Shown here: piece after piece, positions 1-64,000 of the stretch
Layout of the letters: each line of letters opens with the position of its first letter
How positions within the stretch are numbered: the stretch's first letter is position 1
Source of the DNA: Escherichia phage OliverMaurmann_Bas86
Length of the DNA stretch: 64,000 bases
Strand: one strand, 5' to 3'
Sequence record: PQ850622.1
The notes under the pieces: generated by a model
What the model saw: only the letters and a program-made list of their open reading frames with translations
The model's database searches: none
What the model was told of the DNA's origin: nothing
Program-made: the position numbers and the translations under genes

Positions 1-1619
1 TTGGTGTAACTCGTACTGGTATCAACTCTGATATCAAACAGTTTACGCAGAAGGTAACTTTCCAGCAACCTGTTACTGTTCCTGATGCTGTAGGTGATTA
101 TGATGCAGTTACACTGAGACAGCTTCGTAACAGTAGTGGAGGTTCTGGTGGTCCTACCATGAGCGGTATCTCCAACTTTGGTATTGGCGATTTCCATCTT
201 CGTGATAGTCGTGCTTTTATCCCAGCTTTTGAAGTTTTGTCTGACGGGCAGCTTCTGAATCGTGCTGACTACCCAGATCTGTGGGCTTATGCACAATTAT
301 TGTCACCTATAGAGGATTCAGAGTGGGTAGATGACATTTACCAACGAGGTAAATACTCTAAAGGAGATGGCTCCACTACTTTCCGTGTTCCAGACCGAAA
401 TGGTATTCAGCTTAACTCCCTTCCGGCGCTTTATGGACGAGGTGATGGTGGAGCTTCGGCTGCTAATGGTCTAATATTTGATGCTGCTGCTCCTAATATT
501 TATGGGGATATTGGTGGTGTTGTTGCTTATGGTCAGACTGGAGCTATCGCCAGAGGGCAGGAAGAAACGGCTCTCGCCCCTCAACCTAGCACTGGTAATG
601 GTGTCTTGAGGGTTAGTTTAAATGCCTCACTAGTCAGTCCTGTTTATGGTCGTTCCACTGATGAAATCCTAACCCGTAACTTTGTAGGCGTTTGGACTAT
701 TCGTGCGCATGGTGGTTTTACTGCTGCTAATACTTCTTGGTCAGTTATTAATAGTGATGCAAACCGTCCTGCTGGTGGAACTCGAGCAACTAGTGGTTCT
801 ATTATTGCTGAATATAAAATTGGTTCAGAAGTAGAGGCTTCTACTACGCTCCAAACTGATGCTTATATCGACGGAGCTTACTATGGGGTTATCAATGTTT
901 ATAATAAAACCAAAGGAGTTACCAAGCAACTATCTTTTGACGATTCTGGAACCCTGAACTCTGATAGATATGCTGCTCGGTTTGGGACATTGATGACTTG
1001 GAGCGAAACAGGAAGTCGCAGAGGTACTTTTTCTATAGACAACCAAGGGATAGGGACTAACTTCTCCTTCAACTCCATACTAAGTGCCTCTCAAGCAACT
1101 AGTGGGGGGTACAAAACTACCACCCATGTTGGCATGATTCACAACGATACTGGATCTTTTGCTGATTCCTGCTGGCATGTTGCAGGGGATGAAGACAACA
1201 AATACGGTTGTCGTTTAACCCTTAGACCAAGCAGGAATGAGATTTATTACTACACTTGGCAGCCCGGCTCCACTGGAACTTACACTCTTGCTATGAATCC
1301 TGTGTCAGATGAAAGGTTGAAACACAACATTCAAGACCTCTCGCCTGATGAAGCAATTCGTGCGATTAAAGGTTTGGACTTCAAATCGTTTGTGTACAAC
1401 AATGATAATCAAGGAAGAACTCGTCGTGGTATCATTGCACAGCAGGCAGAGAAAGTTGAACCTCTTTATGTTAAAACTCGTAAATTCCATGACAACGATG
1501 GGGTAGAGCAGGAACAGAAAGAGTTGGATGCAACTCCAATGCTTTTAGATACCATGCAGGTTGTTCAAGATCTGCTGAAGCGTATTGAAGTTCTAGAAGC
1601 GAAGTTAGCAGAGAAGTGA
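1..1619 (+). CDS. Tail fiber/tailspike protein, 5' end outside window
   Basis: The frame of ORF 159..1619 stays open back to nt 3 (GVTRTGINSDIK..DAVTLRQL). Tail-collar-like motif ADYPDLWAY..GDGSTTFRVPDRNG. C-terminal SDERLKHNI..GIIAQQAEKV plus coiled coil resembles the S74 intramolecular chaperone domain. Confidence 0.75.
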   Translation, partial: GVTRTGINSDIKQFTQKVTFQQPVTVPDAVGDYDAVTLRQLRNSSGGSGGPTMSGISNFGIGDFHLRDSRAFIPAFEVLSDGQLLNRADYPDLWAYAQLLSPIEDSEWVDDIYQRGKYSKGDGSTTFRVPDRNGIQLNSLPALYGRGDGGASAANGLIFDAAAPNIYGDIGGVVAYGQTGAIARGQEETALAPQPSTGNGVLRVSLNASLVSPVYGRSTDEILTRNFVGVWTIRAHGGFTAANTSWSVINSDANRPAGGTRATSGSIIAEYKIGSEVEASTTLQTDAYIDGAYYGVINVYNKTKGVTKQLSFDDSGTLNSDRYAARFGTLMTWSETGSRRGTFSIDNQGIGTNFSFNSILSASQATSGGYKTTTHVGMIHNDTGSFADSCWHVAGDEDNKYGCRLTLRPSRNEIYYYTWQPGSTGTYTLAMNPVSDERLKHNIQDLSPDEAIRAIKGLDFKSFVYNNDNQGRTRRGIIAQQAEKVEPLYVKTRKFHDNDGVEQEQKELDATPMLLDTMQVVQDLLKRIEVLEAKLAEK

Positions 1620-1622
1620 GAT

Positions 1623-1642
1623 AAGCCCCTTCGGGGGCTTTT
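1623..1642 (+). terminator. Rho-independent terminator
   Basis: AAGCCCC-ttcg-GGGGCTT followed by a T run, just after the stop at 1619. Confidence 0.8.
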
Positions 1643-1708
1643 AGGAGTGAAACTGGTGAATAAGTAATGAAACTACTATATCCAAAAGGAAAATGAAAGG
1701 AGAAGAAA

Positions 1709-1927
1709 ATGAAAATGATGAAACAGGTAACTTATGGTCTAGCTTGCTTAGGGACAGGTTTTGTGATTTCCACAGCAGTACCTGTAAATGCAGTAGGCTC
1801 TCATTCTATTATAGAAGCTCCTGTAGAGAAGCTTAGTTCTCAATGTAAACAAAGGACCATTCAAAATAATTTGGTTGTTATTTGCCCAGACGCTCAATCT
1901 TCAGCTCTGAGAAAAATTCTTCCTTAA
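1709..1927 (+). CDS. Small protein with N-terminal hydrophobic segment (secreted protein or single-TMD holin candidate)
   Basis: RBS aaaggag. MKMMKQ then VTYGLACLGTGFVISTAVPVNAV. Sits directly upstream of the endolysin. Confidence 0.5.
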   Translation: MKMMKQVTYGLACLGTGFVISTAVPVNAVGSHSIIEAPVEKLSSQCKQRTIQNNLVVICPDAQSSALRKILP

Positions 1928-1960
1928 TTGACCTAAAATAACAACAAAAGGAGGTCAAAG

Positions 1961-2452
1961 ATGGACGCTATCGCATTGCCGCCTGTACAGATGAGCCTAA
2001 GTCCGGCTGGTATGGAGTTTATCATGAAGCATGAAGGCATGAGAACTAAAGCCTATAAAGACTCCGCTGGAATCTGGACTATATGTGTAGGGGCTACGCG
2101 CGATATGAATGGGTATCCAGTAAGACAAGGATTAACGTATTCTATAGAGGATTGTCTAGCTCTGCTAGATAGAGACACACAAGACTCTGTTCGTGCTACT
2201 CAGAAAAACATAAGAGTTCCTATGCTAGCTCATGAATTTGATGCTGTCACTTCTTTCAACTTTAATGTTGGTGGTGGTGCTTTGTCAGCTTCAAAACTTA
2301 GGAAAGTGATCAACGGAGATGTGAAGGGTGATGTTTACTCAGAGTTCTTACGTTGGGATAAGATAACTGTTAAAGGTGTAAAGCAGCGGAGTCCGGGACT
2401 TCACAATCGCAGGGTTGCAGAAGCAAATCTATACACTACAGGAAAATATTAA
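1961..2452 (+). CDS. Endolysin, GH24 (T4/lambda-type lysozyme)
   Basis: HEGMRTKAYKDSAGIWTICVGAT matches the E-x8-D-x5-T lysozyme catalytic motif. RBS aaaggagg. Confidence 0.85.
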   Translation: MDAIALPPVQMSLSPAGMEFIMKHEGMRTKAYKDSAGIWTICVGATRDMNGYPVRQGLTYSIEDCLALLDRDTQDSVRATQKNIRVPMLAHEFDAVTSFNFNVGGGALSASKLRKVINGDVKGDVYSEFLRWDKITVKGVKQRSPGLHNRRVAEANLYTTGKY

Positions 2453-2464
2453 TGGAGGTGCCTT

Positions 2465-3268
2465 TTGGCTATCGAAACAACTGCGGTAGTTACTACCGAT
2501 TTAAACCCCCTATACCCACGGGACAGGGACTACCTTTATGAAGGGGCTGCCCAGATACGACTGGTCAAACAAGTCTTAATTAACACTTTCCCTAACATCA
2601 CAGAGCCGGTTCAACTTGACTCAGATTCTTTCAACATCCTAGCAAACAAGGTCTCTTTTACTGGAGACTCTATGGACGTTGGTGGTTTGATGATTAAGAA
2701 CCTAACTCCGGGAACTGGTGATAAAGATGCTGTAACCAAAGGTCAGATGGAAGCTTTCATGTTGAATTGGATGCAAAATAAACTATACCGTATTGGTTCT
2801 TATTACATCACTGAGGAAGATATTAATCCGGGAGACTCCAGCTCTCTTGGCTTCGGTTCTTGGGCTAAAGTAACTGGTGTTGTTATGGGTACTGGTGTTG
2901 TTAACCCTGACGGTTCTGTTCCTAACGCCCAGCGTGTGGAATTCCAAGCAGGTGGTACAGGAGGTCGTGTATTCAACACAATCCGTGCTGATAATATGCC
3001 TCTTACTACAATCAATGGTTCTAGTTTCCAAGTCAGTTCTTATTCCCACTCGCACAACATCACGATGGGTCGAGGTGATGCTAGTGGTCACAATAGCAGC
3101 CCTAATTGGTATAGTCCGGGTGGTGGTTACACTCAGGTAACTGACACCAACACTCACTCCCACTCAATCACAGGTTCTGTTAGTTTTGGGCGTGATGATG
3201 TATCAAGACAACCTATCAACACTTTGCCGCCTTTCAGAGCAGCGCATATTTGGAGACGTATTAGCTAA
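2465..3268 (+). CDS. Tail fiber-like protein with C-terminal HxH repeats
   Basis: TTG start behind ggaggtg. DAVTKGQMEAF fiber N-motif. HSHSHNIT..THSHSITG repeats resemble metal-binding fiber tips. Confidence 0.6.
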   Translation: MAIETTAVVTTDLNPLYPRDRDYLYEGAAQIRLVKQVLINTFPNITEPVQLDSDSFNILANKVSFTGDSMDVGGLMIKNLTPGTGDKDAVTKGQMEAFMLNWMQNKLYRIGSYYITEEDINPGDSSSLGFGSWAKVTGVVMGTGVVNPDGSVPNAQRVEFQAGGTGGRVFNTIRADNMPLTTINGSSFQVSSYSHSHNITMGRGDASGHNSSPNWYSPGGGYTQVTDTNTHSHSITGSVSFGRDDVSRQPINTLPPFRAAHIWRRIS

Positions 3269-3277
3269 GGAGGAATC

Positions 3278-6200
3278 ATGGCGCTTTATCCAATAAAATC
3301 TTTAGGGGCTGTAGGGGTTATTGCTGACCAAGCTCCAACTGATTTAGCACCTAATGCTTTCACTAATGCTATCAATGCCCGCTTTGTAGAGCAAAGAGTT
3401 TTTAAGACGGGGGGCAATGCCCCTCTTTCTTATGTAGAAGAAGATAAAGAGATTACACCACTCTCTTTTATCTCAATGCCTTTTGACTACTACAGTGCAG
3501 GTAATAGCTTTCTGGTTGTTGGTACAGACAAAAAGCTATATAAGTTGACAGATGAAAGCTTGACAGATATCAGCCGTAAGGTTGCCACTGTCACAAAAAG
3601 AGCTTCTGCTTCTATTAAGATTTATCCGGTTGTTTCTCAGATTGTTCCTAAAGAGACTTCCATTTCAATGAATTTCAACCAAACTAAAACTTTGGAAGTT
3701 TCTGTTCTTCCGGAAGATGCTAATAATACATCTCTGGTTTGGGAAGTCAGTAATTCCTCTTATGGTAAGGTAGAGGTTGATCCTAGTAATCCTAAAATTG
3801 CAACTCTAACTTCTTATGAAAGAGAGGGGAATTTAGTAGTCACTGTATCAACAGCCGATGAATCTATCAGCGCTCAGATTGCAGTAAACATTATAGATGG
3901 TGATTCTGGTATCTTCTTAAGCCAAGACACAATAACCGTTCGTAAAGGTGGTAACACTACAATAACTGCTGTTACTGGAAAAACCCCTGTAACTTGGACT
4001 TCTAGTAACAATTCAATCCTCTCCATCACACCGAACACTAACACACTAACGGCATCCTTATTTGCAAATGGAGAAGGCAGTGTTACTGTAACAGCGGATA
4101 ATGGCGTGAAGAGTGCTTCGTGCCAAGTTAATGTTATACCACAGATTGACAGCATCACTCTAAGTCAGACTGATGTCCAAATGAGCAGAGGTACTCAGTA
4201 CGTCCTGACTGCTACAGTTAATCCTTCAGATGCTCCTAATAAGACGATAACTTGGACTTCCTCTAACCCTAATATTGCTACAGTTTCCGGAAACAGTACA
4301 GAAGCAGTAATCACTGGACTACTTGCTGGGTTTACTGAAATCACAGCTGTTACCCAAGAAGGAAATAGAGCAGCAACTTGTACGGTAAGGGTAGACCTAG
4401 GTGGAAGAATGATGCGAACTTCTGCAATGTCTTTTTCGGAACCTATGGTTAAGGAGGTACAGTCAGAGGTTGACAATACCTATGCCCCTGCTGAAACAGA
4501 AGAGGTTTTGTATTTTGTAAGTGAGCCTTCTGGTATAGACACTTCAGGTATGTACGAAGGGAACAACTTCTACGACTACTCAAACGTCAATGACATGGAA
4601 GGTTTTGCACGGGCTGCACTTTTGGCTAACGATGCTCCTTTACAGTCGCTCTCTTTAGATATTATTAATGCATCCCTTGATGTTGGAGAAGACATTGTAA
4701 TCACAGCTAATGCTTTACCTGAGGGAGAGTATTTCTACCAGTGGACAGTAGACAAAGCAGGTTATGTTTCAACTACATCTACTACTGGAAAATCTCTAAA
4801 ACTGACAGCTATTCGTAAAGGTGAGATCAAAGTTACTTGTACTGCTAGTCAAATGACTCAGAAAGATTATGATGCTTTTGACGACTATCCTTGGTATCAC
4901 ACCATAATCTCTAACTGTGCAGTGGCTACCACTCATTATGAAACACCACAGGTCAAAGAGTTTGAATCTGAGTATTTCGTAGATCTTCCGGGATGGGGTG
5001 AGCAAACAGTCGTTGATAATGATGGCAATCCTTCTGTTAAGAAATTTAACTGGAAGTGTGAGCGTATTCGTGCATTCAACAACAGACTTTTTGCTCTGAA
5101 TATGAGGGAATCTAATGCATCTGGTGTAACTACTCACTACCCTCTAAGACTTCGGTGGTCGAATTTCGCTAACGAAAACAAAGCTCCATCTCTTTGGGAT
5201 GATTATGCTTATGATCGTTTAACAACTTCAGACCTATCAGCAAACATTGTTGGTCAAACTGAGGCTTTGGAAAATGGGTACGCTGGGTATATAGATTTAG
5301 CAGATTCTAACGGAAGTTTGATTGATGTACTTCCTCTGAAAGATTACCTTTTTGTTTACACGGAGTTCGAAACCTACATTGGTTCTCCAACCAATAACAC
5401 ATATCAGCCCCTTATGTTTAAGAAGCTGTTTAATGACTCTGGCATACTTGCTCCTGAGTGTGCAGTTGAAGTCGAAGGTGGACACTTCGTAGTAACTCAA
5501 AATGATGTGATCTTACATAATGGTGCATCTAAAAAATCTATAGCATCTAACCGAGTCAAGAATCTTCTCATTAATGAGATCTGTCTAGTAAACCCTCTAG
5601 CTACTAGAGTTCACCTACACCAAGACAAGAAAGAGGTTTGGGTTTTATATGTAGGTCCGGGAGAGCCTAAAGAGAGTTTTGCTTGTAATAAAGCCGCTGT
5701 TTGGAATTATGAGTTTGACACTTGGTCTTTCCGTACAATACCATATGCTCAGTGTATTGGGTTAGTCGATCCACCAGTTCTTGAGAGAGGTCCAATCTGG
5801 GCAGATTTTCAAGAGATCACTTGGGATGATCCCTCTATTAACCAATTAGTCTGGAGAAAGGATGCTAATAACTTCCGTCAAAGGATTACAATAGTTGGCT
5901 CTTTCCTGAAGGGATTCTATCAAGTGGATGTTGGTGCTCTGGACTACATCTATGATAGAACCAATGATAGGATTATAGAAAAACCTTTAGAAATGAGGCT
6001 AGAAAGAACTGGTATTGATTTTGATAATGTCACTAATGAGTGGAATCAAAAACATATTAATAGATTTAGACCTCAAGTTACTGGTACAGGTACTTATACT
6101 TTTGAAGTCGGTGGAAGTCAATTCTCAAACGAGTATGGACACAATCACTCAACTAAAGAGTTTAGGGTAGGCTCAGATCGTCATGTATCCGTGAGACTGA

Positions 6201-6301
6201 ACCATCCATACCTATTCTATAATGTTATAGATAATGATGTTAACAGTAATGCTTCTATGAATGGTTTAACCATAGAGTTTAGTGTTGGCGGTCGAAGATA
6301 A
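3278..6301 (+). CDS. Large virion/tail protein with three to four Big_2 Ig-like domains
   Basis: Repeated ..TLxVxVxPxDAxNKxVTWxSSNxxIATV.. modules in residues ~120-370. RBS aaggagg. Confidence 0.75.
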   Translation: MALYPIKSLGAVGVIADQAPTDLAPNAFTNAINARFVEQRVFKTGGNAPLSYVEEDKEITPLSFISMPFDYYSAGNSFLVVGTDKKLYKLTDESLTDISRKVATVTKRASASIKIYPVVSQIVPKETSISMNFNQTKTLEVSVLPEDANNTSLVWEVSNSSYGKVEVDPSNPKIATLTSYEREGNLVVTVSTADESISAQIAVNIIDGDSGIFLSQDTITVRKGGNTTITAVTGKTPVTWTSSNNSILSITPNTNTLTASLFANGEGSVTVTADNGVKSASCQVNVIPQIDSITLSQTDVQMSRGTQYVLTATVNPSDAPNKTITWTSSNPNIATVSGNSTEAVITGLLAGFTEITAVTQEGNRAATCTVRVDLGGRMMRTSAMSFSEPMVKEVQSEVDNTYAPAETEEVLYFVSEPSGIDTSGMYEGNNFYDYSNVNDMEGFARAALLANDAPLQSLSLDIINASLDVGEDIVITANALPEGEYFYQWTVDKAGYVSTTSTTGKSLKLTAIRKGEIKVTCTASQMTQKDYDAFDDYPWYHTIISNCAVATTHYETPQVKEFESEYFVDLPGWGEQTVVDNDGNPSVKKFNWKCERIRAFNNRLFALNMRESNASGVTTHYPLRLRWSNFANENKAPSLWDDYAYDRLTTSDLSANIVGQTEALENGYAGYIDLADSNGSLIDVLPLKDYLFVYTEFETYIGSPTNNTYQPLMFKKLFNDSGILAPECAVEVEGGHFVVTQNDVILHNGASKKSIASNRVKNLLINEICLVNPLATRVHLHQDKKEVWVLYVGPGEPKESFACNKAAVWNYEFDTWSFRTIPYAQCIGLVDPPVLERGPIWADFQEITWDDPSINQLVWRKDANNFRQRITIVGSFLKGFYQVDVGALDYIYDRTNDRIIEKPLEMRLERTGIDFDNVTNEWNQKHINRFRPQVTGTGTYTFEVGGSQFSNEYGHNHSTKEFRVGSDRHVSVRLNHPYLFYNVIDNDVNSNASMNGLTIEFSVGGRR

Positions 6302-6307
6302 CAAATA

Positions 6308-6334
6308 GGGGCTTCGGCCCCTTTTATTGTTTTT
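6308..6334 (+). terminator. Rho-independent terminator
   Basis: GGGGC-ttcg-GCCCC followed by TTTTATTGTTTTT. Confidence 0.8.
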
Positions 6335-6348
6335 AATTGGAGGTACTT

Positions 6349-7317
6349 ATGGGTGCTGGAGGTTTTCGAAAGAATACTGGTAGAAACAACACCACACTTC
6401 CGTACAATGTTGGTTTTCTAAACAATGTGCAGGATACAGAAACTTACAACGTTGCCGTCTATGATGAACTACAAAAAGTTAGTACAGCAACTAATCAGAT
6501 GTTTCAAGCCATTGATGAAATACATGAAGAAATTGATGTTAGGATTAAAGCTCTTAATGCAATGAATCTTCAATTTGATGAACTTGAAAACAGAATTACT
6601 ACAGAGATCGAAACAGCTATTGCTGACATTCAAACACAGATGGGCAATCTGTCCACTGAAGATATTTGGGATAATTCAGTACAACCGCCAGTTAAGCTAG
6701 AAAGTTCTATGGCAGGGTTTAAAACTTCTATAGAAGGTAATGAGGTTAAGATACAGTCTGTTGAGGGAATCGTAAACCAGCAGGGAGAGGAAATTGGCTT
6801 AGTTCAAACAGAGATCTCCAACATTAACAGCAGTCTATCTTCTTATATGAAGCTATCTGACTACGAAGCTACGTGGGGAATTAACTCAAACGTCAACGGC
6901 AGGTATGCTGGTGTCAAACTAACTAACAACGGCACGAATAGTCAGTTCCAAGTTACAGCTGATAAGTTTGTTGTAGGTGATGGTAACTCGGGTAATACAC
7001 CTTTTGTGTTTGAAGGAGGTCGAGCTAAGATAGAGTTTGCTGATATTAAGAACGTCAATATCACAACTGCTCAAATTGCTAATGCTCGTATTCAGTTTGC
7101 TCAAATAGATAACGTGTGGATTACTGATGGTCAGATTGCCAATCTTACAGCTAACAAGATCACTGCTGGCTCTATGAGTGGTTCAAACTGGAGACTTACT
7201 GTTGGTGGGGATTTTGTGATGGGTGGCACAGGTGGGGCACAGCTCTGGATGAATGGTAATAGAATTGATTTCTATGATGGGAGCGGTGCACTGAGAATCA
7301 GAATAGGGAGTTGGTAA
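6349..7317 (+). CDS. Tail fiber/host-specificity-like protein
   Basis: ATG at 6349 behind ggagg (the track start at 6337 is TTG). C-terminal ITTAQIANARIQFAQIDNVWITDGQIANLTANKITAG repeats resemble lambda J-type fiber repeats. Confidence 0.6.
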   Translation: MGAGGFRKNTGRNNTTLPYNVGFLNNVQDTETYNVAVYDELQKVSTATNQMFQAIDEIHEEIDVRIKALNAMNLQFDELENRITTEIETAIADIQTQMGNLSTEDIWDNSVQPPVKLESSMAGFKTSIEGNEVKIQSVEGIVNQQGEEIGLVQTEISNINSSLSSYMKLSDYEATWGINSNVNGRYAGVKLTNNGTNSQFQVTADKFVVGDGNSGNTPFVFEGGRAKIEFADIKNVNITTAQIANARIQFAQIDNVWITDGQIANLTANKITAGSMSGSNWRLTVGGDFVMGGTGGAQLWMNGNRIDFYDGSGALRIRIGSW

Positions 7318-7318
7318 T

Positions 7319-8350
7319 ATGGCTTATGGAATATGGTGTCAACCTGTAGGACCGGGACCAGCTTCCCCAGCTCCTCTCTTTATTGATAGCGGAAGCACTT
7401 TTCCTCAAATAAAAAATTCAATAAGTGGGAGTTTCAACTTTAACGGGGCTGGTAGATCTTTTCCTATTAGTGGGTGGGATGGGAGTGGTCAAATAGTGAT
7501 TGTACCAACAGGCTCTCTTTGTTGGCAATGGGAGGTTCCTCCTAATTTAGTTCCTGATGTATATTGTGTCAACAATATCTATGTAGAGAATAACACATCA
7601 TTCAGGGTTACATTAAACCAAAACCCGGGAAGCAACCCTTTGTTTGACTGTGGTTTCAATGTATATCAAATCTACCCAAGAGCTGATAGGAACTATGGAA
7701 TAACCTTCTCTAATACAGCTGATTATTTCTCTATCTCAGATGCTGGGATTGTGGGTCAATGCATCTGGGCTTGGCAAGGAACTATAAACAACGCTCTACA
7801 GATACCTGATATTGGTGGTTTCTATATGCCTAATGCTGTAGTTTTTGCTAACTGGTCTGATGGTGGTGTTGGTTTATCTTATACATCAGGAGATAGGGTG
7901 ATTCGAGTTTATCAAAACAGGTCTTATAACAATGGCAACACTAATGAAGGTGGTTCTGTGTTTGCTAGGGTTGCTGTATTTTGTAATGGTGCTGGGGTTC
8001 CTGAACACAACGGCGGTTTAAATATATACTCTCCCGGAACTACTCAGTGCGTATTCTCTACTTATAGGTCTCCTTTTACAGTAGACACTTTCGTAGGCTC
8101 AGCAGGTGGAAATACTGGCTTAGCTTATCCTATGATTCCTCTGTCTTCTGGAGTTGGAGCTATCAGAGGAAGTGGGAGTGGTTGGTATTATCAACAAATG
8201 CGTTCTCATACCATGTCAGGGTCTTCAATAGGAACTGGATATGGTAGATATATGTTCCAATGGTCTAATAGTTATGACTTAGGTTCTAATGCTGCTGTTA
8301 ATATCTCCATCCCTGTAATCAACGCTGCTAAGATTTTTGCAGGTTTATGA
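7319..8350 (+). CDS. Hypothetical virion protein
   Basis: Long ORF tightly coupled to its neighbours in the late operon. No motif recognised. Confidence 0.55.
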   Translation: MAYGIWCQPVGPGPASPAPLFIDSGSTFPQIKNSISGSFNFNGAGRSFPISGWDGSGQIVIVPTGSLCWQWEVPPNLVPDVYCVNNIYVENNTSFRVTLNQNPGSNPLFDCGFNVYQIYPRADRNYGITFSNTADYFSISDAGIVGQCIWAWQGTINNALQIPDIGGFYMPNAVVFANWSDGGVGLSYTSGDRVIRVYQNRSYNNGNTNEGGSVFARVAVFCNGAGVPEHNGGLNIYSPGTTQCVFSTYRSPFTVDTFVGSAGGNTGLAYPMIPLSSGVGAIRGSGSGWYYQQMRSHTMSGSSIGTGYGRYMFQWSNSYDLGSNAAVNISIPVINAAKIFAGL

Positions 8351-8362
8351 TAAGGAGTTTTT

Positions 8363-9160
8363 ATGACAAAAATAATGGGAGTGTCAGAGCTTGACCCTTT
8401 GGTCCAACAAGCTTCTAAGAAATATGGCATTCCTGCTGCTCTTATACATGCAGTGATTCAGAGAGAGTCTAATGGAAGACCTTCTGTTGAATCTGGTACA
8501 GGACCAGTAGGTTTAATGCAAATCAGTAAGGGGTTGGCTAAAGATTATGGATATAAACTTGAAGATAGGTTAGACCCTGCAAAGAATATTGACATGGGTG
8601 CTAGATATTTAAGAGATAACCTGAAAGCTTTTGATGGTGATGTGAGGAAGGCTTTGGTGGGGTATTCAGAAGGAACTGGTGGTGCTAAGCAAATGTTTGC
8701 TGGTAAGAGAGGGTTTACACCTCAAGCTTTAGATTCAATGAATAATAAGCTGTTCCTACCATTCTTTGATAAGAACACAGCAGCGGCACAAGTGGCTAAT
8801 CCTGTAGGTGCTTTGAAAGCAGTTCAGCCTGTGGACCAGTTTGATTCTAATACGCTGACTAGAGAAGGTGCTGCAAACGCTCCTACTCAAGCAGAGATAG
8901 CTGCAAGCAAGGCTGGAGCTTTAGGTGGTCGTCCTGTAGAGTTTTACTCTGATGAACAATCTACTGGGGAAAATCAAAAACCTCAACAGAACTTTGGAAA
9001 TGCTGTATTGGCAGCTGCTTCTATGCTTGCAGGAAAACAGCCTAACTCTCAAACCGTACAGAGAGCACATGCCCCTACTCAAGCAGGTTCTCGATACAGT
9101 CCACAAACACAAGCCGTGCTGAGACGTTTGTCTAGCATAGGTACTGATATTTACAGATAA
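8363..9160 (+). CDS. Lytic transglycosylase (SLT domain), probably virion-associated
   Basis: IQRESNGRP..GPVGLMQIS..Y is the SLT catalytic Glu-Ser and GLMQ motif. Confidence 0.85.
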   Translation: MTKIMGVSELDPLVQQASKKYGIPAALIHAVIQRESNGRPSVESGTGPVGLMQISKGLAKDYGYKLEDRLDPAKNIDMGARYLRDNLKAFDGDVRKALVGYSEGTGGAKQMFAGKRGFTPQALDSMNNKLFLPFFDKNTAAAQVANPVGALKAVQPVDQFDSNTLTREGAANAPTQAEIAASKAGALGGRPVEFYSDEQSTGENQKPQQNFGNAVLAAASMLAGKQPNSQTVQRAHAPTQAGSRYSPQTQAVLRRLSSIGTDIYR

Positions 9161-9169
9161 GGAGGACGT

Positions 9170-10222
9170 ATGTCTCTTTTCGGTTCTGCTCCTAAATCTA
9201 AGACTACGGTAGCTCCGTCTTCTCAGGTTGATGCTCTTCTGAAACAGATTGTAGCAAATGCTCAGGCTATGAATCAAAACGATCAAGGTTTTATTGGTCG
9301 TAACGTAGCGGGTTTTAATGAAAACCAAACAGCAGCTCTTTCTAATTTAGCAAATTCTAACACACTCAACCAACTCAGTCAGATGTACACCCCTAGAACT
9401 CAACAAGGGTTGGACCAGATGAATGAGTTGGCTCAGAAATATCAAAACCTAGTTAATAAAGGTGGTATCACTGCTCAGGATGTTAATAATTTTAGCTCTG
9501 GATTGAATAGCTCTGCTTTAGCTAAGTCTACAGGTAAAGCTGCTGCTAATGTATCTCTTGGTAATGGTTCTGATTCAGGTTCTCTTAGACGTGCTGCTGC
9601 TCAAGGTGCTGCTCTTTCTTCAGCGAACACTAATCTCTCTCGCTCTATTCAGGGTAAAAATATGGGTGTTAACACTCTTCTGAATAACAACTCTTATCAG
9701 CAAGGTTTGCTAAACGCTCAATCTGGTTTAGCAGGTCAGAACTTGAATCTAGGTGCTGCTGGAGTACAAGCTGGTCAACAGGCAATACAGAATCAGCTTA
9801 CTGCTGGTAATCTTCAACAACAGCAAGATCAACTCCAAGCTAACAACAATTGGGAGAATGCTATTGGCAATCAACAGTACGGTTGGAATCAGCTTAACAA
9901 TCAGCTTAATGTATTAAACTCAGTAAGCCCTATGGCTGGATACACTATTACTAATAAAGGTGCTGCCCCTAGTGCTTCGCAACAAATCCTTGGTGCTGGC
10001 GTTACAGGTCTTGGTATTGCTGGTCGTTTAGGTGCTTTTACCCCTAACCAGCAAACTACTAATGCTTGGAACTCATACAATGCTTCTGGAGGTCAAGCCG
10101 GATTGGCTGGTCCTATGATTGGTGGCTCAAACCTGTCTCAACAGAATGGTCAGAGCAACTGGTTATCTACCGCAGGAAGTAATATCTTAGGTGGTGTTCT
10201 AGGAGCCTTTGGAGCAAATTAA
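9170..10222 (+). CDS. Q/N/G-rich low-complexity virion protein (paralog 1)
   Basis: MSLFGS..KTT start, NVAGFNENQTAALSNL motif, Gly-rich hydrophobic C-tail. Paralog of 10232..11200. Confidence 0.6.
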   Translation: MSLFGSAPKSKTTVAPSSQVDALLKQIVANAQAMNQNDQGFIGRNVAGFNENQTAALSNLANSNTLNQLSQMYTPRTQQGLDQMNELAQKYQNLVNKGGITAQDVNNFSSGLNSSALAKSTGKAAANVSLGNGSDSGSLRRAAAQGAALSSANTNLSRSIQGKNMGVNTLLNNNSYQQGLLNAQSGLAGQNLNLGAAGVQAGQQAIQNQLTAGNLQQQQDQLQANNNWENAIGNQQYGWNQLNNQLNVLNSVSPMAGYTITNKGAAPSASQQILGAGVTGLGIAGRLGAFTPNQQTTNAWNSYNASGGQAGLAGPMIGGSNLSQQNGQSNWLSTAGSNILGGVLGAFGAN

Positions 10223-10231
10223 GGAGGAGCT

Positions 10232-11200
10232 ATGGCTTTATTCGGTGGTGGGAGTAGCAAGACTACTTCTAAAATGACAAGACCTGACTACATTCAGTCC
10301 TATATTGATCAGTTGGTCAATCAGGTTAATAACACTAGTTCAGGCGATTATGTGTATCGAGAAAATGTTGGACTTAATCAAAACCAGCAAGAAGCTCTGA
10401 ACAATCTATCACAATCTGGTGCATTAGGTGCACTTTCTTCTCAGTATATGGATGCTGCTCAATCTGGCTTAGGTTATCTAGATAATGCATACTCTGGATA
10501 TAACAACCTGTCTAACTCTGGTCAAATCACTGGGGAACAGATTGGTGCTCTTGCAGGCCAGCTCTATGACGATGAGGCTGTGCAAGCAGCTATTGCAGCG
10601 AATAATGAACAAACCCAACAGAGTTTGGCTAGGAATGCACTTCCTCAAATCTCTCAGCAGTTTGCTGGTCAGCAAGGTTCTGGTGCACGTATGGCTAAAT
10701 CTTTTGCTCAAGGTGATGCTCTGAACCAGATGCAGAACACAGCAACCAATATTACTAATAGTGCTTATGACTCCGCTCTAACTCAAGCACAGAACATTCT
10801 TTCTGGTAATAGACAAACACAAGCATCTGCTTTGGGTGGTTTATCTAACATTGGCTCCAATCTTGCTAATCTAGGAAACCAAGCTGGTCAGTTATCACAA
10901 CAGCAAATGATGAATCAGTGGAATGCAGGACTGCAACAGCAGCAACAACAGCAGTCTGATTTGAACAATGCTTATGAGAATGCTCAGAATGCCGCTAATT
11001 GGGGTTGGCAGGATATTAACAATCAACTAGGTGCTGCTGGGGTTCTTAATGGAGCTTTAGGGACAACCACAACTACTAAAACATCTGGTGGTAGTGGAGG
11101 CTTCCTAGGTGGTGCTGCTAGCGGTGCTGCTGCTGGCTCAGCTTTTGGCCCTTGGGGTGCTTTAGCTGGCGGTGTTATCGGTGGCTTAGCTAGCTCTTAA
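10232..11200 (+). CDS. Q/N/G-rich low-complexity virion protein (paralog 2)
   Basis: MALFGGGSSKTT start, NVGLNQNQQEALNNL motif, poly-Q, GGxxGxxAG C-tail. Confidence 0.6.
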   Translation: MALFGGGSSKTTSKMTRPDYIQSYIDQLVNQVNNTSSGDYVYRENVGLNQNQQEALNNLSQSGALGALSSQYMDAAQSGLGYLDNAYSGYNNLSNSGQITGEQIGALAGQLYDDEAVQAAIAANNEQTQQSLARNALPQISQQFAGQQGSGARMAKSFAQGDALNQMQNTATNITNSAYDSALTQAQNILSGNRQTQASALGGLSNIGSNLANLGNQAGQLSQQQMMNQWNAGLQQQQQQQSDLNNAYENAQNAANWGWQDINNQLGAAGVLNGALGTTTTTKTSGGSGGFLGGAASGAAAGSAFGPWGALAGGVIGGLASS

Positions 11201-11214
11201 TTAGGAGAATAATT

Positions 11215-12882
11215 ATGCAACAAACTTCTTATGCGTATCTTCGCAGTCAAGACCCAAGAAATCAGATTTATGGTGTTAAACAAGGGGCCGCTTCGGCCTC
11301 TCCATACATGGCAAGACCTGCTTACCCAGCTGCTGATGTTTCAATGTATAGTCAGAGACCTCCTGCCTCTCCTGTAGGTTTATCCTCTCTTGTTGCTACT
11401 GCTCAAGAAGACCAAGAAGCTATGTTAAATCCGGGATTTAGGCAGCGCCTTATGGAAGCAGAGAATCAAGGGACTCCTACAAGCCTTCAGGGTATTGATA
11501 TTGGCGAACCAGCTCCTGCTATGAATAACCCAGATCTATCCTCTGATGAGGGTCTACAAGCTGCTGGGTTGATGCCTAGTGACCCACTTCCTGTTACTCC
11601 TCCTCGTAAACCTCTGGAAGAAACAGATAAAGAGTTCTCTCCAGTTCAGGTGGAACAGGCTCAGAATGTTATTAACACTTTAGCTAATAGTAATCCAGCT
11701 CCTGAAGGTATGGCTGGTGCAACTCGTGCTAAAGACCAAGAACGTATTAATAATGATATTATGGAAGTAGCTAAAGCTAAAGATCCAGCACAAGCTTGGA
11801 ATGAGCTTCAGAAGCAACCGTTCTACCAGAAGTCTAGTTTCTATACTGGCTTAATGGGTGTTGGTCTTTCTATCATGTCAGGTAAATCCCCTATTGAAGC
11901 TTTCCAGATTGGTTCTGGCTTAGCTGCTCAGGATGAAACTAAACAACAACTAGAAGCCAACCGTGATGCTCTGTTAGAACAAGGCTATTCTCAAGATTCA
12001 GTTGCTGCTGCAATTGCTTCGGGAGATCCCTCCCTTCTCAAAATGCGTCAGATTAGTCCTCAGGAGAAGATGGCTCTTGCTGCTCAGGATGAAGAACGTG
12101 CTAATCGTGAGTGGGATAGACGTCAACAGATTCAAGAGAATTCGATGCGGGAACGTGCTGCTGAAACTCGTCGTGCTGCTGAAGAACGTGCTAATGCTCA
12201 GTTCGAGAAACAGAAAGAACTTATTGGATATCGTGATCAAGTTAAAGCAGAGCGTGCAGAGAAGGCTGCTCAGAGCTTTACTTTCAACCCTAAAGAAGTT
12301 CGTCTGGCTCAGAACACAGCAGAAGGTACAGTTGCTAAGCAGTGGGCAGAGAAAGCAGGTCTGTTCAACCAGTCTCATAAGGACTTGGATTTAGCAGACA
12401 AAGCTGTTAAGGATAAGGATTACCAAACTGCTCGTTCTGCTTACATGCAGGCTATTATGAACTCCGCAAGGGCAGAAATTGGTGCTAACCGTTCTCTCCA
12501 AGCTGATGACTTGGCTCACTTTGCAGAAGACCCGTCAATCTTCGTTAAGGTTGGTAATACTTGGTCCCTTAAAGCAGGCTATCGTCCTTCTGATGCTGCT
12601 CTGTCATATGCTCGTAAGCAGGCAACTGTTGGTGCTACTTCCGCTGAGAAAGGTGTGAAGGATGCTAAGAAAGCAACAATTGAGGCATATATCGGTTCTG
12701 GTATGGATAAGAAAAGAGCTACAGCTCTTGTCAACCGTGCTATCCCATCTGCTGGTTTCTATGACCCATTCGGTACGTTTGAGAGTGAAGCTGAAGCAGC
12801 TGTTGGTGGAGATACTACAAATCCTCGCTTAACAGGTGCTCTTTCTTCTTCAGCGGCAGATACGAGTTGGATGTTCCAGTAA
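11215..12882 (+). CDS. Hypothetical internal virion protein
   Basis: 555-aa ORF with RBS in the late operon. Charged coiled-coil middle part. Confidence 0.6.
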   Translation: MQQTSYAYLRSQDPRNQIYGVKQGAASASPYMARPAYPAADVSMYSQRPPASPVGLSSLVATAQEDQEAMLNPGFRQRLMEAENQGTPTSLQGIDIGEPAPAMNNPDLSSDEGLQAAGLMPSDPLPVTPPRKPLEETDKEFSPVQVEQAQNVINTLANSNPAPEGMAGATRAKDQERINNDIMEVAKAKDPAQAWNELQKQPFYQKSSFYTGLMGVGLSIMSGKSPIEAFQIGSGLAAQDETKQQLEANRDALLEQGYSQDSVAAAIASGDPSLLKMRQISPQEKMALAAQDEERANREWDRRQQIQENSMRERAAETRRAAEERANAQFEKQKELIGYRDQVKAERAEKAAQSFTFNPKEVRLAQNTAEGTVAKQWAEKAGLFNQSHKDLDLADKAVKDKDYQTARSAYMQAIMNSARAEIGANRSLQADDLAHFAEDPSIFVKVGNTWSLKAGYRPSDAALSYARKQATVGATSAEKGVKDAKKATIEAYIGSGMDKKRATALVNRAIPSAGFYDPFGTFESEAEAAVGGDTTNPRLTGALSSSAADTSWMFQ

Positions 12883-12894
12883 TCTAAGACCTAA

Positions 12895-12940
12895 GTCCTA
12901 TCTCTTATAATGTATATAGGAGGTAGGACATTTTTATTTA
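12895..12940 (+). terminator. Hairpin plus T-run whose loop carries the phage promoter motif
   Basis: GTCCTATCTC (12895-12904) pairs with GAGGTAGGAC (12920-12929), followed by ATTTTTATTT. The 15-nt loop is TTATAATGTATATAG. Confidence 0.5.
12908..12918 (+). promoter_or_regulatory. Candidate phage-sigma promoter element TAATGTATATA
   Basis: Lies 35 nt upstream of ATG 12953. The same 10-mer AATGTATATA recurs at 22900(+), 22835(-) and 33801(-). Confidence 0.55.
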
Positions 12941-12952
12941 TAAGGAGACGTT

Positions 12953-15900
12953 ATGGCTAATTTAAAATCGTGGGAAGAAGCTTCCAAAGCTCCTGCGTAT
13001 CTGAATGCCTCTCCAGAGCAACAGGCTCAAATGAGAGAACAATACAAGGCAGCAGGGGGCACTATTCCTGAGACTCAACCACAAGAGCAACCACAACAAG
13101 AAGAACGAGGTGTTATTGGGGAGTTTGCTCAAGGTGTGTCTAACGCTCTTCAATCAGGTGGTGCTAACATTGCAGCTAGTGCTGCTAAAGGTTTAGGTGG
13201 GCTGGTAGAGATTGGTGAAAACCTAACTGGTTCGGAAACAAGCTATGGTAAGCGCATTCAAGAGAACTCTAAGCAATTGCTGGAAGAACGCTTATCCAAG
13301 ATAGAAGATGGTTTTGGTAAAACAGCTGGTCAGTATGCTGGTGTTGCTGCTGATATTGGTTTGACAGTTGCAAACCCTGCTGTTGCTGCTGCTGTTATCG
13401 CAGCTCGTGAAACAGGTCGTGCTTATGCTGATCAAACTCCTAAAGAAGATGAAGATAAGTCAATCTTAGATGCTGCTCTTGTTGGTGGTGCTAACTACGC
13501 TGCTCAGAAGATACTTCCGGGCATGACTGGTACAGCTTCTACTACTCTAGGTCGTGTAGGACAAAGCGTAGCCTCTAACGCGGTTGCTGGTGCTAAGGGT
13601 GGTGCTATTGTTGGTGCTGCTGAAGCTCAGAACAAATATGGAGATGATACTACTCTAGCTAATGTCTTAGAAGGGGCTATTGAAGAAGGTGCACTCGGTG
13701 CCGCTTATGGTGGGGCGATTGGTGGGGTTCATGGGTTAATAAGTCGTCCTAGTCCTCAAGTGTTTGATCGTACTCCTGAGCATGTTAAGACTGACATTGC
13801 TGCTGAAGATGAGGCTATTCGTAAAGCTGCTAACGCTGATGAACTTCGTGAAGCCTATGCTAAAGCTGAGAATGCTAATGCTGCCTCTGCTTTAAACCTT
13901 CTGGATGAAAATGGTTTCCGAATCACAGATGCAGTTGCTATGGACTCTCCTGCTGTTCAACGTATATTAAATACAGATCAAAATCGTGCAGAGAAGGCTG
14001 CTACGGTTCAGAAAGATAGTTCTAACGTTCCCGGTCTTAATCCTTTAGCTTCTCCTAAGAAGACTCAAGGTAAAGCTTTTGCTGACAATGAGTACAACCA
14101 GAAACAAGCTGTGGCAATGAAAGATGCAATGGCTGACTACACTAAAGATAACACCAAAGCCCTTACTGATGTTCTAGACAATCTAGACCGAGAGTTAGTA
14201 GCTCTGAGAGCAAGTGGTGATTTTACTGGTAGTGCTATTGACATTAAAAACCGTACTCAAGCTGATCGTGATTTTATTGATGCTTATAAAACTTTTTACA
14301 GTGAAGCTAATCGTTTCAAAGCTCGTGATGGTGAAGACCTAAACAACTTCATTGATAAAGCTACTCAGTTGCAGAAGCTCTCTGAAAATGTTTCTCCAGA
14401 AATGAAGAAGGCCATTGGTGGATTAAAGAAACTAAAAGGTATGCCTGAAGGTTTTAACCCTATCCAAGATGCTTTCACTCTGAATAATACAGCTAAGTTC
14501 ATGAGTAACCAAGACCGTGGTTGGACCTCTCTGACTGATGACGGTTTTCGTGAAGCTCCGGCTCCTGTGTTAGTTAAGAATCCTCTCGGTGCAGCCAAGT
14601 ATGTACTTAACCGCTTTACTTCCGATCGTGCTCGTGCTCAACGTGAGAAGCAACAGTCAGCTAATAGCGAAGCTATCCGCTCTTTGGCTAGGGCTGATTT
14701 AGAAGTACAACGAGCTAGGACTCAGGCTGAAGAAGCAAGAGCAAAAATGGAAGAAGAACCAACCACAGAAGACATCAAATTCCGTACTCAAAATGATGCA
14801 CCTTCCGAACCGGTTCGTGAGGAGCCTTCTGCTACTACTGTGACAGAAGAAATTCCTTCCTCTCCAGCTCCAACTGAAACACCTCTTACTGCGAGGGATC
14901 TAGTTGCTCAAAGACGTGCTCTCCAACAAGCAGAGCTTAGACGTCAAGAAACTGAAGCTGCTCAGGCTCAAGAAAGTGCTACACCAGAACCTGAACCACA
15001 GCAAGAAGCTCTTACAGCTAGAGAATTAGTAGCTCAGCGTAGGGCTGTAGCAGAGGCTAAGAAACGTCAAGAGGCAGAGGAAGCAGAACGTGCTAAAGAA
15101 GCTCCTGAGGAGGCCGTAGAAGAGCCTAAAGAGAAACCTGAGCCATTACCTGCTCGTGCTCCTAAAGCTCCTGAGAAGGCTCCTGAGCCTGTTAAACCAT
15201 CACTCGGTGTAGAGCGTCTGGCTTCTATGTCAACTGCTGCCCGTCAGGCAACAAAAGATCGTGCTGACCGATTTGCTCGTTCTTTGTATTCGGCTGCTGC
15301 TAAAGCTAAAGCTACTGCGGAAAACTTCCTTTCTTATAAAGGAGACCCTAAAGAGCTTATGCGTCGTATCCGTCAGGAAGACCAAGCAAACAACACACAG
15401 CGTCATGAAGAGATGGCTAGAAATCAACTGGCTTCCCAGCAAGGCATTGCTTCTGCTAAATCTCAACATGTTCGTGCCTCTTTTGCTGATTGGGTAAAAG
15501 AACGTGGGTTGCCTTCTGATATCGCTACTAAAGCCTTACGGGCTGAAGAGAAAGGTTTAGGTGGGAACGTCACAAGCCTAGATTCACTGAAACGAAGAGC
15601 TGAACGTTTATATCAGAAACAGAGAGATGATGAATTTGACCGTCTCTATCGAGAGGCTCTGGAAGAGAATAAAGCGTTTGACAAGAAAGATGCTCCTAAA
15701 CTGGTAGATCAGAAGAAAGAACTTCAGGATGAAATTGGTACACTGCTTGATGCAGAACCTTTACGTCCTGCTCAGAAAGATGCTATGCGTAAGATCATGG
15801 AAGACTTTGTGGAGAGTAAGTTTAAATCTTCAGAGAAAGCTGGAAGGGTTGAGGCTTTGGAAGTTGGTCAAATGAAGGATGTGTGGGATGGGTTTATTAA

Positions 15901-17398
15901 TACCTATAACCGAGAAGTTAACATGTTCAACAAGGCTAACAAGAACTCTCAATACGAAGCAGCGGCTAAACACTTGCAAGCACGTCAAGAACGTCTTGAG
16001 ACGCTCCGTAACAGAGCTAAGGCTCGTAATGATGCCAAGGCAGCTATGGAAGCTGAAAAGCAGTCATTGGAAGCTATAGCGGCTCAGAAATCCGAGATGG
16101 AGAAGATGTTCAAAGAGTTGCCTGAAAGTGTCAGAGAAGCTCAGGAAGGTCGTACTTTGAAACAGCTTGCTGCTCACCACGATAAAAACTCTCCAGTACC
16201 ACCAGAGCGTTTCCGTAGTATTATTGAACGTATTCACAACGCTGAGAGTGATTACCTCGATCGCAAACGTCGTTTGACCGAAGCAGAGGAAGATGCTCGT
16301 GAGGCTAAGTGGAATAGGATGTATGAACAGGCTGAGGAAATGAACCGTAGGTTTGATATTGATTCTAGAGTGAAGAGAGACAAGGCTCTGAAAGAAGCTC
16401 AGGAACGAGAGAATGACCTAATGGCAGTTCAACGTCAACGTGATGACATTCATAAACGTTTAGTCAACACTCTGGAAGAGAAGGGGGTTTCTAGAGAGGA
16501 TGCTGAAGCGTATGCTGGTTCTTATATGGACAATCGGTATGCTTTGTTAGAGAAACCTATGACTCCAGTGGAACATCAGAATGCTCGTGCTCGTATCGAA
16601 TCTGACGTAGAGAAGTTTGTTAAGAAGTATGAAACAGCTACTCCAATCGAAAGAGAGATTGCTAAGGCAACTGGTGATGCAGATGGGAAAGCTTCTGACC
16701 TTGATGCAGAAACAGCAAAAGCTATCGAAGATGCTCGTAAAGTTGATTCTGATTTTAAGAAACTTTTAGATGAAGAGAAAGAAATGGAGAAGATTCGTTC
16801 GGCTCTACCTGAGGATGAAAGATCTCAGGCTAACTCTGATATTCTTGAAAGTATTAAGAAGCAGGAAGATGACTTTGCTAACAAAGCAGAGAAAGCTTTT
16901 ATTGAAGGGAAAGACTTGCAGGAGTTGGCGAGTGTTGCAGAGGTTCTAGATAGGGTTCATGGTGCAGATAAGGCTGGTAACAACCGTCGATTTGTACGTG
17001 CTCTACAGACTGCTGCTGAGAACAAGAAACGTTATGGAGATAATCCAGTGGCTTGGTTTAGTGCTGATGATTATTCTGCTATTGCGAAACTTGGTGCTGC
17101 TTCGGCAGGTGGTAACAAATCTCGAGCACTTGAGAAAATCTTTGGTTCTACAGCAGAACAAGCTAAAGGGAAACTTTTAGGGAGGGATGATGTAGCTAAG
17201 ATTAGACGTGTGATTGAAGCGAATCCTAATGCTAAGATTCCTTCTTACAAGACAACTACTCGACAAGAGTATTTACAGTTCTTGGAGAAGTATAATGATG
17301 AGGGAGAGTTGAAAGTCAAACGTGGTTCTCTGTCTGACAAGTTAGAAAGGGGTAAGCGTCAAGCTAAACTTCGTGTTAGAGTTCGAGCTAAGGAGTAA
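12953..17398 (+). CDS. Very large (1481 aa) internal virion/ejection-type protein
   Basis: Gly/Ala-rich hydrophobic N-part followed by a very long E/K/A/R coiled coil. Internal tandem repeat LTAR(D/E)LVAQRRA. Confidence 0.7.
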   Translation: MANLKSWEEASKAPAYLNASPEQQAQMREQYKAAGGTIPETQPQEQPQQEERGVIGEFAQGVSNALQSGGANIAASAAKGLGGLVEIGENLTGSETSYGKRIQENSKQLLEERLSKIEDGFGKTAGQYAGVAADIGLTVANPAVAAAVIAARETGRAYADQTPKEDEDKSILDAALVGGANYAAQKILPGMTGTASTTLGRVGQSVASNAVAGAKGGAIVGAAEAQNKYGDDTTLANVLEGAIEEGALGAAYGGAIGGVHGLISRPSPQVFDRTPEHVKTDIAAEDEAIRKAANADELREAYAKAENANAASALNLLDENGFRITDAVAMDSPAVQRILNTDQNRAEKAATVQKDSSNVPGLNPLASPKKTQGKAFADNEYNQKQAVAMKDAMADYTKDNTKALTDVLDNLDRELVALRASGDFTGSAIDIKNRTQADRDFIDAYKTFYSEANRFKARDGEDLNNFIDKATQLQKLSENVSPEMKKAIGGLKKLKGMPEGFNPIQDAFTLNNTAKFMSNQDRGWTSLTDDGFREAPAPVLVKNPLGAAKYVLNRFTSDRARAQREKQQSANSEAIRSLARADLEVQRARTQAEEARAKMEEEPTTEDIKFRTQNDAPSEPVREEPSATTVTEEIPSSPAPTETPLTARDLVAQRRALQQAELRRQETEAAQAQESATPEPEPQQEALTARELVAQRRAVAEAKKRQEAEEAERAKEAPEEAVEEPKEKPEPLPARAPKAPEKAPEPVKPSLGVERLASMSTAARQATKDRADRFARSLYSAAAKAKATAENFLSYKGDPKELMRRIRQEDQANNTQRHEEMARNQLASQQGIASAKSQHVRASFADWVKERGLPSDIATKALRAEEKGLGGNVTSLDSLKRRAERLYQKQRDDEFDRLYREALEENKAFDKKDAPKLVDQKKELQDEIGTLLDAEPLRPAQKDAMRKIMEDFVESKFKSSEKAGRVEALEVGQMKDVWDGFINTYNREVNMFNKANKNSQYEAAAKHLQARQERLETLRNRAKARNDAKAAMEAEKQSLEAIAAQKSEMEKMFKELPESVREAQEGRTLKQLAAHHDKNSPVPPERFRSIIERIHNAESDYLDRKRRLTEAEEDAREAKWNRMYEQAEEMNRRFDIDSRVKRDKALKEAQERENDLMAVQRQRDDIHKRLVNTLEEKGVSREDAEAYAGSYMDNRYALLEKPMTPVEHQNARARIESDVEKFVKKYETATPIEREIAKATGDADGKASDLDAETAKAIEDARKVDSDFKKLLDEEKEMEKIRSALPEDERSQANSDILESIKKQEDDFANKAEKAFIEGKDLQELASVAEVLDRVHGADKAGNNRRFVRALQTAAENKKRYGDNPVAWFSADDYSAIAKLGAASAGGNKSRALEKIFGSTAEQAKGKLLGRDDVAKIRRVIEANPNAKIPSYKTTTRQEYLQFLEKYNDEGELKVKRGSLSDKLERGKRQAKLRVRVRAKE

Positions 17399-17406
17399 AC
17401 AAGAAA

Positions 17407-17443
17407 AGCCCCCAACCTGAAAAGGAAGGGGGCTTCTTTATTT
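17407..17443. terminator. Bidirectional terminator between convergent operons
   Basis: AGCCCCC (17407-13) pairs with GGGGGCT (17428-34), flanked by an A run upstream and a T run downstream. Confidence 0.7.
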
Positions 17444-17495
17444 CTAGATGTTAGAATCCATCGAATTCATCATACATCCCAATTTTCTTCTTCAA

Positions 17496-17762
17496 TCACA
17501 AGACCTCCCAATCATCTGCAAACAAATCACCCTGAGATGGAACCCATCCGGGTTGCATAATACCCTGAGCATTCTTTAAGTCTAAATGAGGGGCGATGAC
17601 GAATCGACCAGTGATGCCAGCTTTTTCATAATCAGAACCCGGTCGAGCTTCTTCTACTTCATATCCACCTTCTTTGATGATGAACTGATTTGCACCATTC
17701 CAACCAGAGCGAGCAATCCTCTTCCCTTCTTTTACTTTAATAAGCGCTGAACTGAAATCCAT
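17496..17762 (-). CDS. DUF2829-family protein (Tad2-like candidate)
   Basis: MDFSSALIKVKEGKRIARSGWNG start and a W-P-S-x-x-D-L-F-A-D-D-W-E C-terminus fit my recollection of the DUF2829 profile. Confidence 0.7.
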   Translation of the reverse strand: MDFSSALIKVKEGKRIARSGWNGANQFIIKEGGYEVEEARPGSDYEKAGITGRFVIAPHLDLKNAQGIMQPGWVPSQGDLFADDWEVL

Positions 17763-17770
17763 TTGTTCTC

Positions 17771-18073
17771 CTAGATTAAATCGTAATACTTAATAATATC
17801 AGAGAGCTTAAACTCTCGAATGTCATTCTTATCATTGTCCCAAGCGGTCATTATCCAACAAGGTTTGCCCCCATTATGATAACGGGAAGAAGCAACTGAG
17901 GTTCGTAAAGGAATAACGGAGCGGTCTGCAATCTCGCCTCTCCAATTACGATAGCTAAAGCGAAGAACTTGTTTCGTAGATACTTGATCATGTGTGTTTT
18001 CCTTGTTCATAGATTCAAAGATTTCCCTTTCTTCAGGAGTCTCTAGATTTTTTAAATTCGCGTCTTGCATCAT
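17771..18073 (-). CDS. Hypothetical protein, WYL-like pattern
   Basis: FSYRNWRGEIADRSVIPL..CWIMTAWDNDKNDIREFKLSDI resembles the WYL domain pattern (weak). Confidence 0.45.
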   Translation of the reverse strand: MMQDANLKNLETPEEREIFESMNKENTHDQVSTKQVLRFSYRNWRGEIADRSVIPLRTSVASSRYHNGGKPCWIMTAWDNDKNDIREFKLSDIIKYYDLI

Positions 18074-18437
18074 TCTCTTCCTTAGTTTTTATCTTATGGC
18101 AAGGCTCTTTGCATAAGACTTGAAAACCATCTTTCTCAACTAAAGCCCTCTCGATGATTTCATCCCAAGTAGCTTCATGGTCCACTGGGACAATAGGCTC
18201 TATATGGTCTACTGCTACGTCTTTAAGAGGAGAATCATTACCACACATAGCACACTTATAGTGCATTGCCAGTTTGCCAGTTTTAGGGTTGATTTTACGT
18301 TCTGTCTGAGCCTCTTTGAGAGAATCAAACATAGGTTTCCATTTCCTAGTCAGAGAACGAATCCCTGACTTAATGAAGGAGTTATAACGTGCTTCAGTCC
18401 ACTGACCAGAGCATCTTGTCTTCTCAGCTTTCGCCAT
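18033..18437 (-). CDS. HNH endonuclease
   Basis: CAMCGN..VAVDHIEPIVPVDH..LCKEPCHKIKT gives a CxxC..DH..H..CH arrangement. Confidence 0.65.
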   Translation of the reverse strand: MAKAEKTRCSGQWTEARYNSFIKSGIRSLTRKWKPMFDSLKEAQTERKINPKTGKLAMHYKCAMCGNDSPLKDVAVDHIEPIVPVDHEATWDEIIERALVEKDGFQVLCKEPCHKIKTKEENDARREFKKSRDS

Positions 18438-18615
18438 AACCTACATCCATATCAGCGTCTTCCCAAATGCGTTTATTGACTCGGTGTGATTCTTTATCAG
18501 CACGAGGGATACGACCTGTGCGACGATCAAATGCTTGGTGCTTAATCTTTTGATCTTTACGAGATTCACGAGTAGAGGAGTTTTCATCATACGAACGATA
18601 GTCAAATTTACCCAT
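18424..18615 (-). CDS. Small basic hypothetical protein
   Basis: 63-aa ORF that fits the gap between coupled genes. Confidence 0.4.
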   Translation of the reverse strand: MGKFDYRSYDENSSTRESRKDQKIKHQAFDRRTGRIPRADKESHRVNKRIWEDADMDVGYGES

Positions 18616-18628
18616 TATAATATCCTTA

Positions 18629-19447
18629 TTACCAAGTTTTATCTAACCATGACCAATCAAAGAGGTCACCTTCAGCTTGTCCAACGAAGAGCAATCGAGC
18701 ATTTTCTAACATCTTAGCTTCTGCTTCTTCCTCGAACCTTTTATAGTATTCCATTCGTATAATATGATAAAGAGTCCACTTATCGAATACCTTCTCAATA
18801 AGTTTGATTGCAGCCTTACTACCAATGCCTTTACGACGCATTACTAGATTGCCACCCCACATCATTTCAACCTTCTCACCGCATCCGGGAATGTTATCTG
18901 TGCTATCCCCGATCAGCATCTGGTAGAAGAAGTTCTGCCATGCTACTTCTTCTGATACATAGTGAGGAGGTACTTCTTTCTGTCTCTCCCCGCAAGCCCA
19001 ACGGTAATGCCATCCGGGAGTGATTAACAAGTCTTTATCACGGGTGCAAATGATAGTGTTCTTATCACGTCTCTGTCTTTCAGCTAGGGCATCATCCGCC
19101 TCTCTCCCAAAAACTTCTACGTATTCGTAATTCTCTTTAATGTAATCACTGACATTTTGCCAGTGGTGAGGTCTTTCTCCCGGTGGTCGATTAGCTTTAT
19201 AACCTTGCTGCTTAGCAATATCAAACCGAAAATTACCACCTTCGCTGAAGTAAAAGATTGTTTTCTCACAACCAGACCTTGCAATGATTACATCTATTTT
19301 ATGTTGAAGTCGTTCAATCAAGAATCCATAATCAACTGGAACACGACCTGTGTCTAGAAAAGGATGCTCTTGTGTAAGAGCACCGACTTCATATCGCAGA
19401 ACATCTGCATCCACAATTGCTACTTCAGGATAGATTACATCAGACAT
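18629..19447 (-). CDS. 5'-3' exonuclease / flap endonuclease (T7 gp6-like)
   Basis: YKANR, EADD, TRDKDL and GDSTDNIPG motifs. ATG at 19447 behind ggagag is preferred over the track start at 19471. Confidence 0.75.
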   Translation of the reverse strand: MSDVIYPEVAIVDADVLRYEVGALTQEHPFLDTGRVPVDYGFLIERLQHKIDVIIARSGCEKTIFYFSEGGNFRFDIAKQQGYKANRPPGERPHHWQNVSDYIKENYEYVEVFGREADDALAERQRRDKNTIICTRDKDLLITPGWHYRWACGERQKEVPPHYVSEEVAWQNFFYQMLIGDSTDNIPGCGEKVEMMWGGNLVMRRKGIGSKAAIKLIEKVFDKWTLYHIIRMEYYKRFEEEAEAKMLENARLLFVGQAEGDLFDWSWLDKTW

Positions 19448-20036
19448 AGAGATCTCTCCGTGTCTCTTCAATAATCCACTCTAAATCATCAACTGCCTCT
19501 TCTACAGAACGGTCATTAAAGAGGAGGTAGGTTGGTAGGTTTGTTCCTTCAATATAAGAACGGGAGTCCCCTTCAAAGGAGCAGCCATCTCGGAGAATCT
19601 GAACTACTCGAACATAGAAGTGTTTCTCTAGTTCTTCAACTTCAGCTTTGAACCCACCATCAGAGAAGACGATAACATCATTCTGTGATGGGATACGTTG
19701 TTGAATACTGCTAACAGCAAGTTTACCCATGCAGGTCTCACCAAACATAGGTTTCAGATAATCCTCACTAGTTGCAATCATCAAGTCTCGAACTGACTTA
19801 CCGCCCCATTCAGGACGGATATGTTCTTTCCACTCACGGTCGTTGTACAGCTCCATGAACTTATAAAGAGGGAGACCTAATGCAGCAGCAGCCACCCGAT
19901 ACATAGGCTCCTTAAAAGCCTTTACATGCGGTCTAAACTCAGTGTTACCAGCGGTCTTCTCTAACCAAGCATTAGCGATTGTATCTTTACCACAACCCGG
20001 AGGTCCATTTAGAATTACTACTAATGGTTTACTCAT
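19440..20036 (-). CDS. P-loop kinase (dNMP kinase-like)
   Basis: Walker A in LNGPPGCGKDT. Size and genomic context resemble phage dNMP kinases. Confidence 0.55.
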   Translation of the reverse strand: MSKPLVVILNGPPGCGKDTIANAWLEKTAGNTEFRPHVKAFKEPMYRVAAAALGLPLYKFMELYNDREWKEHIRPEWGGKSVRDLMIATSEDYLKPMFGETCMGKLAVSSIQQRIPSQNDVIVFSDGGFKAEVEELEKHFYVRVVQILRDGCSFEGDSRSYIEGTNLPTYLLFNDRSVEEAVDDLEWIIEETRRDLYV

Positions 20037-20686
20037 TATTGAATCATCCCTTGAAGATCTTCTTTATCAAAGTGCTTCTCTACTACCGCTTCATACAGAT
20101 CACGATTCTCCGAATAACGGCGATAGAAGGTTCCGTGTGAAATTCCCAGCTCTTGTTGGATGTGATCATGAGGAATACCGAGGAAGAGCATTGAGAACAT
20201 ACTTGCCATCTTGCGGTTTTCCATAATATCACTTAGGTCTTGGAAGAAGAAAAAGATTCTAGATTCCAAGAATGGGTCTCCAGTAGAATCATGCTTATCC
20301 ATAGCAATCTCTAAAGGACTTTCCCATGAATTCATCTCGGGAGGTCTAAACATATCAGCCTCTGGAATAGAATAGATACGTCTGTCTCCAACTGTCTGAC
20401 GATTAGAACGAATCGACCAGATGATATTCTTCACACGATAAGTCATGTGTTCAATATCTTTTTCATCGGTAAGCAGTAGTTCTTCTTGCTTTGCAAATAC
20501 AAAACGCCAAGAGTTCAGTAACACTTCCTGAGCAACATCCTCTGCTTCGTGATAATCTTTAATGTCGTACATAAAATACTTATGCACAACTTTCCAATTC
20601 TCTCGATAGAATTCATCGAAGGTTGGGTAGTACTTAATAGGTATGCCATGAATACGATAGCGTGTGGGTGTTGTCTTTTTCTTCAT
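20036..20686 (-). CDS. Phage sigma factor (ECF-like sigma-70 family)
   Basis: Region-2-like [14 protein letters not shown] and region-4 [21 protein letters not shown]. Resembles the phiEco32 sigma as I recall it. Confidence 0.75.
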
Positions 20687-20710
20687 AAGTCATCCTTAAC
20701 TTACTTTACA

Positions 20711-20935
20711 TTAAACTACACAGAATAAATACATTGCTGTTTCAGGGGAAGGTATGTGGTCACTAGGATATCTAACCCTAATCCACTCATCATCTTCTGC
20801 TACATAATAAGCCCAATAAGACCCATTTTCATTAATAAAGAACTTGAAGGTACAACCAAAGATTTGGTTATTGTGTTCCCATACTGCATGAAACTGAGTA
20901 ACACCTTCTGGTATTGTAAGTTCCGCTCTGATCAT
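20711..20935 (-). CDS. Hypothetical protein
   Basis: 74-aa ORF, coupled (ATGA-type overlap) to its upstream neighbour. Confidence 0.5.
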   Translation of the reverse strand: MIRAELTIPEGVTQFHAVWEHNNQIFGCTFKFFINENGSYWAYYVAEDDEWIRVRYPSDHIPSPETAMYLFCVV

Positions 20936-21198
20936 TGTATTCCTCTCTCCTTTAGAGCTTTAAGCAAACCGTTGTGGTTAGCGGCACAGGTTGTATAATT
21001 GTCCTGATACCACTCGAGTGTTGTTGCAAGTGCTACTCCCTGTCCACTCTGAAGTAAAGGGAGGTCTACATCACATTCAGCTTTTAGGTTTGTTGGTAAG
21101 GGCATTAGCTGCCTGCTGTTGTCGCTCGTTGAACAAGCCATCAAACTAGAAGCGAGCAAAATCACCAAACAACTCTTTTGCTTTTTCTTTGTAAGCAT
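20932..21198 (-). CDS. Outer-membrane spanin (o-spanin) lipoprotein candidate
   Basis: ATG at 21198 behind aaggtg. MLTKKKQKSCLVILLASSLMAC contains the lipobox LMAC. The 5' end overlaps the 3' end of the HNH gene. Confidence 0.6.
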   Translation of the reverse strand: MLTKKKQKSCLVILLASSLMACSTSDNSRQLMPLPTNLKAECDVDLPLLQSGQGVALATTLEWYQDNYTTCAANHNGLLKALKERGIQ

Positions 21199-21631
21199 TT
21201 TCTGCACCTTCTTGAGTGCTATGATAACCAAGCCAAATTACTTTGTTTTGATATCCGATACGAGCACTCCATTTATTAATATCTGACCTGTATCCTACAC
21301 CTTTTATTCCAGTTAAAGAGTTCTTTTGAACTATTTTATTGGCATTGTTGAGGACAGGTGTTGCTTTTCTTAGATTGCTCCAAGAGTTATTAGACTTATC
21401 TAAATCTTTATGGTCTATTTGGAAATCGGGAATTTCTCCAGTTTTTATATACCAAGCAACTCGGTGAGCTTTGTATGTCTTTCTCTGAAAATTCAATGTT
21501 ACATAACCAGCTTTTGTTTTACACCCTGCAACCTTTCCTGCGAGTCTTGAGTTCCACTGAGCGCTCTTATCTTTAGAATGTTTCCAGTACAGAAGACCGG
21601 AAGCCTCGTCATAAGACAGATATTTAATTAA
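21146..21631 (-). CDS. HNH_3 + AP2-domain homing endonuclease (start unresolved)
   Basis: The frame is open to 21631 and encodes YDEASGLLYWKH..GYVTLNFQRKTYKAHRVAW..IDHKD..N, then an AP2-like GVGYR..WSARIGY. There is no in-frame ATG upstream of TTG 21496. Confidence 0.75.
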   Translation of the reverse strand, partial: LIKYLSYDEASGLLYWKHSKDKSAQWNSRLAGKVAGCKTKAGYVTLNFQRKTYKAHRVAWYIKTGEIPDFQIDHKDLDKSNNSWSNLRKATPVLNNANKIVQKNSLTGIKGVGYRSDINKWSARIGYQNKVIWLGYHSTQEGAENAYKEKAKELFGDFARF

Positions 21632-21969
21632 TTCTTTAATTTCAGTGCCTCCGCTGCTTGTTGTTGTCGTTCATTGAAAAGTCCTACATACTCATCACTA
21701 GCACACACATTGTAAAAAACTGGCTTAGTCTTTTCATAATGCATCTCTTTGTAAATAGTTTCCGTGTTCTTCTTCCAGTTAGATAAACCAGTCAGAACTT
21801 TCTGAGCCACTTCATCAGCAGCCTTAGCTCTCTCAACCTCAATCTCTTGCTGTTTCTTCTCTTGGTCAAGAGCATTACTATCACTTCTGTATTGCTCAAA
21901 CTTGACACCACCAAAGAAAACCAGAGCTGTGAAGATTAAAAAACCTATATTGTTTTGAAGCTTTTCCAT
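21628..21969 (-). CDS. Inner-membrane spanin (Rz-like i-spanin)
   Basis: ATG at 21969 behind ggag. N-terminal TMD IGFLIFTALVFFGG, then a coiled coil, then ..NVCASDEYVGLFNE, which is Rz-like. Confidence 0.7.
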   Translation of the reverse strand: MEKLQNNIGFLIFTALVFFGGVKFEQYRSDSNALDQEKKQQEIEVERAKAADEVAQKVLTGLSNWKKNTETIYKEMHYEKTKPVFYNVCASDEYVGLFNERQQQAAEALKLKN

Positions 21970-21981
21970 TTTAACTCCAAC

Positions 21982-22005
21982 GAAAAAAGCCACCCGAAGG
22001 TGGCT
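21982..22005 (-). terminator. Rho-independent terminator
   Basis: Minus strand reads GCCACC-ttcg-GGTGGC followed by TTTTTT. Confidence 0.8.
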
Positions 22006-22027
22006 AAGCTATTACAAGGAGAGATTC

Positions 22028-22768
22028 TTAGAATGGGCTATCATCTTCTTCAAAGGTTGATTGCGGCTCTTCGTTAATGGTAGGAATACTTGGAGTAGCA
22101 TCTTTCTGTTCAGTGTCAGAAGCTTTAGTAACTTCACGACCAGCCAGAGGGATATTCTTAGCATCGTTAGCTTGAGTCAAGAGGTTACGTTGGAATGGGA
22201 AGATTGCTTGATAAGCAGCTAAGTTAGCGTCAGTCTCAGCATACGGTTCGAAGAAGATCAACTCACTACGAGGAGCACCTACCGCGTCACGATATTTAGT
22301 CGGGATTGGAGTGATGCTTTTAATGGAGTTTTTCTTCTCACCAGCTTTATTGGTGTAAGAGTTAACCAGAATGTTAACAGGCTGACCTAACAGCATATCT
22401 TTAAACCAACCCAAATCACCTTTCAGTGCTTGAACACTTGGGTCGATCATTTTAATCAGATTTAGAATACCAGAGTTCTTAGCTCGTGGGTTTACATCAA
22501 AAGATTTAAACTGGCAAGCAGGACGAGGGTCCAGAGGTTTGCCTTCATTATCAGTCCCTGTTGCATCTACGCCAATCAGCTCAAAAGCTAAGTCCATACG
22601 GAAAGCTGGGTTCTTAGGAGTAACTGCTTTGGTTTTAGGGTCAATCCAAGGGTCACGATTGTGAACACCCAAACCTACAACACGAACAATACGTGCTTCG
22701 TACTCACCATCAGGGATTACATCGTAGTTGGATTTACGGGATACAGACAGTTCAGGGATCATAGACAT
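22028..22768 (-). CDS. Single-stranded DNA-binding protein (T7 gp2.5-like)
   Basis: The acidic C-terminal tail ..FEEDDSPF, ending in an aromatic residue, is typical of phage SSBs. Located in the replication module. Confidence 0.7.
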   Translation of the reverse strand: MSMIPELSVSRKSNYDVIPDGEYEARIVRVVGLGVHNRDPWIDPKTKAVTPKNPAFRMDLAFELIGVDATGTDNEGKPLDPRPACQFKSFDVNPRAKNSGILNLIKMIDPSVQALKGDLGWFKDMLLGQPVNILVNSYTNKAGEKKNSIKSITPIPTKYRDAVGAPRSELIFFEPYAETDANLAAYQAIFPFQRNLLTQANDAKNIPLAGREVTKASDTEQKDATPSIPTINEEPQSTFEEDDSPF

Positions 22769-22825
22769 ATTAATATTTCCTTATATAGATTTAAGATTGT
22801 TGCTCTCTTTGAGCGGTTTGTATAC

Positions 22826-22836
22826 TATATACATTA
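22826..22836 (-). promoter_or_regulatory. Candidate phage-sigma promoter TAATGTATATA
   Basis: Lies about 60 nt upstream of SSB ATG 22768, in the loop of the TGTATA/TATACA inverted repeat (22819-22848). Confidence 0.55.
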
Positions 22837-22898
22837 CACTTATACAGATAAGGTTCTATTATACTATAACCTTTTTGGTAGTAGATAATGACAAGTAG

Positions 22899-22909
22899 TA
22901 ATGTATATA
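22899..22909 (+). promoter_or_regulatory. Same motif TAATGTATATA in divergent (plus) orientation
   Basis: Points away from SSB into an ORF-free, hairpin-rich 200 nt and then antisense to gene 23104..23742. Confidence 0.4.
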
Positions 22910-22998
22910 TGGTATAGCTAGTAAAGCTATTGCAGGCTTGTATATTGGGCAATCATTGTAACCCTTGCAAGTACCGAAGGGCAGGAGACACCTGCGAG

Positions 22999-23067
22999 AT
23001 AAAAATAGAGAATTAAGGAATCCTTGATTTAGGTTGTGGGGACTCCTAGGGACTTTGATTCTCTATT
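22999..23067 (-). terminator. Long-stem terminator-like structure
   Basis: A perfect 10-bp inverted repeat, AATAGAGAAT (23004-13) and ATTCTCTATT (23058-67), encloses smaller hairpins. On the minus strand it is followed by TTTTAT. Confidence 0.5.
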
Positions 23068-23103
23068 AAAATCAAAAGAAAACTTAACTTAAAACAATAA
23101 CTT

Positions 23104-23742
23104 CTACCATTCTAAAAGACCTTTAAAACTAGTTTGTTCTACTGTTCTCTGATAAGGTAAGTTAGATTCTGCTTGTTTGCTTAGCATCTCTTGTACTTTA
23201 TCAGTAATTGGATAATCTTTTTGTAATAAAGAAGCTACCCACTCTTTCCTACTTTCCAGCTCTTTTCTAATTTCTTGCAGAGACACAGCTCTGTAATCAA
23301 TTTGTTCCATAGAGGTACAAAAATATCTCCAATCTTTGATAGTAGAATTATGAGTATGAGCATAGATATTATACTTTCCTCTCATTTCATCAGAGTGAAT
23401 AGGGATATGAGTTACCCAAAATTCTTTGTATTTATAATCACCACTGATGTGTCTAAAGACTTTCATCATATCAGGTAGAAGTTCTAATCTATCATGGTTC
23501 CCTAAGACAAGATGTTTCTCTCCCTTTATTTCAGCGATAATATCAAGTGCATACTTCTCAAACACCCAGTCACCTGTAAAGAAAGTTTTATCACGTTTAG
23601 TAACATGATCAAACGCTGCTAAGATAGCTTTATCATGTTCTTCAATACTACTAAACTTCTTCCTAAAGTTACAGATATTACGATGGCCTAGGTGACCATC
23701 ACCTGCAAAATAAACTTCAGCCACTTTCGTATGTGTCCTCAT
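23104..23742 (-). CDS. Calcineurin-like metallophosphoesterase
   Basis: GDGHLGH, TGDW, GNHD and HTH motifs occur in the canonical order. Confidence 0.75.
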   Translation of the reverse strand: MRTHTKVAEVYFAGDGHLGHRNICNFRKKFSSIEEHDKAILAAFDHVTKRDKTFFTGDWVFEKYALDIIAEIKGEKHLVLGNHDRLELLPDMMKVFRHISGDYKYKEFWVTHIPIHSDEMRGKYNIYAHTHNSTIKDWRYFCTSMEQIDYRAVSLQEIRKELESRKEWVASLLQKDYPITDKVQEMLSKQAESNLPYQRTVEQTSFKGLLEW

Positions 23743-23974
23743 AATATGAGTAGTTGAAGGATTCAGCTTTCGTTTCAGCCTCCTCCATATCGTCTGTTTC
23801 CAGAATCACTCTCCAGCCAGAGCCGTTAGGGTATTCAGCTCCCTCATCTAGCCAGACTTTGTATCGTTTAGATTGTGCAACCATCGCAGATGTAATCTCC
23901 ACTGAGAGACTCTTGTAGGAGTCGAGATTGCTCATCGGCATACAGAGCATCAATTTCTTCCTTGAGCTTTGCAA
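23717..23974 (-). CDS. Hypothetical protein (start uncertain)
   Basis: Overlaps the upstream ORF by 107 nt if the start is at 23974. Internal starts at 23935 and 23884 are possible. Confidence 0.4.
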   Translation of the reverse strand: MQSSRKKLMLCMPMSNLDSYKSLSVEITSAMVAQSKRYKVWLDEGAEYPNGSGWRVILETDDMEEAETKAESFNYSYYEDTYESG

Positions 23975-24071
23975 GTTCTACGAAGTTTATCAATTGACCA
24001 TAATCCGTCGCATCAGTGACGAATTGAAACAAACCTTTACCTTCAGCTTTAATAATATACTCTTTAGACAT
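23868..24071 (-). CDS. Hypothetical protein
   Basis: 67-aa ORF whose start codon overlaps the stop codon of upstream gene 24071..24295. Confidence 0.5.
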   Translation of the reverse strand: MSKEYIIKAEGKGLFQFVTDATDYGQLINFVELAKLKEEIDALYADEQSRLLQESLSGDYICDGCTI

Positions 24072-24295
24072 TATAAGATCTCCCTTTGTTTGCTGTTAAT
24101 GACTGTCATCGCTGTGACTGGATTGTTTGTTCCAAGATATTCTAGAACAGGGACACCCTTAGTCGGTTTATCAGCCTCTATGTAATTCTTAACCTTGCCA
24201 CCAAGAACCGCTAGAGAAGCCTGAGCTTCCGCTTCATCATAATGAATTCGGTCAACTGTTTTCTTTCCAATCTTATAAGTGTGAACGTAAATCAT
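24071..24295 (-). CDS. Hypothetical protein
   Basis: ATG at 24295 behind aagga is preferred over the track start at 24331. Confidence 0.5.
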   Translation of the reverse strand: MIYVHTYKIGKKTVDRIHYDEAEAQASLAVLGGKVKNYIEADKPTKGVPVLEYLGTNNPVTAMTVINSKQREIL

Positions 24296-24306
24296 TTTAA
24301 TCCTTA

Positions 24307-24486
24307 TTAACGAGTTGTAGTACGACTCCAACCTTCAACATAGCAATGACCGCCTACAAACTTAGTAGGTGCATTAAATTCTTTTGATATTCGTGTCTCA
24401 CAATCTTCTTTGCTGAAGTCTCCAAAAATATCTATTACCCAAAGAAACAAAGCAAAAGCGACAGCCCAGCATATAAACTTCTTCAT
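24307..24486 (-). CDS. Small membrane/secreted protein (59 aa, below track cutoff)
   Basis: MKKFICWAVAFALFLWVIDIF.. The ATG overlaps the TGA of the upstream gene (ATGA). Confidence 0.45.
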   Translation of the reverse strand: MKKFICWAVAFALFLWVIDIFGDFSKEDCETRISKEFNAPTKFVGGHCYVEGWSRTTTR

Positions 24487-24875
24487 CGTATCACCAGAGG
24501 CTCTTCAGAGTACACAGGAGAGGCTATTTCTACCGGAGGTGCTGCTCTAAGGTCATTAAGCCTTACGCCCTTCAGCATACCATCTAGGTGGTCCATTTTA
24601 GGGATACCGACAGGGAAGTCATCAATCCAAACATCCACAAAGAAACCCAAGCTCTGAGTGACAGAATCCTTCTGAACACCGTTGCAAAAGATAACAGGAA
24701 TATCTAGACTTGCTGCATCTGCTAGAAGCTCTTCATTTGAATACCCATTGGGCTGAGCAAAACGATAAGTGACAATACGAACATCGTGTCCACGAGATTT
24801 CATAAGACCTACAATGTGGGTCCACATCTCCTTGTCCACTGTAAAAGTGTCATCATAATCTAAACCAATATTCAT
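24483..24875 (-). CDS. HAD-superfamily phosphatase-like protein
   Basis: N-terminal GLDYDDT matches HAD motif I (DxDxT). Confidence 0.55.
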   Translation of the reverse strand: MNIGLDYDDTFTVDKEMWTHIVGLMKSRGHDVRIVTYRFAQPNGYSNEELLADAASLDIPVIFCNGVQKDSVTQSLGFFVDVWIDDFPVGIPKMDHLDGMLKGVRLNDLRAAPPVEIASPVYSEEPLVIR

Positions 24876-24890
24876 ACTAGCCTCTTAGAC

Positions 24891-24914
24891 AAGAAAAGCC
24901 ACCCGAAGGTAGCT
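24891..24914 (-). terminator. Rho-independent terminator
   Basis: Minus strand reads AGCTACC-ttcg-GGTGGCT followed by TTTCTT. Confidence 0.7.
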
Positions 24915-25156
24915 TATTTATTCTGTGTTTCCAGTTCACTGATACGAACTTTCAAACCATTAATTTCAGCCTGAGCGGCTTCTAGCTTAATTAGGGCTTC
25001 TTCAGCGTCAGCTTCTGTTTGAAGAACCACAGTAGTTAGTTCATACAAAGCCTGACGTAGTGAATCTTTGCCCATAGAATGAATCTGTGCAACAAAGAAT
25101 TGCTTACCTTCAGTTGTTTCTAGAGTCTCTTTCAATTCTTTAGATGTTAAAGTCAT
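24914..25156 (-). CDS. Coiled-coil hypothetical protein
   Basis: 80-aa ORF, helical and charged. Confidence 0.55.
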   Translation of the reverse strand: MTLTSKELKETLETTEGKQFFVAQIHSMGKDSLRQALYELTTVVLQTEADAEEALIKLEAAQAEINGLKVRISELETQNK

Positions 25157-25158
25157 TA

Positions 25159-25326
25159 TTACTCCCTTTCATAAATTTTGAGAACTGTACCACCATCCGC
25201 TTTAATCTGAGCAGCGACTTCATCGCGTTCTTCATTAGAATAAACCAGTTGGTTGTGAAATTTTCCTGTAGCATCTTGGAAATATACATTCCATTTTGGA
25301 GCAGGTTTACGAATCAAATCCATCAT
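25159..25326 (-). CDS. Small hypothetical protein (55 aa, below track cutoff)
   Basis: MMDLIRKPAPKWNVYFQDATGKFHN.. Fills an otherwise empty gap. The start overlaps the upstream stop. Confidence 0.45.
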   Translation of the reverse strand: MMDLIRKPAPKWNVYFQDATGKFHNQLVYSNEERDEVAAQIKADGGTVLKIYERE

Positions 25327-25457
25327 TGATCTTTCTCCTCTCGTTCAACCCATGTATGAAAAAGCTCCCCATACACTTTGGCATCATCAAAACGTCCTTC
25401 TTCCTGTGCGAGTTTTTGTTGCTTCAAGCACCATTCAGAACTTTTTACTTCTTCCAC
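25323..25457 (-). CDS. Small hypothetical protein (44 aa, GTG start)
   Basis: RBS aaggagacaagga precedes the GTG. The TGA overlaps the next ATG. Confidence 0.35.
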   Translation of the reverse strand: MEEVKSSEWCLKQQKLAQEEGRFDDAKVYGELFHTWVEREEKDQ

Positions 25458-25514
25458 TTCCTTGTCTCCTTAAAAAGAACTAATCAATAAGACTAGTTCA
25501 TTTCGTAATACGAT

Positions 25515-25706
25515 TCAGCTCTTCCACGGGAGGTTGATGGTTAAATTCTTAATAGAGAAATCTTTATCAGGAAACTCTTCCATTAACTCAGCCGCTTCTT
25601 GAATAGCTTTTCTTTCTGTGTTATAGATGCAGAAATGTCCATTACAGCAAACAATTGCATCTTTTGCTCCCGTAATGGCCCATGTTTCATGTACATGTCT
25701 AGTCAT
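25515..25706 (-). CDS. Hypothetical protein
   Basis: 63-aa ORF directly downstream of the polymerase gene. Confidence 0.5.
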   Translation of the reverse strand: MTRHVHETWAITGAKDAIVCCNGHFCIYNTERKAIQEAAELMEEFPDKDFSIKNLTINLPWKS

Positions 25707-25723
25707 TATTCCTCCACTACAAA

Positions 25724-27571
25724 TTAGTGAGTGTGATTCCAGTTTAACCCAATCTTACAATCAGATGCAAGAGGACATTCCATTTTGAGGTATTCACCTG
25801 CTTTACGAACACACTCTTCAGTGAGGGTACGAAGTTTGTTAACATCGTCACGATGTACAGTGAACTGGCCTTCATCATGCATGTCAATAACCTTCGCACA
25901 ACGAACACCATCACGCTCAATCCATTTATTAAGGAATAGCATTGCATACTTCATAACAATCGCCCCAGCGCTCTGTAAGAGAGTGTTTAAGGCTTTATGA
26001 ACCATAACCTTTCCAGTTGCATCTCTTCTCATTGTAATACGACGTCCATCCACACCGTAGATGTATCCACTTTGTGCTTTCTCTGTCATACGTTCAATAA
26101 GAATTGCAATACAAGGATTCTCTGCTAAGAATCTTGCCCTCATGACAGCCCCTTCATCAGAGCCACCACCTACGATGCTTCCTAACTTAGCGTCACCAGC
26201 TCCGTAGTTGAATGCATAGATAAACGTTTTAGCATTATCACGAGTAGGAAGGCCAGCAAGTTTTTGGTTATGTGAGTGAATATCTCCTTCTAAAAGAATA
26301 TCTCTGTACATAACAGCAGAAGCTAGACCGCGTTCAGCTTCTCGTTTCTTAGCTGGGTTGTTTTCCTGCTCTGCTTCAGCGAGCATCTCACGACATTCTT
26401 TGATAAGGTAATGAGCAAGCATCCTCAGCTCAAGACCAGAGCCATCGTAACCTAAGAAGATTTCACGACCAGCAGGTACATAAAATTTATAAGCACCTAT
26501 TGGTTTGTCTTTCTTGCCCGGTTTTCCCATTTCGTAGATAATGTTAGTACCCTTTCGTACGTAACACCCATCAGGGATATGGTTGGTAATGATGAAAGGA
26601 TGGTTATGACTATCGTCTGAGGAATAGTCAGATTGAAAAAGACTGCGGCACTCGTGACCAAACAAACCGCGAGAAGGAATATTAACAACAATGCGATGTT
26701 TAAAACGAAATGTCGGAGTAGCGCAGCTATTAGCTTCGGCGGACAACTTACCATCTTTACGTTCCTTGTCGATAAGCCCGCTAATCAAACCTAGCCTGTG
26801 AGCCGCTACAACGCGTCTCTTAAGCAAACTTCCTACACCCCCTAGCTCACCCCCAAGCCCCTCTTCAAGAGTCTCCTCAAGGTTTGTAGGGGCTGTAGGC
26901 CACTTGTTTGATGTAGCCAAAGCTTTTTTGATTTCATCAAAGGTTACAGGCTTCTTCCTATTAGGGTTGAGACCTAAACCGCTGACATAGGCTTTCATAT
27001 AATTGACAGTGTGATAACGGAAGTGCTTATCCAAAAACCTTCGGATATCAGCATCTATCATCTCTGCTGTCTGTTTCTCTTTAGCGTTACCTCGAATCCA
27101 AGCAGAATACCATGCAGAGTATGTACCATACTTCTTCATAGCTTTACGAATTTCAAAAGTATTCCAAGGTTTCTTAGAATAATTCCACTCTGGAGGTATA
27201 AAACCTTCATCCATCAAGGCTTCTTTGATACGTGCATCTTTTGATGGGTCAAAGTCTACATACTCAACGCAAGTAAACGCCCCACCGATATCTTCTCTTT
27301 TAAGACCAACCCTATCACAATAGAGTTGAGGCCACTTCTGCAAAGCACCGGACTTCTTAAAAGGTTTAGAATAAGTTGAACCATCCACCCGCATTTTGGG
27401 GAGGAGAGGAATCAGTTCTTTATCAATATTGACAATAATCTCTTTGAGAAGATGAACAAACCACCGAGCGTTTCTTCTGTTGAAGTTGACTCCATGCTTC
27501 GCCTGTTTTGAGATTATATCAGCGACTGTCATCTCCGTTATGAAAGGTAACTTATCAGGGTTATCCATCAC
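25724..27571 (-). CDS. Family A DNA polymerase, polymerase domain only
   Basis: Motif A YDGSGLELRMLAHY, motif B RDNAKTFIYAFNYGAG, motif C VIDMHDEGQF. No exonuclease motifs in this ORF. Confidence 0.9.
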   Translation of the reverse strand: MMDNPDKLPFITEMTVADIISKQAKHGVNFNRRNARWFVHLLKEIIVNIDKELIPLLPKMRVDGSTYSKPFKKSGALQKWPQLYCDRVGLKREDIGGAFTCVEYVDFDPSKDARIKEALMDEGFIPPEWNYSKKPWNTFEIRKAMKKYGTYSAWYSAWIRGNAKEKQTAEMIDADIRRFLDKHFRYHTVNYMKAYVSGLGLNPNRKKPVTFDEIKKALATSNKWPTAPTNLEETLEEGLGGELGGVGSLLKRRVVAAHRLGLISGLIDKERKDGKLSAEANSCATPTFRFKHRIVVNIPSRGLFGHECRSLFQSDYSSDDSHNHPFIITNHIPDGCYVRKGTNIIYEMGKPGKKDKPIGAYKFYVPAGREIFLGYDGSGLELRMLAHYLIKECREMLAEAEQENNPAKKREAERGLASAVMYRDILLEGDIHSHNQKLAGLPTRDNAKTFIYAFNYGAGDAKLGSIVGGGSDEGAVMRARFLAENPCIAILIERMTEKAQSGYIYGVDGRRITMRRDATGKVMVHKALNTLLQSAGAIVMKYAMLFLNKWIERDGVRCAKVIDMHDEGQFTVHRDDVNKLRTLTEECVRKAGEYLKMECPLASDCKIGLNWNHTH

Positions 27572-27584
27572 CCACTCCTTATAG

Positions 27585-27938
27585 TTATTGGTATATTAAA
27601 TCTGTGAATGCTTGGTTGTCTTCAACAATATCTAAAGCTTCATATGAATCAGCCAATTCATCCACATAAAAGACTGCTGGAACATCTTCTGCTCGCTGTC
27701 TACGAGCTTCTCTCTGTTCATTACTATCCCTCTGAACCTGTGCTAGTTTCATCCCCCACACCTGCTCATACAGCTCTGGATACTTATCGCTAACCACCAC
27801 AAAGTTTCGAGCTGGTTGGTTTCGGTTAATCTTCGCTGTCAATTCGATAAACTGACGAAACTCTTGAATAGAGAGGTTATCATGGATATTGTCCCACTTG
27901 AGAACGCAGTGTCGTTCTAGGCGTTGAGGTACTGGCAT
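27585..27938 (-). CDS. Hypothetical protein
   Basis: 117-aa ORF in the replication module. Confidence 0.55.
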   Translation of the reverse strand: MPVPQRLERHCVLKWDNIHDNLSIQEFRQFIELTAKINRNQPARNFVVVSDKYPELYEQVWGMKLAQVQRDSNEQREARRQRAEDVPAVFYVDELADSYEALDIVEDNQAFTDLIYQ

Positions 27939-27941
27939 AAC

Positions 27942-28211
27942 TTACTCCACTGTCGGGAAAGGTTTCAAATTATTCATAGCTGTACGAACAATAGCACAGA
28001 TTTCAGGGTCACGATAAGAGAGGAATTTTCCATCCTTGCCACGAATCATTACATTAGTTCGCGCTGTTTTGTTAGGTAATAAAGAGATCCCTCCAAGCAG
28101 GTGGTTGGTAGGATGTTGTCCTTGATTAACTTTGTAATCATGAGTGTGAGCCTCACCATTAAAGAGATGATCACGGATTTGAATTAAACTGATTTTCATA
28201 TTATGCACCAA
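27942..28211 (-). CDS. Hypothetical protein, tandem paralog A
   Basis: Shares TARTNV-x-RG-x-x-GKF-x-S-x-RD..NLKPFP with 28201..28452. Confidence 0.55.
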   Translation of the reverse strand: MVHNMKISLIQIRDHLFNGEAHTHDYKVNQGQHPTNHLLGGISLLPNKTARTNVMIRGKDGKFLSYRDPEICAIVRTAMNNLKPFPTVE

Positions 28212-28452
28212 AGTTAGGGAAAGGTTTCAGGTTTTCAATGGACTTAGCGATACGCTTAGGGACACTCTTATCGCGGAAGGAGATGAATTTGCCATTAGCA
28301 CCACGAAGGGCTACGTTAGTACGAGCTGTTGTTGGATTAAACTGAATCATCTCAACAGAGCCTGTAATGTTTTCTACAGGGAAAGTGTAGCTCTCAGTTG
28401 CATTCATAGAAGGAAGGAAATCAGTTACAGTGATATAAGTTACTTTAGACAT
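28201..28452 (-). CDS. Hypothetical protein, tandem paralog B
   Basis: See 27942..28211. Confidence 0.55.
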   Translation of the reverse strand: MSKVTYITVTDFLPSMNATESYTFPVENITGSVEMIQFNPTTARTNVALRGANGKFISFRDKSVPKRIAKSIENLKPFPNFGA

Positions 28453-28473
28453 ATTTATTACCTTAGATTATAT

Positions 28474-28505
28474 AAAAGAAAAGGCCACCCGAAATGGGTA
28501 GCCTT
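28474..28505 (-). terminator. Rho-independent terminator
   Basis: Minus strand reads GGCTACCC-atttc-GGGTGGCC followed by TTTTCTTTT. Confidence 0.8.
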
Positions 28506-28508
28506 ATA

Positions 28509-28823
28509 TTAACTAGAGCTTAAAGCTCCTTTGCGACCGCCTGCTGATTTTCCAGCACGATCTCCACTTTTGCCGCCGTTCGAGCGATTTCGAGAGACTG
28601 ATTCAACACGTAAGTTACTTGACGCATTAGAACCTCCCGACTTGATTGATCGTTTATGTCCAACGTCTTTACCTCGGACAGCAGCTTTTCCATCGCGCTT
28701 TTCAACGATGCGACGTGCACGGTGGCGCTGAGCATCTCCGCTCTTGCTACCAACACCTGTCTCCCCACGTTTGATTGCGGTACGTCTTTCTTGCTCATAA
28801 TCTCTTTTCGCCTTATCCGTCAT
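28509..28823 (-). CDS. Basic Gly/Ser/Arg/Lys-rich low-complexity protein
   Basis: Its codon style (CGT, GGT, GCT, GAT) matches the rest of the phage better than the overlapping alternative frame 28520..28798. Confidence 0.5.
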   Translation of the reverse strand: MTDKAKRDYEQERRTAIKRGETGVGSKSGDAQRHRARRIVEKRDGKAAVRGKDVGHKRSIKSGGSNASSNLRVESVSRNRSNGGKSGDRAGKSAGGRKGALSSS

Positions 28824-29193
28824 TGTTAGTTATCCTCTGATTGAAAGTGTGAATTGCGTGGCAGTTAGCGCAGAGGATTCTGCACTTCTTCATCTCTGCC
28901 TTCACTTGAGAAATTGATCTCGTGTGACCTTGAGATAGCTCAAAGGATTTTTCAGAGGGGTTAATATGGTCAAACTGGAGAGCAGAAGCGTGTTCTTTAT
29001 AGCCACACAGAGAGCATCCGTAAAAGGTTTTAACTCTTCTGATGAATACTAATTGTCGATTTCTTCTCTCTTCATTGTAAAGCCTACGCTTCTCCCTATT
29101 AGCTGGGTCCGCGTACCTGCACCTGTCTGAACAGTATTTTTGAAATACAAACCTCTTCTCAAATACTTCTTGACAAGTAGGACAAACATCCAT
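28813..29193 (-). CDS. HNH endonuclease with N-terminal zinc ribbon
   Basis: CPTC..CSDRC, then CSLCG..FDHINP..CANCH. Confidence 0.7.
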   Translation of the reverse strand: MDVCPTCQEVFEKRFVFQKYCSDRCRYADPANREKRRLYNEERRNRQLVFIRRVKTFYGCSLCGYKEHASALQFDHINPSEKSFELSQGHTRSISQVKAEMKKCRILCANCHAIHTFNQRITNNDG

Positions 29194-29268
29194 GTTACTA
29201 ACTCCTCCTTAAAATCCTTATAGGTAAGTACATTACATAGCATCAAGCACAGCTATCATATGCTACTT

Positions 29269-30006
29269 TCATGATTTTTCAGATTCCATTGCTTTAACAA
29301 TAGCTTTACAGAAACCTGAACGAACAATATCGTCTGATTCACCATCTACTAGAGCGGCAAATTCAAATAAATTGTGACGGTATATGAAATCAGTAGCCCA
29401 ATCTAGACCACTCTCACCACGCATGTCGTGCTGATTAGTGTCCCCCATACAGAACATCTGAGAGGTTTCACCAAGACGTGTCATGATTGAATATGCTTCA
29501 TCAGGAGTAGTATTCTGGAACTCATCAACAATTACAATAGAATCGTTGAATGAGCGACCACGGAGATATTCCAGAGGTACGAACTCAATGTTACCGTTGC
29601 CAATTTGACACTCATAGAAGCCTTTACCATAACGCTGAGTGATAACATCAACAATAGGCATTAAGTATGGTTCAAACTTCTCACGAAGCCCACCGGGAAG
29701 TAATCCAAGACTGTTACCCATACCAACAGCAGGTCGGCTTAGGATAATCTTCTCAATCTTCCCACTTTTCAGAGCATCAATAACAGTTGTTGTGATAACA
29801 TAAGTCTTACCACAGCCAGCAGGAGCATCTGTGAATACAACCTGTTTGGTTTTAATTGCATCAAGCAGCTCACTCTGGAATTGGTTCTGAGGTACTACCG
29901 GCTTAGCAAGAACTACTTCTTCAAATTCCCGCTTTCCTTTCTTGGTGACGAGAGCTTCACGACGTAATTCTCTCCGTGATGCTTTCCGAGATTCTCTACG
30001 ACTCAT
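29269..30006 (-). CDS. phoH: PhoH-like ATPase
   Basis: Walker A DAPAGCGKTY and Walker B IVIVDEFQN. Typical PhoH length and layout. Confidence 0.9.
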   Translation of the reverse strand: MSRRESRKASRRELRREALVTKKGKREFEEVVLAKPVVPQNQFQSELLDAIKTKQVVFTDAPAGCGKTYVITTTVIDALKSGKIEKIILSRPAVGMGNSLGLLPGGLREKFEPYLMPIVDVITQRYGKGFYECQIGNGNIEFVPLEYLRGRSFNDSIVIVDEFQNTTPDEAYSIMTRLGETSQMFCMGDTNQHDMRGESGLDWATDFIYRHNLFEFAALVDGESDDIVRSGFCKAIVKAMESEKS

Positions 30007-30184
30007 TTCCTACCTCCGTGTTCTTCATATAAGAAGCTACAGGATTTACACTCTGAGCAATGGATACCTATAACCTTAATTTCGACAAACTTCTTATTCT
30101 TCCCTTTAGTCGGGGAGCCTTTGGCAAGCTCCCGTATTACTTTCGAGTCCAAATGGAGAAGAGTTGATTCACATTTAAAACATT

Positions 30185-30505
30185 TCAGATTGATTTGTCC
30201 TTATGTAAACGGTATACTTCAGTAGTCATACAAGCTATACGCTCGTCATGTGGGAGATGCATACCAGTAGAGCCGTTCCATCCTTCGAACTCTGAATCAA
30301 AGAATCCAATAGGCTCGGGATACATCTCTTGCAAGGTGGTTAAGTCATCAGCCACTTGTTGCCACTTATCGTCAGACCAGATTGGGTCATCCAACCAATA
30401 ATACAAATAGGAGTGGATAAGCATCTGTGTTCTGTGTCGTTTAATCACTTCAGCAGGACTGATTTCATTTCCGTTACCAGTCCTAAATGTACTATCGTTG
30501 ATCAT
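30185..30505 (-). CDS. Hypothetical protein with LigA domain-Ia-like motif
   Basis: SYLYYWLDDPIWSDDKWQQVADDLTTLQEMYPE resembles YY-x-D-x-P-x-x-SD-x-x-Y-D..L..LE..P of NAD-ligase domain Ia. Confidence 0.5.
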   Translation of the reverse strand: MINDSTFRTGNGNEISPAEVIKRHRTQMLIHSYLYYWLDDPIWSDDKWQQVADDLTTLQEMYPEPIGFFDSEFEGWNGSTGMHLPHDERIACMTTEVYRLHKDKSI

Positions 30506-30691
30506 TTAGATAACCTTGTGCTCGTAGATGCTGGGGTTGAAATAATGCAACCAGTTTATATATTGTTTCTGTTCAAGGTAGTGTCTGCAATCATGACAAA
30601 AAGCATGACCCAAACCTGTTTCCTCGTTCAGCTTGAAGTTGATAAGAAGCTTCTGCTTTTGACAGAAGCTACATGTTTTGTATAAGTCCAC
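30506..30691 (-). CDS. Small Cys/His-rich protein
   Basis: CSFC..HAFCHDCRH pattern. Confidence 0.45.
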   Translation of the reverse strand: MDLYKTCSFCQKQKLLINFKLNEETGLGHAFCHDCRHYLEQKQYINWLHYFNPSIYEHKVI

Positions 30692-30699
30692 AGTTTTAC

Positions 30700-30834
30700 C
30701 TATTCATCTGAATTGTGACTACAACAATACTCACAAACTCCGCAGCAAGGACAAATCTCTACTGTAGGGTCGTAAGCATCATCAACTGTCATACCGCACC
30801 GTGTACAGAAAACATCATCATCGTTTTCTTCCAA
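30700..30834 (-). CDS. Possible 44-aa Cys-rich ORF (TTG start)
   Basis: ..FCTRCG..ICPCCGVCEYCC.. No ATG start. Weak call. Confidence 0.25.
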   Translation of the reverse strand: MEENDDDVFCTRCGMTVDDAYDPTVEICPCCGVCEYCCSHNSDE

Positions 30835-30836
30835 AA

Positions 30837-31484
30837 TTAACTCTCCAAAGTTTTCTTCAAAGCTGCCCATGAGATTGGATAGAGTTTAGCCATCTCTTCA
30901 TCTAATGACTGAGCAAATAGTCGAACTTCATATTGAGCATGGGATGATAGTCGTTGACGACACAATTCAAACCAGCCATACAAGCTACCAGTCCAGTACC
31001 AAGTAGTTACCATACCTTGAGGTAAAACAAATCTAGCTTGTTCAGGAGCTACGAACTTAATCAATTCGTCATAACTAGCAAGAGATGCCTCGTACGCAGA
31101 GTTAAACAAAGCTAAAGCTTTTGCCTCTTCCTCCCCTTCAAGAAGTATTCCAGAACCAGAATGTAGATCATCTGGACGGGAGAAGATTTCTTTAGGTATG
31201 AAAATATCCACTGCTCCATCTTTATATCTACGACTCATCTCGTTCCAAGAAAAACCAACTTGATGCTTCTGTAACTGTCGTGCAATTGCTATAGGAGCTT
31301 CGCATCTGAAGCTCGCTTGTGGGTGACGAAAAGGACTTACGTGTCGTTCCCGAGCTAGAAAATTTATTAGACGAGTGTCACTTTCTTTTAATTCTTCCCT
31401 TTCTACCCCCATAGTTACACGAGCAGCATTGACTACTGTAAGATCTGAACCGAAGTTATCAATTAATGAAGCTTTGATTGTCAT
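30837..31484 (-). CDS. thyX: ThyX-like flavin-dependent thymidylate synthase homolog with divergent signature
   Basis: ThyX-like ..RHVSPFRHP..QLQKHQVGFSWNEMSRRY. The canonical RHR-x7-S motif reads KHQ here. Confidence 0.8.
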   Translation of the reverse strand: MTIKASLIDNFGSDLTVVNAARVTMGVEREELKESDTRLINFLARERHVSPFRHPQASFRCEAPIAIARQLQKHQVGFSWNEMSRRYKDGAVDIFIPKEIFSRPDDLHSGSGILLEGEEEAKALALFNSAYEASLASYDELIKFVAPEQARFVLPQGMVTTWYWTGSLYGWFELCRQRLSSHAQYEVRLFAQSLDEEMAKLYPISWAALKKTLES

Positions 31485-31950
31485 TTATGTAAGTCTCCTT
31501 GACTTTATTATATTCCCTAGAGGCTTCTTCTATGGTTGAGAAGAGTCCTATGTGCTTAGATTTAAATACCGCCCGGTAAGCAATAGAGCCACTTTTCCTT
31601 CTATGGACAGTCACTCCAATCACTCCGGTTGATAAATTATTACTCTGAGCTACTTTGTTTAGGCCATTTCCTGATCTAGTAGTCCCCCTAAGATTCTCTC
31701 TTTTGTTGTTTATCCTGTTGCGGTCTATGTGATCTACTTCTTCAGGAAGCAATCCAGTGTCCCACCAGTAAGCAAGTCGATGAGCGTAGTATCTAGCACC
31801 TTTATAAACGATTCTCAAATACCCATTGGTATTTACAGAACCAGCTATAGACCCTTTGTGTCCTTTTCCATAAGTTTTAACCCATCGGAAATCTCCAGTC
31901 AAAGGGTCGTAATCAAGAGCTTCTTTTATTGACGGGTCAATATCATTCAT
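31459..31950 (-). CDS. HNH_3 + AP2-domain homing endonuclease
   Basis: YDPLTGDFRW..GYLRIVYKGARYYAHRLAYWW..VDHIDRNRINN, then GVTVHRR..YRAVF (AP2-like). Overlaps the thyX start by 26 nt. Confidence 0.8.
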   Translation of the reverse strand: MNDIDPSIKEALDYDPLTGDFRWVKTYGKGHKGSIAGSVNTNGYLRIVYKGARYYAHRLAYWWDTGLLPEEVDHIDRNRINNKRENLRGTTRSGNGLNKVAQSNNLSTGVIGVTVHRRKSGSIAYRAVFKSKHIGLFSTIEEASREYNKVKETYINDNQSFIN

Positions 31951-31965
31951 CCGTGAATACCCTTA

Positions 31966-32241
31966 TTATTTATTGCCTAGAGCTGTATCCAAAAATGCTT
32001 TCAGGTTTGCTTCAGTCTGCATACCGGAGAGGCTGTAGTGTGCACCACTGTTACGGTCAGGCACAACGAAAGCAGGGATACTTCGTACACCATACTTAAC
32101 AGCTTGTTCACGACCATCACCTTCAAGGATGTTAATCTCTTCCACTTCTACATCAAACTCCTTAACAACCTTCTCAAAGGTAGGAGCCATTGCTTTACAT
32201 GGAGCACATGAATTACTATAAAATTTAATTACTTTACTCAT
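31966..32241 (-). CDS. Thioredoxin
   Basis: FYSNSCAPCKAM contains the CxxC active site. ATG at 32241 behind aagga is preferred over the track start. Confidence 0.8.
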   Translation of the reverse strand: MSKVIKFYSNSCAPCKAMAPTFEKVVKEFDVEVEEINILEGDGREQAVKYGVRSIPAFVVPDRNSGAHYSLSGMQTEANLKAFLDTALGNK

Positions 32242-32242
32242 T

Positions 32243-32419
32243 CTATTCCTTGTTAATAAACAGATTGATATGGCGCTGAGTAGCAGGGACAACAATAAAA
32301 GATTTATACTGCCCTTTTGCTAAATCATGAGCAATCTTCTTTGTCTGACCAAGACCCATTACACAGCCACTAACAATAATGGCATGTGCTTGTAATTCTT
32401 CAGGGAGGTTTAATTTCAC
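32243..32419 (-). CDS. Possible 58-aa ORF (GTG start)
   Basis: aaggaatccaaaga precedes the GTG. Fills the gap between two genes. Confidence 0.35.
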   Translation of the reverse strand: MKLNLPEELQAHAIIVSGCVMGLGQTKKIAHDLAKGQYKSFIVVPATQRHINLFINKE

Positions 32420-32431
32420 TCTTTGGATTCC

Positions 32432-32617
32432 TTACAGCATAACAAGAACGATAATAAGAGGTAGTGTTATAGCAAAATGTACCAGAACAACACTACCTAG
32501 CTTGATAGCTTTAACATCCTCTTCTGCTGGGTTTTCTTTAATTGCTAAATTTCGAGCTTTATAGATAATAGTACCAACTATTAACGACCACACGGCCCAC
32601 ACAACCAATGAAATCAT
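32432..32617 (-). CDS. Small two-TMD membrane protein (paralog 1)
   Basis: MISLVVWAVWSLIVGTIIY..VLVHFAITLPLIIVLV. Confidence 0.5.
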   Translation of the reverse strand: MISLVVWAVWSLIVGTIIYKARNLAIKENPAEEDVKAIKLGSVVLVHFAITLPLIIVLVML

Positions 32618-32626
32618 ATCAAACCC

Positions 32627-32806
32627 TTATGCAGTCAGAAGGTGAAGCAGGAATGGGATAACAACAGCTACGACAACCATGATGGTTGATGCTGTTTGAA
32701 TCTCACCTTTCTTGTCAGGGGTTTCTTCAATAAGCTTACCAGAAGCCCAATAGATACCACCGCCAATAAAGATAGCCCAAATACCCCATACGATTGCTGA
32801 TAACAT
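32627..32806 (-). CDS. Small two-TMD membrane protein (paralog 2, 59 aa, below track cutoff)
   Basis: MLSAIVWGIWAIFIGGGIYWASGKLIEETPDKKGEIQTASTIMVVVAVVIPFLLHLLTA. RBS aagga. Confidence 0.5.
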   Translation of the reverse strand: MLSAIVWGIWAIFIGGGIYWASGKLIEETPDKKGEIQTASTIMVVVAVVIPFLLHLLTA

Positions 32807-32867
32807 ATATCTATATCCTTATAAATGAGTTCGCCCCACCTCGGGTTAGGAGACAGGGCGGAGGTTT

Positions 32868-33443
32868 TTAGTAAGACACATCACCACTTGAGTGGGACAT
32901 GTTGCTCTTGACGAAGTAACAGAACTTGCCAAGACCTTCATTAATTTCTTGAAGCATACTCTGGTCCACTGGATAGGTGCACAAGTCTGAATCAAACTCA
33001 TCCATCTTCTCAATGATACACATAAGAGTCATGCACATGTCGGAAAGCATACCGTCCATGTCGAGATCAGCGTTACCTTCTCGGAACCAAGCATGGCCTA
33101 AATAATTACTAGCAGTAGCATCCACTTTAACACAATGAAAGCGCATACGCTCTGCTATTCGGTCGCCTGCCTCACGAGCATAATCTTCTAGTTCATCGAA
33201 CATACCATGAACACCTTGGAAACCAGCTCCAGAGACGTTCCAGTGGTAGTTCTTTGCTTTGATGTGTAGAAGTTCAAGGTTAGCTTGCACACCACACAAG
33301 ATGTGTTCTAAGCTGTTACCGCTAATCAGTTTATTCATTCCCTCAAGACGAGAGATAGAAGAGTCAGTAGTAGAGAATGGGTTGCTAGAACCCACTCGTG
33401 TTAGTTCTGGTAAGTCGAAGACATTATTATGCATTAGGTGCAT
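32868..33443 (-). CDS. Dps/ferritin-like protein
   Basis: KAKNYHWNVSGAGFQGVHGMFDELEDYAREAGDRIAERM matches the Dps ferroxidase helix pattern HW-x-x-x-G..F..H..F-[DE]-E..D..AER. Confidence 0.75.
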   Translation of the reverse strand: MHLMHNNVFDLPELTRVGSSNPFSTTDSSISRLEGMNKLISGNSLEHILCGVQANLELLHIKAKNYHWNVSGAGFQGVHGMFDELEDYAREAGDRIAERMRFHCVKVDATASNYLGHAWFREGNADLDMDGMLSDMCMTLMCIIEKMDEFDSDLCTYPVDQSMLQEINEGLGKFCYFVKSNMSHSSGDVSY

Positions 33444-33774
33444 CCCCTTCTAAGTTAGTTGAATTAGCTACATTACGAGCAATGTTATCCATGACCTGCT
33501 GGGTAATAACAATGCAATTCTGTGGGTCTACAGACTTAGAACGCCCCATTTCAGGGTCATAAACCTTAACACGCTTGGCTGTTGAGCCAGTAACTTGCAA
33601 CACTTTGAGAAGATAACCTTGGTTTCCAATAGACCATGCAACAACATCACGATTCTTGATATAACGACCAAGCATATCACGATGATAGAACTGCTGCATA
33701 ACTTTAGCTTTGCTAATCTCTTCAGATGGCGGGGCCACTTTACTCAAATCTAACATAACTCTCTCCTGTTTCAT
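33427..33774 (-). CDS. Hypothetical protein
   Basis: 115-aa ORF downstream of promoter motif 33792-33802. Confidence 0.5.
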   Translation of the reverse strand: MKQERVMLDLSKVAPPSEEISKAKVMQQFYHRDMLGRYIKNRDVVAWSIGNQGYLLKVLQVTGSTAKRVKVYDPEMGRSKSVDPQNCIVITQQVMDNIARNVANSTNLEGDAPNA

Positions 33775-33791
33775 ACAATATTCTTATACTG

Positions 33792-33802
33792 TATATACAT
33801 TT
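33792..33802 (-). promoter_or_regulatory. Candidate phage-sigma promoter AAATGTATATA
   Basis: Lies 18-28 nt upstream of ATG 33774. Contains the 10-bp palindrome TGTATATACA. Confidence 0.5.
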
Positions 33803-33826
33803 GAGAGTTATCATATCTACTACCAA

Positions 33827-34033
33827 CTAGTAGTGGACCTTGCTAGTCAAGGACCCAGCACTGTTATTATCATTTTGAAACCAGCGATGAATCTCCACTT
33901 TTTCAGCGAGTCCTAAAGCTTTTGTAGCTTTCTTAGCAAGACGAGCTTCTTGTCGTGTGTCGAATAATTTAAGACAGTCACCACCGAGATCTTTGTTAGC
34001 CCATTTAACACGAACTGCCCATAATTTAACCAT
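33827..34033 (-). CDS. Hypothetical protein, tandem paralog
   Basis: Shares V-R-V-x-W..TRQEAR..KK..I-H..KVHY-stop with 34033..34248. Confidence 0.5.
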   Translation of the reverse strand: MVKLWAVRVKWANKDLGGDCLKLFDTRQEARLAKKATKALGLAEKVEIHRWFQNDNNSAGSLTSKVHY

Positions 34034-34248
34034 TAGTAATGTACCTTTCCGCTGATATAGAAACGACCTGATTTAAAGTCCTGAGCTTTGTGGATAGTGA
34101 TCTTGTCAATAGTACTTTCGCAGCTTAATAAGAACTTCTTATGAGCGCGAGCTTCTTGACGAGTGTTTCTGATACCCATTGACTCTGTACCACTGCTCCA
34201 GTGAACGCGGACTACCCAACGTCTTTTCATTGTTCCAAACTCCATCAA
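34033..34248 (-). CDS. Hypothetical protein, tandem paralog
   Basis: See 33827..34033. Confidence 0.5.
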   Translation of the reverse strand: MMEFGTMKRRWVVRVHWSSGTESMGIRNTRQEARAHKKFLLSCESTIDKITIHKAQDFKSGRFYISGKVHY

Positions 34249-34782
34249 TTATACGCCTTTAGAAGCAACAACCCCATCAGAGTTATTGTAACGACCCTTC
34301 ACTGCATAGGAATCATCACCAGCGTGAGAGTGTTCAAACATAACCATTTGACCAACACGCATCCCAGCACGAACTCGTAAGCTGTGATTGTGGGTAACGT
34401 TATGGAACTCAAAGGTTAGCTTACTGCTGTTAAACCCTGCATCAGCCCACCCAGCATGTAAGTGGTTCAAACCACAACGAGCCATTGAGGAGCGAAGTAC
34501 AAACAGACTTGAGATGTTATCTGGAAGGTTAAACTCTTCCATTGAGTGCGCTAAGAAGAATTGTCCCGGAGTGATGACAATACCATCTTCAGGGATTTTC
34601 ACCTCTTTCCACTTGAGGTTTTCTTTAGCATCAATGTCAACAATGCCGTCAGCCTGTTCTTCAACAAGGATAGTATCACCAATACGGATATCCACACTAG
34701 CAGCGTTAACATATTTATGCTCCGCATCTAAAAAGCCATTATCAATAACACTGTGTAATTCTTGAGAACCTAAAAGACTCAT
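34249..34782 (-). CDS. dcd: dCTP deaminase family protein
   Basis: SVDIRIGD, LRSSMARCGL and GWADAGFNSSKLTFEFHN fit the Dcd/dUTPase trimeric fold motifs. Confidence 0.85.
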   Translation of the reverse strand: MSLLGSQELHSVIDNGFLDAEHKYVNAASVDIRIGDTILVEEQADGIVDIDAKENLKWKEVKIPEDGIVITPGQFFLAHSMEEFNLPDNISSLFVLRSSMARCGLNHLHAGWADAGFNSSKLTFEFHNVTHNHSLRVRAGMRVGQMVMFEHSHAGDDSYAVKGRYNNSDGVVASKGV

Positions 34783-36227
34783 GAGTTTCTGTTTCCTTGT
34801 ACAGATGATGCCAAATTGTTAATCATGTTACGAGCTGTTTCACGAGTCAGCGTAACACCTGCTAAGTTACTATCAAGTTCACCAACTAATTCACGAGCTG
34901 TTGCTCGGAGTTCTGCACCAAGTGTAGTGTTAGAATGAGCCAGACCATTACGACGACCGACAGGTCGAGGAGTATTGTTAGCATCATTAGCTAAAGATGC
35001 AAAACCAATACGAGCAGCTTCACGAGCGGCTATAGCTGCTACCCGATCTTCCGTAGGGGTTGGCAAATCACCAACTTCTACACGTTCTATATCACTAGAA
35101 CGTAGACCCTGAACAACAGAGCTAACTGTTTCCCATGAACGACGGGAGCGCTGCAAATCACCCATAGATGGAGAAGAAGCAGGTCGAACAGTTACTCCAC
35201 CTGTATCATGAGTGACGTGCCATGTACGAGTACCCATTCCAGAAGAACGGGCACTACCAAAACTACCAGTGAAAGTATCACGAGGTGCCTCTGTAGCAGG
35301 TGCTGCGAATCTTGTCTGTTGCCAAGAGTCACGTCTGTCAGTTCCCGGAGTCCAAGGCTGCGTAATTGCTTCAGCACCTATAGTGGTTAATCCGCTAGAC
35401 CATTCTGTCTGTAGATTAACTTCCTCGTCCAGATAACTACGACCCCTTTCCTGAGGAATGTTTAATATAGTTTCCATCATCTTCAGGGTATAATGATGAC
35501 GCTGATTCTGATATAAATTTACACCAGCCATAGGTCCAACTAAATCACTAATCAGGTGAACTTCTGGCTCACCGAAAGCTCCCATTGCAAGGTGCATGTA
35601 TTCAGTAGAACTGCTATAAACTGCAACAGTTGCTTCAGGCCACTTCTTGTGAACATACTTCATTTCACGACTAGATACCACAGGAATGTCACGAGTGTAT
35701 GACATTGCAAACAAACCTTCGTTTGACACATACAGATTACCAAGAGTCATAAACCCTTGACAGATCATAGGAAAGCGACGGCTTAAAGTATCCATATCCA
35801 AAGGTAGATTAATCATCATCTGGATTTTAACTTGATCAATCTCAATTTCCAGAATCTCTTGGAAAGTGAAAAGCGCTTCAGCATAGGTTGTCCCGTTAAC
35901 AGGCTGAATTAGTCGAGATGTAACCTGAAGCCCCTTACTTTCTGTCCAAGATAAGAAGTTGTCAAGGAATAGTGCAGCATTACCTACGTTAGCAGGGCTG
36001 TTTTCTTGACGAGTGTTCCAACGAAGCCCTCCTTGAACTAGGAAGATATCAACATCATTCGGAGTTCTATTTTGAAAGAACGTATCACGGATAGCACCAC
36101 CTGCAATAACAGGATAGATGCCATCAGGGACTACGTTATCTCTGATCAAATTACGAATCAGGTCAAGCCCTACACTGAGGGCTTCTCCTTCTTGAAGGTT
36201 CAATTCAGATAGTGGAATCTTAATCAT
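34779..36227 (-). CDS. Class II (CCA/polyA-type) nucleotidyltransferase-like N-domain plus long S/T/R/G-rich C-terminal region
   Basis: VIAGGAIRDTFFQNRTPNDVDIFL matches GG-x-x-RD..D-x-D. Residues ~270-480 are low-complexity. Confidence 0.5.
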   Translation of the reverse strand: MIKIPLSELNLQEGEALSVGLDLIRNLIRDNVVPDGIYPVIAGGAIRDTFFQNRTPNDVDIFLVQGGLRWNTRQENSPANVGNAALFLDNFLSWTESKGLQVTSRLIQPVNGTTYAEALFTFQEILEIEIDQVKIQMMINLPLDMDTLSRRFPMICQGFMTLGNLYVSNEGLFAMSYTRDIPVVSSREMKYVHKKWPEATVAVYSSSTEYMHLAMGAFGEPEVHLISDLVGPMAGVNLYQNQRHHYTLKMMETILNIPQERGRSYLDEEVNLQTEWSSGLTTIGAEAITQPWTPGTDRRDSWQQTRFAAPATEAPRDTFTGSFGSARSSGMGTRTWHVTHDTGGVTVRPASSPSMGDLQRSRRSWETVSSVVQGLRSSDIERVEVGDLPTPTEDRVAAIAAREAARIGFASLANDANNTPRPVGRRNGLAHSNTTLGAELRATARELVGELDSNLAGVTLTRETARNMINNLASSVQGNRNS

Positions 36228-36229
36228 TT

Positions 36230-36778
36230 CTACATTTTCCAGTTGAGAGATGGGGGATTCTTATAATCAAATCCAGCCATTTGGCAAAGACACATGTAAA
36301 CCTTAACTGTCAAGTTAACGTCTTGTTCACAATACGTGAACATGTCTTCAGTGAAAGCATCCCATGCTTCTTCCTGTTCACCATAGTCACCCTTCAGCTC
36401 TCCCAGAAATTCGCCCCATTGCTTGAGGCCATGACCGCGAGGTCCGTGTCTAGGGTCGCCTTTGGGATATTCTGGACTGTCACCAATACGGTCAGGCTTG
36501 AGGTATCGACTCAGGCACAGGGTATCAAAGACATTAAAACGAAAAGGTATCACATGAGAGTAGAATTTAAACAAAGCAGGAAGGTCAAAATCAATAATAT
36601 TGTGACCTATTACTACATCAGCTTCTTTCAGTTTGTGTAGTGCTTCTTCAATTTGGTGAGGGCGATACCCCCACCGTTCTCCAGACAGTACATCAAATAT
36701 CCATATACACCAGACATTCTGAATACCATCATAGAGGTTATCACCTTCAATATCAAACGCATACAGTTTCTTTACCAC
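36230..36778 (-). CDS. 3'-5' exonuclease (DnaQ-like), separate exonuclease part of the DNA polymerase
   Basis: Exo I FDIEGD, Exo [11 protein letters not shown], Exo III YCEQDV. Confidence 0.8.
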
Positions 36779-38562
36779 GGACGTGCCTCCCCTTCTTGTG
36801 AAAGTAAGGAAGCTGCATCTTCTCCGTTGGTGACTGTAAACGGATTATCTTCATCAACTTCATGATCTTCTCGTTCCACAAGACGACCTGTTTCGTTAAT
36901 GTATTTGGTATAGCAAACCCCTGTCTGTCCATAGTTACGCTCTTTGAGCAGACGTATGATTGACAAGTTTTTACCTAACCCATCCGCTTGTTTATTACGT
37001 TCGAAACCGATAATACATTGACACCAGCGCATTAATGAACGTGAGCCAGTAAACTGTACTTCTTTAACCTGACCACCTTCTTCGTGAGGGGCACCGCCCG
37101 CCGGAGCATTCAAGTGAGATAACACAAAAGCAGTGAAGTCTAATTCCTTACACATACCAGCAAGCTCTGAAGCAATCTTACTGATTTCTGTATTCACTTC
37201 GGATGGAGTTAAGTGAGATACCAATGCAGTGATGTTATCAAGAATGATAAATTTACACTGATTCTCAACTACCCAAAAGCGAATACACTGCTTAATGTCT
37301 TCCCATTCGTTCTGCCCAAAGTTGTCATACAAGAAAAACTTATCAGCGTATCGAAGTGCTTCATCTCGTAGCTGGCTTTCTTCGTACTCAACATCTGGTC
37401 GGTGGAAAGGTACAGATGCTGACTTACCTGCAATGTTCTTAACAGACATGCCTACCTTCTCTTCCAAGAAGAAGCCACCACCATTAAAACCATGCTCAAG
37501 GCAAAGCCATGCTACCAGTTCGTGTGCGATTAAGGTTTTACCTGAACCAACACCACCGCCGATTGCAACCATCTCTCCCCAACGAATACCGAAAGTCATG
37601 TCGTTAAGAGTTTTCCACGGATAAGGGATACCCCACTCCGCTTTCTTCAGAGCATCTTCAAGGCAATCAAAAACTGTAACAGCGCCGGCAGGAGATTCCC
37701 GCTTAGCTGAATATTTCAGATTGTTGAAAAGCTCTTGACCTCTCCCTGCAAGTAACATGTCGTTTGCATCTTTGATTTCCTTTTCTTGTCCGTTATAAGT
37801 GAACGTACCTTTTGGAATTCTTGCAAACTTGACATGTGGGTACAGAGAACGACCTTTAGTCAATGCAATCTCTCCTGCATCATCATTGTCCATGCAGAGT
37901 ACAATCTCCTCGAAACCATTAATAAAATCACGATTTCTTGACAACACAGAAGAGATTGAACCTGCACCGAACGGAAGAGAGACACAAGCAGGTTTGATAT
38001 TAGTTGCGTTTGTGAACGCAGTAAGTACGTGGAATCCAGACATACAAGAGAGTGGGTCTTCGAAGATGAAGAGCTTCTTATTGTAAACATCGCCACGTTG
38101 TGCTTGAGCCATACCAAATAAGTCGGCTTCTTTCACATTACCTACATAATAGAACTTCTTGCTGTCTAGAAGTTTTACTTCATATCCAACAATATTCCCA
38201 TCACGTTCACGAGGGAAGAAGTAGCTGTCAGGAGTTTGACCGTCTGTTTGACTTAAACCAATACGGCATCCATAACGTTCAGATACAGCTTTAGGAATTA
38301 AGCGACGAGTCAATTCTCCCTGAGGAAGCTCTAAGCAATCGTCTAAGACTTCTCGGAGTTCTTCAGGGGACAGCTCTTTCTTTTCATTAGGGGTGGGCGT
38401 CGTTCCTTTCTCGAAGATTTCATACGCACCACATCTGTTACATGAACCCCACTCCTCACCGGACTCTTCATTTCGGAAGAGAATCATGTGATTGCGGGTC
38501 TTATCACGACCATGAGAGATACACTCTTTACAGCCCGTGTCTCCCAAAATGATCTTTGACAT
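36772..38562 (-). CDS. Primase-helicase (T7 gp4-like)
   Basis: N-terminal zinc ribbon [24 protein letters not shown], Walker [10 protein letters not shown], Walker B FIILDNIT. Confidence 0.9.
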
Positions 38563-38597
38563 GCTCTATCCTCCTTGGAATTCCTTGAGCAATCTTC

Positions 38598-38804
38598 TTA
38601 GTAAAACGATCGTATTTCTTCCCACACATCATCTTGCAAGTTTCTAAAACCCTGCAAGGTTTGCTTTGTTCTGTGAATAAATTCTTCAGAGTGCTTATCA
38701 GGTGTGAGCATACTGACAAACTTTTCATAGCGATTAATCTTCCACCGCATCTTCAAGTAGTCAGATTCCAGCTTTCTTAACTTCTGCCTGTCAGTTACTG
38801 TCAT
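38598..38804 (-). CDS. Hypothetical protein
   Basis: ATG at 38804 behind aggtgagaagg is preferred. The track start at 38900 would overlap GGCT-like gene 38791..39222 by 110 nt. Confidence 0.45.
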   Translation of the reverse strand: MTVTDRQKLRKLESDYLKMRWKINRYEKFVSMLTPDKHSEEFIHRTKQTLQGFRNLQDDVWEEIRSFY

Positions 38805-39222
38805 CCTTCTCACCTGCCAGATATGCTGTCCAGTCACCAGATTCAACCAGAACATCTTGTTCTTCGTCGATGTGATAAATCCACGCTTCCACAGTTTCAC
38901 CGCTGTCCAATAATACTGGAATCAGCGTACGCTTATAAAAGGTGTATGGGTTATCATTGCCACGGTGACCTTCCAGACCGTCATATGGGCCTTCCAGACC
39001 AGCTTGGGTTGTTTCAAAGACTTCTACACGAACAGGCTTACCATTGCTGTCATGCTCCAAAGATACACTTGGGAAGTATGCTGTGCAATACTGATACAGG
39101 TTACAGTTGTTTACTGTCCACCCTTCACCAATAGACACACCACCTGCACGAGCATTGATAGCATGGTTGTGTTGACCTTTTCTCAAGCTTCCGTAAGTTG
39201 CAACTAGTACTTTATCAGACAT
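38791..39222 (-). CDS. Gamma-glutamyl cyclotransferase-like (AIG2/GGCT fold) protein
   Basis: N-terminal VATYGSLRKGQHNH is the YGSL-x-x-G signature of the GGCT/AIG2 family. Confidence 0.7.
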   Translation of the reverse strand: MSDKVLVATYGSLRKGQHNHAINARAGGVSIGEGWTVNNCNLYQYCTAYFPSVSLEHDSNGKPVRVEVFETTQAGLEGPYDGLEGHRGNDNPYTFYKRTLIPVLLDSGETVEAWIYHIDEEQDVLVESGDWTAYLAGEKDDSN

Positions 39223-39288
39223 TATATTACCTTTTAGTGTTTCAGTTAAATTCGAACTAGCCTCCTCTTTCGAAGAGGCTAAAGCAAA

Positions 39289-39474
39289 TTATTCTACTTC
39301 GAAGTGTTTGATCACACCAGTCAACACATCAGATTGGAATGTACCCACTAGCTCTGTACCTCGGAAGAAGTTAACACTTGTTCCAAGTGATTCAAAGCGA
39401 TCTGCTTGAATGTCCAGAGATTGAATATTTCCTTCTGCTGACATTGTACGAAACATGATTGTGTATTTATTCAC
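39289..39474 (-). CDS. Hypothetical protein
   Basis: 61-aa ORF coupled to the upstream gene. Confidence 0.45.
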   Translation of the reverse strand: MNKYTIMFRTMSAEGNIQSLDIQADRFESLGTSVNFFRGTELVGTFQSDVLTGVIKHFEVE

Positions 39475-39713
39475 AGACTTGTTACTCCCTTATCTGCTTG
39501 TGCAATTGCGATGATACGCTCAGCACATTCCATTGAATATTTATCACCTCGTTTGAGGAAGGTGATGATTGCAGAGAACTGATTACCAATCATTCTCTTA
39601 TTTGTGATACCGAACTCTTCACAGAGTTGGTTGATAGCTTTACGAGAGCCTACAATCAGAGGCTCTTTTTCTTCGGTCATTCCACGGCTGATCAAATCTT
39701 CGATAGACAACAT
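39471..39713 (-). CDS. Hypothetical protein (possible HTH)
   Basis: 80-aa ORF. INQLCEEFGITNKRMIGNQFS is HTH-like (weak). Confidence 0.5.
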   Translation of the reverse strand: MLSIEDLISRGMTEEKEPLIVGSRKAINQLCEEFGITNKRMIGNQFSAIITFLKRGDKYSMECAERIIAIAQADKGVTSL

Positions 39714-39739
39714 TACAAATTCCTTTTTGTTTAATTTAA

Positions 39740-40975
39740 TTACAGAGTTACTGCTACTTCGCTACCTTCAACATTGACAGACTCTAACTTGCGAGGGTTA
39801 TGAATCTGTACCGGATTAACCGGAACGTTCCAACCACTACGGTAGAAGTTACGACCATCACAGAACAAAATGACATTGGCAGACATTGCATTCGGTTGCA
39901 GGTTGTTATGGACATGACGGATATCTGCAATCCAATAACCACGAGACAAAGTGTAACCAGTAGGTGCATTACGAATAGTTTGAGTATTCATCTGACCTTC
40001 CAGTTGCATCTCTTCAGGAACTACATCTACCGAATCAACTGGCTGTGCTACCTGATCTTCCAGTGCAAAGTTTTCATCATTAGCGCTTTCGCTGTCATCT
40101 ACCAACTCACCGTCTCCATCTTCAATCGGAGTCTGGTAAACCACTTTATACTGAGGAGTATAGAGAGGGTTCTGAGCTTTAACAAACTCAAGGATGTTAT
40201 GGCGGTAGGTATCCAGAGTTGTACCAGTCAGGCCCGGTGCTGTATTAACTTCCAGTACCCACGCTTCTTGACCTTTGGTGATAATATCAACTGCACCGAA
40301 ATCCAGACCCATTGATTCAACAGCTTTCACCGCATTGATCAGAGAGGCGTCATTCGGAGCATCTGTGAAGGAGCTTGAGTAAACCCAGCCAGTGTGGTGA
40401 TTACGAATATCTTCACGATAGTTAGGGTCTTCGCGATAACCATTGCGACGAATCTTCTTCTGAACATAGGTGATTACACCTTTGAACACATGAACACGCC
40501 ACTCACGACGTGGGCCTTGAATGCCTTTAGTGTACAGTTCAGCTCGACCAAGACCATCACCCGGTTCTACAACAACAATACCCGAACCAGAGTGACCAGT
40601 CAGCTCATGGCGCTCATACACAATATTACCAGTGTTTGACCACTCCTGAGCAGTCTCTTGAACATCTGTGTATTCCACAGTTTTAACACCTGCTTGGTCC
40701 ATCACACTGAAAGCACGACGTTTGTTCGCTGCCATATATAAGGCTGCGGTACGGTTAAGGACGGTTGCAGAACCAAAGAATGATTCAGGATAGCGACGGT
40801 TCCCGTAGTTAACAACCACATCACCTTCACGAGAACGCCAGCGGCTATTCTCTGAAAGAAGACCCATCACGTTAGCATTGATGCGTTCATCACGGATAGT
40901 ATCACTGATAGCAGATACTAGAGCGTTAACAGAATCAGACGGGCCATACGGAAGAACACGGATACGAGTAGTCAT
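39740..40975 (-). CDS. ATP-grasp ligase (RimK-like)
   Basis: Layout and motifs fit an ATP-grasp fold (..ANKRRAF..GV.TV.., EWRVHVFKG, DFGAVDII..WVLEVNTAPGL). The C-terminal 130 aa are unassigned. Confidence 0.75.
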   Translation of the reverse strand: MTTRIRVLPYGPSDSVNALVSAISDTIRDERINANVMGLLSENSRWRSREGDVVVNYGNRRYPESFFGSATVLNRTAALYMAANKRRAFSVMDQAGVKTVEYTDVQETAQEWSNTGNIVYERHELTGHSGSGIVVVEPGDGLGRAELYTKGIQGPRREWRVHVFKGVITYVQKKIRRNGYREDPNYREDIRNHHTGWVYSSSFTDAPNDASLINAVKAVESMGLDFGAVDIITKGQEAWVLEVNTAPGLTGTTLDTYRHNILEFVKAQNPLYTPQYKVVYQTPIEDGDGELVDDSESANDENFALEDQVAQPVDSVDVVPEEMQLEGQMNTQTIRNAPTGYTLSRGYWIADIRHVHNNLQPNAMSANVILFCDGRNFYRSGWNVPVNPVQIHNPRKLESVNVEGSEVAVTL

Positions 40976-40977
40976 TT

Positions 40978-41208
40978 TTAGATACCTTTTAGTTTAAGAA
41001 TTTCGTTACGACAGGATTGAATTTTAGCTTCGATTGCCCAATACTCAGCGAACATTTCGTCTTCTTGGGCATCGCTTGGAGAGTCAATTAAGTTAAAAGC
41101 AAACGGATACAGCTTTCGCTGCTCCGTTACCAGTTGTTGAAGTCGGAGTTGTTGATACTCCAGCATTGTCAGGTGAGGCTTAGCTCCCTTGCTTGACATG
41201 AGGCTCAA
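40978..41208 (-). CDS. Hypothetical protein
   Basis: 76-aa helical ORF. Start uncertain. Confidence 0.45.
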   Translation of the reverse strand: MSLMSSKGAKPHLTMLEYQQLRLQQLVTEQRKLYPFAFNLIDSPSDAQEDEMFAEYWAIEAKIQSCRNEILKLKGI

Positions 41209-41413
41209 CTTTAATCCCCTTCATTTTAACATAGTCAGCCAACACGTTATTGATAACGGTTGGAAAAGGGATTTCTACTGGAGAGTCAACCAGCTTCCCA
41301 ATACCTTCTTGCATCCACTTCTGGATTGCTCGGAGGTTATCACATCCTGTGCTTGTCATCGGAATACGGCGGGTAGTTACCACGTTATCCAACATCAGTT
41401 TACGAACTTCCAT
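41180..41413 (-). CDS. Hypothetical protein
   Basis: 77-aa ORF directly downstream of the GATase. Confidence 0.45.
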   Translation of the reverse strand: MEVRKLMLDNVVTTRRIPMTSTGCDNLRAIQKWMQEGIGKLVDSPVEIPFPTVINNVLADYVKMKGIKVEPHVKQGS

Positions 41414-41424
41414 AACTATACCTC

Positions 41425-43458
41425 TTAGTGTTTACCTTTACAGTAATCTGAATTACAGATCACCCTGTTTTCTTTGTTCAGTGAGCAAGTTTCTGCATCA
41501 CGCCACGGAATTTGTTTATAACAGACTGCACAAAACCCAATTGAAGTCCAGAGGGCTTTTGTAAACTCAGCTGTTCGTTGTCCATCGTAACTGACAACTG
41601 TTTTTCGGAGAGAGGTTGACTTTTCTGGAAATGTCTCCGCTTTCTCAGCGGGTACCTCCTTTGGGGCATTCTTTGGACCATAAACAGAGATGGCATAAGT
41701 ATCACCACCACGTTTTTCCAAATACGAATTAGGAACATCTGCAAGTGTGATGTCCCCTGAACGTTTTGCTGAGCTGACCATTACAATCATACGGCTAAGC
41801 ATACGTTCATCAACACGAACAGCTACTTCAGGACGACGTGGGTTGGTTGTGTCTACTGCTTTAGTCCAAATATAACCTTCAGATAGAGTAACATTCTTTA
41901 CTTTATCTTTGATTTCTTTGGAGCAGATATAACAAACGTCTTCACCACGAAGTTTACTCATTTCGTTGTCAAACTCGAAATCAGTCTTGACTTCACCACA
42001 GATAGCACATACACCCAAAGGCACATCTTCTTCCTCTTCAGAGGTTTTAGATAACGCTTCGAAGCATTCTGGATGCCAGTATGCCTGATAAGCAAACACA
42101 GCCTTACGAGCATCTTTCCAGTCAATGTGCTTATCACAACCACCACAGTCACCATGAGAGTGAGATTCCCAGAACTTACGAGTGACTTCTACACCATTCT
42201 TAGTGATGAAGGAGTCCTCTGCATCAAAAGGGATATCATCATCAAAATCAGCAGTAGTGCTTTGAGGCTCCTTATCTGTAGCATCAACAAACAGCCCTGA
42301 AGTTAGTACGAGGCGAATCATACTGTCCACTTCGGAGATACAAGCGATTGTCCCGCGATATACTACCTTTGGGTTTTCAAGAGCCTTAAGATATTCATCT
42401 TTGGCTACGTTGTGAACATCCCCTTCGACATACTCTTGGGCTTTATCATCGTAGATGTAACCAACCATCTTACCACGATCTGTGTTGTTATAAGCATGGA
42501 ACTCGTGAGGAGTAATATCCACACGACCATCACGACGATAAGGAAGACCACGATCGGCAGCCAGTTTGTTCTGGTCTTCAATCGCTTTACGACGACGAAT
42601 GTCTCCGCTTGTCACGCCGGGCTTGTCGTCTTTGTTTCCGTAAATGTCGCTTGTGCTGCTGCTTGGTTTGTTTGTCTGTTGGTTCTGATAAAGAGAGGAG
42701 TTCGAGTAATAGCCGCCCCAGCGACTCGTTACCGTAAAAACCGGAAGCTTGTGCTCCACCTCTTGAACCAGAGTCATACGACTGTTAGACACATCAAAGA
42801 TATACTCAGTTCCCACTTTACACTCGAAGTGGTCATTGATACGGTTCTTGTGGGATTTAGAACGCTCTAAAATCCACATAAGCATAGCTTCTTCAGAAGC
42901 CCCAAACCAATCCAAACCACAGCGGGCTAGGTGGAAAGGACGCTCATCATTACGGATAATGTGAAGCGTGTTGTCTTTAGCATCATGCCAAATCAAAGTG
43001 AATGCACCATCCAGTTTTTGGATAGTCTCTGCTGCTCCAATGGTGTTAATTGAGTGGCAGATGTTTTCACTATCAACTTCGAAACGCTTACTGTCAGGAA
43101 GGAGATCTTGATCTAACAGGGTTCCATTATGAACCAGAGTAATATCCCCGTGAGTAAATGGGTGAGCATTTCGAGCATTGACAGCCCCACGAGTGGCATG
43201 TCGGCTGTGACCAACAATCCACGAAGGAGGAACTACGTAGTTCGTAAGCCCTTTGGTAATATTTGTATATTCTGTCTGGAGCATAAAAGCATAAGAAGGA
43301 AGAGCTTCTTTATAAGAGAAGACTTGCTTTTCACCTTTACGCTGACCAAACACACCAGTTGAGTGCTGTCCACGGAAAACACCAGCATACAGAAGTTGGT
43401 TGAAAATGTCCAAATCTGCTGAGGTCATGTTGCCGCCAGCTAATACGATACCACAAAT
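41425..43458 (-). CDS. Class II (Ntn) glutamine amidotransferase fused to a Cys-rich zinc-ribbon region; predicted ATT start
   Basis: The frame upstream of ATG 43428 reads TAG-AAA-ATT-TGT-GGT-ATC-GTA, giving (M)CGIVLAGG, the canonical GATase-II N-terminus, behind aggtgga. HSRHATRG and NAHPF motifs are present. The C-terminal half has 3-4 CxxC pairs. Confidence 0.8.
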   Translation of the reverse strand: MCGIVLAGGNMTSADLDIFNQLLYAGVFRGQHSTGVFGQRKGEKQVFSYKEALPSYAFMLQTEYTNITKGLTNYVVPPSWIVGHSRHATRGAVNARNAHPFTHGDITLVHNGTLLDQDLLPDSKRFEVDSENICHSINTIGAAETIQKLDGAFTLIWHDAKDNTLHIIRNDERPFHLARCGLDWFGASEEAMLMWILERSKSHKNRINDHFECKVGTEYIFDVSNSRMTLVQEVEHKLPVFTVTSRWGGYYSNSSLYQNQQTNKPSSSTSDIYGNKDDKPGVTSGDIRRRKAIEDQNKLAADRGLPYRRDGRVDITPHEFHAYNNTDRGKMVGYIYDDKAQEYVEGDVHNVAKDEYLKALENPKVVYRGTIACISEVDSMIRLVLTSGLFVDATDKEPQSTTADFDDDIPFDAEDSFITKNGVEVTRKFWESHSHGDCGGCDKHIDWKDARKAVFAYQAYWHPECFEALSKTSEEEEDVPLGVCAICGEVKTDFEFDNEMSKLRGEDVCYICSKEIKDKVKNVTLSEGYIWTKAVDTTNPRRPEVAVRVDERMLSRMIVMVSSAKRSGDITLADVPNSYLEKRGGDTYAISVYGPKNAPKEVPAEKAETFPEKSTSLRKTVVSYDGQRTAEFTKALWTSIGFCAVCYKQIPWRDAETCSLNKENRVICNSDYCKGKH

Positions 43459-43535
43459 TTTCTAATCCACCTGAAGGGTAAACCCTTTCATCTAATTAAC
43501 CTTTAAATGCGCCCTGTATAAGAGCGCCCGTTGTG

Positions 43536-44636
43536 TTACAGCAGTCGTTCTAATTGCATTTCCAGAAGGTCTGGAATATAACCAGTGACGTTATCATCAC
43601 TGCTACCTGATTCACGCATCAATGCAAACATGTGACGAATTTCACGAACCGTTGCGATTCGAGTGCTTTCAATCTGAGGGGTGTAGTAGGTCATGATCTC
43701 TTCGTAGACACTGTTGGCATTACCGCGCACATATCCCAAGAAACCATAGAAGTCATTCATATCACGTAAGTTGATAAGGACTTCACCATCAGGGCCAGTC
43801 TGTTGCACACGAACACGACCAACCAAAGTCACAGATTGCTCACGACAGAAGAGAATATCACGAGCAAGACGATACCCTTCAGTGAGATCACTGTCTCTTG
43901 GAGTATAGTCTAGGGGTAGATGTTGAATCATAGGAGCGAAGCGCAGCTCATTCAACTTCTCAACATAAGCTTCATTGTCTAAATCTGCATATTCAACAGC
44001 CAGTTTCTTGAGAACCAAGAAGCGGTTGACCAGATTCAGAAGTTGGCTCTTTTTCCACTTCGGCTCTGAGATACGGAACTCAACAGAACCAAATTGAGAT
44101 AGAGGCAAAAGATTAAGGGAGGTATATTTATCCCAGCTATTAACAAGAGAGTGGAAGAAAGCTTCCCCGTCTCGGTTGAACGCTGACGAAGCATTCATAA
44201 CTTGTGCTTGAACGACAGCAAAAGCTGGACAGAAGTTGCTACGATAGCGATGGTATCCAGAACATTTGAACATCATCTTTTCATAGAACGTCCATCCAAG
44301 AATAACTTTCTTAAGGATGTTACTATCAGCGTCACGCATATCCATATGAACATGAGTGGAGCAGCGCCAAGTTCCCTCGGCTCCAGAATCCTGTACTGCT
44401 TCACTCAGATTGTTAATAGCACGAAGTAATTCTTCACCGTTGTAAGGTCGTGCACATACTAATTCACAACCATCACGAAGAGAGCCATCTTCAGTACAAA
44501 CCCACATATCAGCGTCAATGTCAGTTGTACCTTCGACTTCTAACTCAATACCAACACCACACTGAAAAGCAATACTTGGATGCGGTTCAGATAAGCGAGG
44601 GTTACGGTATCCAAAAACTTGTGCTACGGTTGTCAT
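43536..44636 (-). CDS. Amidoligase_2-family (GS-like) enzyme
   Basis: GVGIELEVEG, TEDGSLRDGCELV and CSTHVHMD match my recollection of the putative amidoligase family. Confidence 0.7.
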   Translation of the reverse strand: MTTVAQVFGYRNPRLSEPHPSIAFQCGVGIELEVEGTTDIDADMWVCTEDGSLRDGCELVCARPYNGEELLRAINNLSEAVQDSGAEGTWRCSTHVHMDMRDADSNILKKVILGWTFYEKMMFKCSGYHRYRSNFCPAFAVVQAQVMNASSAFNRDGEAFFHSLVNSWDKYTSLNLLPLSQFGSVEFRISEPKWKKSQLLNLVNRFLVLKKLAVEYADLDNEAYVEKLNELRFAPMIQHLPLDYTPRDSDLTEGYRLARDILFCREQSVTLVGRVRVQQTGPDGEVLINLRDMNDFYGFLGYVRGNANSVYEEIMTYYTPQIESTRIATVREIRHMFALMRESGSSDDNVTGYIPDLLEMQLERLL

Positions 44637-45259
44637 AATGATTCCACCAACTCTACATTATATGATGACAGGTCTGAAGAAATATGCTTGAACTTCTCCA
44701 GAAGGTTTAAAGATTGACGACCATTGTCGCCATAACCAGCTTCAAGAAGCACGTTTCCAACGTAAGCCCCTTTGTAATAAACTTTTCCATCGACAGGATT
44801 GATATAGATGAAACGAGTAACCAACCCTTCAAACTCTGGATTAAACAGGTTGTACACCAATTCACCCGGAATCGAACGACCGAGAGAAGGAGGTGCACCG
44901 CGAAGTTTGTTTCCCATCAAACCTTTAGCTCTCTGACGAACAGGGTTGATATGGGTCCAGCTCACCATGTTATTGCCATGCTGAAGGTATCCTACATCTG
45001 GAGATTCCAGAATAAGGCTGTGATCAAACACTGGTATATTGCTAACAATCTGACGTTCAAACTGACCTTCAGAGTTTTTAGTCCAACGTTCTGCCTCAAA
45101 CACTAAAGACATTTCAGCGTCGTGTGAGTAGTCGTCGATATCAAAGTTACCTTGCTGACGAACATCAAGCACATATAGAGGGAGGTTTTTACCATCAGGT
45201 GATCGCTGAGCAATCCATGTTCCACAATAATAGTGTTGAAAATCTCTTAACAAGCTCAC
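44633..45259 (-). CDS. Hypothetical protein of the amidoligase cluster
   Basis: 208-aa ORF, translationally coupled on both sides. Confidence 0.55.
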   Translation of the reverse strand: MSLLRDFQHYYCGTWIAQRSPDGKNLPLYVLDVRQQGNFDIDDYSHDAEMSLVFEAERWTKNSEGQFERQIVSNIPVFDHSLILESPDVGYLQHGNNMVSWTHINPVRQRAKGLMGNKLRGAPPSLGRSIPGELVYNLFNPEFEGLVTRFIYINPVDGKVYYKGAYVGNVLLEAGYGDNGRQSLNLLEKFKHISSDLSSYNVELVESL

Positions 45260-45268
45260 AATATCACC

Positions 45269-46078
45269 TTATACAATCTGGAGTTTAGAGGAGAATTTAT
45301 CCGCTTCTTTAACATCGTTGCTGTTGATGATGTTATGAAGCTTTTCGATTGGAAGACGAGAGTGAAGTGACATCAACACTTCCATATCACAGCCTTGAAC
45401 AACCTTATCCACTTGCTCATAAACAAACTTGCGGGTTGACTTCTCACCAATCCAGAAGTTAGAAAGAGAACGATATTCAATACCGTAGTCCTTGTAACGA
45501 ATAGCAGAAGCCTTTCCGTACAACTCTTTACGACGAGTGTCTTTATCCATGATTACAGCTGGCAAGGACAGGAAGTAATCACACAGCACACCCAACATCA
45601 TTTGAGTTTGTCGATTGATCTCCAAAGTTCCAGAGACACCGAGGTGCACATGGCCCCCAGCAGTACGCAAACCTTTATCGGTTGCGACTGGTGAAGGGTT
45701 CTTTTGTCCAGTGAAGGCGTTGAAATCAGGAGTACAGCCAAATACAAAAGCTGACGGATGGAATGATTCAAGCTCTTCTGAAGTGAACACATGAGAGCTA
45801 ATCCCAAGCGCTGCTTCCAGACCACGATCATTCAGGATTTTGTTAGTCAGATCAATACCGCGCTGAATATTATCATCAAACGCTTCAAACCCTTTCTGTG
45901 GGTTAATATCAAACTCAGCCAGAACGTTGTCTTCTTGAAGACGAACATCAGGAGCCAGATCAATTTTGTTATCTTTAGAACATCCCAGCTTACCAGCCAC
46001 AGAGGTGATAATACCGGAAGCAGTACGAACAAACATTTCCGGATCCGACCCTATTAAGAATTTACGTTTAGTAGTCAT
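45269..46078 (-). CDS. phiEco32-type COOH-NH2 ligase (GCS-like, type 2)
   Basis: N-terminal FLIGSDPEMFV and the later GGHVHLG fit my recollection of this family. Confidence 0.65.
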   Translation of the reverse strand: MTTKRKFLIGSDPEMFVRTASGIITSVAGKLGCSKDNKIDLAPDVRLQEDNVLAEFDINPQKGFEAFDDNIQRGIDLTNKILNDRGLEAALGISSHVFTSEELESFHPSAFVFGCTPDFNAFTGQKNPSPVATDKGLRTAGGHVHLGVSGTLEINRQTQMMLGVLCDYFLSLPAVIMDKDTRRKELYGKASAIRYKDYGIEYRSLSNFWIGEKSTRKFVYEQVDKVVQGCDMEVLMSLHSRLPIEKLHNIINSNDVKEADKFSSKLQIV

Positions 46079-46545
46079 GCTTTAGTCCAACCTTTATGAG
46101 ATAGATAGTTTTTAAATCTGCCACTGTGCACAGCGCCCATGTGGCCTTGATGTAAGTCGTTGCTTCTACAGAAGTCTCTAAGATTGTATATTGTTACAAC
46201 CTCGCCATCTGGAGATCTAAACTTCCAAAATCTAGCATTCCCTTTCACAGCGTTTTCTTCACTGGTCAGAAGTTGGAAATTACTTGGGTGGTTATTAAGT
46301 TTATCGCCATCGATGTGATCAACAGTCATACCATCCGGAATAGGCCCAATAAACAATTCATACATAAGTCTATGTAATAAAAAGTTCCTTGTTATCTTTT
46401 CAGGAGCCTGAACTGTTGTAAACTTAAGATAACCATCTTTATCAGGAAACAGTTTCCTCTGTTTCCCTGTTCTTGCATGGAATATACTACCGTCTTCGAA
46501 CACCAAGAAGGTAGCAACTCCGACTACTAACTCCCTAAATTCCAT
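46075..46545 (-). CDS. HNH_3 homing endonuclease
   Basis: GYLKF..LHRLMYELFIGPIPDGMTVDHIDGDKLNNHPSNFQL. Inserted inside the amidoligase cluster. Confidence 0.75.
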   Translation of the reverse strand: MEFRELVVGVATFLVFEDGSIFHARTGKQRKLFPDKDGYLKFTTVQAPEKITRNFLLHRLMYELFIGPIPDGMTVDHIDGDKLNNHPSNFQLLTSEENAVKGNARFWKFRSPDGEVVTIYNLRDFCRSNDLHQGHMGAVHSGRFKNYLSHKGWTKA

Positions 46546-46569
46546 AGAGAGCCAATAAGGAAAGCACGC

Positions 46570-47520
46570 TTAGTCATTGTAATACTCCACGAGTTCATCA
46601 AAAAGGGAAACAACACGAGCACCAGCTTCTTCTGGTGTCATTGAGGAAGGTACTGCTTGCATCAGTCGTTCGATAAAACTGCGAACAGTGATTCTGTCCA
46701 TACGCTGATCTAATACTTCTCGCTTGTGACCTGCACAAGTTGACCAGAGACGCAACCACTCACTCATACTTTCATAATGGTCAGGGTCTTGGTCACGACG
46801 GCGTGCCATACGACGGAGAACTCCATCATTATGGTTTCGTACATAACCATCTCGGTTATCATCAACACCGAACACATTCTGAACCCATACGTTTTCAGAA
46901 AATTCATCAGTGGTGCAAATTAGTGGCAGAAATGCAATTGCACTCATGTCACCATCAAAATAAGTCGCTGCTGACTCATCGGTTGAGTCTACGTCATTAC
47001 TATAACACCAGCGACCAAAGAAGTTACGACTTAAACCAGCTAAGCGTAGAGCTAAACCGATTCGTTGTCGCTTAAGCAACTCTTCCTTGTCTTGTACGCC
47101 TTCCTGAAGGAACTCCATTCCATTAAAATCACCATCCAAATAGCTACGGATGGTCATTAGTCCAGTAAACACCTTGTCTGCTGGATGGTTTCGAAGGTTC
47201 ACGGCAATGGAGTTCACCGAAGTGACAGAGAACATATCTTTATAGCAAGACATTGAGTTAAAAATGTCTGTTGCTTCAACTAAAGCTCTTTCGATATCTT
47301 TAGCCGGCACGCCATAAAAATTGTGAGGCCAGAAGTTAATAACTTCAATTTCTGAAGTTCTGTCACGAAGGCTTGTTCGGTTACGACTTTCACCGTTAAT
47401 GTCTGTAACAGAATACATGTGCATACAGTTAAAAGTACCAAAGCAAGCTCTTCCTTTGAACACTGACTCACCGAAATCCTCTGCCGGTGTTACCGGAGCA
47501 ATCGATGCGGAGATTGACAT
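46570..47520 (-). CDS. Hypothetical protein of the amidoligase cluster
   Basis: 316-aa ORF. No motif recognised. Confidence 0.55.
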   Translation of the reverse strand: MSISASIAPVTPAEDFGESVFKGRACFGTFNCMHMYSVTDINGESRNRTSLRDRTSEIEVINFWPHNFYGVPAKDIERALVEATDIFNSMSCYKDMFSVTSVNSIAVNLRNHPADKVFTGLMTIRSYLDGDFNGMEFLQEGVQDKEELLKRQRIGLALRLAGLSRNFFGRWCYSNDVDSTDESAATYFDGDMSAIAFLPLICTTDEFSENVWVQNVFGVDDNRDGYVRNHNDGVLRRMARRRDQDPDHYESMSEWLRLWSTCAGHKREVLDQRMDRITVRSFIERLMQAVPSSMTPEEAGARVVSLFDELVEYYND

Positions 47521-47528
47521 ATTCGCCT

Positions 47529-48746
47529 CTATTTATTAAAGAATAATTTTTCCATAATGGTTTCCCACTCTTCTGAGGGGAGGGTTGAGAACCCGTTTCC
47601 GTGAAGCCTGTTTGTCATGCAACTAATAATATTGTACATGTTGTAGCTTCGGGTGGATTCTGTTCCATTGTTCCAGTTATAACCGAAAACAATTTTATCG
47701 AAGGAGGTTTTATCCGTAGTTACTTCTCGGATGAACTCAACCAAGAGCGATTTCTCTGTGATGACCGCACGTTCACCATCTGGCAGATTACAATACTGAG
47801 GAAGAAGGATTGGTAAGAACATCGAATTGTTCACTCGACAATCGCGCACACCTTCACTGCGATAGATTAGGCTTGAGAAGTCTTCATCACGCAGGTGTCC
47901 TTCACCTTCAGTGTATTCACACTGTCGCCATTTGGTCTGGCGAGGTTCAACCATTGTACTACCAACGCCTACTGTATACAGAGACGCTTGGAAGATACAT
48001 GAATCGTAATCATTCCCTGTTAAAGCAACTTGCTCATTGCCGAACACATCCACTGAAGAGTTGATCAGTCGGCTGAATGCAAGAGAGGCTAAAGGGGACC
48101 AACCTTTCTTATACATCTTGTTCAACATTTCATACACAGCAGATTTTTCATCATCTGTATAGAATGTACGATTCAGCATCAGATAGAACAGAGCGCGATC
48201 AGCAGGACAACCATCAGTACAAACACCCATGAATCCTACTTCATGCCATACCAGACATGAGTCAGAATCCTTATCCATGAATGCTTCAAAGGCTTCCATT
48301 ACAGCCCTGTCAGTAACATCAGGACGGTTGTTTTCTTCTGCCCATGTTTCTACATGAGAAGGAGGACGAGGGTCTCCATTCTCCACCCCTTCGCGGAAAT
48401 ATTGAGTGGTAATAGGCTTTTTATCACCATAACGTTTTACACCATAAGCGGGAAGGTGTGTACCAGAGTTCCAGATGTACTTAATTTCGGACATAGGCAT
48501 CATGTTTTCAAGAACGTTCTCTTCAGCAGTGCCTTGACGAACCATCATATTTTCACTCCACACCTTAATGCGGATATTCCAGCCGTAGTTGCTGTCATAC
48601 GTGTTATAATAATCAGGATCACCATCTTCATCTTCATCATAATCACCACCCTGATAGTAACCTGCTTTCAGGAAACCATAACAAGGAGGCCAGATGGTTA
48701 CAACATCATCTGATTCTTTCCAGCTTTGAAGTGTTACAGGGAACAT
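47529..48746 (-). CDS. Hypothetical protein of the amidoligase cluster
   Basis: 405-aa ORF. Acidic D/E/Y-rich insert near the N-terminus. Confidence 0.55.
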   Translation of the reverse strand: MFPVTLQSWKESDDVVTIWPPCYGFLKAGYYQGGDYDEDEDGDPDYYNTYDSNYGWNIRIKVWSENMMVRQGTAEENVLENMMPMSEIKYIWNSGTHLPAYGVKRYGDKKPITTQYFREGVENGDPRPPSHVETWAEENNRPDVTDRAVMEAFEAFMDKDSDSCLVWHEVGFMGVCTDGCPADRALFYLMLNRTFYTDDEKSAVYEMLNKMYKKGWSPLASLAFSRLINSSVDVFGNEQVALTGNDYDSCIFQASLYTVGVGSTMVEPRQTKWRQCEYTEGEGHLRDEDFSSLIYRSEGVRDCRVNNSMFLPILLPQYCNLPDGERAVITEKSLLVEFIREVTTDKTSFDKIVFGYNWNNGTESTRSYNMYNIISCMTNRLHGNGFSTLPSEEWETIMEKLFFNK

Positions 48747-48757
48747 CTTTTACCTCT

Positions 48758-49120
48758 TTACTCTGCTACCAAAAGGCTCAGAGATTTGCGAATGTAGTCA
48801 ATACTACGGAAGTTTCGATAGTTCTCTTGGAAGCGCATTTTTTCAAACTCTGCTTCCTGAAGCTCTACCTCTGCTGCTTTATATCCTGATAAAGCTAAAC
48901 TTACCACATCCTGAGGTAAGGTATTACGACGGCGAATAAGATATTTATTCGCTTTTAGTTTACCTTGTGCACGAGCCATTTTGGCCTTTGCCGCCTTGAT
49001 ACCATGAGAAATCCAAAGCAGTTGCTGTTTCAGATCTTCCTCATCCATACCACCTAAATCATTTGCTACTTTATGAAGCGTAGACAGGTTCACATGGCCT
49101 TTAATGGGGCGTAGGTTCAT
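48758..49120 (-). CDS. Hypothetical helical protein
   Basis: 120-aa ORF. Confidence 0.5.
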   Translation of the reverse strand: MNLRPIKGHVNLSTLHKVANDLGGMDEEDLKQQLLWISHGIKAAKAKMARAQGKLKANKYLIRRRNTLPQDVVSLALSGYKAAEVELQEAEFEKMRFQENYRNFRSIDYIRKSLSLLVAE

Positions 49121-49284
49121 AACTTCTCCTGTTTGTCACATTGATTGGTTAGCCAGTTGTAAGACCCTCTGTTATTCTTGCTTAACTCGCAAGATGCAAA
49201 AGAGTACATCCTGACAAACCCCACAGTGGCTAAGCAAATAAAGATTGCTGCCAATAAGAATTTAGCTTTCAACTTATTATCCAT
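49117..49284 (-). CDS. Small membrane-anchored protein (55 aa, below track cutoff)
   Basis: MDNKLKAKFLLAAIFICLATVGFV.. RBS agagg. The TGA overlaps the next ATG. Confidence 0.45.
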   Translation of the reverse strand: MDNKLKAKFLLAAIFICLATVGFVRMYSFASCELSKNNRGSYNWLTNQCDKQEKL

Positions 49285-49304
49285 ACAACCTCTTCTTTGA
49301 ACTT

Positions 49305-49329
49305 AAAAAAGGACTCTCATAAGAGAGCC
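49305..49329 (-). terminator. Rho-independent terminator
   Basis: Minus strand reads GGCTCTC-ttat-GAGAGTCC followed by TTTTTT. Confidence 0.8.
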
Positions 49330-49392
49330 AAGCTTTAAGGCCAATTAAATAGATATCACCCAATATCTGTGGATAACCTGCTCTTAAAATAT

Positions 49393-49525
49393 TCTATCCG
49401 ACGGATGTTCGAGGATTATTCCTCTCCCTAGCATCGGCCCCATACGGGAAAGATTAAATTAAGATTAGGTTAGTTGAGCCAGAATAGCTCACATAGCCCT
49501 CTGATACTCACGAGGGCTATAGATG
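49393..49525 (-). repeat. Conserved structured non-coding element, copy 1
   Basis: Aligns with 53929-54055. Contains stop-proximal hairpin ATAGCCCTC/GAGGGCTAT (49493-49520) and inner hairpin GAGGA-ttat-TCCTC (49411-24). Confidence 0.6.
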
Positions 49526-49777
49526 TTACTCTGTATCTCCGTCGAAGCGGAGGATTGCTGTCGGAACAGGAATAACTGCCATGTCAATCTCTAAACGGAA
49601 GAGATGACCTGTGCTCAACTGAACTGCTGTTACCGGCTTAGCGATACCAGCAACAGAGGCAGAAGGGATTCGGATAAAGAATTCCCCCGGATATTCAACC
49701 GAACGAAACACATCTCCCGGTGTCATATCTTTTACTTGAACAGTAGGCTCAGGAGGTGTTTTATTGGAAATTTGCAT
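49526..49777 (-). CDS. Small protein, PGDxF paralog family member 1
   Basis: ..DMTPGDVFR..L.TGHLFRL..VIPVP. Confidence 0.55.
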   Translation of the reverse strand: MQISNKTPPEPTVQVKDMTPGDVFRSVEYPGEFFIRIPSASVAGIAKPVTAVQLSTGHLFRLEIDMAVIPVPTAILRFDGDTE

Positions 49778-50010
49778 TACAAACCTTTCTTAGCACGATC
49801 TTTGGCAGTCTTGCCAGTGCGAATACGGTGGGAAACATTAACCAGTTCGCCGCCTTCGACGATGGTTACGCTTTTATTTTTCGCAATATCGAATACAGTC
49901 TTCTCTGTACCGCCCAGACGAATCTGTTTAGGTTCGCTGTGGGTCTGAGTTGATTTAGACTGGAACTGGAACGGCTGACGGATGGCATCAATTGCGCTAA
50001 CTTTAGACAT
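49777..50010 (-). CDS. Small basic hypothetical protein
   Basis: 77-aa ORF whose stop overlaps the next start. Confidence 0.5.
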   Translation of the reverse strand: MSKVSAIDAIRQPFQFQSKSTQTHSEPKQIRLGGTEKTVFDIAKNKSVTIVEGGELVNVSHRIRTGKTAKDRAKKGL

Positions 50011-50037
50011 GCTTTATTACCTTACATTAAAGAGAGA

Positions 50038-50451
50038 TTAAACAACAAATTGGAACGCTTCGTATCCAAACTTGTATGAGAAGTCATGCTTGAATTTCAC
50101 TACACGACCACGATCACGGAAAGATTTCAGACGACTAATAAAGCCAGCCATCGGCTCAGGGTCAATAGGGCTACGAATCTTCATAGCTACAGAGTGCAGC
50201 TTGAAGCGTTTACCAGTGCTACAGGCCATCATCACATACTCCATACGAGTAGTCCAGATGTTGAGCACCATGCTTGTTTTCTCCGCTGACCAACCAGTCT
50301 TGCGGGCGATTTCTTTATGGACATTAAGCTCCAAAGGAAGAGGGAATTGCTTGTTGAATGAAGCCGGATATAGCTTGACCAGAAGGTCAATGTTTTCTTT
50401 ATACGTTAAGTAAGCCAATTTCTTGCTTACGTTAGGGAATTTCCCAGACAT
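50038..50451 (-). CDS. ProQ/FinO-domain RNA-binding protein candidate
   Basis: LYPASFNKQFPLPLELNVHKEI..SAEKTSMVLNIWTTRMEYV..GKRFKLHS parallels E. coli ProQ FPHCF..RPLKIGIFQDL..LRSALRLYTSSWRYL..GATRVDLDG. Confidence 0.65.
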   Translation of the reverse strand: MSGKFPNVSKKLAYLTYKENIDLLVKLYPASFNKQFPLPLELNVHKEIARKTGWSAEKTSMVLNIWTTRMEYVMMACSTGKRFKLHSVAMKIRSPIDPEPMAGFISRLKSFRDRGRVVKFKHDFSYKFGYEAFQFVV

Positions 50452-50629
50452 TTTTTGAAGCTCCAAAACAGCGCCGAAAAGAGAGGCGTCATAGTAGCTA
50501 AAGGGAGGAGAGAAGAGGGCTTATTTACTTGCCTTTTTCTGTCCGTTAATGTACCAGAGAACTGAGCCATCAGGCTGTCGCTGACCGAAGCCTTTCAGGT
50601 TAACCATTTCTTCTTCAGAGTAGGCACGT

Positions 50630-50893
50630 TTATTCACTGATCTTCTCCACTAAATCCAGAGTTGCCGATTCAAACACAACACCAACTGGCATACTAGGTG
50701 CCATATTACGAACGTATCCACTCTGCATAGACACGGCTCGAGAGTATTCAGAACCGTTAGAGCTTTTGTTTACCTTCATGTAAAGGGTTTGTTCTTTATC
50801 TTCTTTCAGAGTAAAGAAAGAGCCGGGAAGAAGCCCCTGAACAGTCAGAGGGATATCTGCAACATGAGTCTTATTGATAGTAAGAACTGTCAT
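50630..50893 (-). CDS. Small protein, PGDxF paralog family member 2 (divergent)
   Basis: ..GLLPGSFFTL..LYMKV.. Confidence 0.5.
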   Translation of the reverse strand: MTVLTINKTHVADIPLTVQGLLPGSFFTLKEDKEQTLYMKVNKSSNGSEYSRAVSMQSGYVRNMAPSMPVGVVFESATLDLVEKISE

Positions 50894-50896
50894 TGC

Positions 50897-51151
50897 TTAT
50901 TCCTTAATAGTTGCTTCAGCTTTAATAGGAATAACAGCAACATCTTTACGAGGTGCTGTCGCTCGGCCCGTATTAAGACAGGCTACAAGTCTGTGCTCAT
51001 CCGCACCCTTAATACAGAGTCGAGTAGAGAACTCGGTAGACAATAAGATGTACAAATCATCATCTTCACTATTAGGGAACATGAAGCAATCCCCGAGTCG
51101 TAAAGCACTGAGAGGTATTGCATTCTTACCTGCTGGTTTGTTAACTTTCAT
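50897..51151 (-). CDS. Small protein, PGDxF paralog family member 3
   Basis: ..LRLGDCFMF..LYILL..VAVIPI. Confidence 0.5.
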   Translation of the reverse strand: MKVNKPAGKNAIPLSALRLGDCFMFPNSEDDDLYILLSTEFSTRLCIKGADEHRLVACLNTGRATAPRKDVAVIPIKAEATIKE

Positions 51152-51427
51152 TTAACCACCTTTAGTTATGGACCGATTTATGAGAGAACTCTTGGAAGAA
51201 TGCTTTCATAAATAGGGGGAGGGGACGAATCCTCCCATATCCTATTAATTAATATTGCATGTAAGATCTAACAATTCGATGCTGTAGTGGATAGCGTAAA
51301 ACGCTTACCGGCATTAAACCCAGCCCATGAGGGGCTTATGTGAATAAAATGCTCAACATTGAGCGGTTAGTTGATAGGAGATCTGAAGTCCTATCTCAAA
51401 GGACTCTCGTAAGAATCCTTCACGATA

Positions 51428-51694
51428 TTACTTAGTAACAAAGACTGTCACCTTATCCATTACCCAGCCTATCAACATAAGTAAAGGTAAGAAGAGGATA
51501 AAGATCAGCATAAAAGGCCAGAAGAATATCACCGTCCAAATAGAGTATTCATCAGGCTTACCACTCCACGAGGAATGGAAGAAGTTGTAGAGTGTATTGG
51601 TTTTGAAGCACCACTTAACTACAATGGCTGCCAACCACCAACCAATAACATAAATCAGGAGGACATACGCTGCTGTAACCATTGACCGTTCCAT
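51428..51694 (-). CDS. Integral membrane protein (3 TMD)
   Basis: Hydrophobic stretches AAYVLLIYVIGWWLAAIVV and IWTVIFFWPFMLIFILFLPLLMLIGWV. Confidence 0.55.
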   Translation of the reverse strand: MERSMVTAAYVLLIYVIGWWLAAIVVKWCFKTNTLYNFFHSSWSGKPDEYSIWTVIFFWPFMLIFILFLPLLMLIGWVMDKVTVFVTK

Positions 51695-51909
51695 TGATAG
51701 TTGCGAGTGACCACGTTTCCGTGGATAAGAAAGTGCTGTCGACGAAGGGTATCTTTAACGTTGTAATAGGCAGCGTTTCCAAGATGGCCTTCTTTGATAA
51801 GCCAACGCAGGTTGCGAATACCAACTAACAACATAAGTACTTGTTGCTTGTATGAAGTTTGAGCTGCTGTTTCAAGTAGAGCTTTCGTATCAGAATAATG
51901 ACCGGACAT
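51655..51909 (-). CDS. Hypothetical protein
   Basis: 84-aa ORF. Confidence 0.45.
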   Translation of the reverse strand: MSGHYSDTKALLETAAQTSYKQQVLMLLVGIRNLRWLIKEGHLGNAAYYNVKDTLRRQHFLIHGNVVTRNYQWNGQWLQQRMSS

Positions 51910-51910
51910 A

Positions 51911-52237
51911 TCACCACTCCTTACCTGTTGTTGTCACAGAGCCACCACACAGCTCACCACGGGAGATGAAGTCATAACGTGACCAATCACCTTGGGTAGC
52001 CATATCACGCTTTGCATAAGCCTTCTCGTCAACAGCACCGCCATTGGAACAAGAAGCACCAGCATAATGCATATCAATTTCTCCACTAGGAATCTTCTCT
52101 CCGCTATGCCAACGGGAAACACAGACACCTTCTACAGATAATGCACACCATCCATCAGGACGATGCTGTACGCAGCCTGTAAGAGCTACACAGGCGATAA
52201 AGATACAGGTTAAGGTAATTACACCACCCCAACTCAT
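51911..52237 (-). CDS. Lipoprotein
   Basis: ITLTCIFIACVALTGCVQH contains the lipobox LTGC. Confidence 0.6.
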   Translation of the reverse strand: MSWGGVITLTCIFIACVALTGCVQHRPDGWCALSVEGVCVSRWHSGEKIPSGEIDMHYAGASCSNGGAVDEKAYAKRDMATQGDWSRYDFISRGELCGGSVTTTGKEW

Positions 52238-52374
52238 GATCCCTCCTGAAGCGCCTTACGGCGGCTATCTCGCCAAGCCATCCATAGGTAGGTTTTAAGT
52301 TCTTCTCTTTCTTCTTCTCTGAACAAAGGAGAAGTAAAGATATCATCGAACCACTCATTAAACTCAGGGGTCAT
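52234..52374 (-). CDS. Small acidic protein (46 aa, below track cutoff)
   Basis: Strong RBS aggaggg. MTPEFNEWFDDIFTSPLFREEEREELKTYLWMAWRDSRRKALQEGS. The TGA overlaps the next ATG. Preferred over track ORF 52155..52358. Confidence 0.55.
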   Translation of the reverse strand: MTPEFNEWFDDIFTSPLFREEEREELKTYLWMAWRDSRRKALQEGS

Positions 52375-52392
52375 AAACCCTCCTACGTTGAT

Positions 52393-52470
52393 TGGTGCAC
52401 CCTACAGGATTCGAACCTGTAACCGACGACTTAGAAGGTCGCTACTCTAATCCAATTGAGCTAAGGGTGC
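52393..52470 (-). tRNA. tRNA-Arg (anticodon UCU), CCA encoded
   Basis: Minus strand reads GCACCCTTAGCTCAATTGGATTAGAGTAGCGACCTTCTAAGTCGTCGGTTACAGGTTCGAATCCTGTAGGGTGCACCA. 7-bp acceptor stem GCACCCT/AGGGTGC, anticodon loop CTTCTAA, T-loop GGTTCGAATCC. Confidence 0.9.
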
Positions 52471-52479
52471 TAGATTTAT

Positions 52480-52689
52480 TTAACTAAAGATACGAATGGC
52501 TACATCGTGACCAATATGACCGGGAACTTTATGCTGCTCTATTTTCAGACAGCGCTTACAGATACGAGATACACGAGACTCTTTTCTCTCGACTGGAGTG
52601 TCTTTTGCGTGAGTGATTTGAAGGTTTTCAGTGATCACCCACTCATGTTTACACTCAGAATCTTCGGGCTTTTTCTTACGAAAGAACAT
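52480..52689 (-). CDS. Small zinc-ribbon protein (family with 52698, 52872, 62203)
   Basis: ATG at 52689. ..CKHEW..CKRC.. Confidence 0.5.
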   Translation of the reverse strand: MFFRKKKPEDSECKHEWVITENLQITHAKDTPVERKESRVSRICKRCLKIEQHKVPGHIGHDVAIRIFS

Positions 52690-52697
52690 AACACCTC

Positions 52698-52862
52698 TTA
52701 GATCAGATCTGTTTTCTTGTGCAGACCACACACTTTACAGCGAGAGTAGATACGCAACCCTTGTCGCTCTCTGTCAGTAAGTTTATTTGTGATCGTCAGT
52801 TCATAAGTAGAAAGATCTTCCCACTCATGGAAATGAAATAGACGTTTGAACCATTTGATCAT
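52698..52862 (-). CDS. Small zinc-ribbon protein (54 aa, below track cutoff)
   Basis: MIKWFKRLFHFHEWEDLS..RCKVCGLHKK. RBS aaggaa. Confidence 0.5.
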   Translation of the reverse strand: MIKWFKRLFHFHEWEDLSTYELTITNKLTDRERQGLRIYSRCKVCGLHKKTDLI

Positions 52863-52871
52863 AATGATTCC

Positions 52872-53018
52872 TTAGATTATGTCACGACGACTAACTTCAC
52901 CACACACCTTACACTGGATAACGTAACGTACGCCCCTTGCATCTCCACAGATCAGCGGACGGGTGTCGATAATCTTCCAATCATGACAATGGAAGACACG
53001 CTTTAGCCACTTAATCAT
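52872..53018 (-). CDS. Small zinc-ribbon protein (48 aa, below track cutoff)
   Basis: MIKWLKRVFHCHDWKIID..QCKVCGEVS. Paralog of 52698..52862. Confidence 0.5.
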   Translation of the reverse strand: MIKWLKRVFHCHDWKIIDTRPLICGDARGVRYVIQCKVCGEVSRRDII

Positions 53019-53019
53019 A

Positions 53020-53277
53020 TTAAGCACACGCCGGTAGTTCAATTAACTGAGGAGTACGACAAGGACCGTCTTCATACACACCAACCAACGTTGGCATGTA
53101 AGGCCCAGCGCACTGGTATTCGTCGAACAGTTCATTGTAAGTAGGCTTCCACTTCCAAGCCCACACATAACCCATTCGGTCAATGGCAATGTAACGAGTG
53201 TTCAGAGGAACTTGCATCATTACATCACCAACTGCTATTACTTTCGTAATAACTGCTGCTCGGAAGTTTGTCTTCAT
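53020..53277 (-). CDS. Hypothetical protein
   Basis: 85-aa ORF. Confidence 0.5.
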   Translation of the reverse strand: MKTNFRAAVITKVIAVGDVMMQVPLNTRYIAIDRMGYVWAWKWKPTYNELFDEYQCAGPYMPTLVGVYEDGPCRTPQLIELPACA

Positions 53278-53525
53278 GGTGATTTAATCTCAATCTGAAC
53301 ATTGACAACAAATACAGTATGGTTTGCACTGTACACCGAAGTGCCGATGATTGGCTTATCATCACTGAGGATTTCAACAGCGTGATCGAGGTTGATCTTC
53401 AGATGAAGACGACCTGATTCCATGAAGAAATCACCAGCACGTATCTCACCGAACTTAGCTGGCACACCGATAGAAGGTATCAGTATGTCAGTGCGACCTT
53501 TACGGTCAAATAAACGATTGAACAT
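53274..53525 (-). CDS. Small protein, PGDxF paralog family member 4
   Basis: ATG at 53525 behind gagagg, downstream of terminator 53569-99. ..IRAGDFFM..LHLKI.. Confidence 0.5.
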   Translation of the reverse strand: MFNRLFDRKGRTDILIPSIGVPAKFGEIRAGDFFMESGRLHLKINLDHAVEILSDDKPIIGTSVYSANHTVFVVNVQIEIKSP

Positions 53526-53568
53526 ATCAACCTCTCTTGTTAGTTTAAGTAAGAGTTGTCCCTTAATT

Positions 53569-53599
53569 AAAACAACAAAGGCCACCCCGAAGGGCAGCC
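53569..53599 (-). terminator. Rho-independent terminator
   Basis: Minus strand reads GGCTGCCC-ttcg-GGGTGGCC followed by TTTGTTGTTTT. Confidence 0.7.
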
Positions 53600-53608
53600 C
53601 ATTATTAA

Positions 53609-53749
53609 TTATCCACCGTAGAACCAATCACCTTGACGCTTACGGATGTTAGTTGTCAGACGAAGCATGGCAGACTCAATCTTCAGAGCACCATTTGCTA
53701 CTGCATCCATACGTTCAGGACGGTTCATACGTTTGGTTGTCTTCTTCAT
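53609..53749 (-). CDS. Small basic protein (46 aa from ATG 53749)
   Basis: MKKTTKRMNRPERMD.. The upstream part of track ORF 53609..53884 overlaps a hairpin-rich non-coding stretch. Confidence 0.4.
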   Translation of the reverse strand: MKKTTKRMNRPERMDAVANGALKIESAMLRLTTNIRKRQGDWFYGG

Positions 53750-53788
53750 ATCGTTCTCTCTTTGTTGGTGGAGGCAGGTTTGCCAGTT

Positions 53789-53822
53789 AATATAAAGGGA
53801 AGCCCTACACGTTAAGGCTTCC
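53789..53822 (-). terminator. Terminator-like hairpin
   Basis: Minus strand reads GGAAGCC-N11-GGCTTCC followed by CTTTATATT. Confidence 0.45.
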
Positions 53823-53928
53823 GCTTGTACAAACTGTCGAGAACTCTCTACCCCTAGATTGTTCTCTATCCCAAACCGATACATACCCCTACATATCGGA
53901 AAGCTGTTCGAAAATTAACAGGTTTTAG

Positions 53929-54055
53929 TCTATCACCGGATGTTTGAGACAAGTCTCGCCCTAGCGGTGAGCCATATGGCGTTGAGATTATAGTTAATTG
54001 AGGAACACCCTCACATAGCCCTCTGATAGACACAAGGGCTATAAGTCGATGTTAC
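53929..54055 (-). repeat. Conserved structured non-coding element, copy 2
   Basis: Aligns with 49393-49525. Stop-proximal hairpin at 54015-54042. The inner hairpin is GAGAC-aa-GTCTC (53946-57), a compensatory change relative to copy 1. Confidence 0.6.
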
Positions 54056-54286
54056 TTAACCATTGATATGAGTTACTTGAACATCAGGTACAGGGATAAC
54101 TTCATGGTCTTCCTGTAATTGGAACAGTGTCCCCTGACTAAGACCAACCACACGATGCATATCGTTAAGTCTAGTGTCTGTCTTTAGGTAGACATTTTCA
54201 GAGTTAGTTGGTAAACGGAACACATCGCCCGGACGTAACTCACTGAGCTTTTTAGTAACAACTACAGAGAAGAGATTAATTTTCAT
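54056..54286 (-). CDS. Small protein, PGDxF paralog family member 5
   Basis: ..LRPGDVFRL..VYLKT..GTLFQL..VIPVP. Confidence 0.55.
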   Translation of the reverse strand: MKINLFSVVVTKKLSELRPGDVFRLPTNSENVYLKTDTRLNDMHRVVGLSQGTLFQLQEDHEVIPVPDVQVTHING

Positions 54287-54474
54287 TTGATTAACACCAA
54301 ATCAGTACGACGTTCGAAGGAAGGGGAGGATTCACCATTCCACTGAACAAGATAACAGAGAACACCATCAATCGTTGTTCTCCGACGAATAACACCTGTA
54401 ACAGTTCCACCAACAAGGCGAACGGTGTCGCCAACGGTAAATTTAACCTTTGAGCGCATCTCCTGTTTCCTCAT
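54283..54474 (-). CDS. Small SH3/KOW-like protein (start uncertain)
   Basis: ..KFTVGDTVRLVGGTVTGVIRRR..YLVQWNGE. The long track ORF to 54612 overlaps the upstream gene. Confidence 0.4.
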   Translation of the reverse strand: MRKQEMRSKVKFTVGDTVRLVGGTVTGVIRRRTTIDGVLCYLVQWNGESSPSFERRTDLVLIK

Positions 54475-54748
54475 TCTGGCGTTTAATTTCTTCAGTGAGT
54501 TGCTTATTAAGATCTTGAATACGCTTAATCTCCCAACCCAAAGAAGCCAAACGATCGTTACGTGCTTCGATTTGTTCCTGCATTTTAAGTAATTTGGAAC
54601 GAACATCAGCATTAAAAACTTCTTCTTGCTTAAGAAGGAACTCGTAACGACGCTTCCAGCTTGCTGATTTATTTCTTAAAACAATAAACCCTAGAGTAGA
54701 AACCGTTACAGTGAGTACGAAAAGGAACTTATAAACCTCTAAAGACAT
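54443..54748 (-). CDS. Membrane-anchored coiled-coil protein
   Basis: N-terminal TMD FLFVLTVTVSTLGFIVL followed by a charged helix. Confidence 0.55.
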   Translation of the reverse strand: MSLEVYKFLFVLTVTVSTLGFIVLRNKSASWKRRYEFLLKQEEVFNADVRSKLLKMQEQIEARNDRLASLGWEIKRIQDLNKQLTEEIKRQNEETGDALKG

Positions 54749-54949
54749 ATCTTTATCCTCTTAAAGTAAGATATTATAAGAAATATTATTTAGAATTTAT
54801 TATTTCTAAACTTAATTTCTATCAATAATTTTCAGAGGTCTATATACAGTCATTACCTCTGGTCCCAAATCACTTCCACTTTTTACAGAGAAAATCATAA
54901 GTGTGTGATTTATAAGGAAATTTAGTTTGTCAATATTGGCACCTATGAA

Positions 54950-55336
54950 TCAGTCACGGGAGCTATTATTGAACACTAAATCACCACAATACATCGGATT
55001 GGTATACCACTTTGGCACCCCTTCGCTCTTACTCTGAAAGTATGTACCGCTGTACAAAGGCACATAATCTTTCTTCAGTGCACGTCTTGCAAGCCGCTCG
55101 CTCTCTCTGATTGATCTCTTTATCAGAGAGTTATCATCACGAATTAGCTTTACATAACGCTTAAAAGGTTTCTCCTTCTTTAATAGGACGGGTATCCACT
55201 CGAACTGGTTTCGTTGATTTATAACCTGCTCGGCAGTCAGTTTTCGTTGTGACATTCTGTTTATTACGGTATCCGCTACTAATGCTTTGCAAGCGGTTGG
55301 CTGATTCCCTGCCTCATAATAAATAGTCAATGTCAA
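54950..55336 (-). CDS. SleB-type cell wall hydrolase (Hydrolase_2) homolog
   Basis: IYYEAGNQP..ALVADTVINRM..VINQRNQFEW matches E-A..AV..V-x-NR..V-x-x-x-x-QF. TTG start; the upstream frame is open to 55363. Confidence 0.65.
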   Translation of the reverse strand: MTLTIYYEAGNQPTACKALVADTVINRMSQRKLTAEQVINQRNQFEWIPVLLKKEKPFKRYVKLIRDDNSLIKRSIRESERLARRALKKDYVPLYSGTYFQSKSEGVPKWYTNPMYCGDLVFNNSSRD

Positions 55337-55389
55337 AAGTAGCTGGGCTGTCGTTATCAGAACTTACTACCCCCTTGTTTTACGGGCAT

Positions 55390-55415
55390 AAAAAAGCCCC
55401 ATCCGAAGACGGGGC
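55390..55415 (-). terminator. Rho-independent terminator (third of three)
   Basis: Minus strand reads GCCCCGTC-ttcg-GATGGGGC followed by TTTTTTAT. Confidence 0.85.
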
Positions 55416-55470
55416 GACCTGAAAGAGTGAACATGACCTCACTCATTTAAGAATCCTCGAAAAGACTCTT

Positions 55471-55494
55471 AAAAAAGCGGCCTCGTTAAAGGCC
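55471..55494 (-). terminator. Rho-independent terminator (second of three)
   Basis: Minus strand reads GGCCT-ttaacg-AGGCC-gc followed by TTTTTT. Confidence 0.65.
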
Positions 55495-55574
55495 CGGTCA
55501 AATGACCATCCAATAGGGGTTGAACCATGCCAATGATTCACAAAGGGAGTTCCCTTTAGGTATCACTAGCTACG

Positions 55575-55596
55575 CAAAAAGCCGCACAAAGGCGGC
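55575..55596 (-). terminator. Rho-independent terminator (first of three)
   Basis: Minus strand reads GCCGC-ctttgt-GCGGC followed by TTTTTG. Confidence 0.65.
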
Positions 55597-55655
55597 AGAC
55601 ACAAAGACGCTCAAGAAGAGCGTCATAGTAGTTGACTACTGGTACAGAAGAGGGC

Positions 55656-56099
55656 TTACTTAACTCTTGCTGTTTTGAGTGGGTCAATATATTTTTCAAC
55701 TCCCCACTTATGCTTACTATCAGCGTAGAAAACATCTGGTGCACATTGGCTAGTAGTAGGAAATGCTTTCGGTGGCTTAGTGCTACCTTTATTCTTCTGC
55801 TTACCTTTAGTGCGACCGTTACAAAAGATTTCTAAACGTTTTTCTTGTTCTGTTTTTGCTGCACCGTTGGTTAACAGAGAACGCTTGTGATCAGCAAGAA
55901 GAAGAGCATCAGCACGATGAACACGACGACCTAACACCTTCGCTACGGTAGAAGGTTTATGTTCTTGAGCGGCTTGTTTGATAGCTCTTCGTTTAAGGCT
56001 ACGTTTGCTAATATGGTTAACAGCGGCTGGCTTTTCTTTTTCCAGCTCACTCATAGAGAACACTCGTCCGCCTTTCATGCTGATTTTAGATTTAGCCAT
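55656..56099 (-). CDS. Basic hypothetical protein
   Basis: 147-aa K/R-rich ORF. A TATAAT hexamer at 56128-56133 (minus) lies upstream. Confidence 0.55.
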   Translation of the reverse strand: MAKSKISMKGGRVFSMSELEKEKPAAVNHISKRSLKRRAIKQAAQEHKPSTVAKVLGRRVHRADALLLADHKRSLLTNGAAKTEQEKRLEIFCNGRTKGKQKNKGSTKPPKAFPTTSQCAPDVFYADSKHKWGVEKYIDPLKTARVK

Positions 56100-56169
56100 T
56101 TCTTTATTCCTTTCGCTGATAAATTATATCGTGCAAGCCTTACCACATAGCAAGGCTTAACCAAATAAC

Positions 56170-56379
56170 TTAATCAATTAAACTAAACGATTTCCAACTA
56201 CGTGTAATTGCTACCTTTTCGCCATCAAAGAGAACACTTACAGAGATCAGTTTACCGCGACAACTGGATACCGTGGTAATACGTCCGGTTAATGCCTTAC
56301 CTTTATTCAGGTAGTGATAGCGGACACGACGTCCTAACAAACGAGTAGCTTTCTTCTCTAACGTGCTTAAGCTGGTCAT
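56170..56379 (-). CDS. Small hypothetical protein
   Basis: 69-aa ORF whose start overlaps the upstream stop. Confidence 0.5.
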   Translation of the reverse strand: MTSLSTLEKKATRLLGRRVRYHYLNKGKALTGRITTVSSCRGKLISVSVLFDGEKVAITRSWKSFSLID

Positions 56380-56600
56380 TAAATAGCCCCTTTATATTGG
56401 AGTGATCTTACACGACGATACATAACAGTTGATGCACTAATCGCCGCTTGTTTTCTTTCGTGCTCATGCTGATTCTTTCGAATCTTATCCATCTCGGCAT
56501 CATTACGACGACGTTGTAAGATTCTGCTACATTTGCGATGGTTATTATTAGCACGTGCTTTCTTACAGATAGGGCACAAATGGGATTGAGTTAAGATCAT
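56379..56600 (-). CDS. Small basic Cys-containing protein
   Basis: HLCPICKK..HRKC, then R/K-rich. Confidence 0.5.
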   Translation of the reverse strand: MILTQSHLCPICKKARANNNHRKCSRILQRRRNDAEMDKIRKNQHEHERKQAAISASTVMYRRVRSLQYKGAI

Positions 56601-56830
56601 TTGCGTAACCCCAGCTTACGAAGGAATCGGCCTAACTTAGTTTCTTGCGTGATAGTGTAAGTAACAGAGTTATCAATCAAGGCTTGTTCTTGAATCGGCG
56701 ACGGATACCATTCACCGGTAAGAATGCATTTGCATTCGATTCCATATCTATCGGTTTTACGATAGGTCATATTGTTTAAGATATTACGATACATCTTAAC
56801 TTCTGTTTTCAATTTTGGCATGGTGATCAT
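56597..56830 (-). CDS. Small hypothetical protein
   Basis: 77-aa ORF, coupled. Confidence 0.5.
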   Translation of the reverse strand: MITMPKLKTEVKMYRNILNNMTYRKTDRYGIECKCILTGEWYPSPIQEQALIDNSVTYTITQETKLGRFLRKLGLRK

Positions 56831-56875
56831 CTCTTTTTAGTTTCTTTGATTAGCACACTGAATCAATGCACTAGT

Positions 56876-56908
56876 AAAAGAAAAGGCGCTACCCTTTCGA
56901 ATAGCGCC
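56876..56908 (-). terminator. Rho-independent terminator
   Basis: Minus strand reads GGCGCTA-N10-TAGCGCC followed by TTTTCTTTT. Confidence 0.8.
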
Positions 56909-56927
56909 CCATGTGTTTTATTGTTGG

Positions 56928-57830
56928 TTATGCTGCCAGTTGGCGTGCCGCCATAATCTCGGCAGCTTTGCGTAACACTTCCTCTTCTTCCTGCGCAGCT
57001 TTCTCATTAGCTTTGACAGTTGAAGCGTTTGAGATACGACCGCGAAGGTTAGACAATTTTTCAGTCATTTCATTGATCACCTTTTCCATTTCATCGGCGT
57101 ACGAGTCCAGAGATTCAAGCTCTTTAGTTGAGGCATTAATCAGGTAGTCATCGCTGATAGAAACAGTTGAAGCGGTTACTTTCTTAAGGAGTGAATCGAA
57201 AGTTTTCTTAACTTTGCCTACTTCTTCACTCAATGCGATAGTATTGTCAGAAGATGCGCCGTTGCGTTCATCTGCCAGTAGTGCCGCTTCAATACGGATT
57301 GCAGCCAGACGGTCAACCAGTGCATAAATATCCTGATTAAAGTTTTCGTTAACCTTCTGGTTGATCTGGTTTGCTACCGGAACATTGTCGTTGCAACCTT
57401 TGTAGAATGCTGGGTTATCAACCTGCACGTCTTCACCTTTAGCAAAGCGTTCAAAGGAATTAGACCAGCGGGCGCGGTTTTGTTCCATTTTGGCCTTAAC
57501 TTGTTCCGGTTTAGCATCCTCTTTCGCTTTCGCTTCACCTTCCAGATTAATCCATTTCTTTTTACCGTTCGCCCCGTCGCTGTTGTACTTGATCGGGGTT
57601 AAGAAAGAGATGGCAACCGCAATCACGTCTAAGTCACGATAACGCTCAGTTAACAAGAAATCAACCGCCGCCTGCAATACATCCAGTTTCTTACCGTTGG
57701 TGCGGAAGTGCTGCAAATGGCCTAACAGGAAGTTAGAAACATCTTGTTTGATTGCCGCGTTGTTGCTACGAATGTTGTTAGCCAGTGCATTAAAGCCGGA
57801 TTCGTTAACCAGATTAAAAACTTTAGCCAT
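56928..57830 (-). CDS. Helical early protein of unknown function (300 aa)
   Basis: ATG at 57830 behind ggtga (the track start at 57839 is GTG). First long gene after the promoter/boxA array. Confidence 0.6.
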   Translation of the reverse strand: MAKVFNLVNESGFNALANNIRSNNAAIKQDVSNFLLGHLQHFRTNGKKLDVLQAAVDFLLTERYRDLDVIAVAISFLTPIKYNSDGANGKKKWINLEGEAKAKEDAKPEQVKAKMEQNRARWSNSFERFAKGEDVQVDNPAFYKGCNDNVPVANQINQKVNENFNQDIYALVDRLAAIRIEAALLADERNGASSDNTIALSEEVGKVKKTFDSLLKKVTASTVSISDDYLINASTKELESLDSYADEMEKVINEMTEKLSNLRGRISNASTVKANEKAAQEEEEVLRKAAEIMAARQLAA

Positions 57831-57898
57831 GATATTCACCTTTCAATTGTAAGGGCACTATGCCCCCGCTCTCTATGAGCTTTTTAAGTCACTATTGA

Positions 57899-57938
57899 CT
57901 TATCAATAATCACTCAATATCAAGTAATTATTGATAAG
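57899..57938. repeat. Perfect 12-bp inverted repeat with 16-nt spacer
   Basis: CTTATCAATAAT (57899-910) and ATTATTGATAAG (57927-938), 70-110 nt upstream of ATG 57830. Confidence 0.8.
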
Positions 57939-58650
57939 CGAGGCGGTCTTATCAGGAGTTAACCTTGCCGCCTCCTTATCCGTGATGTTTCATCTGGTAT
58001 CTTTAATTAGTCGCTATAAATAAAGCCGACCTGATAGCGATGATCAATCATCACAATAAGGCAGTGCGTCCGACTCTATTTAATTACTTTATCGTAACCG
58101 TCGGCAATATCGTCTACTTTGCTTTCGCTCCCGCCTATCCTTTTGTACTAACTCTCAATCGCTAACCATCGCCCACTACGGGAGGTTATTGCGAAAGAGT
58201 CATTAGCCGTCTAATGCATTGACGTTTTATATCTTTCAGCAGGTTTACTACATAAACTGATTATGTACGCCATCAATAGTGGCCTCAAATCATTCACATC
58301 GTAAACGTTCACACTAAACCTTATTGTTAAATAGCAATTTGCCACTTTTTAACCATTCACCGCCGCCCCCAATTGGGCGTTAATTCGTCGGATTTGCCTA
58401 CCCTGATAAACTTCTTTCACTGTAGCACCTTGTTAGCGATGGCCGCCGCTACCCTTTAACCGTGGGCGATTAGTTTAGGCCGTTGCGTGTACTCAATGAA
58501 TCCGTTTTATCAGTGGTGACGTTTCCAGTTAAGGGATTGTAAAAACTGTTTACCCTGATAATTTAGGGAGTCTTACGCCGTTTTATCTGGTATGTTTTCC
58601 GATGGTTATTATCATCCAACATATTCAACCGATATAGGAGAATGTTTAAA

Positions 58651-58663
58651 TTGTTAAAGAGCG
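58651..58663 (-). promoter_or_regulatory. rrn-type boxA-like element, copy a (CGCTCTTTAACAA)
   Basis: Minus strand reads CCGCTCTTTAACAATTTAAAC. Hairpin AGTGTG/CACACT (58675-92) lies just upstream on the transcript. Confidence 0.65.
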
Positions 58664-58750
58664 GTAAATCTATCAGTGTGCTTTCTCACACTATGCAACT
58701 GTTAGCCGTTGTTACGCTTTTCTTAAGCGGTGAATTGCTTAAGTGTGCTC

Positions 58751-58779
58751 ATTATGAATCATGCTGTTTTAGCTGTCAA
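58751..58779 (-). promoter_or_regulatory. Sigma70-type promoter P-a
   Basis: TTGACA (58779-74), 17-nt spacer, CATAAT (58756-51). A-rich upstream flank. Confidence 0.65.
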
Positions 58780-58881
58780 CCGCTTTTTTAATCTTTTTCG
58801 TCGTTCCCTTTATTGGGAGGATATATCAATCAGCTATATTTGATTGAAGATTAAGCGGTAAGGCTTAACTCACGATTCATA

Positions 58882-58894
58882 TTTTTAAAGAGCG
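58882..58894 (-). promoter_or_regulatory. rrn-type boxA-like element, copy b (CGCTCTTTAAAAA)
   Basis: One mismatch to copy a. Confidence 0.55.
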
Positions 58895-58917
58895 GTGTTT
58901 CTTACTGCTTGGTGAAC

Positions 58918-58944
58918 ATTCTATCAGAGTGTTCACCTTGTCAA
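58918..58944 (-). promoter_or_regulatory. Sigma70-type promoter P-b (extended -10)
   Basis: TTGACA (58944-39), 15-nt spacer, TG-a-TAGAAT (58923-18). Confidence 0.55.
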
Positions 58945-59016
58945 CTCTTTTTATCATCTTCTTTTATTCTATTCCCTTATCTCGCTTGAATCTATGCGAA
59001 AGGGCAAGATGATAAA

Positions 59017-59029
59017 TTGTTAAAGAGCG
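59017..59029 (-). promoter_or_regulatory. rrn-type boxA-like element, copy c (CGCTCTTTAACAA + TTTATCA)
   Basis: Minus strand reads GGCAC-tta-GTGCC-CCGCTCTTTAACAATTTATCATC. The hairpin at 59031-59043 immediately precedes it. Confidence 0.7.
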
Positions 59030-59075
59030 GGGCACTAAGTGCCGGATGTTTCAAGTCATCGCTGACCGTGTGAAC

Positions 59076-59103
59076 ATCTTATCATAGTGATTCGATGTGT
59101 CAA
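59076..59103 (-). promoter_or_regulatory. Sigma70-type promoter P-c (extended -10)
   Basis: TTGACA (59103-098), 16-nt spacer, TG-a-TAAGAT (59081-76). AAAAATAG lies upstream. Confidence 0.65.
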
Positions 59104-59165
59104 CAACTATTTTTCGATTAATGCATCTTGATAAACTAGCGACCGTTAAGGCCGCTAACCTTACC

Positions 59166-59366
59166 TTAGTTCATACGTTTAAAGGTTAAATCTTTATCCG
59201 TACTTACCAGCGATAACACCGCAATAGCTTTGCCTTTATCGGCATCGGCTACCATCTCTTTTGCCTGCTGTAATGTACTACCGACTATTCTCATAATCAT
59301 GTTAGTAACGTTAATGCTAGTGCAAGTGATTTGCGTGTCTTTGCTTGAGAAGGTGTAGATGTTCAT
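59166..59366 (-). CDS. Small hypothetical protein
   Basis: ATG at 59366 behind gagga is preferred over the track start at 59405. Confidence 0.5.
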   Translation of the reverse strand: MNIYTFSSKDTQITCTSINVTNMIMRIVGSTLQQAKEMVADADKGKAIAVLSLVSTDKDLTFKRMN

Positions 59367-59420
59367 TGATAAATCCTCGTTATGGCATGGTTGAGAGTTT
59401 ATCAAGATACACTAATCGAA

Positions 59421-59433
59421 TTATTAAAGAGCA
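59421..59433 (-). promoter_or_regulatory. rrn-type boxA-like element, copy d (TGCTCTTTAATAA)
   Basis: Preceded on the transcript by hairpin GGCTA-gatgtt-TAGCC (59450-35). Confidence 0.6.
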
Positions 59434-59491
59434 AGGCTAAACATCTAGCCTATCAGGAGGTAACTTACTGCATCGCGTCCTGACAAGATTC

Positions 59492-59519
59492 AATATACAC
59501 TATCCTAAAACCGTTGCAA
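59492..59519 (-). promoter_or_regulatory. Sigma70-type promoter P-d
   Basis: TTGCAA (59519-14), 16-nt spacer, TATATT (59497-92). Confidence 0.5.
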
Positions 59520-59681
59520 GCCTTTTTCTAAAATAATTTCACTTTCTTTTAGGTATAGAGGAACACGCGCACGAATAACATCAAGGGAGGAAGAAAACAA
59601 GCATTATAATCAAAAGCTAGGCATGTAGGAGGCGTTCTAACGAGATAAACAGGGGCAAGATGTGCAATCACCTTAGAAATG

Positions 59682-59705
59682 AAAAAAGCGCCTCAAAAGG
59701 GCGCT
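59682..59705 (-). terminator. Rho-independent terminator
   Basis: Minus strand reads AGCGCC-cttttg-aGGCGCT followed by TTTTTC. Confidence 0.8.
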
Positions 59706-59725
59706 TAGAGAGTCTTACGGGTTGG

Positions 59726-60052
59726 TTACGGATTGGTGCAAGTGCCGTTACCTGATGCTATTTCGTTCATCGACTCATCGAACAACGTCATGCTAGACCG
59801 CATCATGTGATCAATGGTGATTTGCTTGCCTGTTGTCTGATTGACCAGCATTGCAGACTTACTATCAACTATCTTGCTGTCGTAGTCGTTCAGGTCAATC
59901 AATATTGCCTTGCTGGACTTCTTGCCAGTGTCGTAGTTTTCCATTAGATAGGTGCATTGCAGACCATCTAAACTGGCCTCGTTGAATACGGCAGCATGTG
60001 ACACGGAAGAAACAGCGAACAAGGCAGCACATACAGCTAATTTAATTTTCAT
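59726..60052 (-). CDS. Secreted (Sec signal peptide) small protein
   Basis: MKIKLAVCAALFAVSSVSHA-AV. Confidence 0.6.
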   Translation of the reverse strand: MKIKLAVCAALFAVSSVSHAAVFNEASLDGLQCTYLMENYDTGKKSSKAILIDLNDYDSKIVDSKSAMLVNQTTGKQITIDHMMRSSMTLFDESMNEIASGNGTCTNP

Positions 60053-60145
60053 GATTCAACCTCAAGAAGAACGTGCAACAAAGAAAAACAAGTCATAGAT
60101 AAATGCTATGATACAGAGAACTAACAGACAATGCAAAAAAAATAC

Positions 60146-60421
60146 TTATGTAACATTACTCACCACTTTATCTAGATGATCATCGAACGTTTCACAAATG
60201 GATTGCACTTCGTCAATATCTAGTAACAGACCGTGACGGGCAAAGAATTGAGCTAACTCAAGATAATCCGCACCAATAAGCATGACACCATTGAAAGGGG
60301 CGATCTTAACATCTTGAGATGTTACCAATAATAAATTACCAATATCAGCAATAGCATCATAATTCAGTGTAACGCCTACGCCGTAATTATGTGTTTCAAT
60401 AATGGCGATAGTTTCCATCAT
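60146..60421 (-). CDS. Hypothetical protein
   Basis: 91-aa ORF whose start overlaps the upstream stop. Confidence 0.5.
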   Translation of the reverse strand: MMETIAIIETHNYGVGVTLNYDAIADIGNLLLVTSQDVKIAPFNGVMLIGADYLELAQFFARHGLLLDIDEVQSICETFDDHLDKVVSNVT

Positions 60422-60669
60422 TAGTTATCCTCGATAGTCAATAACTCTTCCAGCGATAAGCCAGATTTAACCAGCAAATCACGATACTCGTTAGCATCCA
60501 TCGGATCGAGGCCGGACAATTGAGCGATGGTCATGCGTGCACGTAATGAAGGTAAGGAAACTAAAGCACGGATAGGGATCAATACAAGCCCATATTTACC
60601 ACTGATAACTAAATCACCGTGCTGGATGCACATATGAGCATTTACTACGATTGCAAATGATTCATTCAC
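60421..60669 (-). CDS. Hypothetical protein
   Basis: 82-aa ORF, coupled. Confidence 0.5.
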   Translation of the reverse strand: MNESFAIVVNAHMCIQHGDLVISGKYGLVLIPIRALVSLPSLRARMTIAQLSGLDPMDANEYRDLLVKSGLSLEELLTIEDN

Positions 60670-61166
60670 TGGATAGCCTCACAATTAGCAAAGTTAATAA
60701 AGGTTGTATAAACTGCTACACCGTCATTGTAAGCAGTGGTAGCGAGTACAGTTTCACTCACATCCCCATAACTAACGAGATTCGTTACGAACTGTAATTT
60801 CTCTTTCTCGACCTTCTGATATAGAGAGTAAGTCACCATATCTTGATCACTATCAGCACGTTTCAATTTAATGACTGACTGAGTGCCAGATTTCTCGCCC
60901 AATGGGGTAAGAGTGACACGCACATTAGCGGTAGTGACTTCATTGAAGTGTACACGCCAGAAGGCATCATTACCATCACTACCAACGTCACGGCAGACCA
61001 TATCAGGAGCATTCTTAAACGTGCTAACAAAGGATTGCAGACCTGTAGGAGCGGATAACGCTTTATCATCTTTAGCCTGAACATTGGTAGCGATAGCACT
61101 AACACCGATAGCTGCAACCAGTGCATAGGACGCTAGATTGATAGCCTGCATTGCTTTGATAGCCAT
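60666..61166 (-). CDS. Secreted protein (signal peptide)
   Basis: ATG at 61166 behind aggag. MAIKAMQAINLASYALVAAIGVSAIATNVQA-KD. Confidence 0.6.
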   Translation of the reverse strand: MAIKAMQAINLASYALVAAIGVSAIATNVQAKDDKALSAPTGLQSFVSTFKNAPDMVCRDVGSDGNDAFWRVHFNEVTTANVRVTLTPLGEKSGTQSVIKLKRADSDQDMVTYSLYQKVEKEKLQFVTNLVSYGDVSETVLATTAYNDGVAVYTTFINFANCEAIQ

Positions 61167-61300
61167 TATTACTACTCCTGATAAATGAAAGATTGTTTGT
61201 CGTGTGTAGTTACTTAGGCTGATCAACCTTCACTACTCACTATCACCGCTAACTACTTTACATCACTGCTTCATTAACGATAATTCAAACTACGATTGCA

Positions 61301-61328
61301 ACTATATATTAAAGGAAAAACATGTCAA
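61301..61328 (-). promoter_or_regulatory. Sigma70-type promoter P-e (leftmost-operon start)
   Basis: TTGACA (61328-23), 16-nt spacer, TATAGT (61306-01). Confidence 0.6.
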
Positions 61329-61617
61329 CCACTTATTTTCAAACTATTTCATAAGTCACTGAATATAAAAGGAATTTAATTTACTAAACTTTCTTGTTCA
61401 GAGATACAGCTTACCAAATAGATGTTATTTTATAACACTTACAGAACGGGTAGCAGACCAACGGGATAGATAGATGGGTAAGACGTGCCGCATAGGTTAG
61501 CCAATGGGTAAGAAGCCTAACGAGGAAGGGGAAACGGGTAGGATATAATGTAAGTTAGTTACAGGTAACAGGTCAGACCATGCGGTGATAAATTACCAGT
61601 CAAATTCCCTACTCATC

Positions 61618-61690
61618 AAAAGAAAAAAGAAACGCTGAAAAAGAAAAGAATAAAAGAAAGAATAAAAATAATAACTAAAGTAAACAACTA
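61618..61690 (+). repeat. A-rich, nearly all-purine tract
   Basis: AAAAGAAAAAAGAAACGCTGAAAAAGAAAAGAATAAAAGAAAGAATAAAAATAATAACTAAAG, lying between the two iteron clusters. Confidence 0.8.
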
Positions 61691-62202
61691 CCAGTCTAAA
61701 CATACATACATCAATAATCCACTCATGAATAATCACATAAGTTATTACATTCAAACTATGGGGGATGGTCATCAATGGTATAGTTTACATAGGTTATCAT
61801 TAATGTTCTTACTATTAATACCGGTTAGTTATAGTCTTCTATTAGTATGCCTGTACAGTGCTAGCCTTTCATCCCTTCTCAATATGAGTAAGAGAAATAC
61901 GGGTGGGAGAATACTGGTTAGATATACATGGGTATTAAATAGATGGCTTATATCAATGGGTAGGGTATTTATGGGTAGGCATACCTCTGATAGCAGGTAG
62001 GGCAAGGATTAGAGCTTAAAGGCTGATTGATTTCCTAAAGGCGATTGCATTCCCTATAACCCTTTTTTAAATGAGGACTCCCCCTTTTACCAAAACACGC
62101 TCGGAGGGGCTAGGTCCACTCGGTCAAATCAGAATTTTAAACTCTTATATATAACTATATGCCCCAACGTTAGTTGTGGATTTAAGAATAAGGAACTATT
62201 TT

Positions 62203-62367
62203 ATGTGGAAGATTAAGTTACTACTTAAGCAATTCAAATGTAATCACGAGTACTATCCAATCCGGATATCAAGAGGTGATGAACGATTACACACTTATTA
62301 CAAGAGTACATGGAGATGTGCAGACTGTGGTAAGGTGAGGAATAGTAAATGGGTGGATAGGCCTTAA
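62203..62367 (+). CDS. Small zinc-ribbon protein (same family as 52480/52698/52872)
   Basis: ATG at 62203 behind aaggaa. MWKIKLLLKQFKCNHEYYP..WRCADCGKV. Confidence 0.5.
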   Translation: MWKIKLLLKQFKCNHEYYPIRISRGDERLHTYYKSTWRCADCGKVRNSKWVDRP

Positions 62368-62502
62368 TGTGAGGTGGACTTTATGGGTATGCCTTTATGA
62401 GATCCCCTTTACATCAGCGTACATGGGTTTATACATGGGTGGGCCTTTAGATGAGTACGCCTTTATGGGTTGATCACTCTCGTTTATCAGAGGAGAACAA
62501 AT

Positions 62503-62751
62503 ATGTTTCTAGACTTTTTATCAGAGGTACTTCCCTACTTCCGCACTGAGAAATGTGCATTTGTATTTGATGAAGGGGAGGAGTCAATGACTTGTTTGGG
62601 TAGATTAGTAGACCTAGACGATGATGAAGATTTTGATGCTACGATGGACATTAGTTCATTGGGCTGGTTGTACATGAGATGCTTTGTAAGTTACAAGGCT
62701 GAAACGTTTAAAGATTATCGCTATAGCGCTGAAGGAGAGAATGATGAATAA
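62503..62751 (+). CDS. Acidic hypothetical protein
   Basis: ATG at 62503 behind gaggag. D/E-rich. Confidence 0.5.
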   Translation: MFLDFLSEVLPYFRTEKCAFVFDEGEESMTCLGRLVDLDDDEDFDATMDISSLGWLYMRCFVSYKAETFKDYRYSAEGENDE

Positions 62752-63400
62752 CAATATGACAGGAACTAATACACTGAATGCAATCTACGAGAACATGGGA
62801 TGTAAAGGCGAGGTTGTTTACAATGGTAATCTCCGTCCTTTATCAGAGGACACTTTCTATCTGAATCGTGTTCATGAAACTACTGGAGGTCAGTCCCGAG
62901 TTGAGATGGCAAAACAATTGGCTCATGGTTCTGTGTATGGTTATGCTCCTTCAACCCGTGAAATATGGGAAGGTTTGATTCCTTGTACAGAAGCTAAAGA
63001 TGTGAAAGATTATTTCACTGTAGCGAAAGAAGTTAAACGTAAGTGTCCGTCCAATTTAGAAGTTGTTCCGTATGTAGCTGACAAACATGCACACCTACCG
63101 GACTATGCCCGTGAGATGATTGAGATGATAGAAGAGGCTGAGTATGAAGCTCTGAATAATTATTTAAATTCAAAAGAGCAATGGTCTCGTAATGTAGTAA
63201 TTGACGAAGAAGGTAATGAAGTTGTAACGTGGGTGCATGTTAGTGAACAAGCTCTGGACCCCGAGCTTGAAGAATACAAAAAATTTTTGGCGTCCTCTTC
63301 TTTTGAGGTAGAGAATGACAAATCTATTCCAGTTAGCTGGGAAGGTGAAACTGTAGCTCTCCAGACTTTGTTCAACCTACACGTAGGTGATGTAGACTAA
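62741..63400 (+). CDS. Hypothetical protein
   Basis: 219-aa ORF with RBS aaggagag. Confidence 0.55.
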   Translation: MMNNNMTGTNTLNAIYENMGCKGEVVYNGNLRPLSEDTFYLNRVHETTGGQSRVEMAKQLAHGSVYGYAPSTREIWEGLIPCTEAKDVKDYFTVAKEVKRKCPSNLEVVPYVADKHAHLPDYAREMIEMIEEAEYEALNNYLNSKEQWSRNVVIDEEGNEVVTWVHVSEQALDPELEEYKKFLASSSFEVENDKSIPVSWEGETVALQTLFNLHVGDVD

Positions 63401-63411
63401 TAAAAGGTGTT

Positions 63412-63437
63412 GCCTCCTCTCGTGGGAGGCTTTTTGT
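63412..63437 (+). terminator. Rho-independent terminator
   Basis: GCCTCC-tctcgtg-GGAGGC followed by TTTTTGTTG. Confidence 0.8.
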
Positions 63438-63465
63438 TGTAACGATAATGTAGAAGGAGTATAAG

Positions 63466-63933
63466 ATGTTTGGAGAAAAAGGAGAACTCACGCCTGCACA
63501 GGTAGCTGAGATTACAGGAAGACTGCCCGGAGTAACGGAAGAACTTGAATCCAAGGGCATGGAACCAAGCACAGGGAAGTTCACTAAAGGTAATAAATTT
63601 GGACGTCCCAAAGGTAGTAGAGGTAAATTGACACAGCTCATGCTCGATCGTGTTGCTGCTAGTCACCTGTCTCCCGATGAAGTGTTGATTCAGATTTATG
63701 AAGATCCAAATATTCCACCTGATCTTAGATTCAAGGCTGCAAGTAAAGTCGCTGATCTGGTATATCCTAAGGCAGCTTCTGTTGAGGTTAAGATTGAGGA
63801 AGAGAATGTAATCAATGAAGAGTCACTGAACGCACAGATTCGAGACTTCTTGACTGGTGCACTGAAAGTGGATGTGCTACCTCCAGAGGACTCTGAGGAC
63901 GCTGAAAAGGAGGAGGAAGCGGACGAGAGTTAA
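63466..63933 (+). CDS. Terminase small subunit-like protein
   Basis: ..GNKFGRPKGSRGKLTQ..PDEVL..RFKAASKVADLVYPK resembles the GN-x-x-GRPKG..R..AA..L-x-x-Y-x-x-PK pattern of many small terminases. Located at the start of the rightward operon. Confidence 0.5.
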   Translation: MFGEKGELTPAQVAEITGRLPGVTEELESKGMEPSTGKFTKGNKFGRPKGSRGKLTQLMLDRVAASHLSPDEVLIQIYEDPNIPPDLRFKAASKVADLVYPKAASVEVKIEEENVINEESLNAQIRDFLTGALKVDVLPPEDSEDAEKEEEADES

Positions 63934-63962
63934 TAGGAATAAAGGGGAGGGTTCTTTTCGCG

Positions 63963-63983
63963 AGGGATCTCTCCCTTTTTTTA
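63963..63983 (+). terminator. Rho-independent terminator
   Basis: AGGGA-tctc-TCCCT followed by TTTTTTTATTTT. Confidence 0.6.
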
Positions 63984-64000
63984 TTTTATTGGAGGAATAT

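Follow-up and report, generated by a model that had tools for sequence, protein, structure and literature searches.

Bacteriophage phiEco32 supplies the reference case of a minimal phage sigma factor, for which a cryo-EM open complex is now available. The phage has six middle/late promoters that depend on its sigma factor, gp36; they lie upstream of genes 6, 13, 26, 40, 58 and 68 (PMC8948821). The single element conserved among them is tAATGTAtA, and transcription starts 6-8 bp downstream of it (PMC8948821). In the open complex, which was solved on the promoter P68, AATGTA occupies positions -14 to -9, and bases are contacted at -14 to -11, -37 and -34 (PMC12276001). The -37G and -34A of P68 are contacted by the gp36 CTD (PMC12276001). 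A further phiEco32 protein, gp79, binds RNA polymerase; it silences transcription by sigma-70 and activates the promoters of gp36, P26 and P68 among them (PMC12276001).

In this report, we examine a stretch of 64,000 nt (hereafter, the window) from a phiEco32-like (SU7/Bas87-type) coliphage, Escherichia phage OliverMaurmann_Bas86 (PQ850622.1), which shares 96.8% identity with Bas87 and about 77-80% with phiEco32. An earlier note on this DNA had singled out the exact 10-mer AATGTATATA as the likely promoter of a phage sigma factor and had given, correctly, the middle/late consensus of phiEco32, whose published form is that given above. The 10-mer occurs four times in the window, where 0.15 occurrences are expected, and none of 100 shuffled sequences reached this count. 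Taking all of the evidence together, we think it probable that this phage uses gp36-type promoters, and that these include an orphan plus-strand site from which a non-coding, structured RNA some 155 nt long is made.

The gp36 promoter system in the window

The machinery that would read such promoters is encoded in the window. The sigma factor that had been proposed at 20036-20686 (minus strand, 216 aa) is a homologue of gp36, with 80% identity to that protein and a match to chain F of PDB 9m7y at E 3e-117. All reported DNA-contact residues of gp36 are unchanged in it (E79, H80, Y83, R84, W90, S91, S94, N95 and Y/R, numbered 186/187 in gp36). A homologue of gp79 was located by tblastn at 39474-39713 on the minus strand (76% identity across 80 aa). 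The host RNA polymerase core, equipped with the gp36 homologue, would read the motif as a -10-like element, and the gp79 homologue would assist this holoenzyme.

The four copies of the 10-mer are located at 12909-12918 (+), 22826-22835 (-), 22900-22909 (+) and 33792-33801 (-). The positions of the ORFs and the annotation of Bas87 bear out the assertion that every copy is intergenic and that three of them are properly oriented upstream of genes. The distance from the 10-mer to the start codon is 34 nt for the gene of the 1481-aa protein, 57 nt for the homologue of gene 40 and 17 nt for ORF 33427-33774. The annotated homologues of the last of these use the second ATG as their start (33756); it lies 35 nt from the motif and is served by a good Shine-Dalgarno sequence. 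As a 9-mer, the motif takes the form TAATGTATA at 12908 (+), 22836 (-) and 22899 (+), AAATGTATA at 33802 (-) and TAATGTAGA at 63446 (+); the same variants are those of P26/P40, P68 and P6, respectively, in Table S3 of PMC8948821.

The earlier note had suggested a scan with a position weight matrix. That scan returned six sites of at least 14 bits in the window and none between 12 and 14. Four of the six are the homologues of P26, P40, P68 and P6; the others are found at 44660 and at 22877-22907 (+). The strong-scoring site at 44660 (TAATGTAGA) was rejected as a conserved promoter, as it is not conserved in phiEco32, and it is probably a product of chance.

The P40 homologue (TAATGTATA, 22828-22836, minus strand) aligns with phiEco32 36640 (-), which is P40 in Table S3 of PMC8948821. 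From a predicted start at 22821, it would serve gene 40 (22028-22768) and downstream genes as far as the sigma gene. The label "SSB" that gene 40 had been given is unsupported: searches of Pfam, PHROGs and the PDB yielded nothing for it, and its single-sequence AlphaFold model has a pLDDT of 38. The P68 homologue, GGTAGTAGATA-N11-AAATGTATA at 33794-33824 on the minus strand, is near-identical to P68 of phiEco32 and has a predicted start at 33787, upstream of the 109/115-aa gene 33427-33756/33774. The P6 homologue (TAATGTAGA, 63446-63454, plus strand), which had not been on the earlier list of sites, has flanks that match phiEco32 1677 and a sequence found in Table S3 of PMC8948821. A terminator hairpin (63412-63430, with a T-run) lies 15 nt ahead of it, and the ATG at 63466 follows after 11 nt.

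Of the two remaining promoters known from phiEco32, P13 falls outside the window, and P58 is missing because an HNH endonuclease gene has been inserted in its place. Two "weaker variants" of the motif had also been put forward as promoters, and conservation supports neither. The first, TAATGTAAA at 20713, lies upstream of the sigma gene; its G is lost in the closest relatives, including Bas87, and the site is absent from the phiEco32 clade. The other, TAATGTAC at 29235, was rejected as a homologue of P58; it sits upstream of the inserted endonuclease gene. The 9-mer there, TAATGTACT (29227-29235, minus strand), is 33 nt upstream of that gene (28813-29193), at the place where relatives have P58. 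It is possibly a weak substitute promoter, albeit without support from conservation.

Because the copies of the motif are homologous to mapped promoters, the sigma contacts are kept and a gp79 homologue is present, the motif is, as judged by its sequence and setting, the promoter signal of the known phiEco32 middle/late system. This part of the account is established biology, and nothing in the motif itself is new. We infer the activity of these promoters in the present phage by homology.

A predicted terminator and promoter at 12.9 kb

The P26 homologue has its -10 element, TAATGTATA, at 12908-12916 on the plus strand, and its flanks align with those of P26 in phiEco32 (26014). The predicted start, G12923, would give a leader of 30 nt ahead of the 1481-aa late gene (12953-17398); this and the other predicted starts rest on the start-site rule of PMC12276001. 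The promoter element is enclosed by a hairpin that resembles an intrinsic terminator (12895-12939, plus strand). Its 15 pairs over 12895-12929, five of them G-C, enclose a loop of 5 nt (ATGTA) and lead into the tail ATTTTTATTT; the dG is -21 to -23 kcal/mol. The stem-loop and its U-run have the make-up of an intrinsic (Rho-independent) terminator. Five stem positions differ in the hairpin at P26 of phiEco32, and all five still pair, via G-U, on the plus strand.

The earlier description of this site as a hairpin followed by a T-run, with the motif in the loop, was sound in outline. The stem has 15 pairs rather than the 10 bp that had been described, and the 9-mer spans the apex without lying wholly inside the loop. 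The proposal that terminator and promoter functions are combined here appears to fit the anatomy, which is conserved. Transcripts from the upstream 555-aa gene would fold the 15-bp hairpin and the U-run, and would then stop. RNA begun at G12923 would hold just 7 nt of the right arm and would read on into the 1481-aa gene. The late promoters appear to be terminator-promoter junctions, with the two elements overlapping at P26; a terminator likewise stands shortly before P6 in the window and before P13 in phiEco32.

In this respect, P6, P13 and P26 are like the terminator-promoter junctions at operon boundaries, in which a hairpin and U-run come right before the promoter of the next unit. P26 departs from this general design in that the apex of the hairpin is the -10 element itself and the predicted start site falls within the right arm; therefore, terminator and promoter share the same 35 nt. 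P26 would be a compact natural case of both signals encoded in a single stretch of that length.

A putative orphan promoter and a candidate structured RNA

The last of the high-scoring sites, which we call Pplus (22877-22907, plus strand), combines a -35 block, GGTAGTAGATA (22877-22887), with the -10 element TAATGTATA (22899-22907) across a spacer of 11 nt. Its predicted start is A22914. The bipartite pattern of GGTAGTAGATA-N11 followed by a TAATGTATA-type element is found within the window only at Pplus and P68 (0.01 expected). At both promoters, GGTAGTAGATA occupies -37 to -27 and includes GGTA at -37 to -34. The remaining promoters keep -34A but not -37G, which argues that the -37G/-34A feature is class-specific. 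The gp36 holoenzyme would start at A22914, making Pplus a seventh member of the promoter family, of the P68 type and with equal spacing.

The same site is present in phiEco32, at 36704. The 9-mer of Pplus is intact in phiEco32 and in the inspected relatives (about 30 loci, 21 distinct versions), with the exception of one metagenome contig that has TAATATATA there. The upstream GGTAGTA core is invariant, whereas the 11-nt spacer differs at 7 of its 11 positions between the window and phiEco32. A 206-nt query spanning the promoter and the block downstream of it matches 98 of 98 related GenBank records. Pattern scans of metagenomes and viral contigs provided few new variants, and two of the matches were due to chance. 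In the distant relatives 7-11, GAP52, Privateer and ECO319P1, only 75-100 nt precede the homologue of gene 40; thus, the element appears limited to the phiEco32/SU7 clade. In the accessible literature, Pplus is absent from the six published phiEco32 promoters and has no mapped counterpart. All promoters on the published list lie upstream of genes. It is the orphan plus-strand copy that gives the present case its value. The claim that the copies at 22.8-22.9 kb are divergent, with the plus-strand copy facing a foldable stretch free of ORFs, was borne out, and the arrangement is conserved.

The block of about 155 nt that follows Pplus is 93.6-96.8% identical to phiEco32, as against 77% genome-wide. 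Its core ranks in the top 1.2% of 94-nt windows by identity to phiEco32, and the block is among the ten most conserved stretches of the window. A small conserved ORF is ruled out: only 20- and 28-aa ORFs with TTG starts are present, and indels among the relatives break their frame. Folds, conservation and covariation point to a candidate non-coding transcript (22914-23067, plus strand), comprising the hairpin H1 (22914-22930), a variable domain (about 22931-22975), H3 (22981-22995) and the long hairpin H5 (23004-23067). H1 begins exactly at the predicted +1. Six haplotypes of H1 exist, and the stem is kept in all of them; two pairs are changed on both sides, and the G-U variants pair on the plus strand only. 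Its covariation score was reached by 1 of 500 shuffles. The swapped variable domain contributes one compensatory pair. The 22 other counted pairs never vary and hence are uninformative either way; because most of the candidate RNA is invariant in this manner, covariation supports only H1 and the single pair in the variable domain. Predictions differ on how the middle part folds, and the z-scores of the folds are modest and alike on the two strands (-2.6 and, for the minus strand, -3.0).

Searches of several kinds were used to relate the block to known elements. With Rfam 15, the whole window at the gathering threshold gave only tRNA-Arg, and ARAGORN likewise found only a tRNA-Arg, at 52.4 kb. 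At a permissive threshold, the best Rfam match in 22780-23140 was 6A RNA, with 18 bits against a gathering value of 41 (E 0.7). A terminator scan found no plus-strand terminator downstream of H5; read on the minus strand, H5 runs into UUUUU. A search for trans targets within the window revealed no complementarity longer than 12 nt, and blastn of the block against 5,426 E. coli genomes gave no match.

Could these features be accounted for without a plus-strand RNA? The conserved block might be a leftward (minus-strand) element in which H5, followed by UUUUUAUCUC, terminates or processes the operon ending at 23104 and so shields it from P40. In that case, the copy of the motif on the plus strand would be a by-product, or a weak promoter without a product of its own, although it might still raise the local concentration of holoenzyme or provide P40 with divergent supercoiling. 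The minus strand does have a long hairpin leading directly into five U, as well as a fold z-score of -3.0, and a leftward terminator ahead of P40 would fit the pattern of P6, P13 and P26, each of which has a terminator just upstream. Yet the terminator scan called none here, the base of the stem beside the U-run is A/U-rich, and the "loop" exceeds 40 nt. Further, such an element does not account for a bipartite promoter whose two blocks stay invariant while the spacer varies, for the covariation of H1, whose G-U pairs fail on the minus strand, or for the near-identity over 94 nt, loops included. We regard this reading as unlikely. That the four copies of the motif reflect chance or A+T-rich intergenic composition, with no promoter function, is scarcely credible. 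A+T-rich spacers do favor TATA-like words, and the 9-mer with one mismatch shows no enrichment (27 matches, 19 expected), but the excess of exact 10-mers (four against 0.15), the homology of their positions to experimentally mapped promoters and the conservation of the cognate sigma factor all oppose it; indeed, the published mapping in phiEco32 contradicts it.

Another possibility is that Pplus is a replication promoter, the transcript of which primes or activates a phage origin, as happens at phiOL/phiOR and the primary origin of T7 or at oriF/oriG of T4. In that case, the block would act as DNA of the origin or as a pre-primer RNA, and the A+T-rich stretch after it would be an unwinding element. 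That a phage-specific promoter should lie amid T7-like replication genes (DNA polymerase, primase/helicase and exonuclease) while serving no gene is in keeping with this idea, as are the conservation at the DNA level of loops and stems together and the two copies of GGGACT, 10 nt apart, within 23030-23050. The unwinding element of the T4 and T7 origins directly follows the promoter, whereas the first 155 nt past the start of Pplus are structured and just 48-66% A+T. A+T-rich DNA is indeed at hand (76-78% at 23050-23124 in the window, and more than 100 nt after the block in phiEco32), but it begins about 140 nt downstream, and the spacer continues for only about 35 nt before the next gene in the window. 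The covariation of H1 indicates selection on the 5' hairpin of an RNA, and the accessible literature has no mapped origin for this phage group. That Pplus is a replication promoter seems quite improbable to us.

The best reading of the block, in our opinion, is that it is a structured non-coding RNA that would be transcribed by the gp36 holoenzyme. From the features above we infer the activity of Pplus, the ends of the RNA and whatever function it may have. The candidate RNA would have its 5' end sealed by H1 and its body ending in H5, and it would run antisense to the 3' end of the leftward operon. The loops are near-invariant as well as the stems; our working guess is therefore that the RNA is stable and has a conserved binding partner. 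In its full form, the proposal is that an active seventh gp36 promoter makes a stable, clade-wide RNA of about 155 nt, apparently confined to this clade and outside the known RNA families, which acts on a host or phage partner or primes replication. We advance that fuller proposal tentatively, at somewhat short of even chances.

Comparison with known systems

The window resembles the gp36 system of phiEco32 in the 9-mer, the genome positions and flanks of its promoters, the contact residues of the sigma factor and the gp79 partner. It differs in that P58 is missing and in that its start sites are predicted ones. Pplus shares both its -35 block and its -10 element with P68, the promoter of the cryo-EM structure. 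In contrast to the six on the published list, it points away from every neighboring gene and has no ORF to express. If Pplus is truly a seventh fully conserved promoter of the P68 type, it extends the regulon of the sigma factor from mRNAs to a non-coding product, and that product would be short and precisely bounded (start at 22914, end at about 23067).

Small and non-coding RNAs encoded by phages have been found by transcriptomics, PA5oct being an example (PMC7318152). The candidate RNA is like these in being intergenic, structured, free of ORFs and furnished with its own promoter. It is unlike them in that a phage sigma holoenzyme is its predicted transcriber and in that no Rfam match, canonical terminator or target was found for it in our searches.

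Orphan promoters for phage-directed RNA polymerase are also a feature of replication origins, as with phiOL/phiOR and phi1.1A/B of T7 and the middle-mode promoters at oriF/oriG of T4. Pplus is like these origin promoters in being phage-specific, in belonging to a class active at the onset of replication and in having no protein-coding cargo; it likewise lies in a region of replication genes, with A+T-rich DNA further downstream. It is set apart from the T7 and T4 origins by the segment between the promoter and the A+T-rich DNA, which is about 155 nt long, structured, balanced in G+C and extremely conserved.

Predicted promoters of the phage sigma factor

The 12-24 kb stretch of the window shares 96.8% identity with Escherichia phage AnnaHegner_Bas87 and about 96% with SU7 (Suseptimavirus, Gordonclarkvirinae), and 98 records from phiEco32-group phages of E. 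coli/Shigella match it. Against phiEco32, 71% of the window is alignable at a mean identity of 77%, and the gene order is the same: late structural genes point rightward as far as 17.4 kb, the middle and early genes leftward from that point to about 62 kb, and a short rightward block follows. A tRNA-Arg (anticodon TCT) in the early region (52393-52470, minus strand) is also found in phiEco32 and SU7. In Bas87 (L007, 9186-10078), an Rz-like spanin CDS is annotated as two joined pieces flanking an HNH endonuclease gene. The same layout is seen in the window at about 20932-21993 on the minus strand (ORFs 20932-21231, 21146-21496 and 21628-21993), and the Bas88 spanin is uninterrupted; the interruption may be an intron or other mobile insertion within the lysis gene.

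The 10-mer AATGTATATA, proposed in the earlier note as the promoter of the phage sigma factor, does occur exactly four times (12909-12918 and 22900-22909 on the plus strand, 22835-22826 and 33801-33792 on the minus strand), against 0.15 expected; no shuffle gave four, and all copies are intergenic. The position-weight scan that the note called for, built on the published 9-mers, returned six sites scoring 14 bits or more, at 12908(+), 22836(-), 22899(+), 33802(-), 44660(-) and 63446(+), and none between 12 and 14 bits. The phiEco32 consensus given there is likewise correct. Six promoters of the holoenzyme containing gp36, the phiEco32 sigma factor, have been mapped experimentally, 5' of genes 6, 13, 26, 40, 58 and 68 (PMC8948821); the 9-mer is TAATGTATA at P13, P26, P40 and P58, TAATGTAgA at P6 and aAATGTATA at P68 (PMC8948821 Table S3). 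In the cryo-EM open complex on P68 reported in 2025, AATGTA occupies -14 to -9, with base contacts of the gp36 N-terminal domain at -14A, -12T and -11G and of its C-terminal domain at -37G and -34A; P26 and P68 are stimulated by gp79, an RNAP-binding helper protein (PMC12276001).

Flank alignment to phiEco32 identifies 12908(+) as the homologue of P26, 22836(-) of P40, 33802(-) of P68 and 63446(+) of P6; P13 lies beyond the window's left edge. The sigma gene at 20036-20686 was correctly recognized: its product shares 80% identity with gp36, has a match in PDB 9m7y chain F and retains all reported DNA-contact residues, and a gp79 homologue is encoded at 39474-39713. The mapped promoters, the flank alignment, the conserved sigma factor and the gp79 homologue together support the reading of the motif as a gp36 promoter, the core of which is known biology, already published for phiEco32. 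The 44660 site is absent from phiEco32 and was rejected as a conserved promoter.

Two weaker variants listed in the earlier note fared less well. TAATGTAAA, 5' of the sigma gene, is replaced by TAATATAAA or TAATACAAA in Bas87, Bas88, TH34 and TH42, with loss of -11G, a base read directly in the structure, and the phiEco32 clade has no counterpart; it is not counted among the conserved promoters. The sigma gene is already the last of a run of genes downstream of P40, which gives the positive loop noted for related phages (PMC8948821). The second variant, TAATGTAC at 29235, is not the P58 homologue; relatives carry TAATGTATActccttag at that position, between the gene 58 homologue and its upstream gene. 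The window instead has a 126-aa HNH endonuclease gene (28813-29193, minus strand; PHROG 2255, E 1e-28), whose neighbours are the PhoH gene and the gene 58 homologue; it overlaps the start of the latter and removes P58. A 73%-similar insert occurs in PGN6866 alone, where P58 is likewise missing. The TAATGTAC 9-mer retains the AATGTA core and lies 33 nt 5' of the HNH gene, a position that might suit a substitute for the lost P58.

Two leaders deserve comment. The ORF 3' of P68 was listed from ATG 33774; its annotated homologues (109 aa) begin at the second ATG, 33756 (minus strand), which has a GGAGAG ribosome-binding site and a 31-nt leader from the predicted start at 33787. At P6 (63446-63468, plus strand), the 9-mer ends just 11 nt 5' of the ATG, and the seventh-base rule, which counts +1 seven bases beyond the end of the 9-mer, puts the start at 63461, past AGGAG, so that only 5 nt of leader would remain, with no Shine-Dalgarno sequence. 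P6 transcripts of the downstream gene would thus be nearly leaderless, with the ribosome-binding site retained in read-through transcripts.

P26 within a predicted terminator hairpin

The hairpin and T-run described at 12.9 kb are real, but the hairpin is larger than the 10 bp reported: it spans 12895-12929 on the plus strand, with 15 pairs, a loop of ATGTA, the tail ATTTTTATTT and a dG of -21 kcal/mol. The motif is therefore not confined to the loop; the 9-mer occupies the apex. The start predicted by the seventh-base rule is G12923, so that P26 transcripts would contain just the final 7 nt of the right arm and could not form the hairpin. The proposal that transcripts from upstream can form it, whereas those initiated at the motif lack the left arm, fits this anatomy (555-aa gene versus G12923). 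The phiEco32 version has five stem differences, all five still paired on the plus strand via G-U or G-C; its minus-strand version would have two or three A-C mismatches (manual pairing). This pattern lends modest support to selection on the plus-strand RNA hairpin (roughly 1 in 20 by chance).

P6 lies 15 nt past a terminator hairpin in the window, and phiEco32 P13 about 30 nt past another. The design, a predicted terminator followed by a promoter, is thus general, with P26 as its limiting case, where both predicted signals fall on the same bases. For the junctions at P6 and P13, though not for P26, the SU10 paper lists terminators, and the accessible literature makes no mention of the overlap. 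Judged from sequence and its conservation, the terminator-embedded P26 is a real, conserved feature, undescribed as far as could be checked.

Pplus and the block that it faces

The plus-strand copy at 22899, here called Pplus, is divergent from P40, as had been claimed, and is conserved; phiEco32 carries the same additional site, at 36704(+), with 64 nt between it and P40. The pattern GGTAGTAGATA-N11-[T/A]AATGTATA has exactly two matches in the window, Pplus and P68 (0.01 expected), and the GGTA of Pplus falls at -37 to -34, the bases that the C-terminal domain of gp36 contacts in P68. In relatives, neither the 9-mer nor the GGTAGTA core of the -35 block varies, and the 11-nt spacer is constant in length although 7 of its 11 positions differ between the window and phiEco32. 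Invariant blocks around a variable spacer of fixed length are what a functional bipartite promoter should leave, and Pplus is probably active.

Apart from one metagenome contig, every relative inspected keeps the 9-mer intact, a comparison covering about 30 loci and 21 distinct versions. That contig (L022, ERZ1034915 NODE-75) has TAATATATA instead of TAATGTATA about 120 nt upstream of 9057, a change at -11G, with the downstream block intact; the change may reflect either an assembly error or a natural knock-down. ES17-type relatives (L004, L014, L036) carry a 120-nt insertion that widens the P40-Pplus gap to 182 nt, versus 63, yet they keep both promoters and the block, which argues that function is independent of close back-to-back spacing. 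A 47-aa ORF is annotated within the insertion in ES17. As regards upstream elements, TAAGACCTA at -38 to -30 is common to the late promoters P26 (12885-12893 in the window, about 25991-25999 in phiEco32) and P13 of phiEco32 (about 9078-9086), and GGTAGTAGATA at -37 to -27 to P68 and Pplus; these hint at class-specific elements in promoters described as single-element.

The stretch after Pplus, 22914-23067, has no conserved ORF, in agreement with the earlier note; it holds only 20- and 28-aa ORFs with TTG starts, and relatives differ by +1, -2 and -1 indels. Its identity to phiEco32 is 93.6%, and 96.8% in the core (22975-23068), compared with 80.8% for gene 40 and 74% for both the sigma gene and the P40-Pplus spacer. 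Among all 94-nt windows the core falls within the top 1.2%, and just ten regions in the 64 kb match it in conservation. Another such island is the first ~150 nt of gene 40 (22597-22745, minus strand), 92-97% identical to phiEco32 against about 70-85% for the remainder, which adjoins the P40/Pplus region. A 206-nt query comprising Pplus and the block found a match in 98 of 98 related records; among the 40 listed, the region is nearly always unannotated. More distant relatives in the Grimontviridae (7-11, GAP52, Privateer, ECO319P1) lack the block and have only 75-100 nt of spacer 5' of their gene 40 homologue.

A candidate RNA and competing readings

In line with its description as structured, this stretch folds better than shuffles on both strands (z -2.6 and -3.0). 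Hairpin H1 (22914-22930, plus strand; AUAGCU-AGUAA-AGCUAU) starts at the predicted +1. Its stem is kept in all six haplotypes found in relatives (AUAGCU/AGUUAU, AUAGCU/GGUUAU, AUAGUU/AACUAU, AUAGAU/UUCUAU, the window type and, in SR02, AGAGUUA/UAACUCU), with two pairs altered in both arms. Read from the minus strand, the G-U variants would become A-C mismatches, and a covariation score as high as the observed one arose in just 1 of 500 shuffles. The variable domain 3' of H1 is swapped in ECBP2, ES17, EcK-vB and others for a different two-hairpin module with the same flanking bases and one compensatory pair. The predicted hairpins H3 (22981-22995) and H5 (23004-23067; 15+3+4 pairs, including two G-U), both on the plus strand, never vary and so neither support nor contradict the fold. 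An Rfam search of the block found no family match.

We suggest that the gp36 holoenzyme, helped by gp79, would initiate at A22914 simultaneously with P68 (middle class), yielding a non-coding RNA whose 5' end is shielded by H1 and whose stable body finishes at H5. Since the plus strand has neither a U-run 3' of H5 nor a terminator further downstream, the 3' end would come from trimming back to H5, Rho, or collision with leftward transcription. By construction, the candidate RNA would lie antisense to the 3' untranslated end of the operon that runs leftward and stops at 23104. In the block, loops and bulges vary no more than stems do, which favours an RNA that binds a conserved partner rather than one acting solely as an antisense; no target was found by complementarity within the window or by blastn against E. 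coli genomes. A discrete functional RNA from Pplus has, in our estimate, slightly less than an even chance, and any particular function for it far less.

H5 could instead be a leftward terminator ahead of P40, given the UUUUU that follows it on the minus strand and the terminators just upstream of other gp36 promoters. We consider this unlikely, as it leaves unaccounted for the promoter footprint of Pplus, the strand-specific covariation of H1 and the invariance over 94 nt. Orphan phage promoters prime replication origins in T7 and T4, and Pplus might by analogy do the same amid T7-like replication genes, with A+T-rich DNA past 23050; the unwinding element is not next to the promoter and is short in the window, and we rate this prospect as quite improbable. 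The RNA, terminator and origin readings are mutually compatible, and use of both strands would explain the extreme conservation of the block.

The accessible papers on phiEco32 all describe six gp36 promoters, every one 'upstream of genes' (PMC8948821). Set beside these, an orphan promoter of the P68 type facing a highly conserved, structured block is, from comparison of the related genomes, a real and conserved feature, undescribed as far as could be checked, and Pplus is the part of this analysis that goes beyond the accessible literature.

Follow-up and report, generated by a model that had tools for sequence, protein, structure and literature searches.

Does the small gene at the end of a leftward operon in Escherichia phage OliverMaurmann_Bas86 encode a sponge for immune signalling nucleotides and, if so, which signal is the most likely target? 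The question arises from a stretch of 64,000 nucleotides of this phage (sequence record PQ850622.1), here called the window, which belongs to a Gordonclarkvirinae (phiEco32-like, C3-morphotype) podophage of E. coli. The original prediction assigned the 88-residue product of the gene to the DUF2829 proteins, which include Tad2, and, by citing gcADPR, implied type I Thoeris. The gene is referred to below as tad2-like.

The ORF is present on the minus strand exactly as predicted (Table 1). It starts with ATG and its translated sequence is MDFSSALIKVKEGKRIARSGWNGANQFIIKEGGYEVEEARPGSDYEKAGITGRFVIAPHLDLKNAQGIMQPGWVPSQGDLFADDWEVL. The AGGAG of its Shine-Dalgarno sequence overlaps the TAG stop codon of the preceding WYL-like gene. 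Strong purifying selection acts on tad2-like; pairwise dN/dS among seven orthologues ranges from 0.11 to 0.37, and the amino acid changes cluster in the insertion at residues 27-57. Two antisense ORFs, at 17448-17579 and 17586-17750 on the plus strand, were considered and rejected, as they lack family support and the substitutions fit the minus-strand frame. In Bas87 and Bas88 the gene is annotated as encoding a 'hypothetical protein' (Bas87_0021, Bas88_0021).

Table 1. Coordinates of tad2-like and of the features associated with it in the window
Feature	Position	Strand	Basis
tad2-like CDS, 88 aa plus stop codon, DUF2829 / PF11195	17496..17762	-	ORF list, Pfam full-length
Shine-Dalgarno sequence AGGAG, 5 nt before the tad2-like ATG	17768..17772	-	read from sequence
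Bidirectional intrinsic terminator shared by the leftward operon and the rightward 1481-aa late gene	17395..17436	.	hairpin fold, SU7 annotation
WYL-domain protein, 100 aa, upstream neighbour	17771..18073	-	PF13280 26.7 bits (cut-off 21.8); phrog_3715 2e-22
Candidate phage-sigma (gp36-type) promoter TAATGTAAA	20705..20713	-	one mismatch to consensus, upstream of the sigma-factor gene

The tad2-like protein is a clear member of the Tad2 (DUF2829) family, and membership is confirmed by the profile, the predicted fold and the ligand-contact residues together. Both motifs on which the original prediction was based recur letter for letter, at the N-terminus as F3-x2-A6-L7-x3-K11-x-G13-K14-x3-R18-x-G20-W21-N22 and at the C-terminus as W73-x-P75-S76-x2-D79-L80-x-A82-x-D84-W85-E86. 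The profile search that it proposed gave a match, well outside what chance would yield, to Pfam PF11195 (Tad2-like, Thoeris anti-defense 2-like domain) with an E value of 5.6e-23 and a score of 81.7 bits, relative to a gathering cut-off of 25 bits, and the match covers the profile end to end (positions 1-73 of 73). The protein also matches phrog_1048 and phrog_872; a search of NCBIfam yielded zero matches. In a sequence search of the PDB, every solved Tad2 was recovered from sequence alone, with Tad2 matches of 4.6e-10 to 1.7e-8 that comprise SptTad2 (8WJD, 4.6e-10), SPO1 Tad2 (8SME, 1.3e-8) and ModTad2 (8V3E/9EIB, about 1.5e-8); HgmTad2/AcrIIA7 was found at 1.3e-8 (8KBI) and 8.4e-8 (9KZR).

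The structural comparison with Tad2, likewise proposed at the outset, led to the same family. An AlphaFold2 model of the single chain, built from an alignment of 41 homologues, has a mean pLDDT of 94.8 and a pTM of 0.80. It is predicted to contain a helix at residues 3-11 and strands at residues 16-18, 27-31, 59-63, 69-71 and 85-87, and it thus displays the Tad2 fold with an N-terminal helix, an antiparallel beta-sheet and a variable insertion after beta2. Foldseek returned 24 PDB matches with E < 1e-3, all 24 of them Tad2 chains with query-normalised TM scores of 0.65-0.81. The best match was ModTad2 with bound His-ADPR (9eib_B, E 4e-8, TM 0.77), and the first match outside Tad2 had an E value of 0.6. 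The gene does not extend the Tad2 concept; the family is well characterised and has thousands of members, 7,492 homologues having been catalogued in IMG/VR by Hadary et al.

The residues that contact the ligand are known from two Tad2 proteins. In SPO1 Tad2 in complex with 1''-3' gcADPR, W25 and W73 form van der Waals contacts, N26 and D79 polar contacts and I63 and T65 non-polar contacts, T78 hydrogen-bonds the adenine, and D67, H71 and S76 coordinate waters (Yirmiya et al., bioRxiv 10.1101/2023.05.01.538930). In HgmTad2 the contacts are W21, N22, G23, W87, L88, S90, T92 and D93, and binding is lost in the W21A/N22A and S90A/T92A/D93A mutants (Li et al., bioRxiv 10.1101/2023.11.15.567273). 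The core of these contacts is kept in the tad2-like protein: W25, N26, W73, S76 and D79 of SPO1 correspond to W21, N22, W73, S76 and D79, and W21, N22, G23, W87, S90 and D93 of HgmTad2 to W21, N22, G23, W73, S76 and D79. All six residues (W21, N22, G23, W73, S76, D79) are invariant in the alignment of 41 subclade members. The predicted role as a sponge for immune signalling nucleotides stands.

Specificity differs between members of the Tad2 family. ModTad2 blocks type II Thoeris, the signal of which is His-ADPR, and does not block type I, and some Tad2 homologues inhibit Pycsar or type IV Thoeris. The comparison drew on Table S2 of Hadary et al. 2025, from which sequence and phenotype were taken for 18 Tad2 proteins, and on the Tad2 constructs in Table S3 of Sabonis et al. 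2024 (bioRxiv 10.1101/2024.01.03.573942). Specificity is labile, in that seven of these 18 proteins inhibited none of seven systems. The nearest experimentally characterised relative of the tad2-like protein is encoded by the ORF of 'pSG-thrC-phSpank-CcaTad2', a protein of 90 residues that is 72% identical (61/85, E 4e-47) and carries all of the subclade hallmarks. CcaTad2 and TmoTad2 both abolish the type II Thoeris of B. amyloliquefaciens Y2 (bioRxiv 10.1101/2024.01.03.573942), an activity assayed with the Bacillus system in B. subtilis and not with an E. coli system; no record of a type I Thoeris assay of 'CcaTad2' was found in the literature. In a neighbour-joining tree of the assayed Tad2 proteins, the tad2-like protein is firmly paired with this type II inhibitor, whereas the deeper placement of the pair is not resolved. 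Because the nearest assayed relative inhibits type II, His-ADPR and not gcADPR is the best-supported ligand. Of the original prediction, the reading as a sponge for a Thoeris signal is supported by an anti-Thoeris homologue, and the reference to gcADPR and type I needs refinement, as that homologue acts on type II.

The labels CcaTad2 (Clostridium cadaveris) and TmoTad2 (Tatumella morbirosei) in Table S3 of that study (bioRxiv 10.1101/2024.01.03.573942) appear to have been swapped. The 'CcaTad2' ORF has a GC content of 51% and shares 91% identity with a prophage protein of Pectobacterium parmentieri, and for these two reasons it fits Tatumella better than Clostridium; the 'TmoTad2' ORF has a GC content of 37%. 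Since both proteins are active, a swap leaves the conclusion unaffected.

The periphery of the pocket provides a second indication. Three positions differ from SPO1 Tad2, with I63 replaced by L62, T65 by N64 and T78 by G78. The same three residues are present in the 'CcaTad2'-labelled protein and in Tad2_68, a validated type II inhibitor, and the corresponding residues of inhibitors restricted to type I are M or I, T/S/A, and T or A. The L-N-G pattern lends weaker support to type II activity, as a correlation over about a dozen proteins rather than a rule. Tad2_68 is recorded for type I as 'n / N/A / y' (Hadary et al. Table S2), which we read as also type I-positive; on this reading the pattern is compatible with type I and dual activity is conceivable, such that the tad2-like protein may possibly act against type I Thoeris in addition. 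Residue 24 (codon at 17691-17693, minus strand) sets the protein apart, as it is Ala within the GWNG(K) motif and Lys in every experimentally active Tad2 that was compared. Within the enterobacterial subclade the residue is polymorphic, either A or K. The Lys at this position corresponds to K71 of AcrIIA7, and no report of it as a ligand contact was found in the literature.

Taken as a whole, the evidence makes it very probable that the tad2-like protein functions as a Tad2-family sponge for one Thoeris signal or another. The full statement, with type II Thoeris and His-ADPR as the target, is somewhat less secure and we consider it probable. If it assembles like the Tad2 proteins of known structure, it would be a homotetramer composed of two V-shaped dimers. 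Two pockets, each located between protomers of different dimers and lined by W21, N22, W73, S76 and D79, would bind an ADP-ribose-derived second messenger of the Thoeris TIR protein, most likely histidine-ADPR, and might also accept the type I signal, 3'cADPR. Deprived of its signal, the Thoeris effector would stay off and infection would continue. The tetramer, the identity of the ligand, the timing of expression and the activity in vivo are what we infer for this protein.

According to the strongest competing view, the tad2-like protein is a classical type I inhibitor that, like SPO1 Tad2, mainly or exclusively sequesters 1''-3' gcADPR (3'cADPR). All of the core gcADPR contacts of SPO1 Tad2 and HgmTad2 are indeed kept, the 'WVPSQxD' segment is nearer to that of SPO1 (WVPSQTD) than to that of ModTad2 (WTPSVSD), and the best BLAST match among the assayed proteins outside the subclade is a type I inhibitor, Tad2_83 (37.5%, 66.6 bits). 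Inhibitors of several types exist as well, such as Tad2_71. Arguing against a type I inhibitor is the only subclade member that has been assayed, at 72% identity, which inhibits type II and groups with ModTad2, a protein without type I inhibition; moreover, the replacement of T78 by Gly, T65 by Asn and I63 by Leu is a combination seen in type II inhibitors. We regard the classical type I inhibitor as unlikely.

A wider activity can also be envisaged. The enterobacterial subclade defined by 'GWNG(A/K)xQ ... LKNAQG ... SQGD', including its A24 variant, might consist of broad-spectrum or two-pocket sponges that, in the manner of Tad2_71 or ModTad2, neutralise several E. coli systems, a doubtful proposition in our estimation; the systems may be, for example, type II together with type I or IV Thoeris, or Thoeris together with Pycsar. 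A related proposal, which would add to the binding of His-ADPR and not replace it, assumes that a Thoeris signal is bound along with cUMP/cCMP (Pycsar) or a cyclic dinucleotide (CBASS), the latter ligands in an intra-dimer pocket. ModTad2, the best structural match of the AlphaFold2 model, inhibits Pycsar via its intra-dimer pocket, as does Tad2_70, and Pycsar occurs in E. coli (E. coli E831). In the model, the insertion strands 34-36 and 54-56 flank a short helix at 44-47, an arrangement that resembles the description of ModTad2. However, Pycsar was inhibited by only 2 of the 18 assayed Tad2 proteins. Cyclic-dinucleotide binding of the HgmTad2 type depends on a beta2-beta5 insertion of 35-41 residues and on the contacts R31, S47, F70 and N85 (bioRxiv 10.1101/2023.11.15.567273). 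These features were not found in the tad2-like protein: its insertion, residues 32-58 in correspondence to SPO1 36-59, comprises only about 27 residues, and in the alignment R31 and N85 map to E31 and P71. A second pocket, whether for cUMP/cCMP or for a cyclic dinucleotide, is rather improbable.

It could also be argued that the protein has the DUF2829 fold and is inactive against the known signalling systems, or that it binds a signal that has yet to be identified. None of the seven systems was inhibited by the 7 of 18 Tad2 proteins mentioned above or, more broadly, by 19 of 84 sponge homologues (Table S2), and A24 is absent from all of the active Tad2 proteins compared. Most of the inactive Tad2 proteins (Tad2_69, 75, 80, 81 and 84) lack GWNG or the C-terminal half, whereas the tad2-like protein keeps all conserved contacts; inactive Tad2_73 and Tad2_78, however, do retain GWNG. 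Strong purifying selection and the activity of the 72%-identical homologue speak against an inert protein, to which we assign a slim chance. E. coli carries CRISPR systems of types I-E and I-F and is not known to carry type II-A, so that the target of an anti-CRISPR of the AcrIIA7 type, in which a tetramer groove binds tracrRNA and blocks assembly of the Cas9 ribonucleoprotein, would be absent from the host. Such a function is practically negligible for the tad2-like protein, although AcrIIA7 is a DUF2829 protein, its chains are matched (8kbi 1.3e-8, 9kzr 8.4e-8) and its core binds tracrRNA without the head domain (PMC13133391). The features of its basic groove were not found. RNA binding by AcrIIA7 requires every one of K58, K66 and K71, and K93 and R101 take part as well (Lee and Park 2026, PMC13133391). 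The first three correspond to K11, S19 and A24 in the tad2-like protein, so that two of three are lost, and K93 and R101 sit in an insertion that is absent. The protein is acidic (net charge -3, pI 5.0) in contrast to the AcrIIA7 core (net charge 0, pI 6.5).

The 2.5 kb around tad2-like are 96.9% identical to phage AnnaHegner (Bas87) and are matched by 98 phage records. In leftward order, the genes of this replication/nucleotide-metabolism operon encode a sigma factor, a dNMP kinase, an exonuclease, a 63-residue ORF, an HNH endonuclease, the WYL-domain protein and the tad2-like protein, followed by the terminator. The predicted position as the last gene of a leftward operon agrees with the hairpin and U-run located beyond tad2-like, and the WYL-like and HNH neighbours named alongside it are both backed by profiles (Table 1; HNH endonuclease PHROGs, 2e-37). 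The terminator consists of a GC-rich hairpin of 9+3 bp and a U-run; the 106-nt stretch folds with -33.3 kcal/mol and a folding z-score of -3.2. In phage SU7 the homologous element carries terminator annotations on both strands, and the alignment shows its conservation; the stop codon of the convergent 1481-aa gene lies at 17398. A generic sigma-70/terminator scan missed this terminator because of its long loop, and it was found by folding.

In phiEco32, the genes for the sigma factor and for nucleotide metabolism form a middle-class cluster whose direction of transcription is opposite to that of the late genes, and the consensus of the middle/late promoters is tAATGTAtA (PMC8948821). From the synteny with phiEco32, tad2-like would be expressed with the middle class. 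The candidate promoter upstream of the sigma-factor gene may, with low confidence, be the start of the transcript that ends with tad2-like; since a scan for the consensus gave 27 matches as compared to 19.4 expected from shuffled sequence, which is no enrichment, it is offered as a suggestion only.

In defence regulators, WYL domains act as ligand sensors. A functional connection of the WYL-domain protein with tad2-like was considered and rejected, because the WYL gene is kept in SU7 and ECBP2, relatives that are both without tad2-like. PDB and NCBIfam sequence searches with the WYL neighbour, a free-standing phage copy of the domain, gave zero matches.

In Bas87, the CDS of an 'Rz-like spanin' is annotated as two joined pieces with an HNH endonuclease gene between them (8086-8978 of the extracted locus). 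The window repeats this layout on the minus strand with a spanin-like ORF at 21628-21993, an HNH ORF at 21146-21496 and a lipoprotein-like ORF at 20932-21231. The layout may reflect an intron, a homing endonuclease gene that has inserted, or an artefact of annotation; a group I intron was not found there by an Rfam scan at the gathering level. The only match of the window at this level is a tRNA gene (52396-52470, minus strand; RF00005, 67.5 bits).

The distribution of tad2-like is sporadic, as that of an accessory gene. It occurs at this locus in 8 of about 98 related records, namely Bas87, E20-1, EK010 (two records), NC-B, TH43, Bas88 and ShigP1; in SU7, ECBP2, phiEco32, PAS59, Bas90 and Bas91 the same slot holds other small ORFs or nothing. 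Proteins with 68-78% identity are encoded by the unrelated phages Murrayvirus IME_EC2, sortsyn and Schitoviridae phage TR2, and similar proteins by prophages of Yersinia, Klebsiella, Pectobacterium, Xenorhabdus, Moellerella and Cronobacter. The prophage homologues are named 'DUF2829 domain-containing protein' or 'Thoeris anti-defense 2-like' in NCBI/UniRef.

The slot itself, at 17440-18440 on the minus strand of the window between the bidirectional terminator and the HNH/exonuclease genes, is a variable region across the Gordonclarkvirinae. It contains tad2-like and the WYL gene in the window, Bas87 and Bas88, the WYL gene alone in SU7 and ECBP2, ORFs of 167 and 79 residues in PAS59 and three tiny ORFs (gp27-29) in phiEco32. 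These other occupants may be anti-defence candidates too. In ShigP1, tad2-like is accompanied by an extra ORF of 121 residues. The ShigP1 orthologue (1501-1761 of the extracted locus) lacks 13 residues of the insertion loop and has a longer, different C-terminus ending in ...DDWEVYMIDFEEENWDV; this orthologue represents natural variation in the part from which other Tad2 proteins build their second pocket. Salmonella phage TR2 carries two DUF2829 genes about 600 bp apart (2020-2403 and 2995-3267 of the extracted locus), gp90 with 127 residues and gp87 with 90 residues, the latter 68% identical to the tad2-like protein. The two proteins may differ in ligand specificity.

These results identify a predicted anti-Thoeris gene carried by some of the phiEco32-like E. 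coli phages. Phages of this group serve in phage-therapy work, and the BASEL collection includes them. Thoeris and Tad2 go unmentioned in the BASEL paper, and Thoeris was not among the defences assayed there. The practical value is modest but real and lies mainly in the corrected annotation of Bas87- and Bas88-like phages, beside the natural comparison set for Thoeris evasion that is formed by Bas87 and Bas88 with the gene and Bas90, Bas91, SU7 and phiEco32 without it at the locus. If the subclade did consist of broad-spectrum sponges, the sporadic presence of the gene could explain differences in host range among nearly identical therapeutic or BASEL phages. The case also illustrates that ligand specificity should not be transferred from the founding member of a family, as the closest relative points to His-ADPR.

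Among the known systems, the phage sponge families Tad1 and Acb2 resemble the tad2-like protein in principle, as small oligomeric proteins that capture a second messenger of immunity; their folds are unrelated and gave zero sequence or structural matches. HgmTad2/AcrIIA7 (PDB 8KBI-8KBM, 9KZR), a dual sponge for gcADPR and cyclic dinucleotides for which tracrRNA binding is also reported, shares the DUF2829 core and the conserved residues of the gcADPR pocket. It differs by an N-terminal head domain that the tad2-like protein does not have, by an insertion of 41 residues as opposed to about 27, and by the RNA-binding residues K66, K71, K93 and R101 of AcrIIA7, which are absent from the tad2-like protein. 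SPO1 Tad2 (Gp34.65; PDB 8SME, 8SMF, 8SMG) is the founding type I inhibitor and sequesters 1''-3' and 1''-2' gcADPR. The Pfam family, the fold, the core contacts and the nearly identical length are held in common with it, whereas the identity is 32%, D67 and H71 are replaced by Q and by P or Q, and SPO1 Tad2 does not inhibit type II Thoeris, in contrast to the nearest assayed relative of the tad2-like protein. The type II Thoeris inhibitors of the ModTad2 clade, including 'CcaTad2', sequester His-ADPR (PDB 9EIB, 8V3E; Sabonis et al. 2024). ModTad2 itself is only 31% identical to the tad2-like protein, residue 24 of the latter is Ala instead of Lys, and tad2-like is carried by a virulent Gordonclarkvirinae podophage and not by a prophage. 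The size of about 88-90 residues and the short insertion are those of the ModTad2 clade, and with the 'CcaTad2' protein the tad2-like protein shares, at 72% identity, the hallmarks GWNG..Q, LKNAQG and QPGWVPSQGDLFA.DW.

Follow-up and report, generated by a model that had tools for sequence, protein, structure and literature searches.

What is the role of a Dps-like protein encoded by a coliphage? The question is raised by an open reading frame (ORF) of 191 aa on the minus strand at positions 32868..33443 of the window, by which we mean the whole stretch of 64,000 nucleotides analysed here from Escherichia phage OliverMaurmann_Bas86 (sequence record PQ850622.1), a phiEco32-like prolate podophage of the subfamily Gordonclarkvirinae. 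The identification of the gene is already known and is, as such, nothing new. The RefSeq record of phiEco32 carries for gp67 the note "DNA binding protein; member of the Dps family", the SU10 paper, in print since 2014, reports that CDS67 contains a Dps domain (PMC4281155), and the Privateer paper notes a Dps family protein that also occurs in Kuravirus phages (PMC7881722).

What deserves attention is the function of this gene, which is conserved, well expressed and second in a middle operon; the phages concerned are frequently met in nature and of interest for therapy. The searchable literature yielded neither a biochemical nor a genetic study of a phage Dps. The reading that we prefer, with a probability of roughly 0.65, is that of a Dps mini-ferritin that detoxifies iron and peroxide during phage DNA replication. 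The present analysis adds a correction of the start codon, the operon and its promoter, a gp68-like partner gene, a hairpin, the anatomy and clade limits of an N-terminal extension and an argument about the label that the gene carries in databases.

Family membership and ferroxidase centre

Residue numbers throughout are those of the 191-aa ORF, counted from its first ATG. The coding sequence that we propose is slightly shorter (see below):

32868..33434, minus strand: coding sequence of a Dps-family (mini-ferritin) protein, 188 aa plus stop codon, based on the ORF, the start codon, Pfam, PHROG, the PDB profile and AlphaFold2 (AF2)/Foldseek

The initial annotation had described the ORF as encoding a phage Dps/ferritin-like protein. 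The ORF is present on the minus strand with its 191 aa, and the assignment is borne out by Pfam, PHROG, the PDB profile, the AF2 fold and Foldseek, which all agree. Within the ferritin superfamily, the protein is almost certainly a member of the Dps branch, the matches being far above chance. Pfam PF00210 (Ferritin) was matched with an E value of 7.3e-8 and 32.9 bits, against a gathering cut-off of 24.5 bits; this single-sequence match covers only residues 59-102, the C-terminal half being divergent. The match to phrog_3636 has an E value of 9.8e-53. With the single sequence as query, about 55 solved Dps sequences were matched (best E 7.4e-10), and the closest solved relative, by single sequence as well as by fold, is M. 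smegmatis Dps2.

A family profile built from 23 phage homologs with identities down to 26% (alignment A1) gave full-length matches to about 60 solved Dps sequences. The best of these was Dlp-2 (E 2.6e-27), in an alignment that spans 137/179 profile positions and 139/146 Dlp-2 residues, followed in the ranking by S. aureus Dps, MrgA, Dlp-1, Listeria Dps and M. smegmatis Dps2. E. coli Dps was matched by the family profile with an E value of about 7e-13 and only weakly by the single sequence (E 0.04-0.085), which argues against a recent capture of the gene from the host. Furthermore, the protein falls far under the cut-offs of the NCBIfam equivalog models, both for Dps (NF006975, 34.7 vs 114 bits) and for DpsA (NF041388, 31.1 vs 170 bits; NF052461, 17.4 vs 300 bits), and we therefore regard it as a member of a divergent phage branch rather than as an equivalog of a named cellular Dps.

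The AF2 model, a monomer built on alignment A1, has a mean pLDDT of 84.9, with values above 90 over the core (residues 45-180). Its predicted helices are A (45-69), B (75-102), a short BC helix (111-116), C (129-149) and D (158-180), and this succession in the model is the signature topology of Dps. Searched against the PDB with Foldseek, the model had Dps proteins as all of its best 50 matches (50/50), with target-normalised TM scores of 0.74-0.88 and rmsd values mostly of 1.2-2.6 A, three 4a25 chains reaching up to about 10 A. The ferritin-like fold, chosen beforehand as the refuting test of the identification, is present in the profile match, in the AF2 model and in the Foldseek comparison with the PDB. 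The ligands of the metal site lie in the following segment:

33144..33245, minus strand: ferroxidase-centre segment, residues 67-100, from the end of helix A to helix B, with H67, W68, H79, D83, D94 and E98

The initial annotation had recognised in this segment (HWNVSGAGFQGVHGMFDELEDYAREAGDRIAERM, residues 67-100 of the minus-strand ORF) the ferroxidase pattern H, H, D/E, D. The metal ligands are indeed conserved among homologs and aligned with the columns of solved Dps proteins: H67, W68, H79, D94 and E98 are invariant among the 23 phage homologs, D83 is kept in 22 of the 23, and in the HMMER alignments with Dlp-2, S. aureus Dps and MrgA the ligands coincide with the H, H, D/E, D, E columns of these proteins. 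We take these ligands to correspond to H51, H63, D67, D78 and E82 of E. coli Dps, and W68 to W52. Judged from the aligned residues, the protein has the full Dps ferroxidase ligand set.

The solved cellular Dps proteins used for comparison (M. smegmatis Dps2, 2z90; B. anthracis Dlp-2, 1jig; B. subtilis MrgA, 2chp; S. aureus Dps, 2d5k; Listeria Dps, 1qgh; E. coli Dps, 1dps) are 18-26% identical to the phage protein. They share with it the four-helix bundle and BC helix, the ligand columns and the neighbouring Trp, and align over their full length with the profile of the phage family. Unlike them, the phage protein is phage-encoded and expressed from a phage middle promoter, and it is Cys-rich in helices C and D, with 6 Cys in total.

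Start codon and terminal extensions

Two features at the 5' end of the gene have to be distinguished:

33435..33443, minus strand: in-frame codons M-H-L ahead of the second ATG, assessed from homolog starts and RBS spacing
33312..33434, minus strand: clade-specific N-terminal extension, residues 4-44, delimited by conservation in 14 long-form homologs

Translation most likely begins at position 33434 with the second ATG, which encodes M4, and the codons M-H-L are probably untranslated. The alignment column of M4 is invariant, and MH(N/K)N opens every homolog. A purine-rich run, GAAGGGGA, sits 8 nt 5' of the second ATG, whereas the first ATG abuts this run directly, with no spacer. The SU7 and phiEco32 records begin the gene at the same codon as M4. 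Considering the conserved column, the RBS spacing and these two annotations, we place the coding sequence at 32868..33434, with 188 aa.

The extension that follows opens with a conserved MHNNxFDLP motif. Behind it come a linker that is variable and rich in indels (residues 14-28, with a mean per-column conservation of 0.40 in the 14 long-form homologs) and, as the third part, a conserved S-x-x-R-L-D/E-x-M segment, predicted as a helix (residues 29-41), with R32 in 100% and M36 in 93% of the same homologs. The helix is of low confidence in the AF2 model, in blocks with a mean pLDDT of 58-63. An extension of about 45 aa had been announced in the initial annotation; its presence holds, but its length comes down to about 41 residues ahead of helix A, which begins at residue 45. 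It is about 40 aa longer than in a minimal Dps such as Dlp-2, only about 16 aa longer than in E. coli Dps (query residue 60 being aligned to chain residue 44) and is exceeded by the N-terminal tail of D. radiodurans Dps1 (query 58 aligned to chain residue 74). From the last two comparisons, the length of the extension lies within the range of the Dps family.

The extension is confined to Gordonclarkvirinae and a few metagenomic relatives (171-196 aa), and is missing from homologs of 144-156 aa, including those of Salmonella, Proteus and Aeromonas phages (Grimontviridae). In a phmmer search over 1.84 billion cluster representatives, few matches reached into the region before helix A. The same clade carries an 11-aa C-terminal tail, NMSHSSGDVSY, with a conserved final Tyr. 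The N-terminal motif was also considered as a targeting signal shared between phage proteins, and this was rejected, as no F[DN]LP-like motif occurs near the N-termini of other ORFs in the window.

Middle operon and phage relatives

The gene is embedded in a compact arrangement with three further features:

33427..33756, minus strand: gp68-like partner gene, 109 aa from the start MLDLSK, phrog_10984, predicted SH3-like beta-barrel
33792..33802, minus strand: predicted middle promoter element AAATGTATATA, intergenic, about 35 nt upstream of the gp68 start
32832..32860, minus strand: GC-rich hairpin with an 11-bp stem and a 7-nt loop, beginning 8 nt past the Dps stop

The stop of the gp68-like gene and the start of the Dps gene overlap by 8 nt (ATGCATAA), which suggests translational coupling. 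Proteus phage Privateer and Aeromonas phage BUCT695 each have a gp68 homolog (E about 1e-15) directly upstream of the Dps gene and overlapping its start; the gp68 homolog of Salmonella phage SE131 is located elsewhere within the same module.

The element AAATGTATATA matches 10 of the 11 positions of tAATGTATAtA, the phiEco32 sigma-gp36 consensus, and its conservation extends from the window to SU7 and phiEco32. The SU10 paper, citing Pavlova et al. 2012 on this point, describes the consensus as the element that the phage sigma factor recognises in phiEco32, at its three middle promoters as well as at its three late ones (PMC4281155). It also puts a middle promoter ahead of CDS68 and counts CDS25-68 as middle genes. 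Against an expectation of 2.7, the window contains seven AATGTATA sites. Four of them are plus-strand sites, three within the structural region and another at 22900, and the remaining three are minus-strand sites of the middle region. From the promoter element and its placement we therefore consider the gp68-like gene and the Dps gene to be the first two genes of a middle operon. A TAATGTA at 33469-33475 (minus strand) was examined as a possible promoter directly before the Dps gene and rejected; this 7-mer is just 2-fold enriched (20 vs 10.5 expected), phiEco32 has CGTAACGTT at that place, and the motif consists of Arg-Asn-Val codons of gp68.

A sigma-70 and terminator scan of positions 31000-36500 gave fewer promoter-like sites than shuffled sequences, and it left the hairpin behind the Dps gene uncalled because it has no T-run. 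The hairpin has a minimum free energy of -21.3 kcal/mol (z -2.19), and its stem is invariant, the loop differing in SU7. Lacking a T-run, it may be an attenuator, a partial terminator or a stabiliser of the mRNA rather than a full terminator. As for expression, mass spectrometry (MS) identified SU10 CDS67 by 6 peptides (coverage 35.8%), more than for any other middle-gene product, and gp68 and thioredoxin were found as well (PMC4281155).

Megablast searches with positions 32000-34500 and 20000-44999 returned 98 Escherichia and Shigella phage records. Over the 25-kb stretch, the closest genomes are PAS59 (95.8% identity, 97% coverage), Bas87 (97.0% over 93%) and SU7 (93.2% over 96%). At the protein level, identity is 100% to SU7 gp067 and 84% to phiEco32 gp67. 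Indeed, phiEco32 gp67, SU10 CDS67 and SU7 gp067 (phrog_3636) are orthologs of the protein and share with it the place behind gp68 in the middle operon, the N-terminal extension and the C-terminal tail; there is no substantive difference between them, the present gene coming from a separate isolate.

By tblastn, 133 of 50,697 phage records matched, of which 92 were from Escherichia and 3 from Shigella phages (Gordonclarkvirinae); further matches came from Aeromonas, Proteus, Salmonella and Cronobacter phages (Grimontviridae, also prolate C3 podophages) and from two Synechococcus phages. The statement that Dps homologs are uncommon in lytic phages thus holds overall but fails within the lineage of this phage, where the gene occurs in five of the five C3 phages compared: of the middle genes, only a few, CDS67, CDS68 and thioredoxin (CDS65) among them, were common to the five C3 phages that had been sequenced at the time of the SU10 paper (PMC4281155). 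The phmmer search gave 554 matches with E <= 1e-3 and only 12 with E <= 1e-10, so that the phage branch stands well apart from the bulk of cellular Dps.

The short forms of Grimontviridae (Proteus phage Privateer QIN94861, Salmonella phage SE131 gp090 and Aeromonas phage BUCT695 gp062) are 33-43% identical to the protein and have the same ligands, a nucleotide-metabolism context and a gp68-like partner; with 146-154 aa, they are devoid of the N-terminal extension of about 40 aa and of the 11-aa C-terminal tail ending in Tyr. Other phage-borne Dps-like genes, in Lactobacillus myophages, Bacillus phage G (gp346), the gut 'Gratiaviridae' and Synechococcus phage S-SRM01, are independent cases from different family lineages and in different contexts. 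The literature reads them as auxiliary genes against oxidative stress; for the gut-phage genes, the role was only inferred by Benler et al. (PMC8008677).

In every lineage examined, the gene lies within a replication and nucleotide-metabolism module. In the window, SU7 and phiEco32, this module comprises primase/helicase, DNA polymerase, nucleotidyltransferase, dCTP deaminase, thioredoxin, ThyX, DNA ligase and PhoH, and in Grimontviridae it includes dCTP deaminase, thioredoxin, ThyX, anaerobic ribonucleotide reductase and a GrcA-like protein. Such a consistent adjacency could suggest that the protein is not a protectant of DNA but an iron buffer or donor which supplies or shields the iron- and oxygen-sensitive enzymes of the phage nucleotide-synthesis module. 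The BUCT695 gene is directly upstream of the large subunit of anaerobic ribonucleotide reductase and of a GrcA-like glycyl-radical protein, the Privateer gene is directly upstream of a small NrdD-related ORF, and thioredoxin and ThyX are co-conserved with the Dps gene. However, the SU7 and phiEco32 stretches examined have no NrdD/NrdG and yet retain the Dps gene, no ribonucleotide reductase is found for close relatives over 20000-44999 of the window, at least among the product names listed, and adjacency within a compact phage operon is weak evidence. We therefore hold a buffer or donor role to be unlikely; it shares its ferroxidase chemistry with the detoxifying mini-ferritin and differs mainly in the beneficiary.

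Possible roles: iron chemistry, virion association and DNA binding

For the detoxifying mini-ferritin, we infer dodecamer formation, iron oxidation and physiological benefit from membership in the family. Twelve subunits would assemble into a hollow cage, in which each two-fold interface would hold two Fe(II), bound by H67, H79 and D83 of one subunit and by D94 and E98 of its partner. The Fe(II) would be oxidised, with H2O2 as the preferred oxidant, and the resulting Fe(III) kept as a mineral inside the cage, so that both Fenton reagents would be removed while phage DNA replicates. At that time host transcription would be in the course of being taken over, and the OxyR/Dps response of the host would not be inducible. 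As relayed in the SU10 paper, phiEco32 has a small protein that inhibits the sigma-70 holoenzyme (PMC4281155). If the phage redirects the host RNA polymerase in this way, the peroxide response of the host would be out of reach, and the phage would for this reason supply a mini-ferritin of its own.

Two sets of observations fit this model less well. The N-terminal extension and the conserved C-terminal Tyr are not accounted for by iron and peroxide chemistry, and a purely cytoplasmic role does not lead one to expect that the Privateer homolog is among about ten proteins detected by MS in CsCl-purified virions (PMC7881722). The latter would be explained if the protein were virion-associated, in or on the prolate capsid, like the ferritin-like cargo of HK97-fold encapsulin shells; its place of action would then be the packaged genome, or else the next host, to which it would be delivered. 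In line with this, a BFVD fold search returned Dps-fold matches in 'Prohead protease' proteins of uncultured phages (333-763 aa), some long phage-type proteins contain a Dps domain internally (e.g. P0147, P0135, P0164 and P0097), and the N-terminal extension resembles a short conserved motif on a variable linker.

Several of these points lose weight on closer inspection. The Privateer protein is a short form without the N-terminal extension, so the extension is no general packaging signal, and its motif is found in no other ORF of the window. A cage of about 250 kDa could merely co-purify with virions. A fusion of Dps and prohead protease as a general phage theme, suggested by the BFVD names, was not borne out in the four long Dps-domain proteins tested: Pfam and PHROGs gave the Dps domain and one further family without assigned function only, and no protease domain. 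The SU10 sample analysed by MS was merely PEG-precipitated and also contained DNA polymerase, sigma factor, thioredoxin and PhoH; it therefore speaks for expression and not for packaging. The study of SU10 by cryo-EM and virion composition names gp20-24 as head-internal ejection proteins and leaves Dps/gp67 unmentioned, and the gene belongs to the middle operon and not to the structural genes. Location in the virion is thus improbable in our view. We give an equally small chance to the more specific proposal, drawn from the Privateer CsCl proteome, the 'Prohead protease' Dps-fold matches and the multi-domain Dps proteins, that the Dps cage is a low-copy component of the virion or is coupled to capsid assembly, with the N-terminal motif and linker and the C-terminal Tyr as docking elements. 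If true, it would be the phage counterpart of the ferritin-like cargo in HK97-fold encapsulins.

The detoxifying mini-ferritin has also to be weighed against the labels under which the gene is deposited. Both the deposited records and phrog_3636 read "DNA binding protein", and the nearest solved relative, M. smegmatis Dps2, has itself been studied for DNA compaction in a preprint. Accordingly, the protein might bind and compact DNA, coating replicating or packaged phage DNA, with iron chemistry being secondary. The charge of the protein argues against this. The whole protein has a net charge of -14, its N-terminal 44 residues contain 3 K/R vs 4 D/E (net -1), the C-terminal tail has no K/R at all, and the homologs are all net acidic (23/23, from -3 to -15). 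The lysine/arginine-rich tail of DNA-binding Dps of the E. coli type was sought at the N- and C-terminus and is absent from both.

In E. coli Dps, DNA binding relies on an N-terminal lysine-rich tail, and the tail-less Dps proteins (Listeria Dps, A. tumefaciens Dps and B. anthracis Dlp-1/2) are not known to bind DNA. The phage protein differs from E. coli Dps in having an acidic surface charge and no such basic tail. Among the three roles proposed in the initial annotation (protection of replicating DNA from oxidative damage, iron sequestration and DNA compaction), the last is therefore the least likely, and we give little credence to a DNA-coating protein. Since the protein is acidic and has no K/R-rich tail, the protection offered by the mini-ferritin would probably be chemical, through removal of iron and peroxide, rather than through coating or compaction of DNA.

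It follows from the residue composition that the label "DNA-binding protein" is doubtful; it appears to be borrowed from the name of the family and not from an experiment. Many GenBank records label the gene "integrase". In the Pfam and PHROGs searches, no integrase or recombinase domain was found, Ferritin being the sole Pfam family and phrog_3636 the sole PHROG to pass, and we consequently regard "integrase" as a propagated annotation error. An accurate label would be "Dps-family ferritin-like protein", and such annotation hygiene is the practical outcome of the analysis.

Possible partners of the phage Dps

The Dps gene, which encodes a mini-ferritin (phrog_3636), and the gp68-like gene are the first two genes of the middle operon. 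The relevant features, with residues numbered on the 191-aa ORF, are:

33427-33756, minus strand: gp68-like gene (phrog_10984, a family of unknown function)
32871-33443, minus strand: Dps cysteines C50, C104, C137, C142, C155 and C175

The gp68-like gene is kept in all four lineages of C3 phages (prolate podophages) examined, and in three of these its stop overlaps the Dps start. Its product is predicted, with moderate confidence, to fold as an SH3-like (KOW/Tudor-type) beta-barrel between helices, and the two proteins may be functional partners. Phage Dps of the long form, the clade with an N-terminal extension, are unusually cysteine-rich (3-10 per protein), and helices C and D hold several conserved ones. 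Three to four genes downstream of Dps lies a thioredoxin gene that is conserved together with it, and a redox link between the cysteine-rich Dps and thioredoxin is possible.

Flanking genes and putative regulatory elements

33827-34033 and 34033-34248, both minus strand: tandem paralogs of 68 and ~64-71 aa (phrog_4939, unknown-function family)
32832-32860, minus strand: conserved GC-rich hairpin, 8 nt past the Dps stop
32627-32806 and 32432-32617, both minus strand: a tandem pair of paralogs, 59 and 61 aa long (phrog_9296)
31459-31950, minus strand: HNH homing endonuclease (PF13392; phrog_99, E 3.6e-44)
22828-22835, minus strand: perfect copy (11/11) of the phage-sigma promoter consensus TAATGTATATA
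22900-22907, plus strand: perfect copy (11/11) of the same consensus

The phrog_4939 pair (33% identity between copies) lies just upstream of the middle promoter; both proteins are basic and end with KVHY at the C-terminus. On the other side, the hairpin occupies the longest intergenic gap of an otherwise tightly packed region and has no T-run; its stem is identical in the window and in the related phages SU7 and phiEco32, with a deviating loop in SU7. The phrog_9296 paralogs, directly 3' of Dps, share 30% identity and each contain two hydrophobic segments, whereas phiEco32 has a single copy at this position. The HNH gene sits with thioredoxin on one side and ThyX on the other. SU7 also has the endonuclease, whereas in phiEco32 it is absent here and ThyX directly follows thioredoxin; the gene probably inserted as a mobile element.

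The two perfect consensus copies, on opposite strands and 72 nt apart, are intergenic; the gene downstream of this region has its end at 22768. No evident gene on the plus strand follows the plus-strand copy, which could therefore drive an antisense or non-coding transcript.

Dps domains in longer proteins and annotation of orthologs

Phage-type (phrog_3636) Dps domains also occur within much longer proteins, found by phmmer among cluster representatives: P0147 (777 aa, with two Dps stretches), P0135 (334 aa), P0164 (305 aa) and P0097 (276 aa). Partner domains had no Pfam match in any of these four proteins, and their sole PHROG match was phrog_16075, an unknown-function family, in P0135. BFVD proteins named 'Prohead protease' (A0A6J7XDU5, A0A6J7WPK9 and A0A6J7WIS1) likewise give Dps-fold matches.

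Many deposited GenBank genomes (e.g. IME267, PAS59, UKE3, ES17 and MLP3) name the Dps ortholog 'integrase'. Because no integrase domain is detectable, the label is a propagated annotation error, and it could make phages considered for therapy look temperate when this is not warranted.
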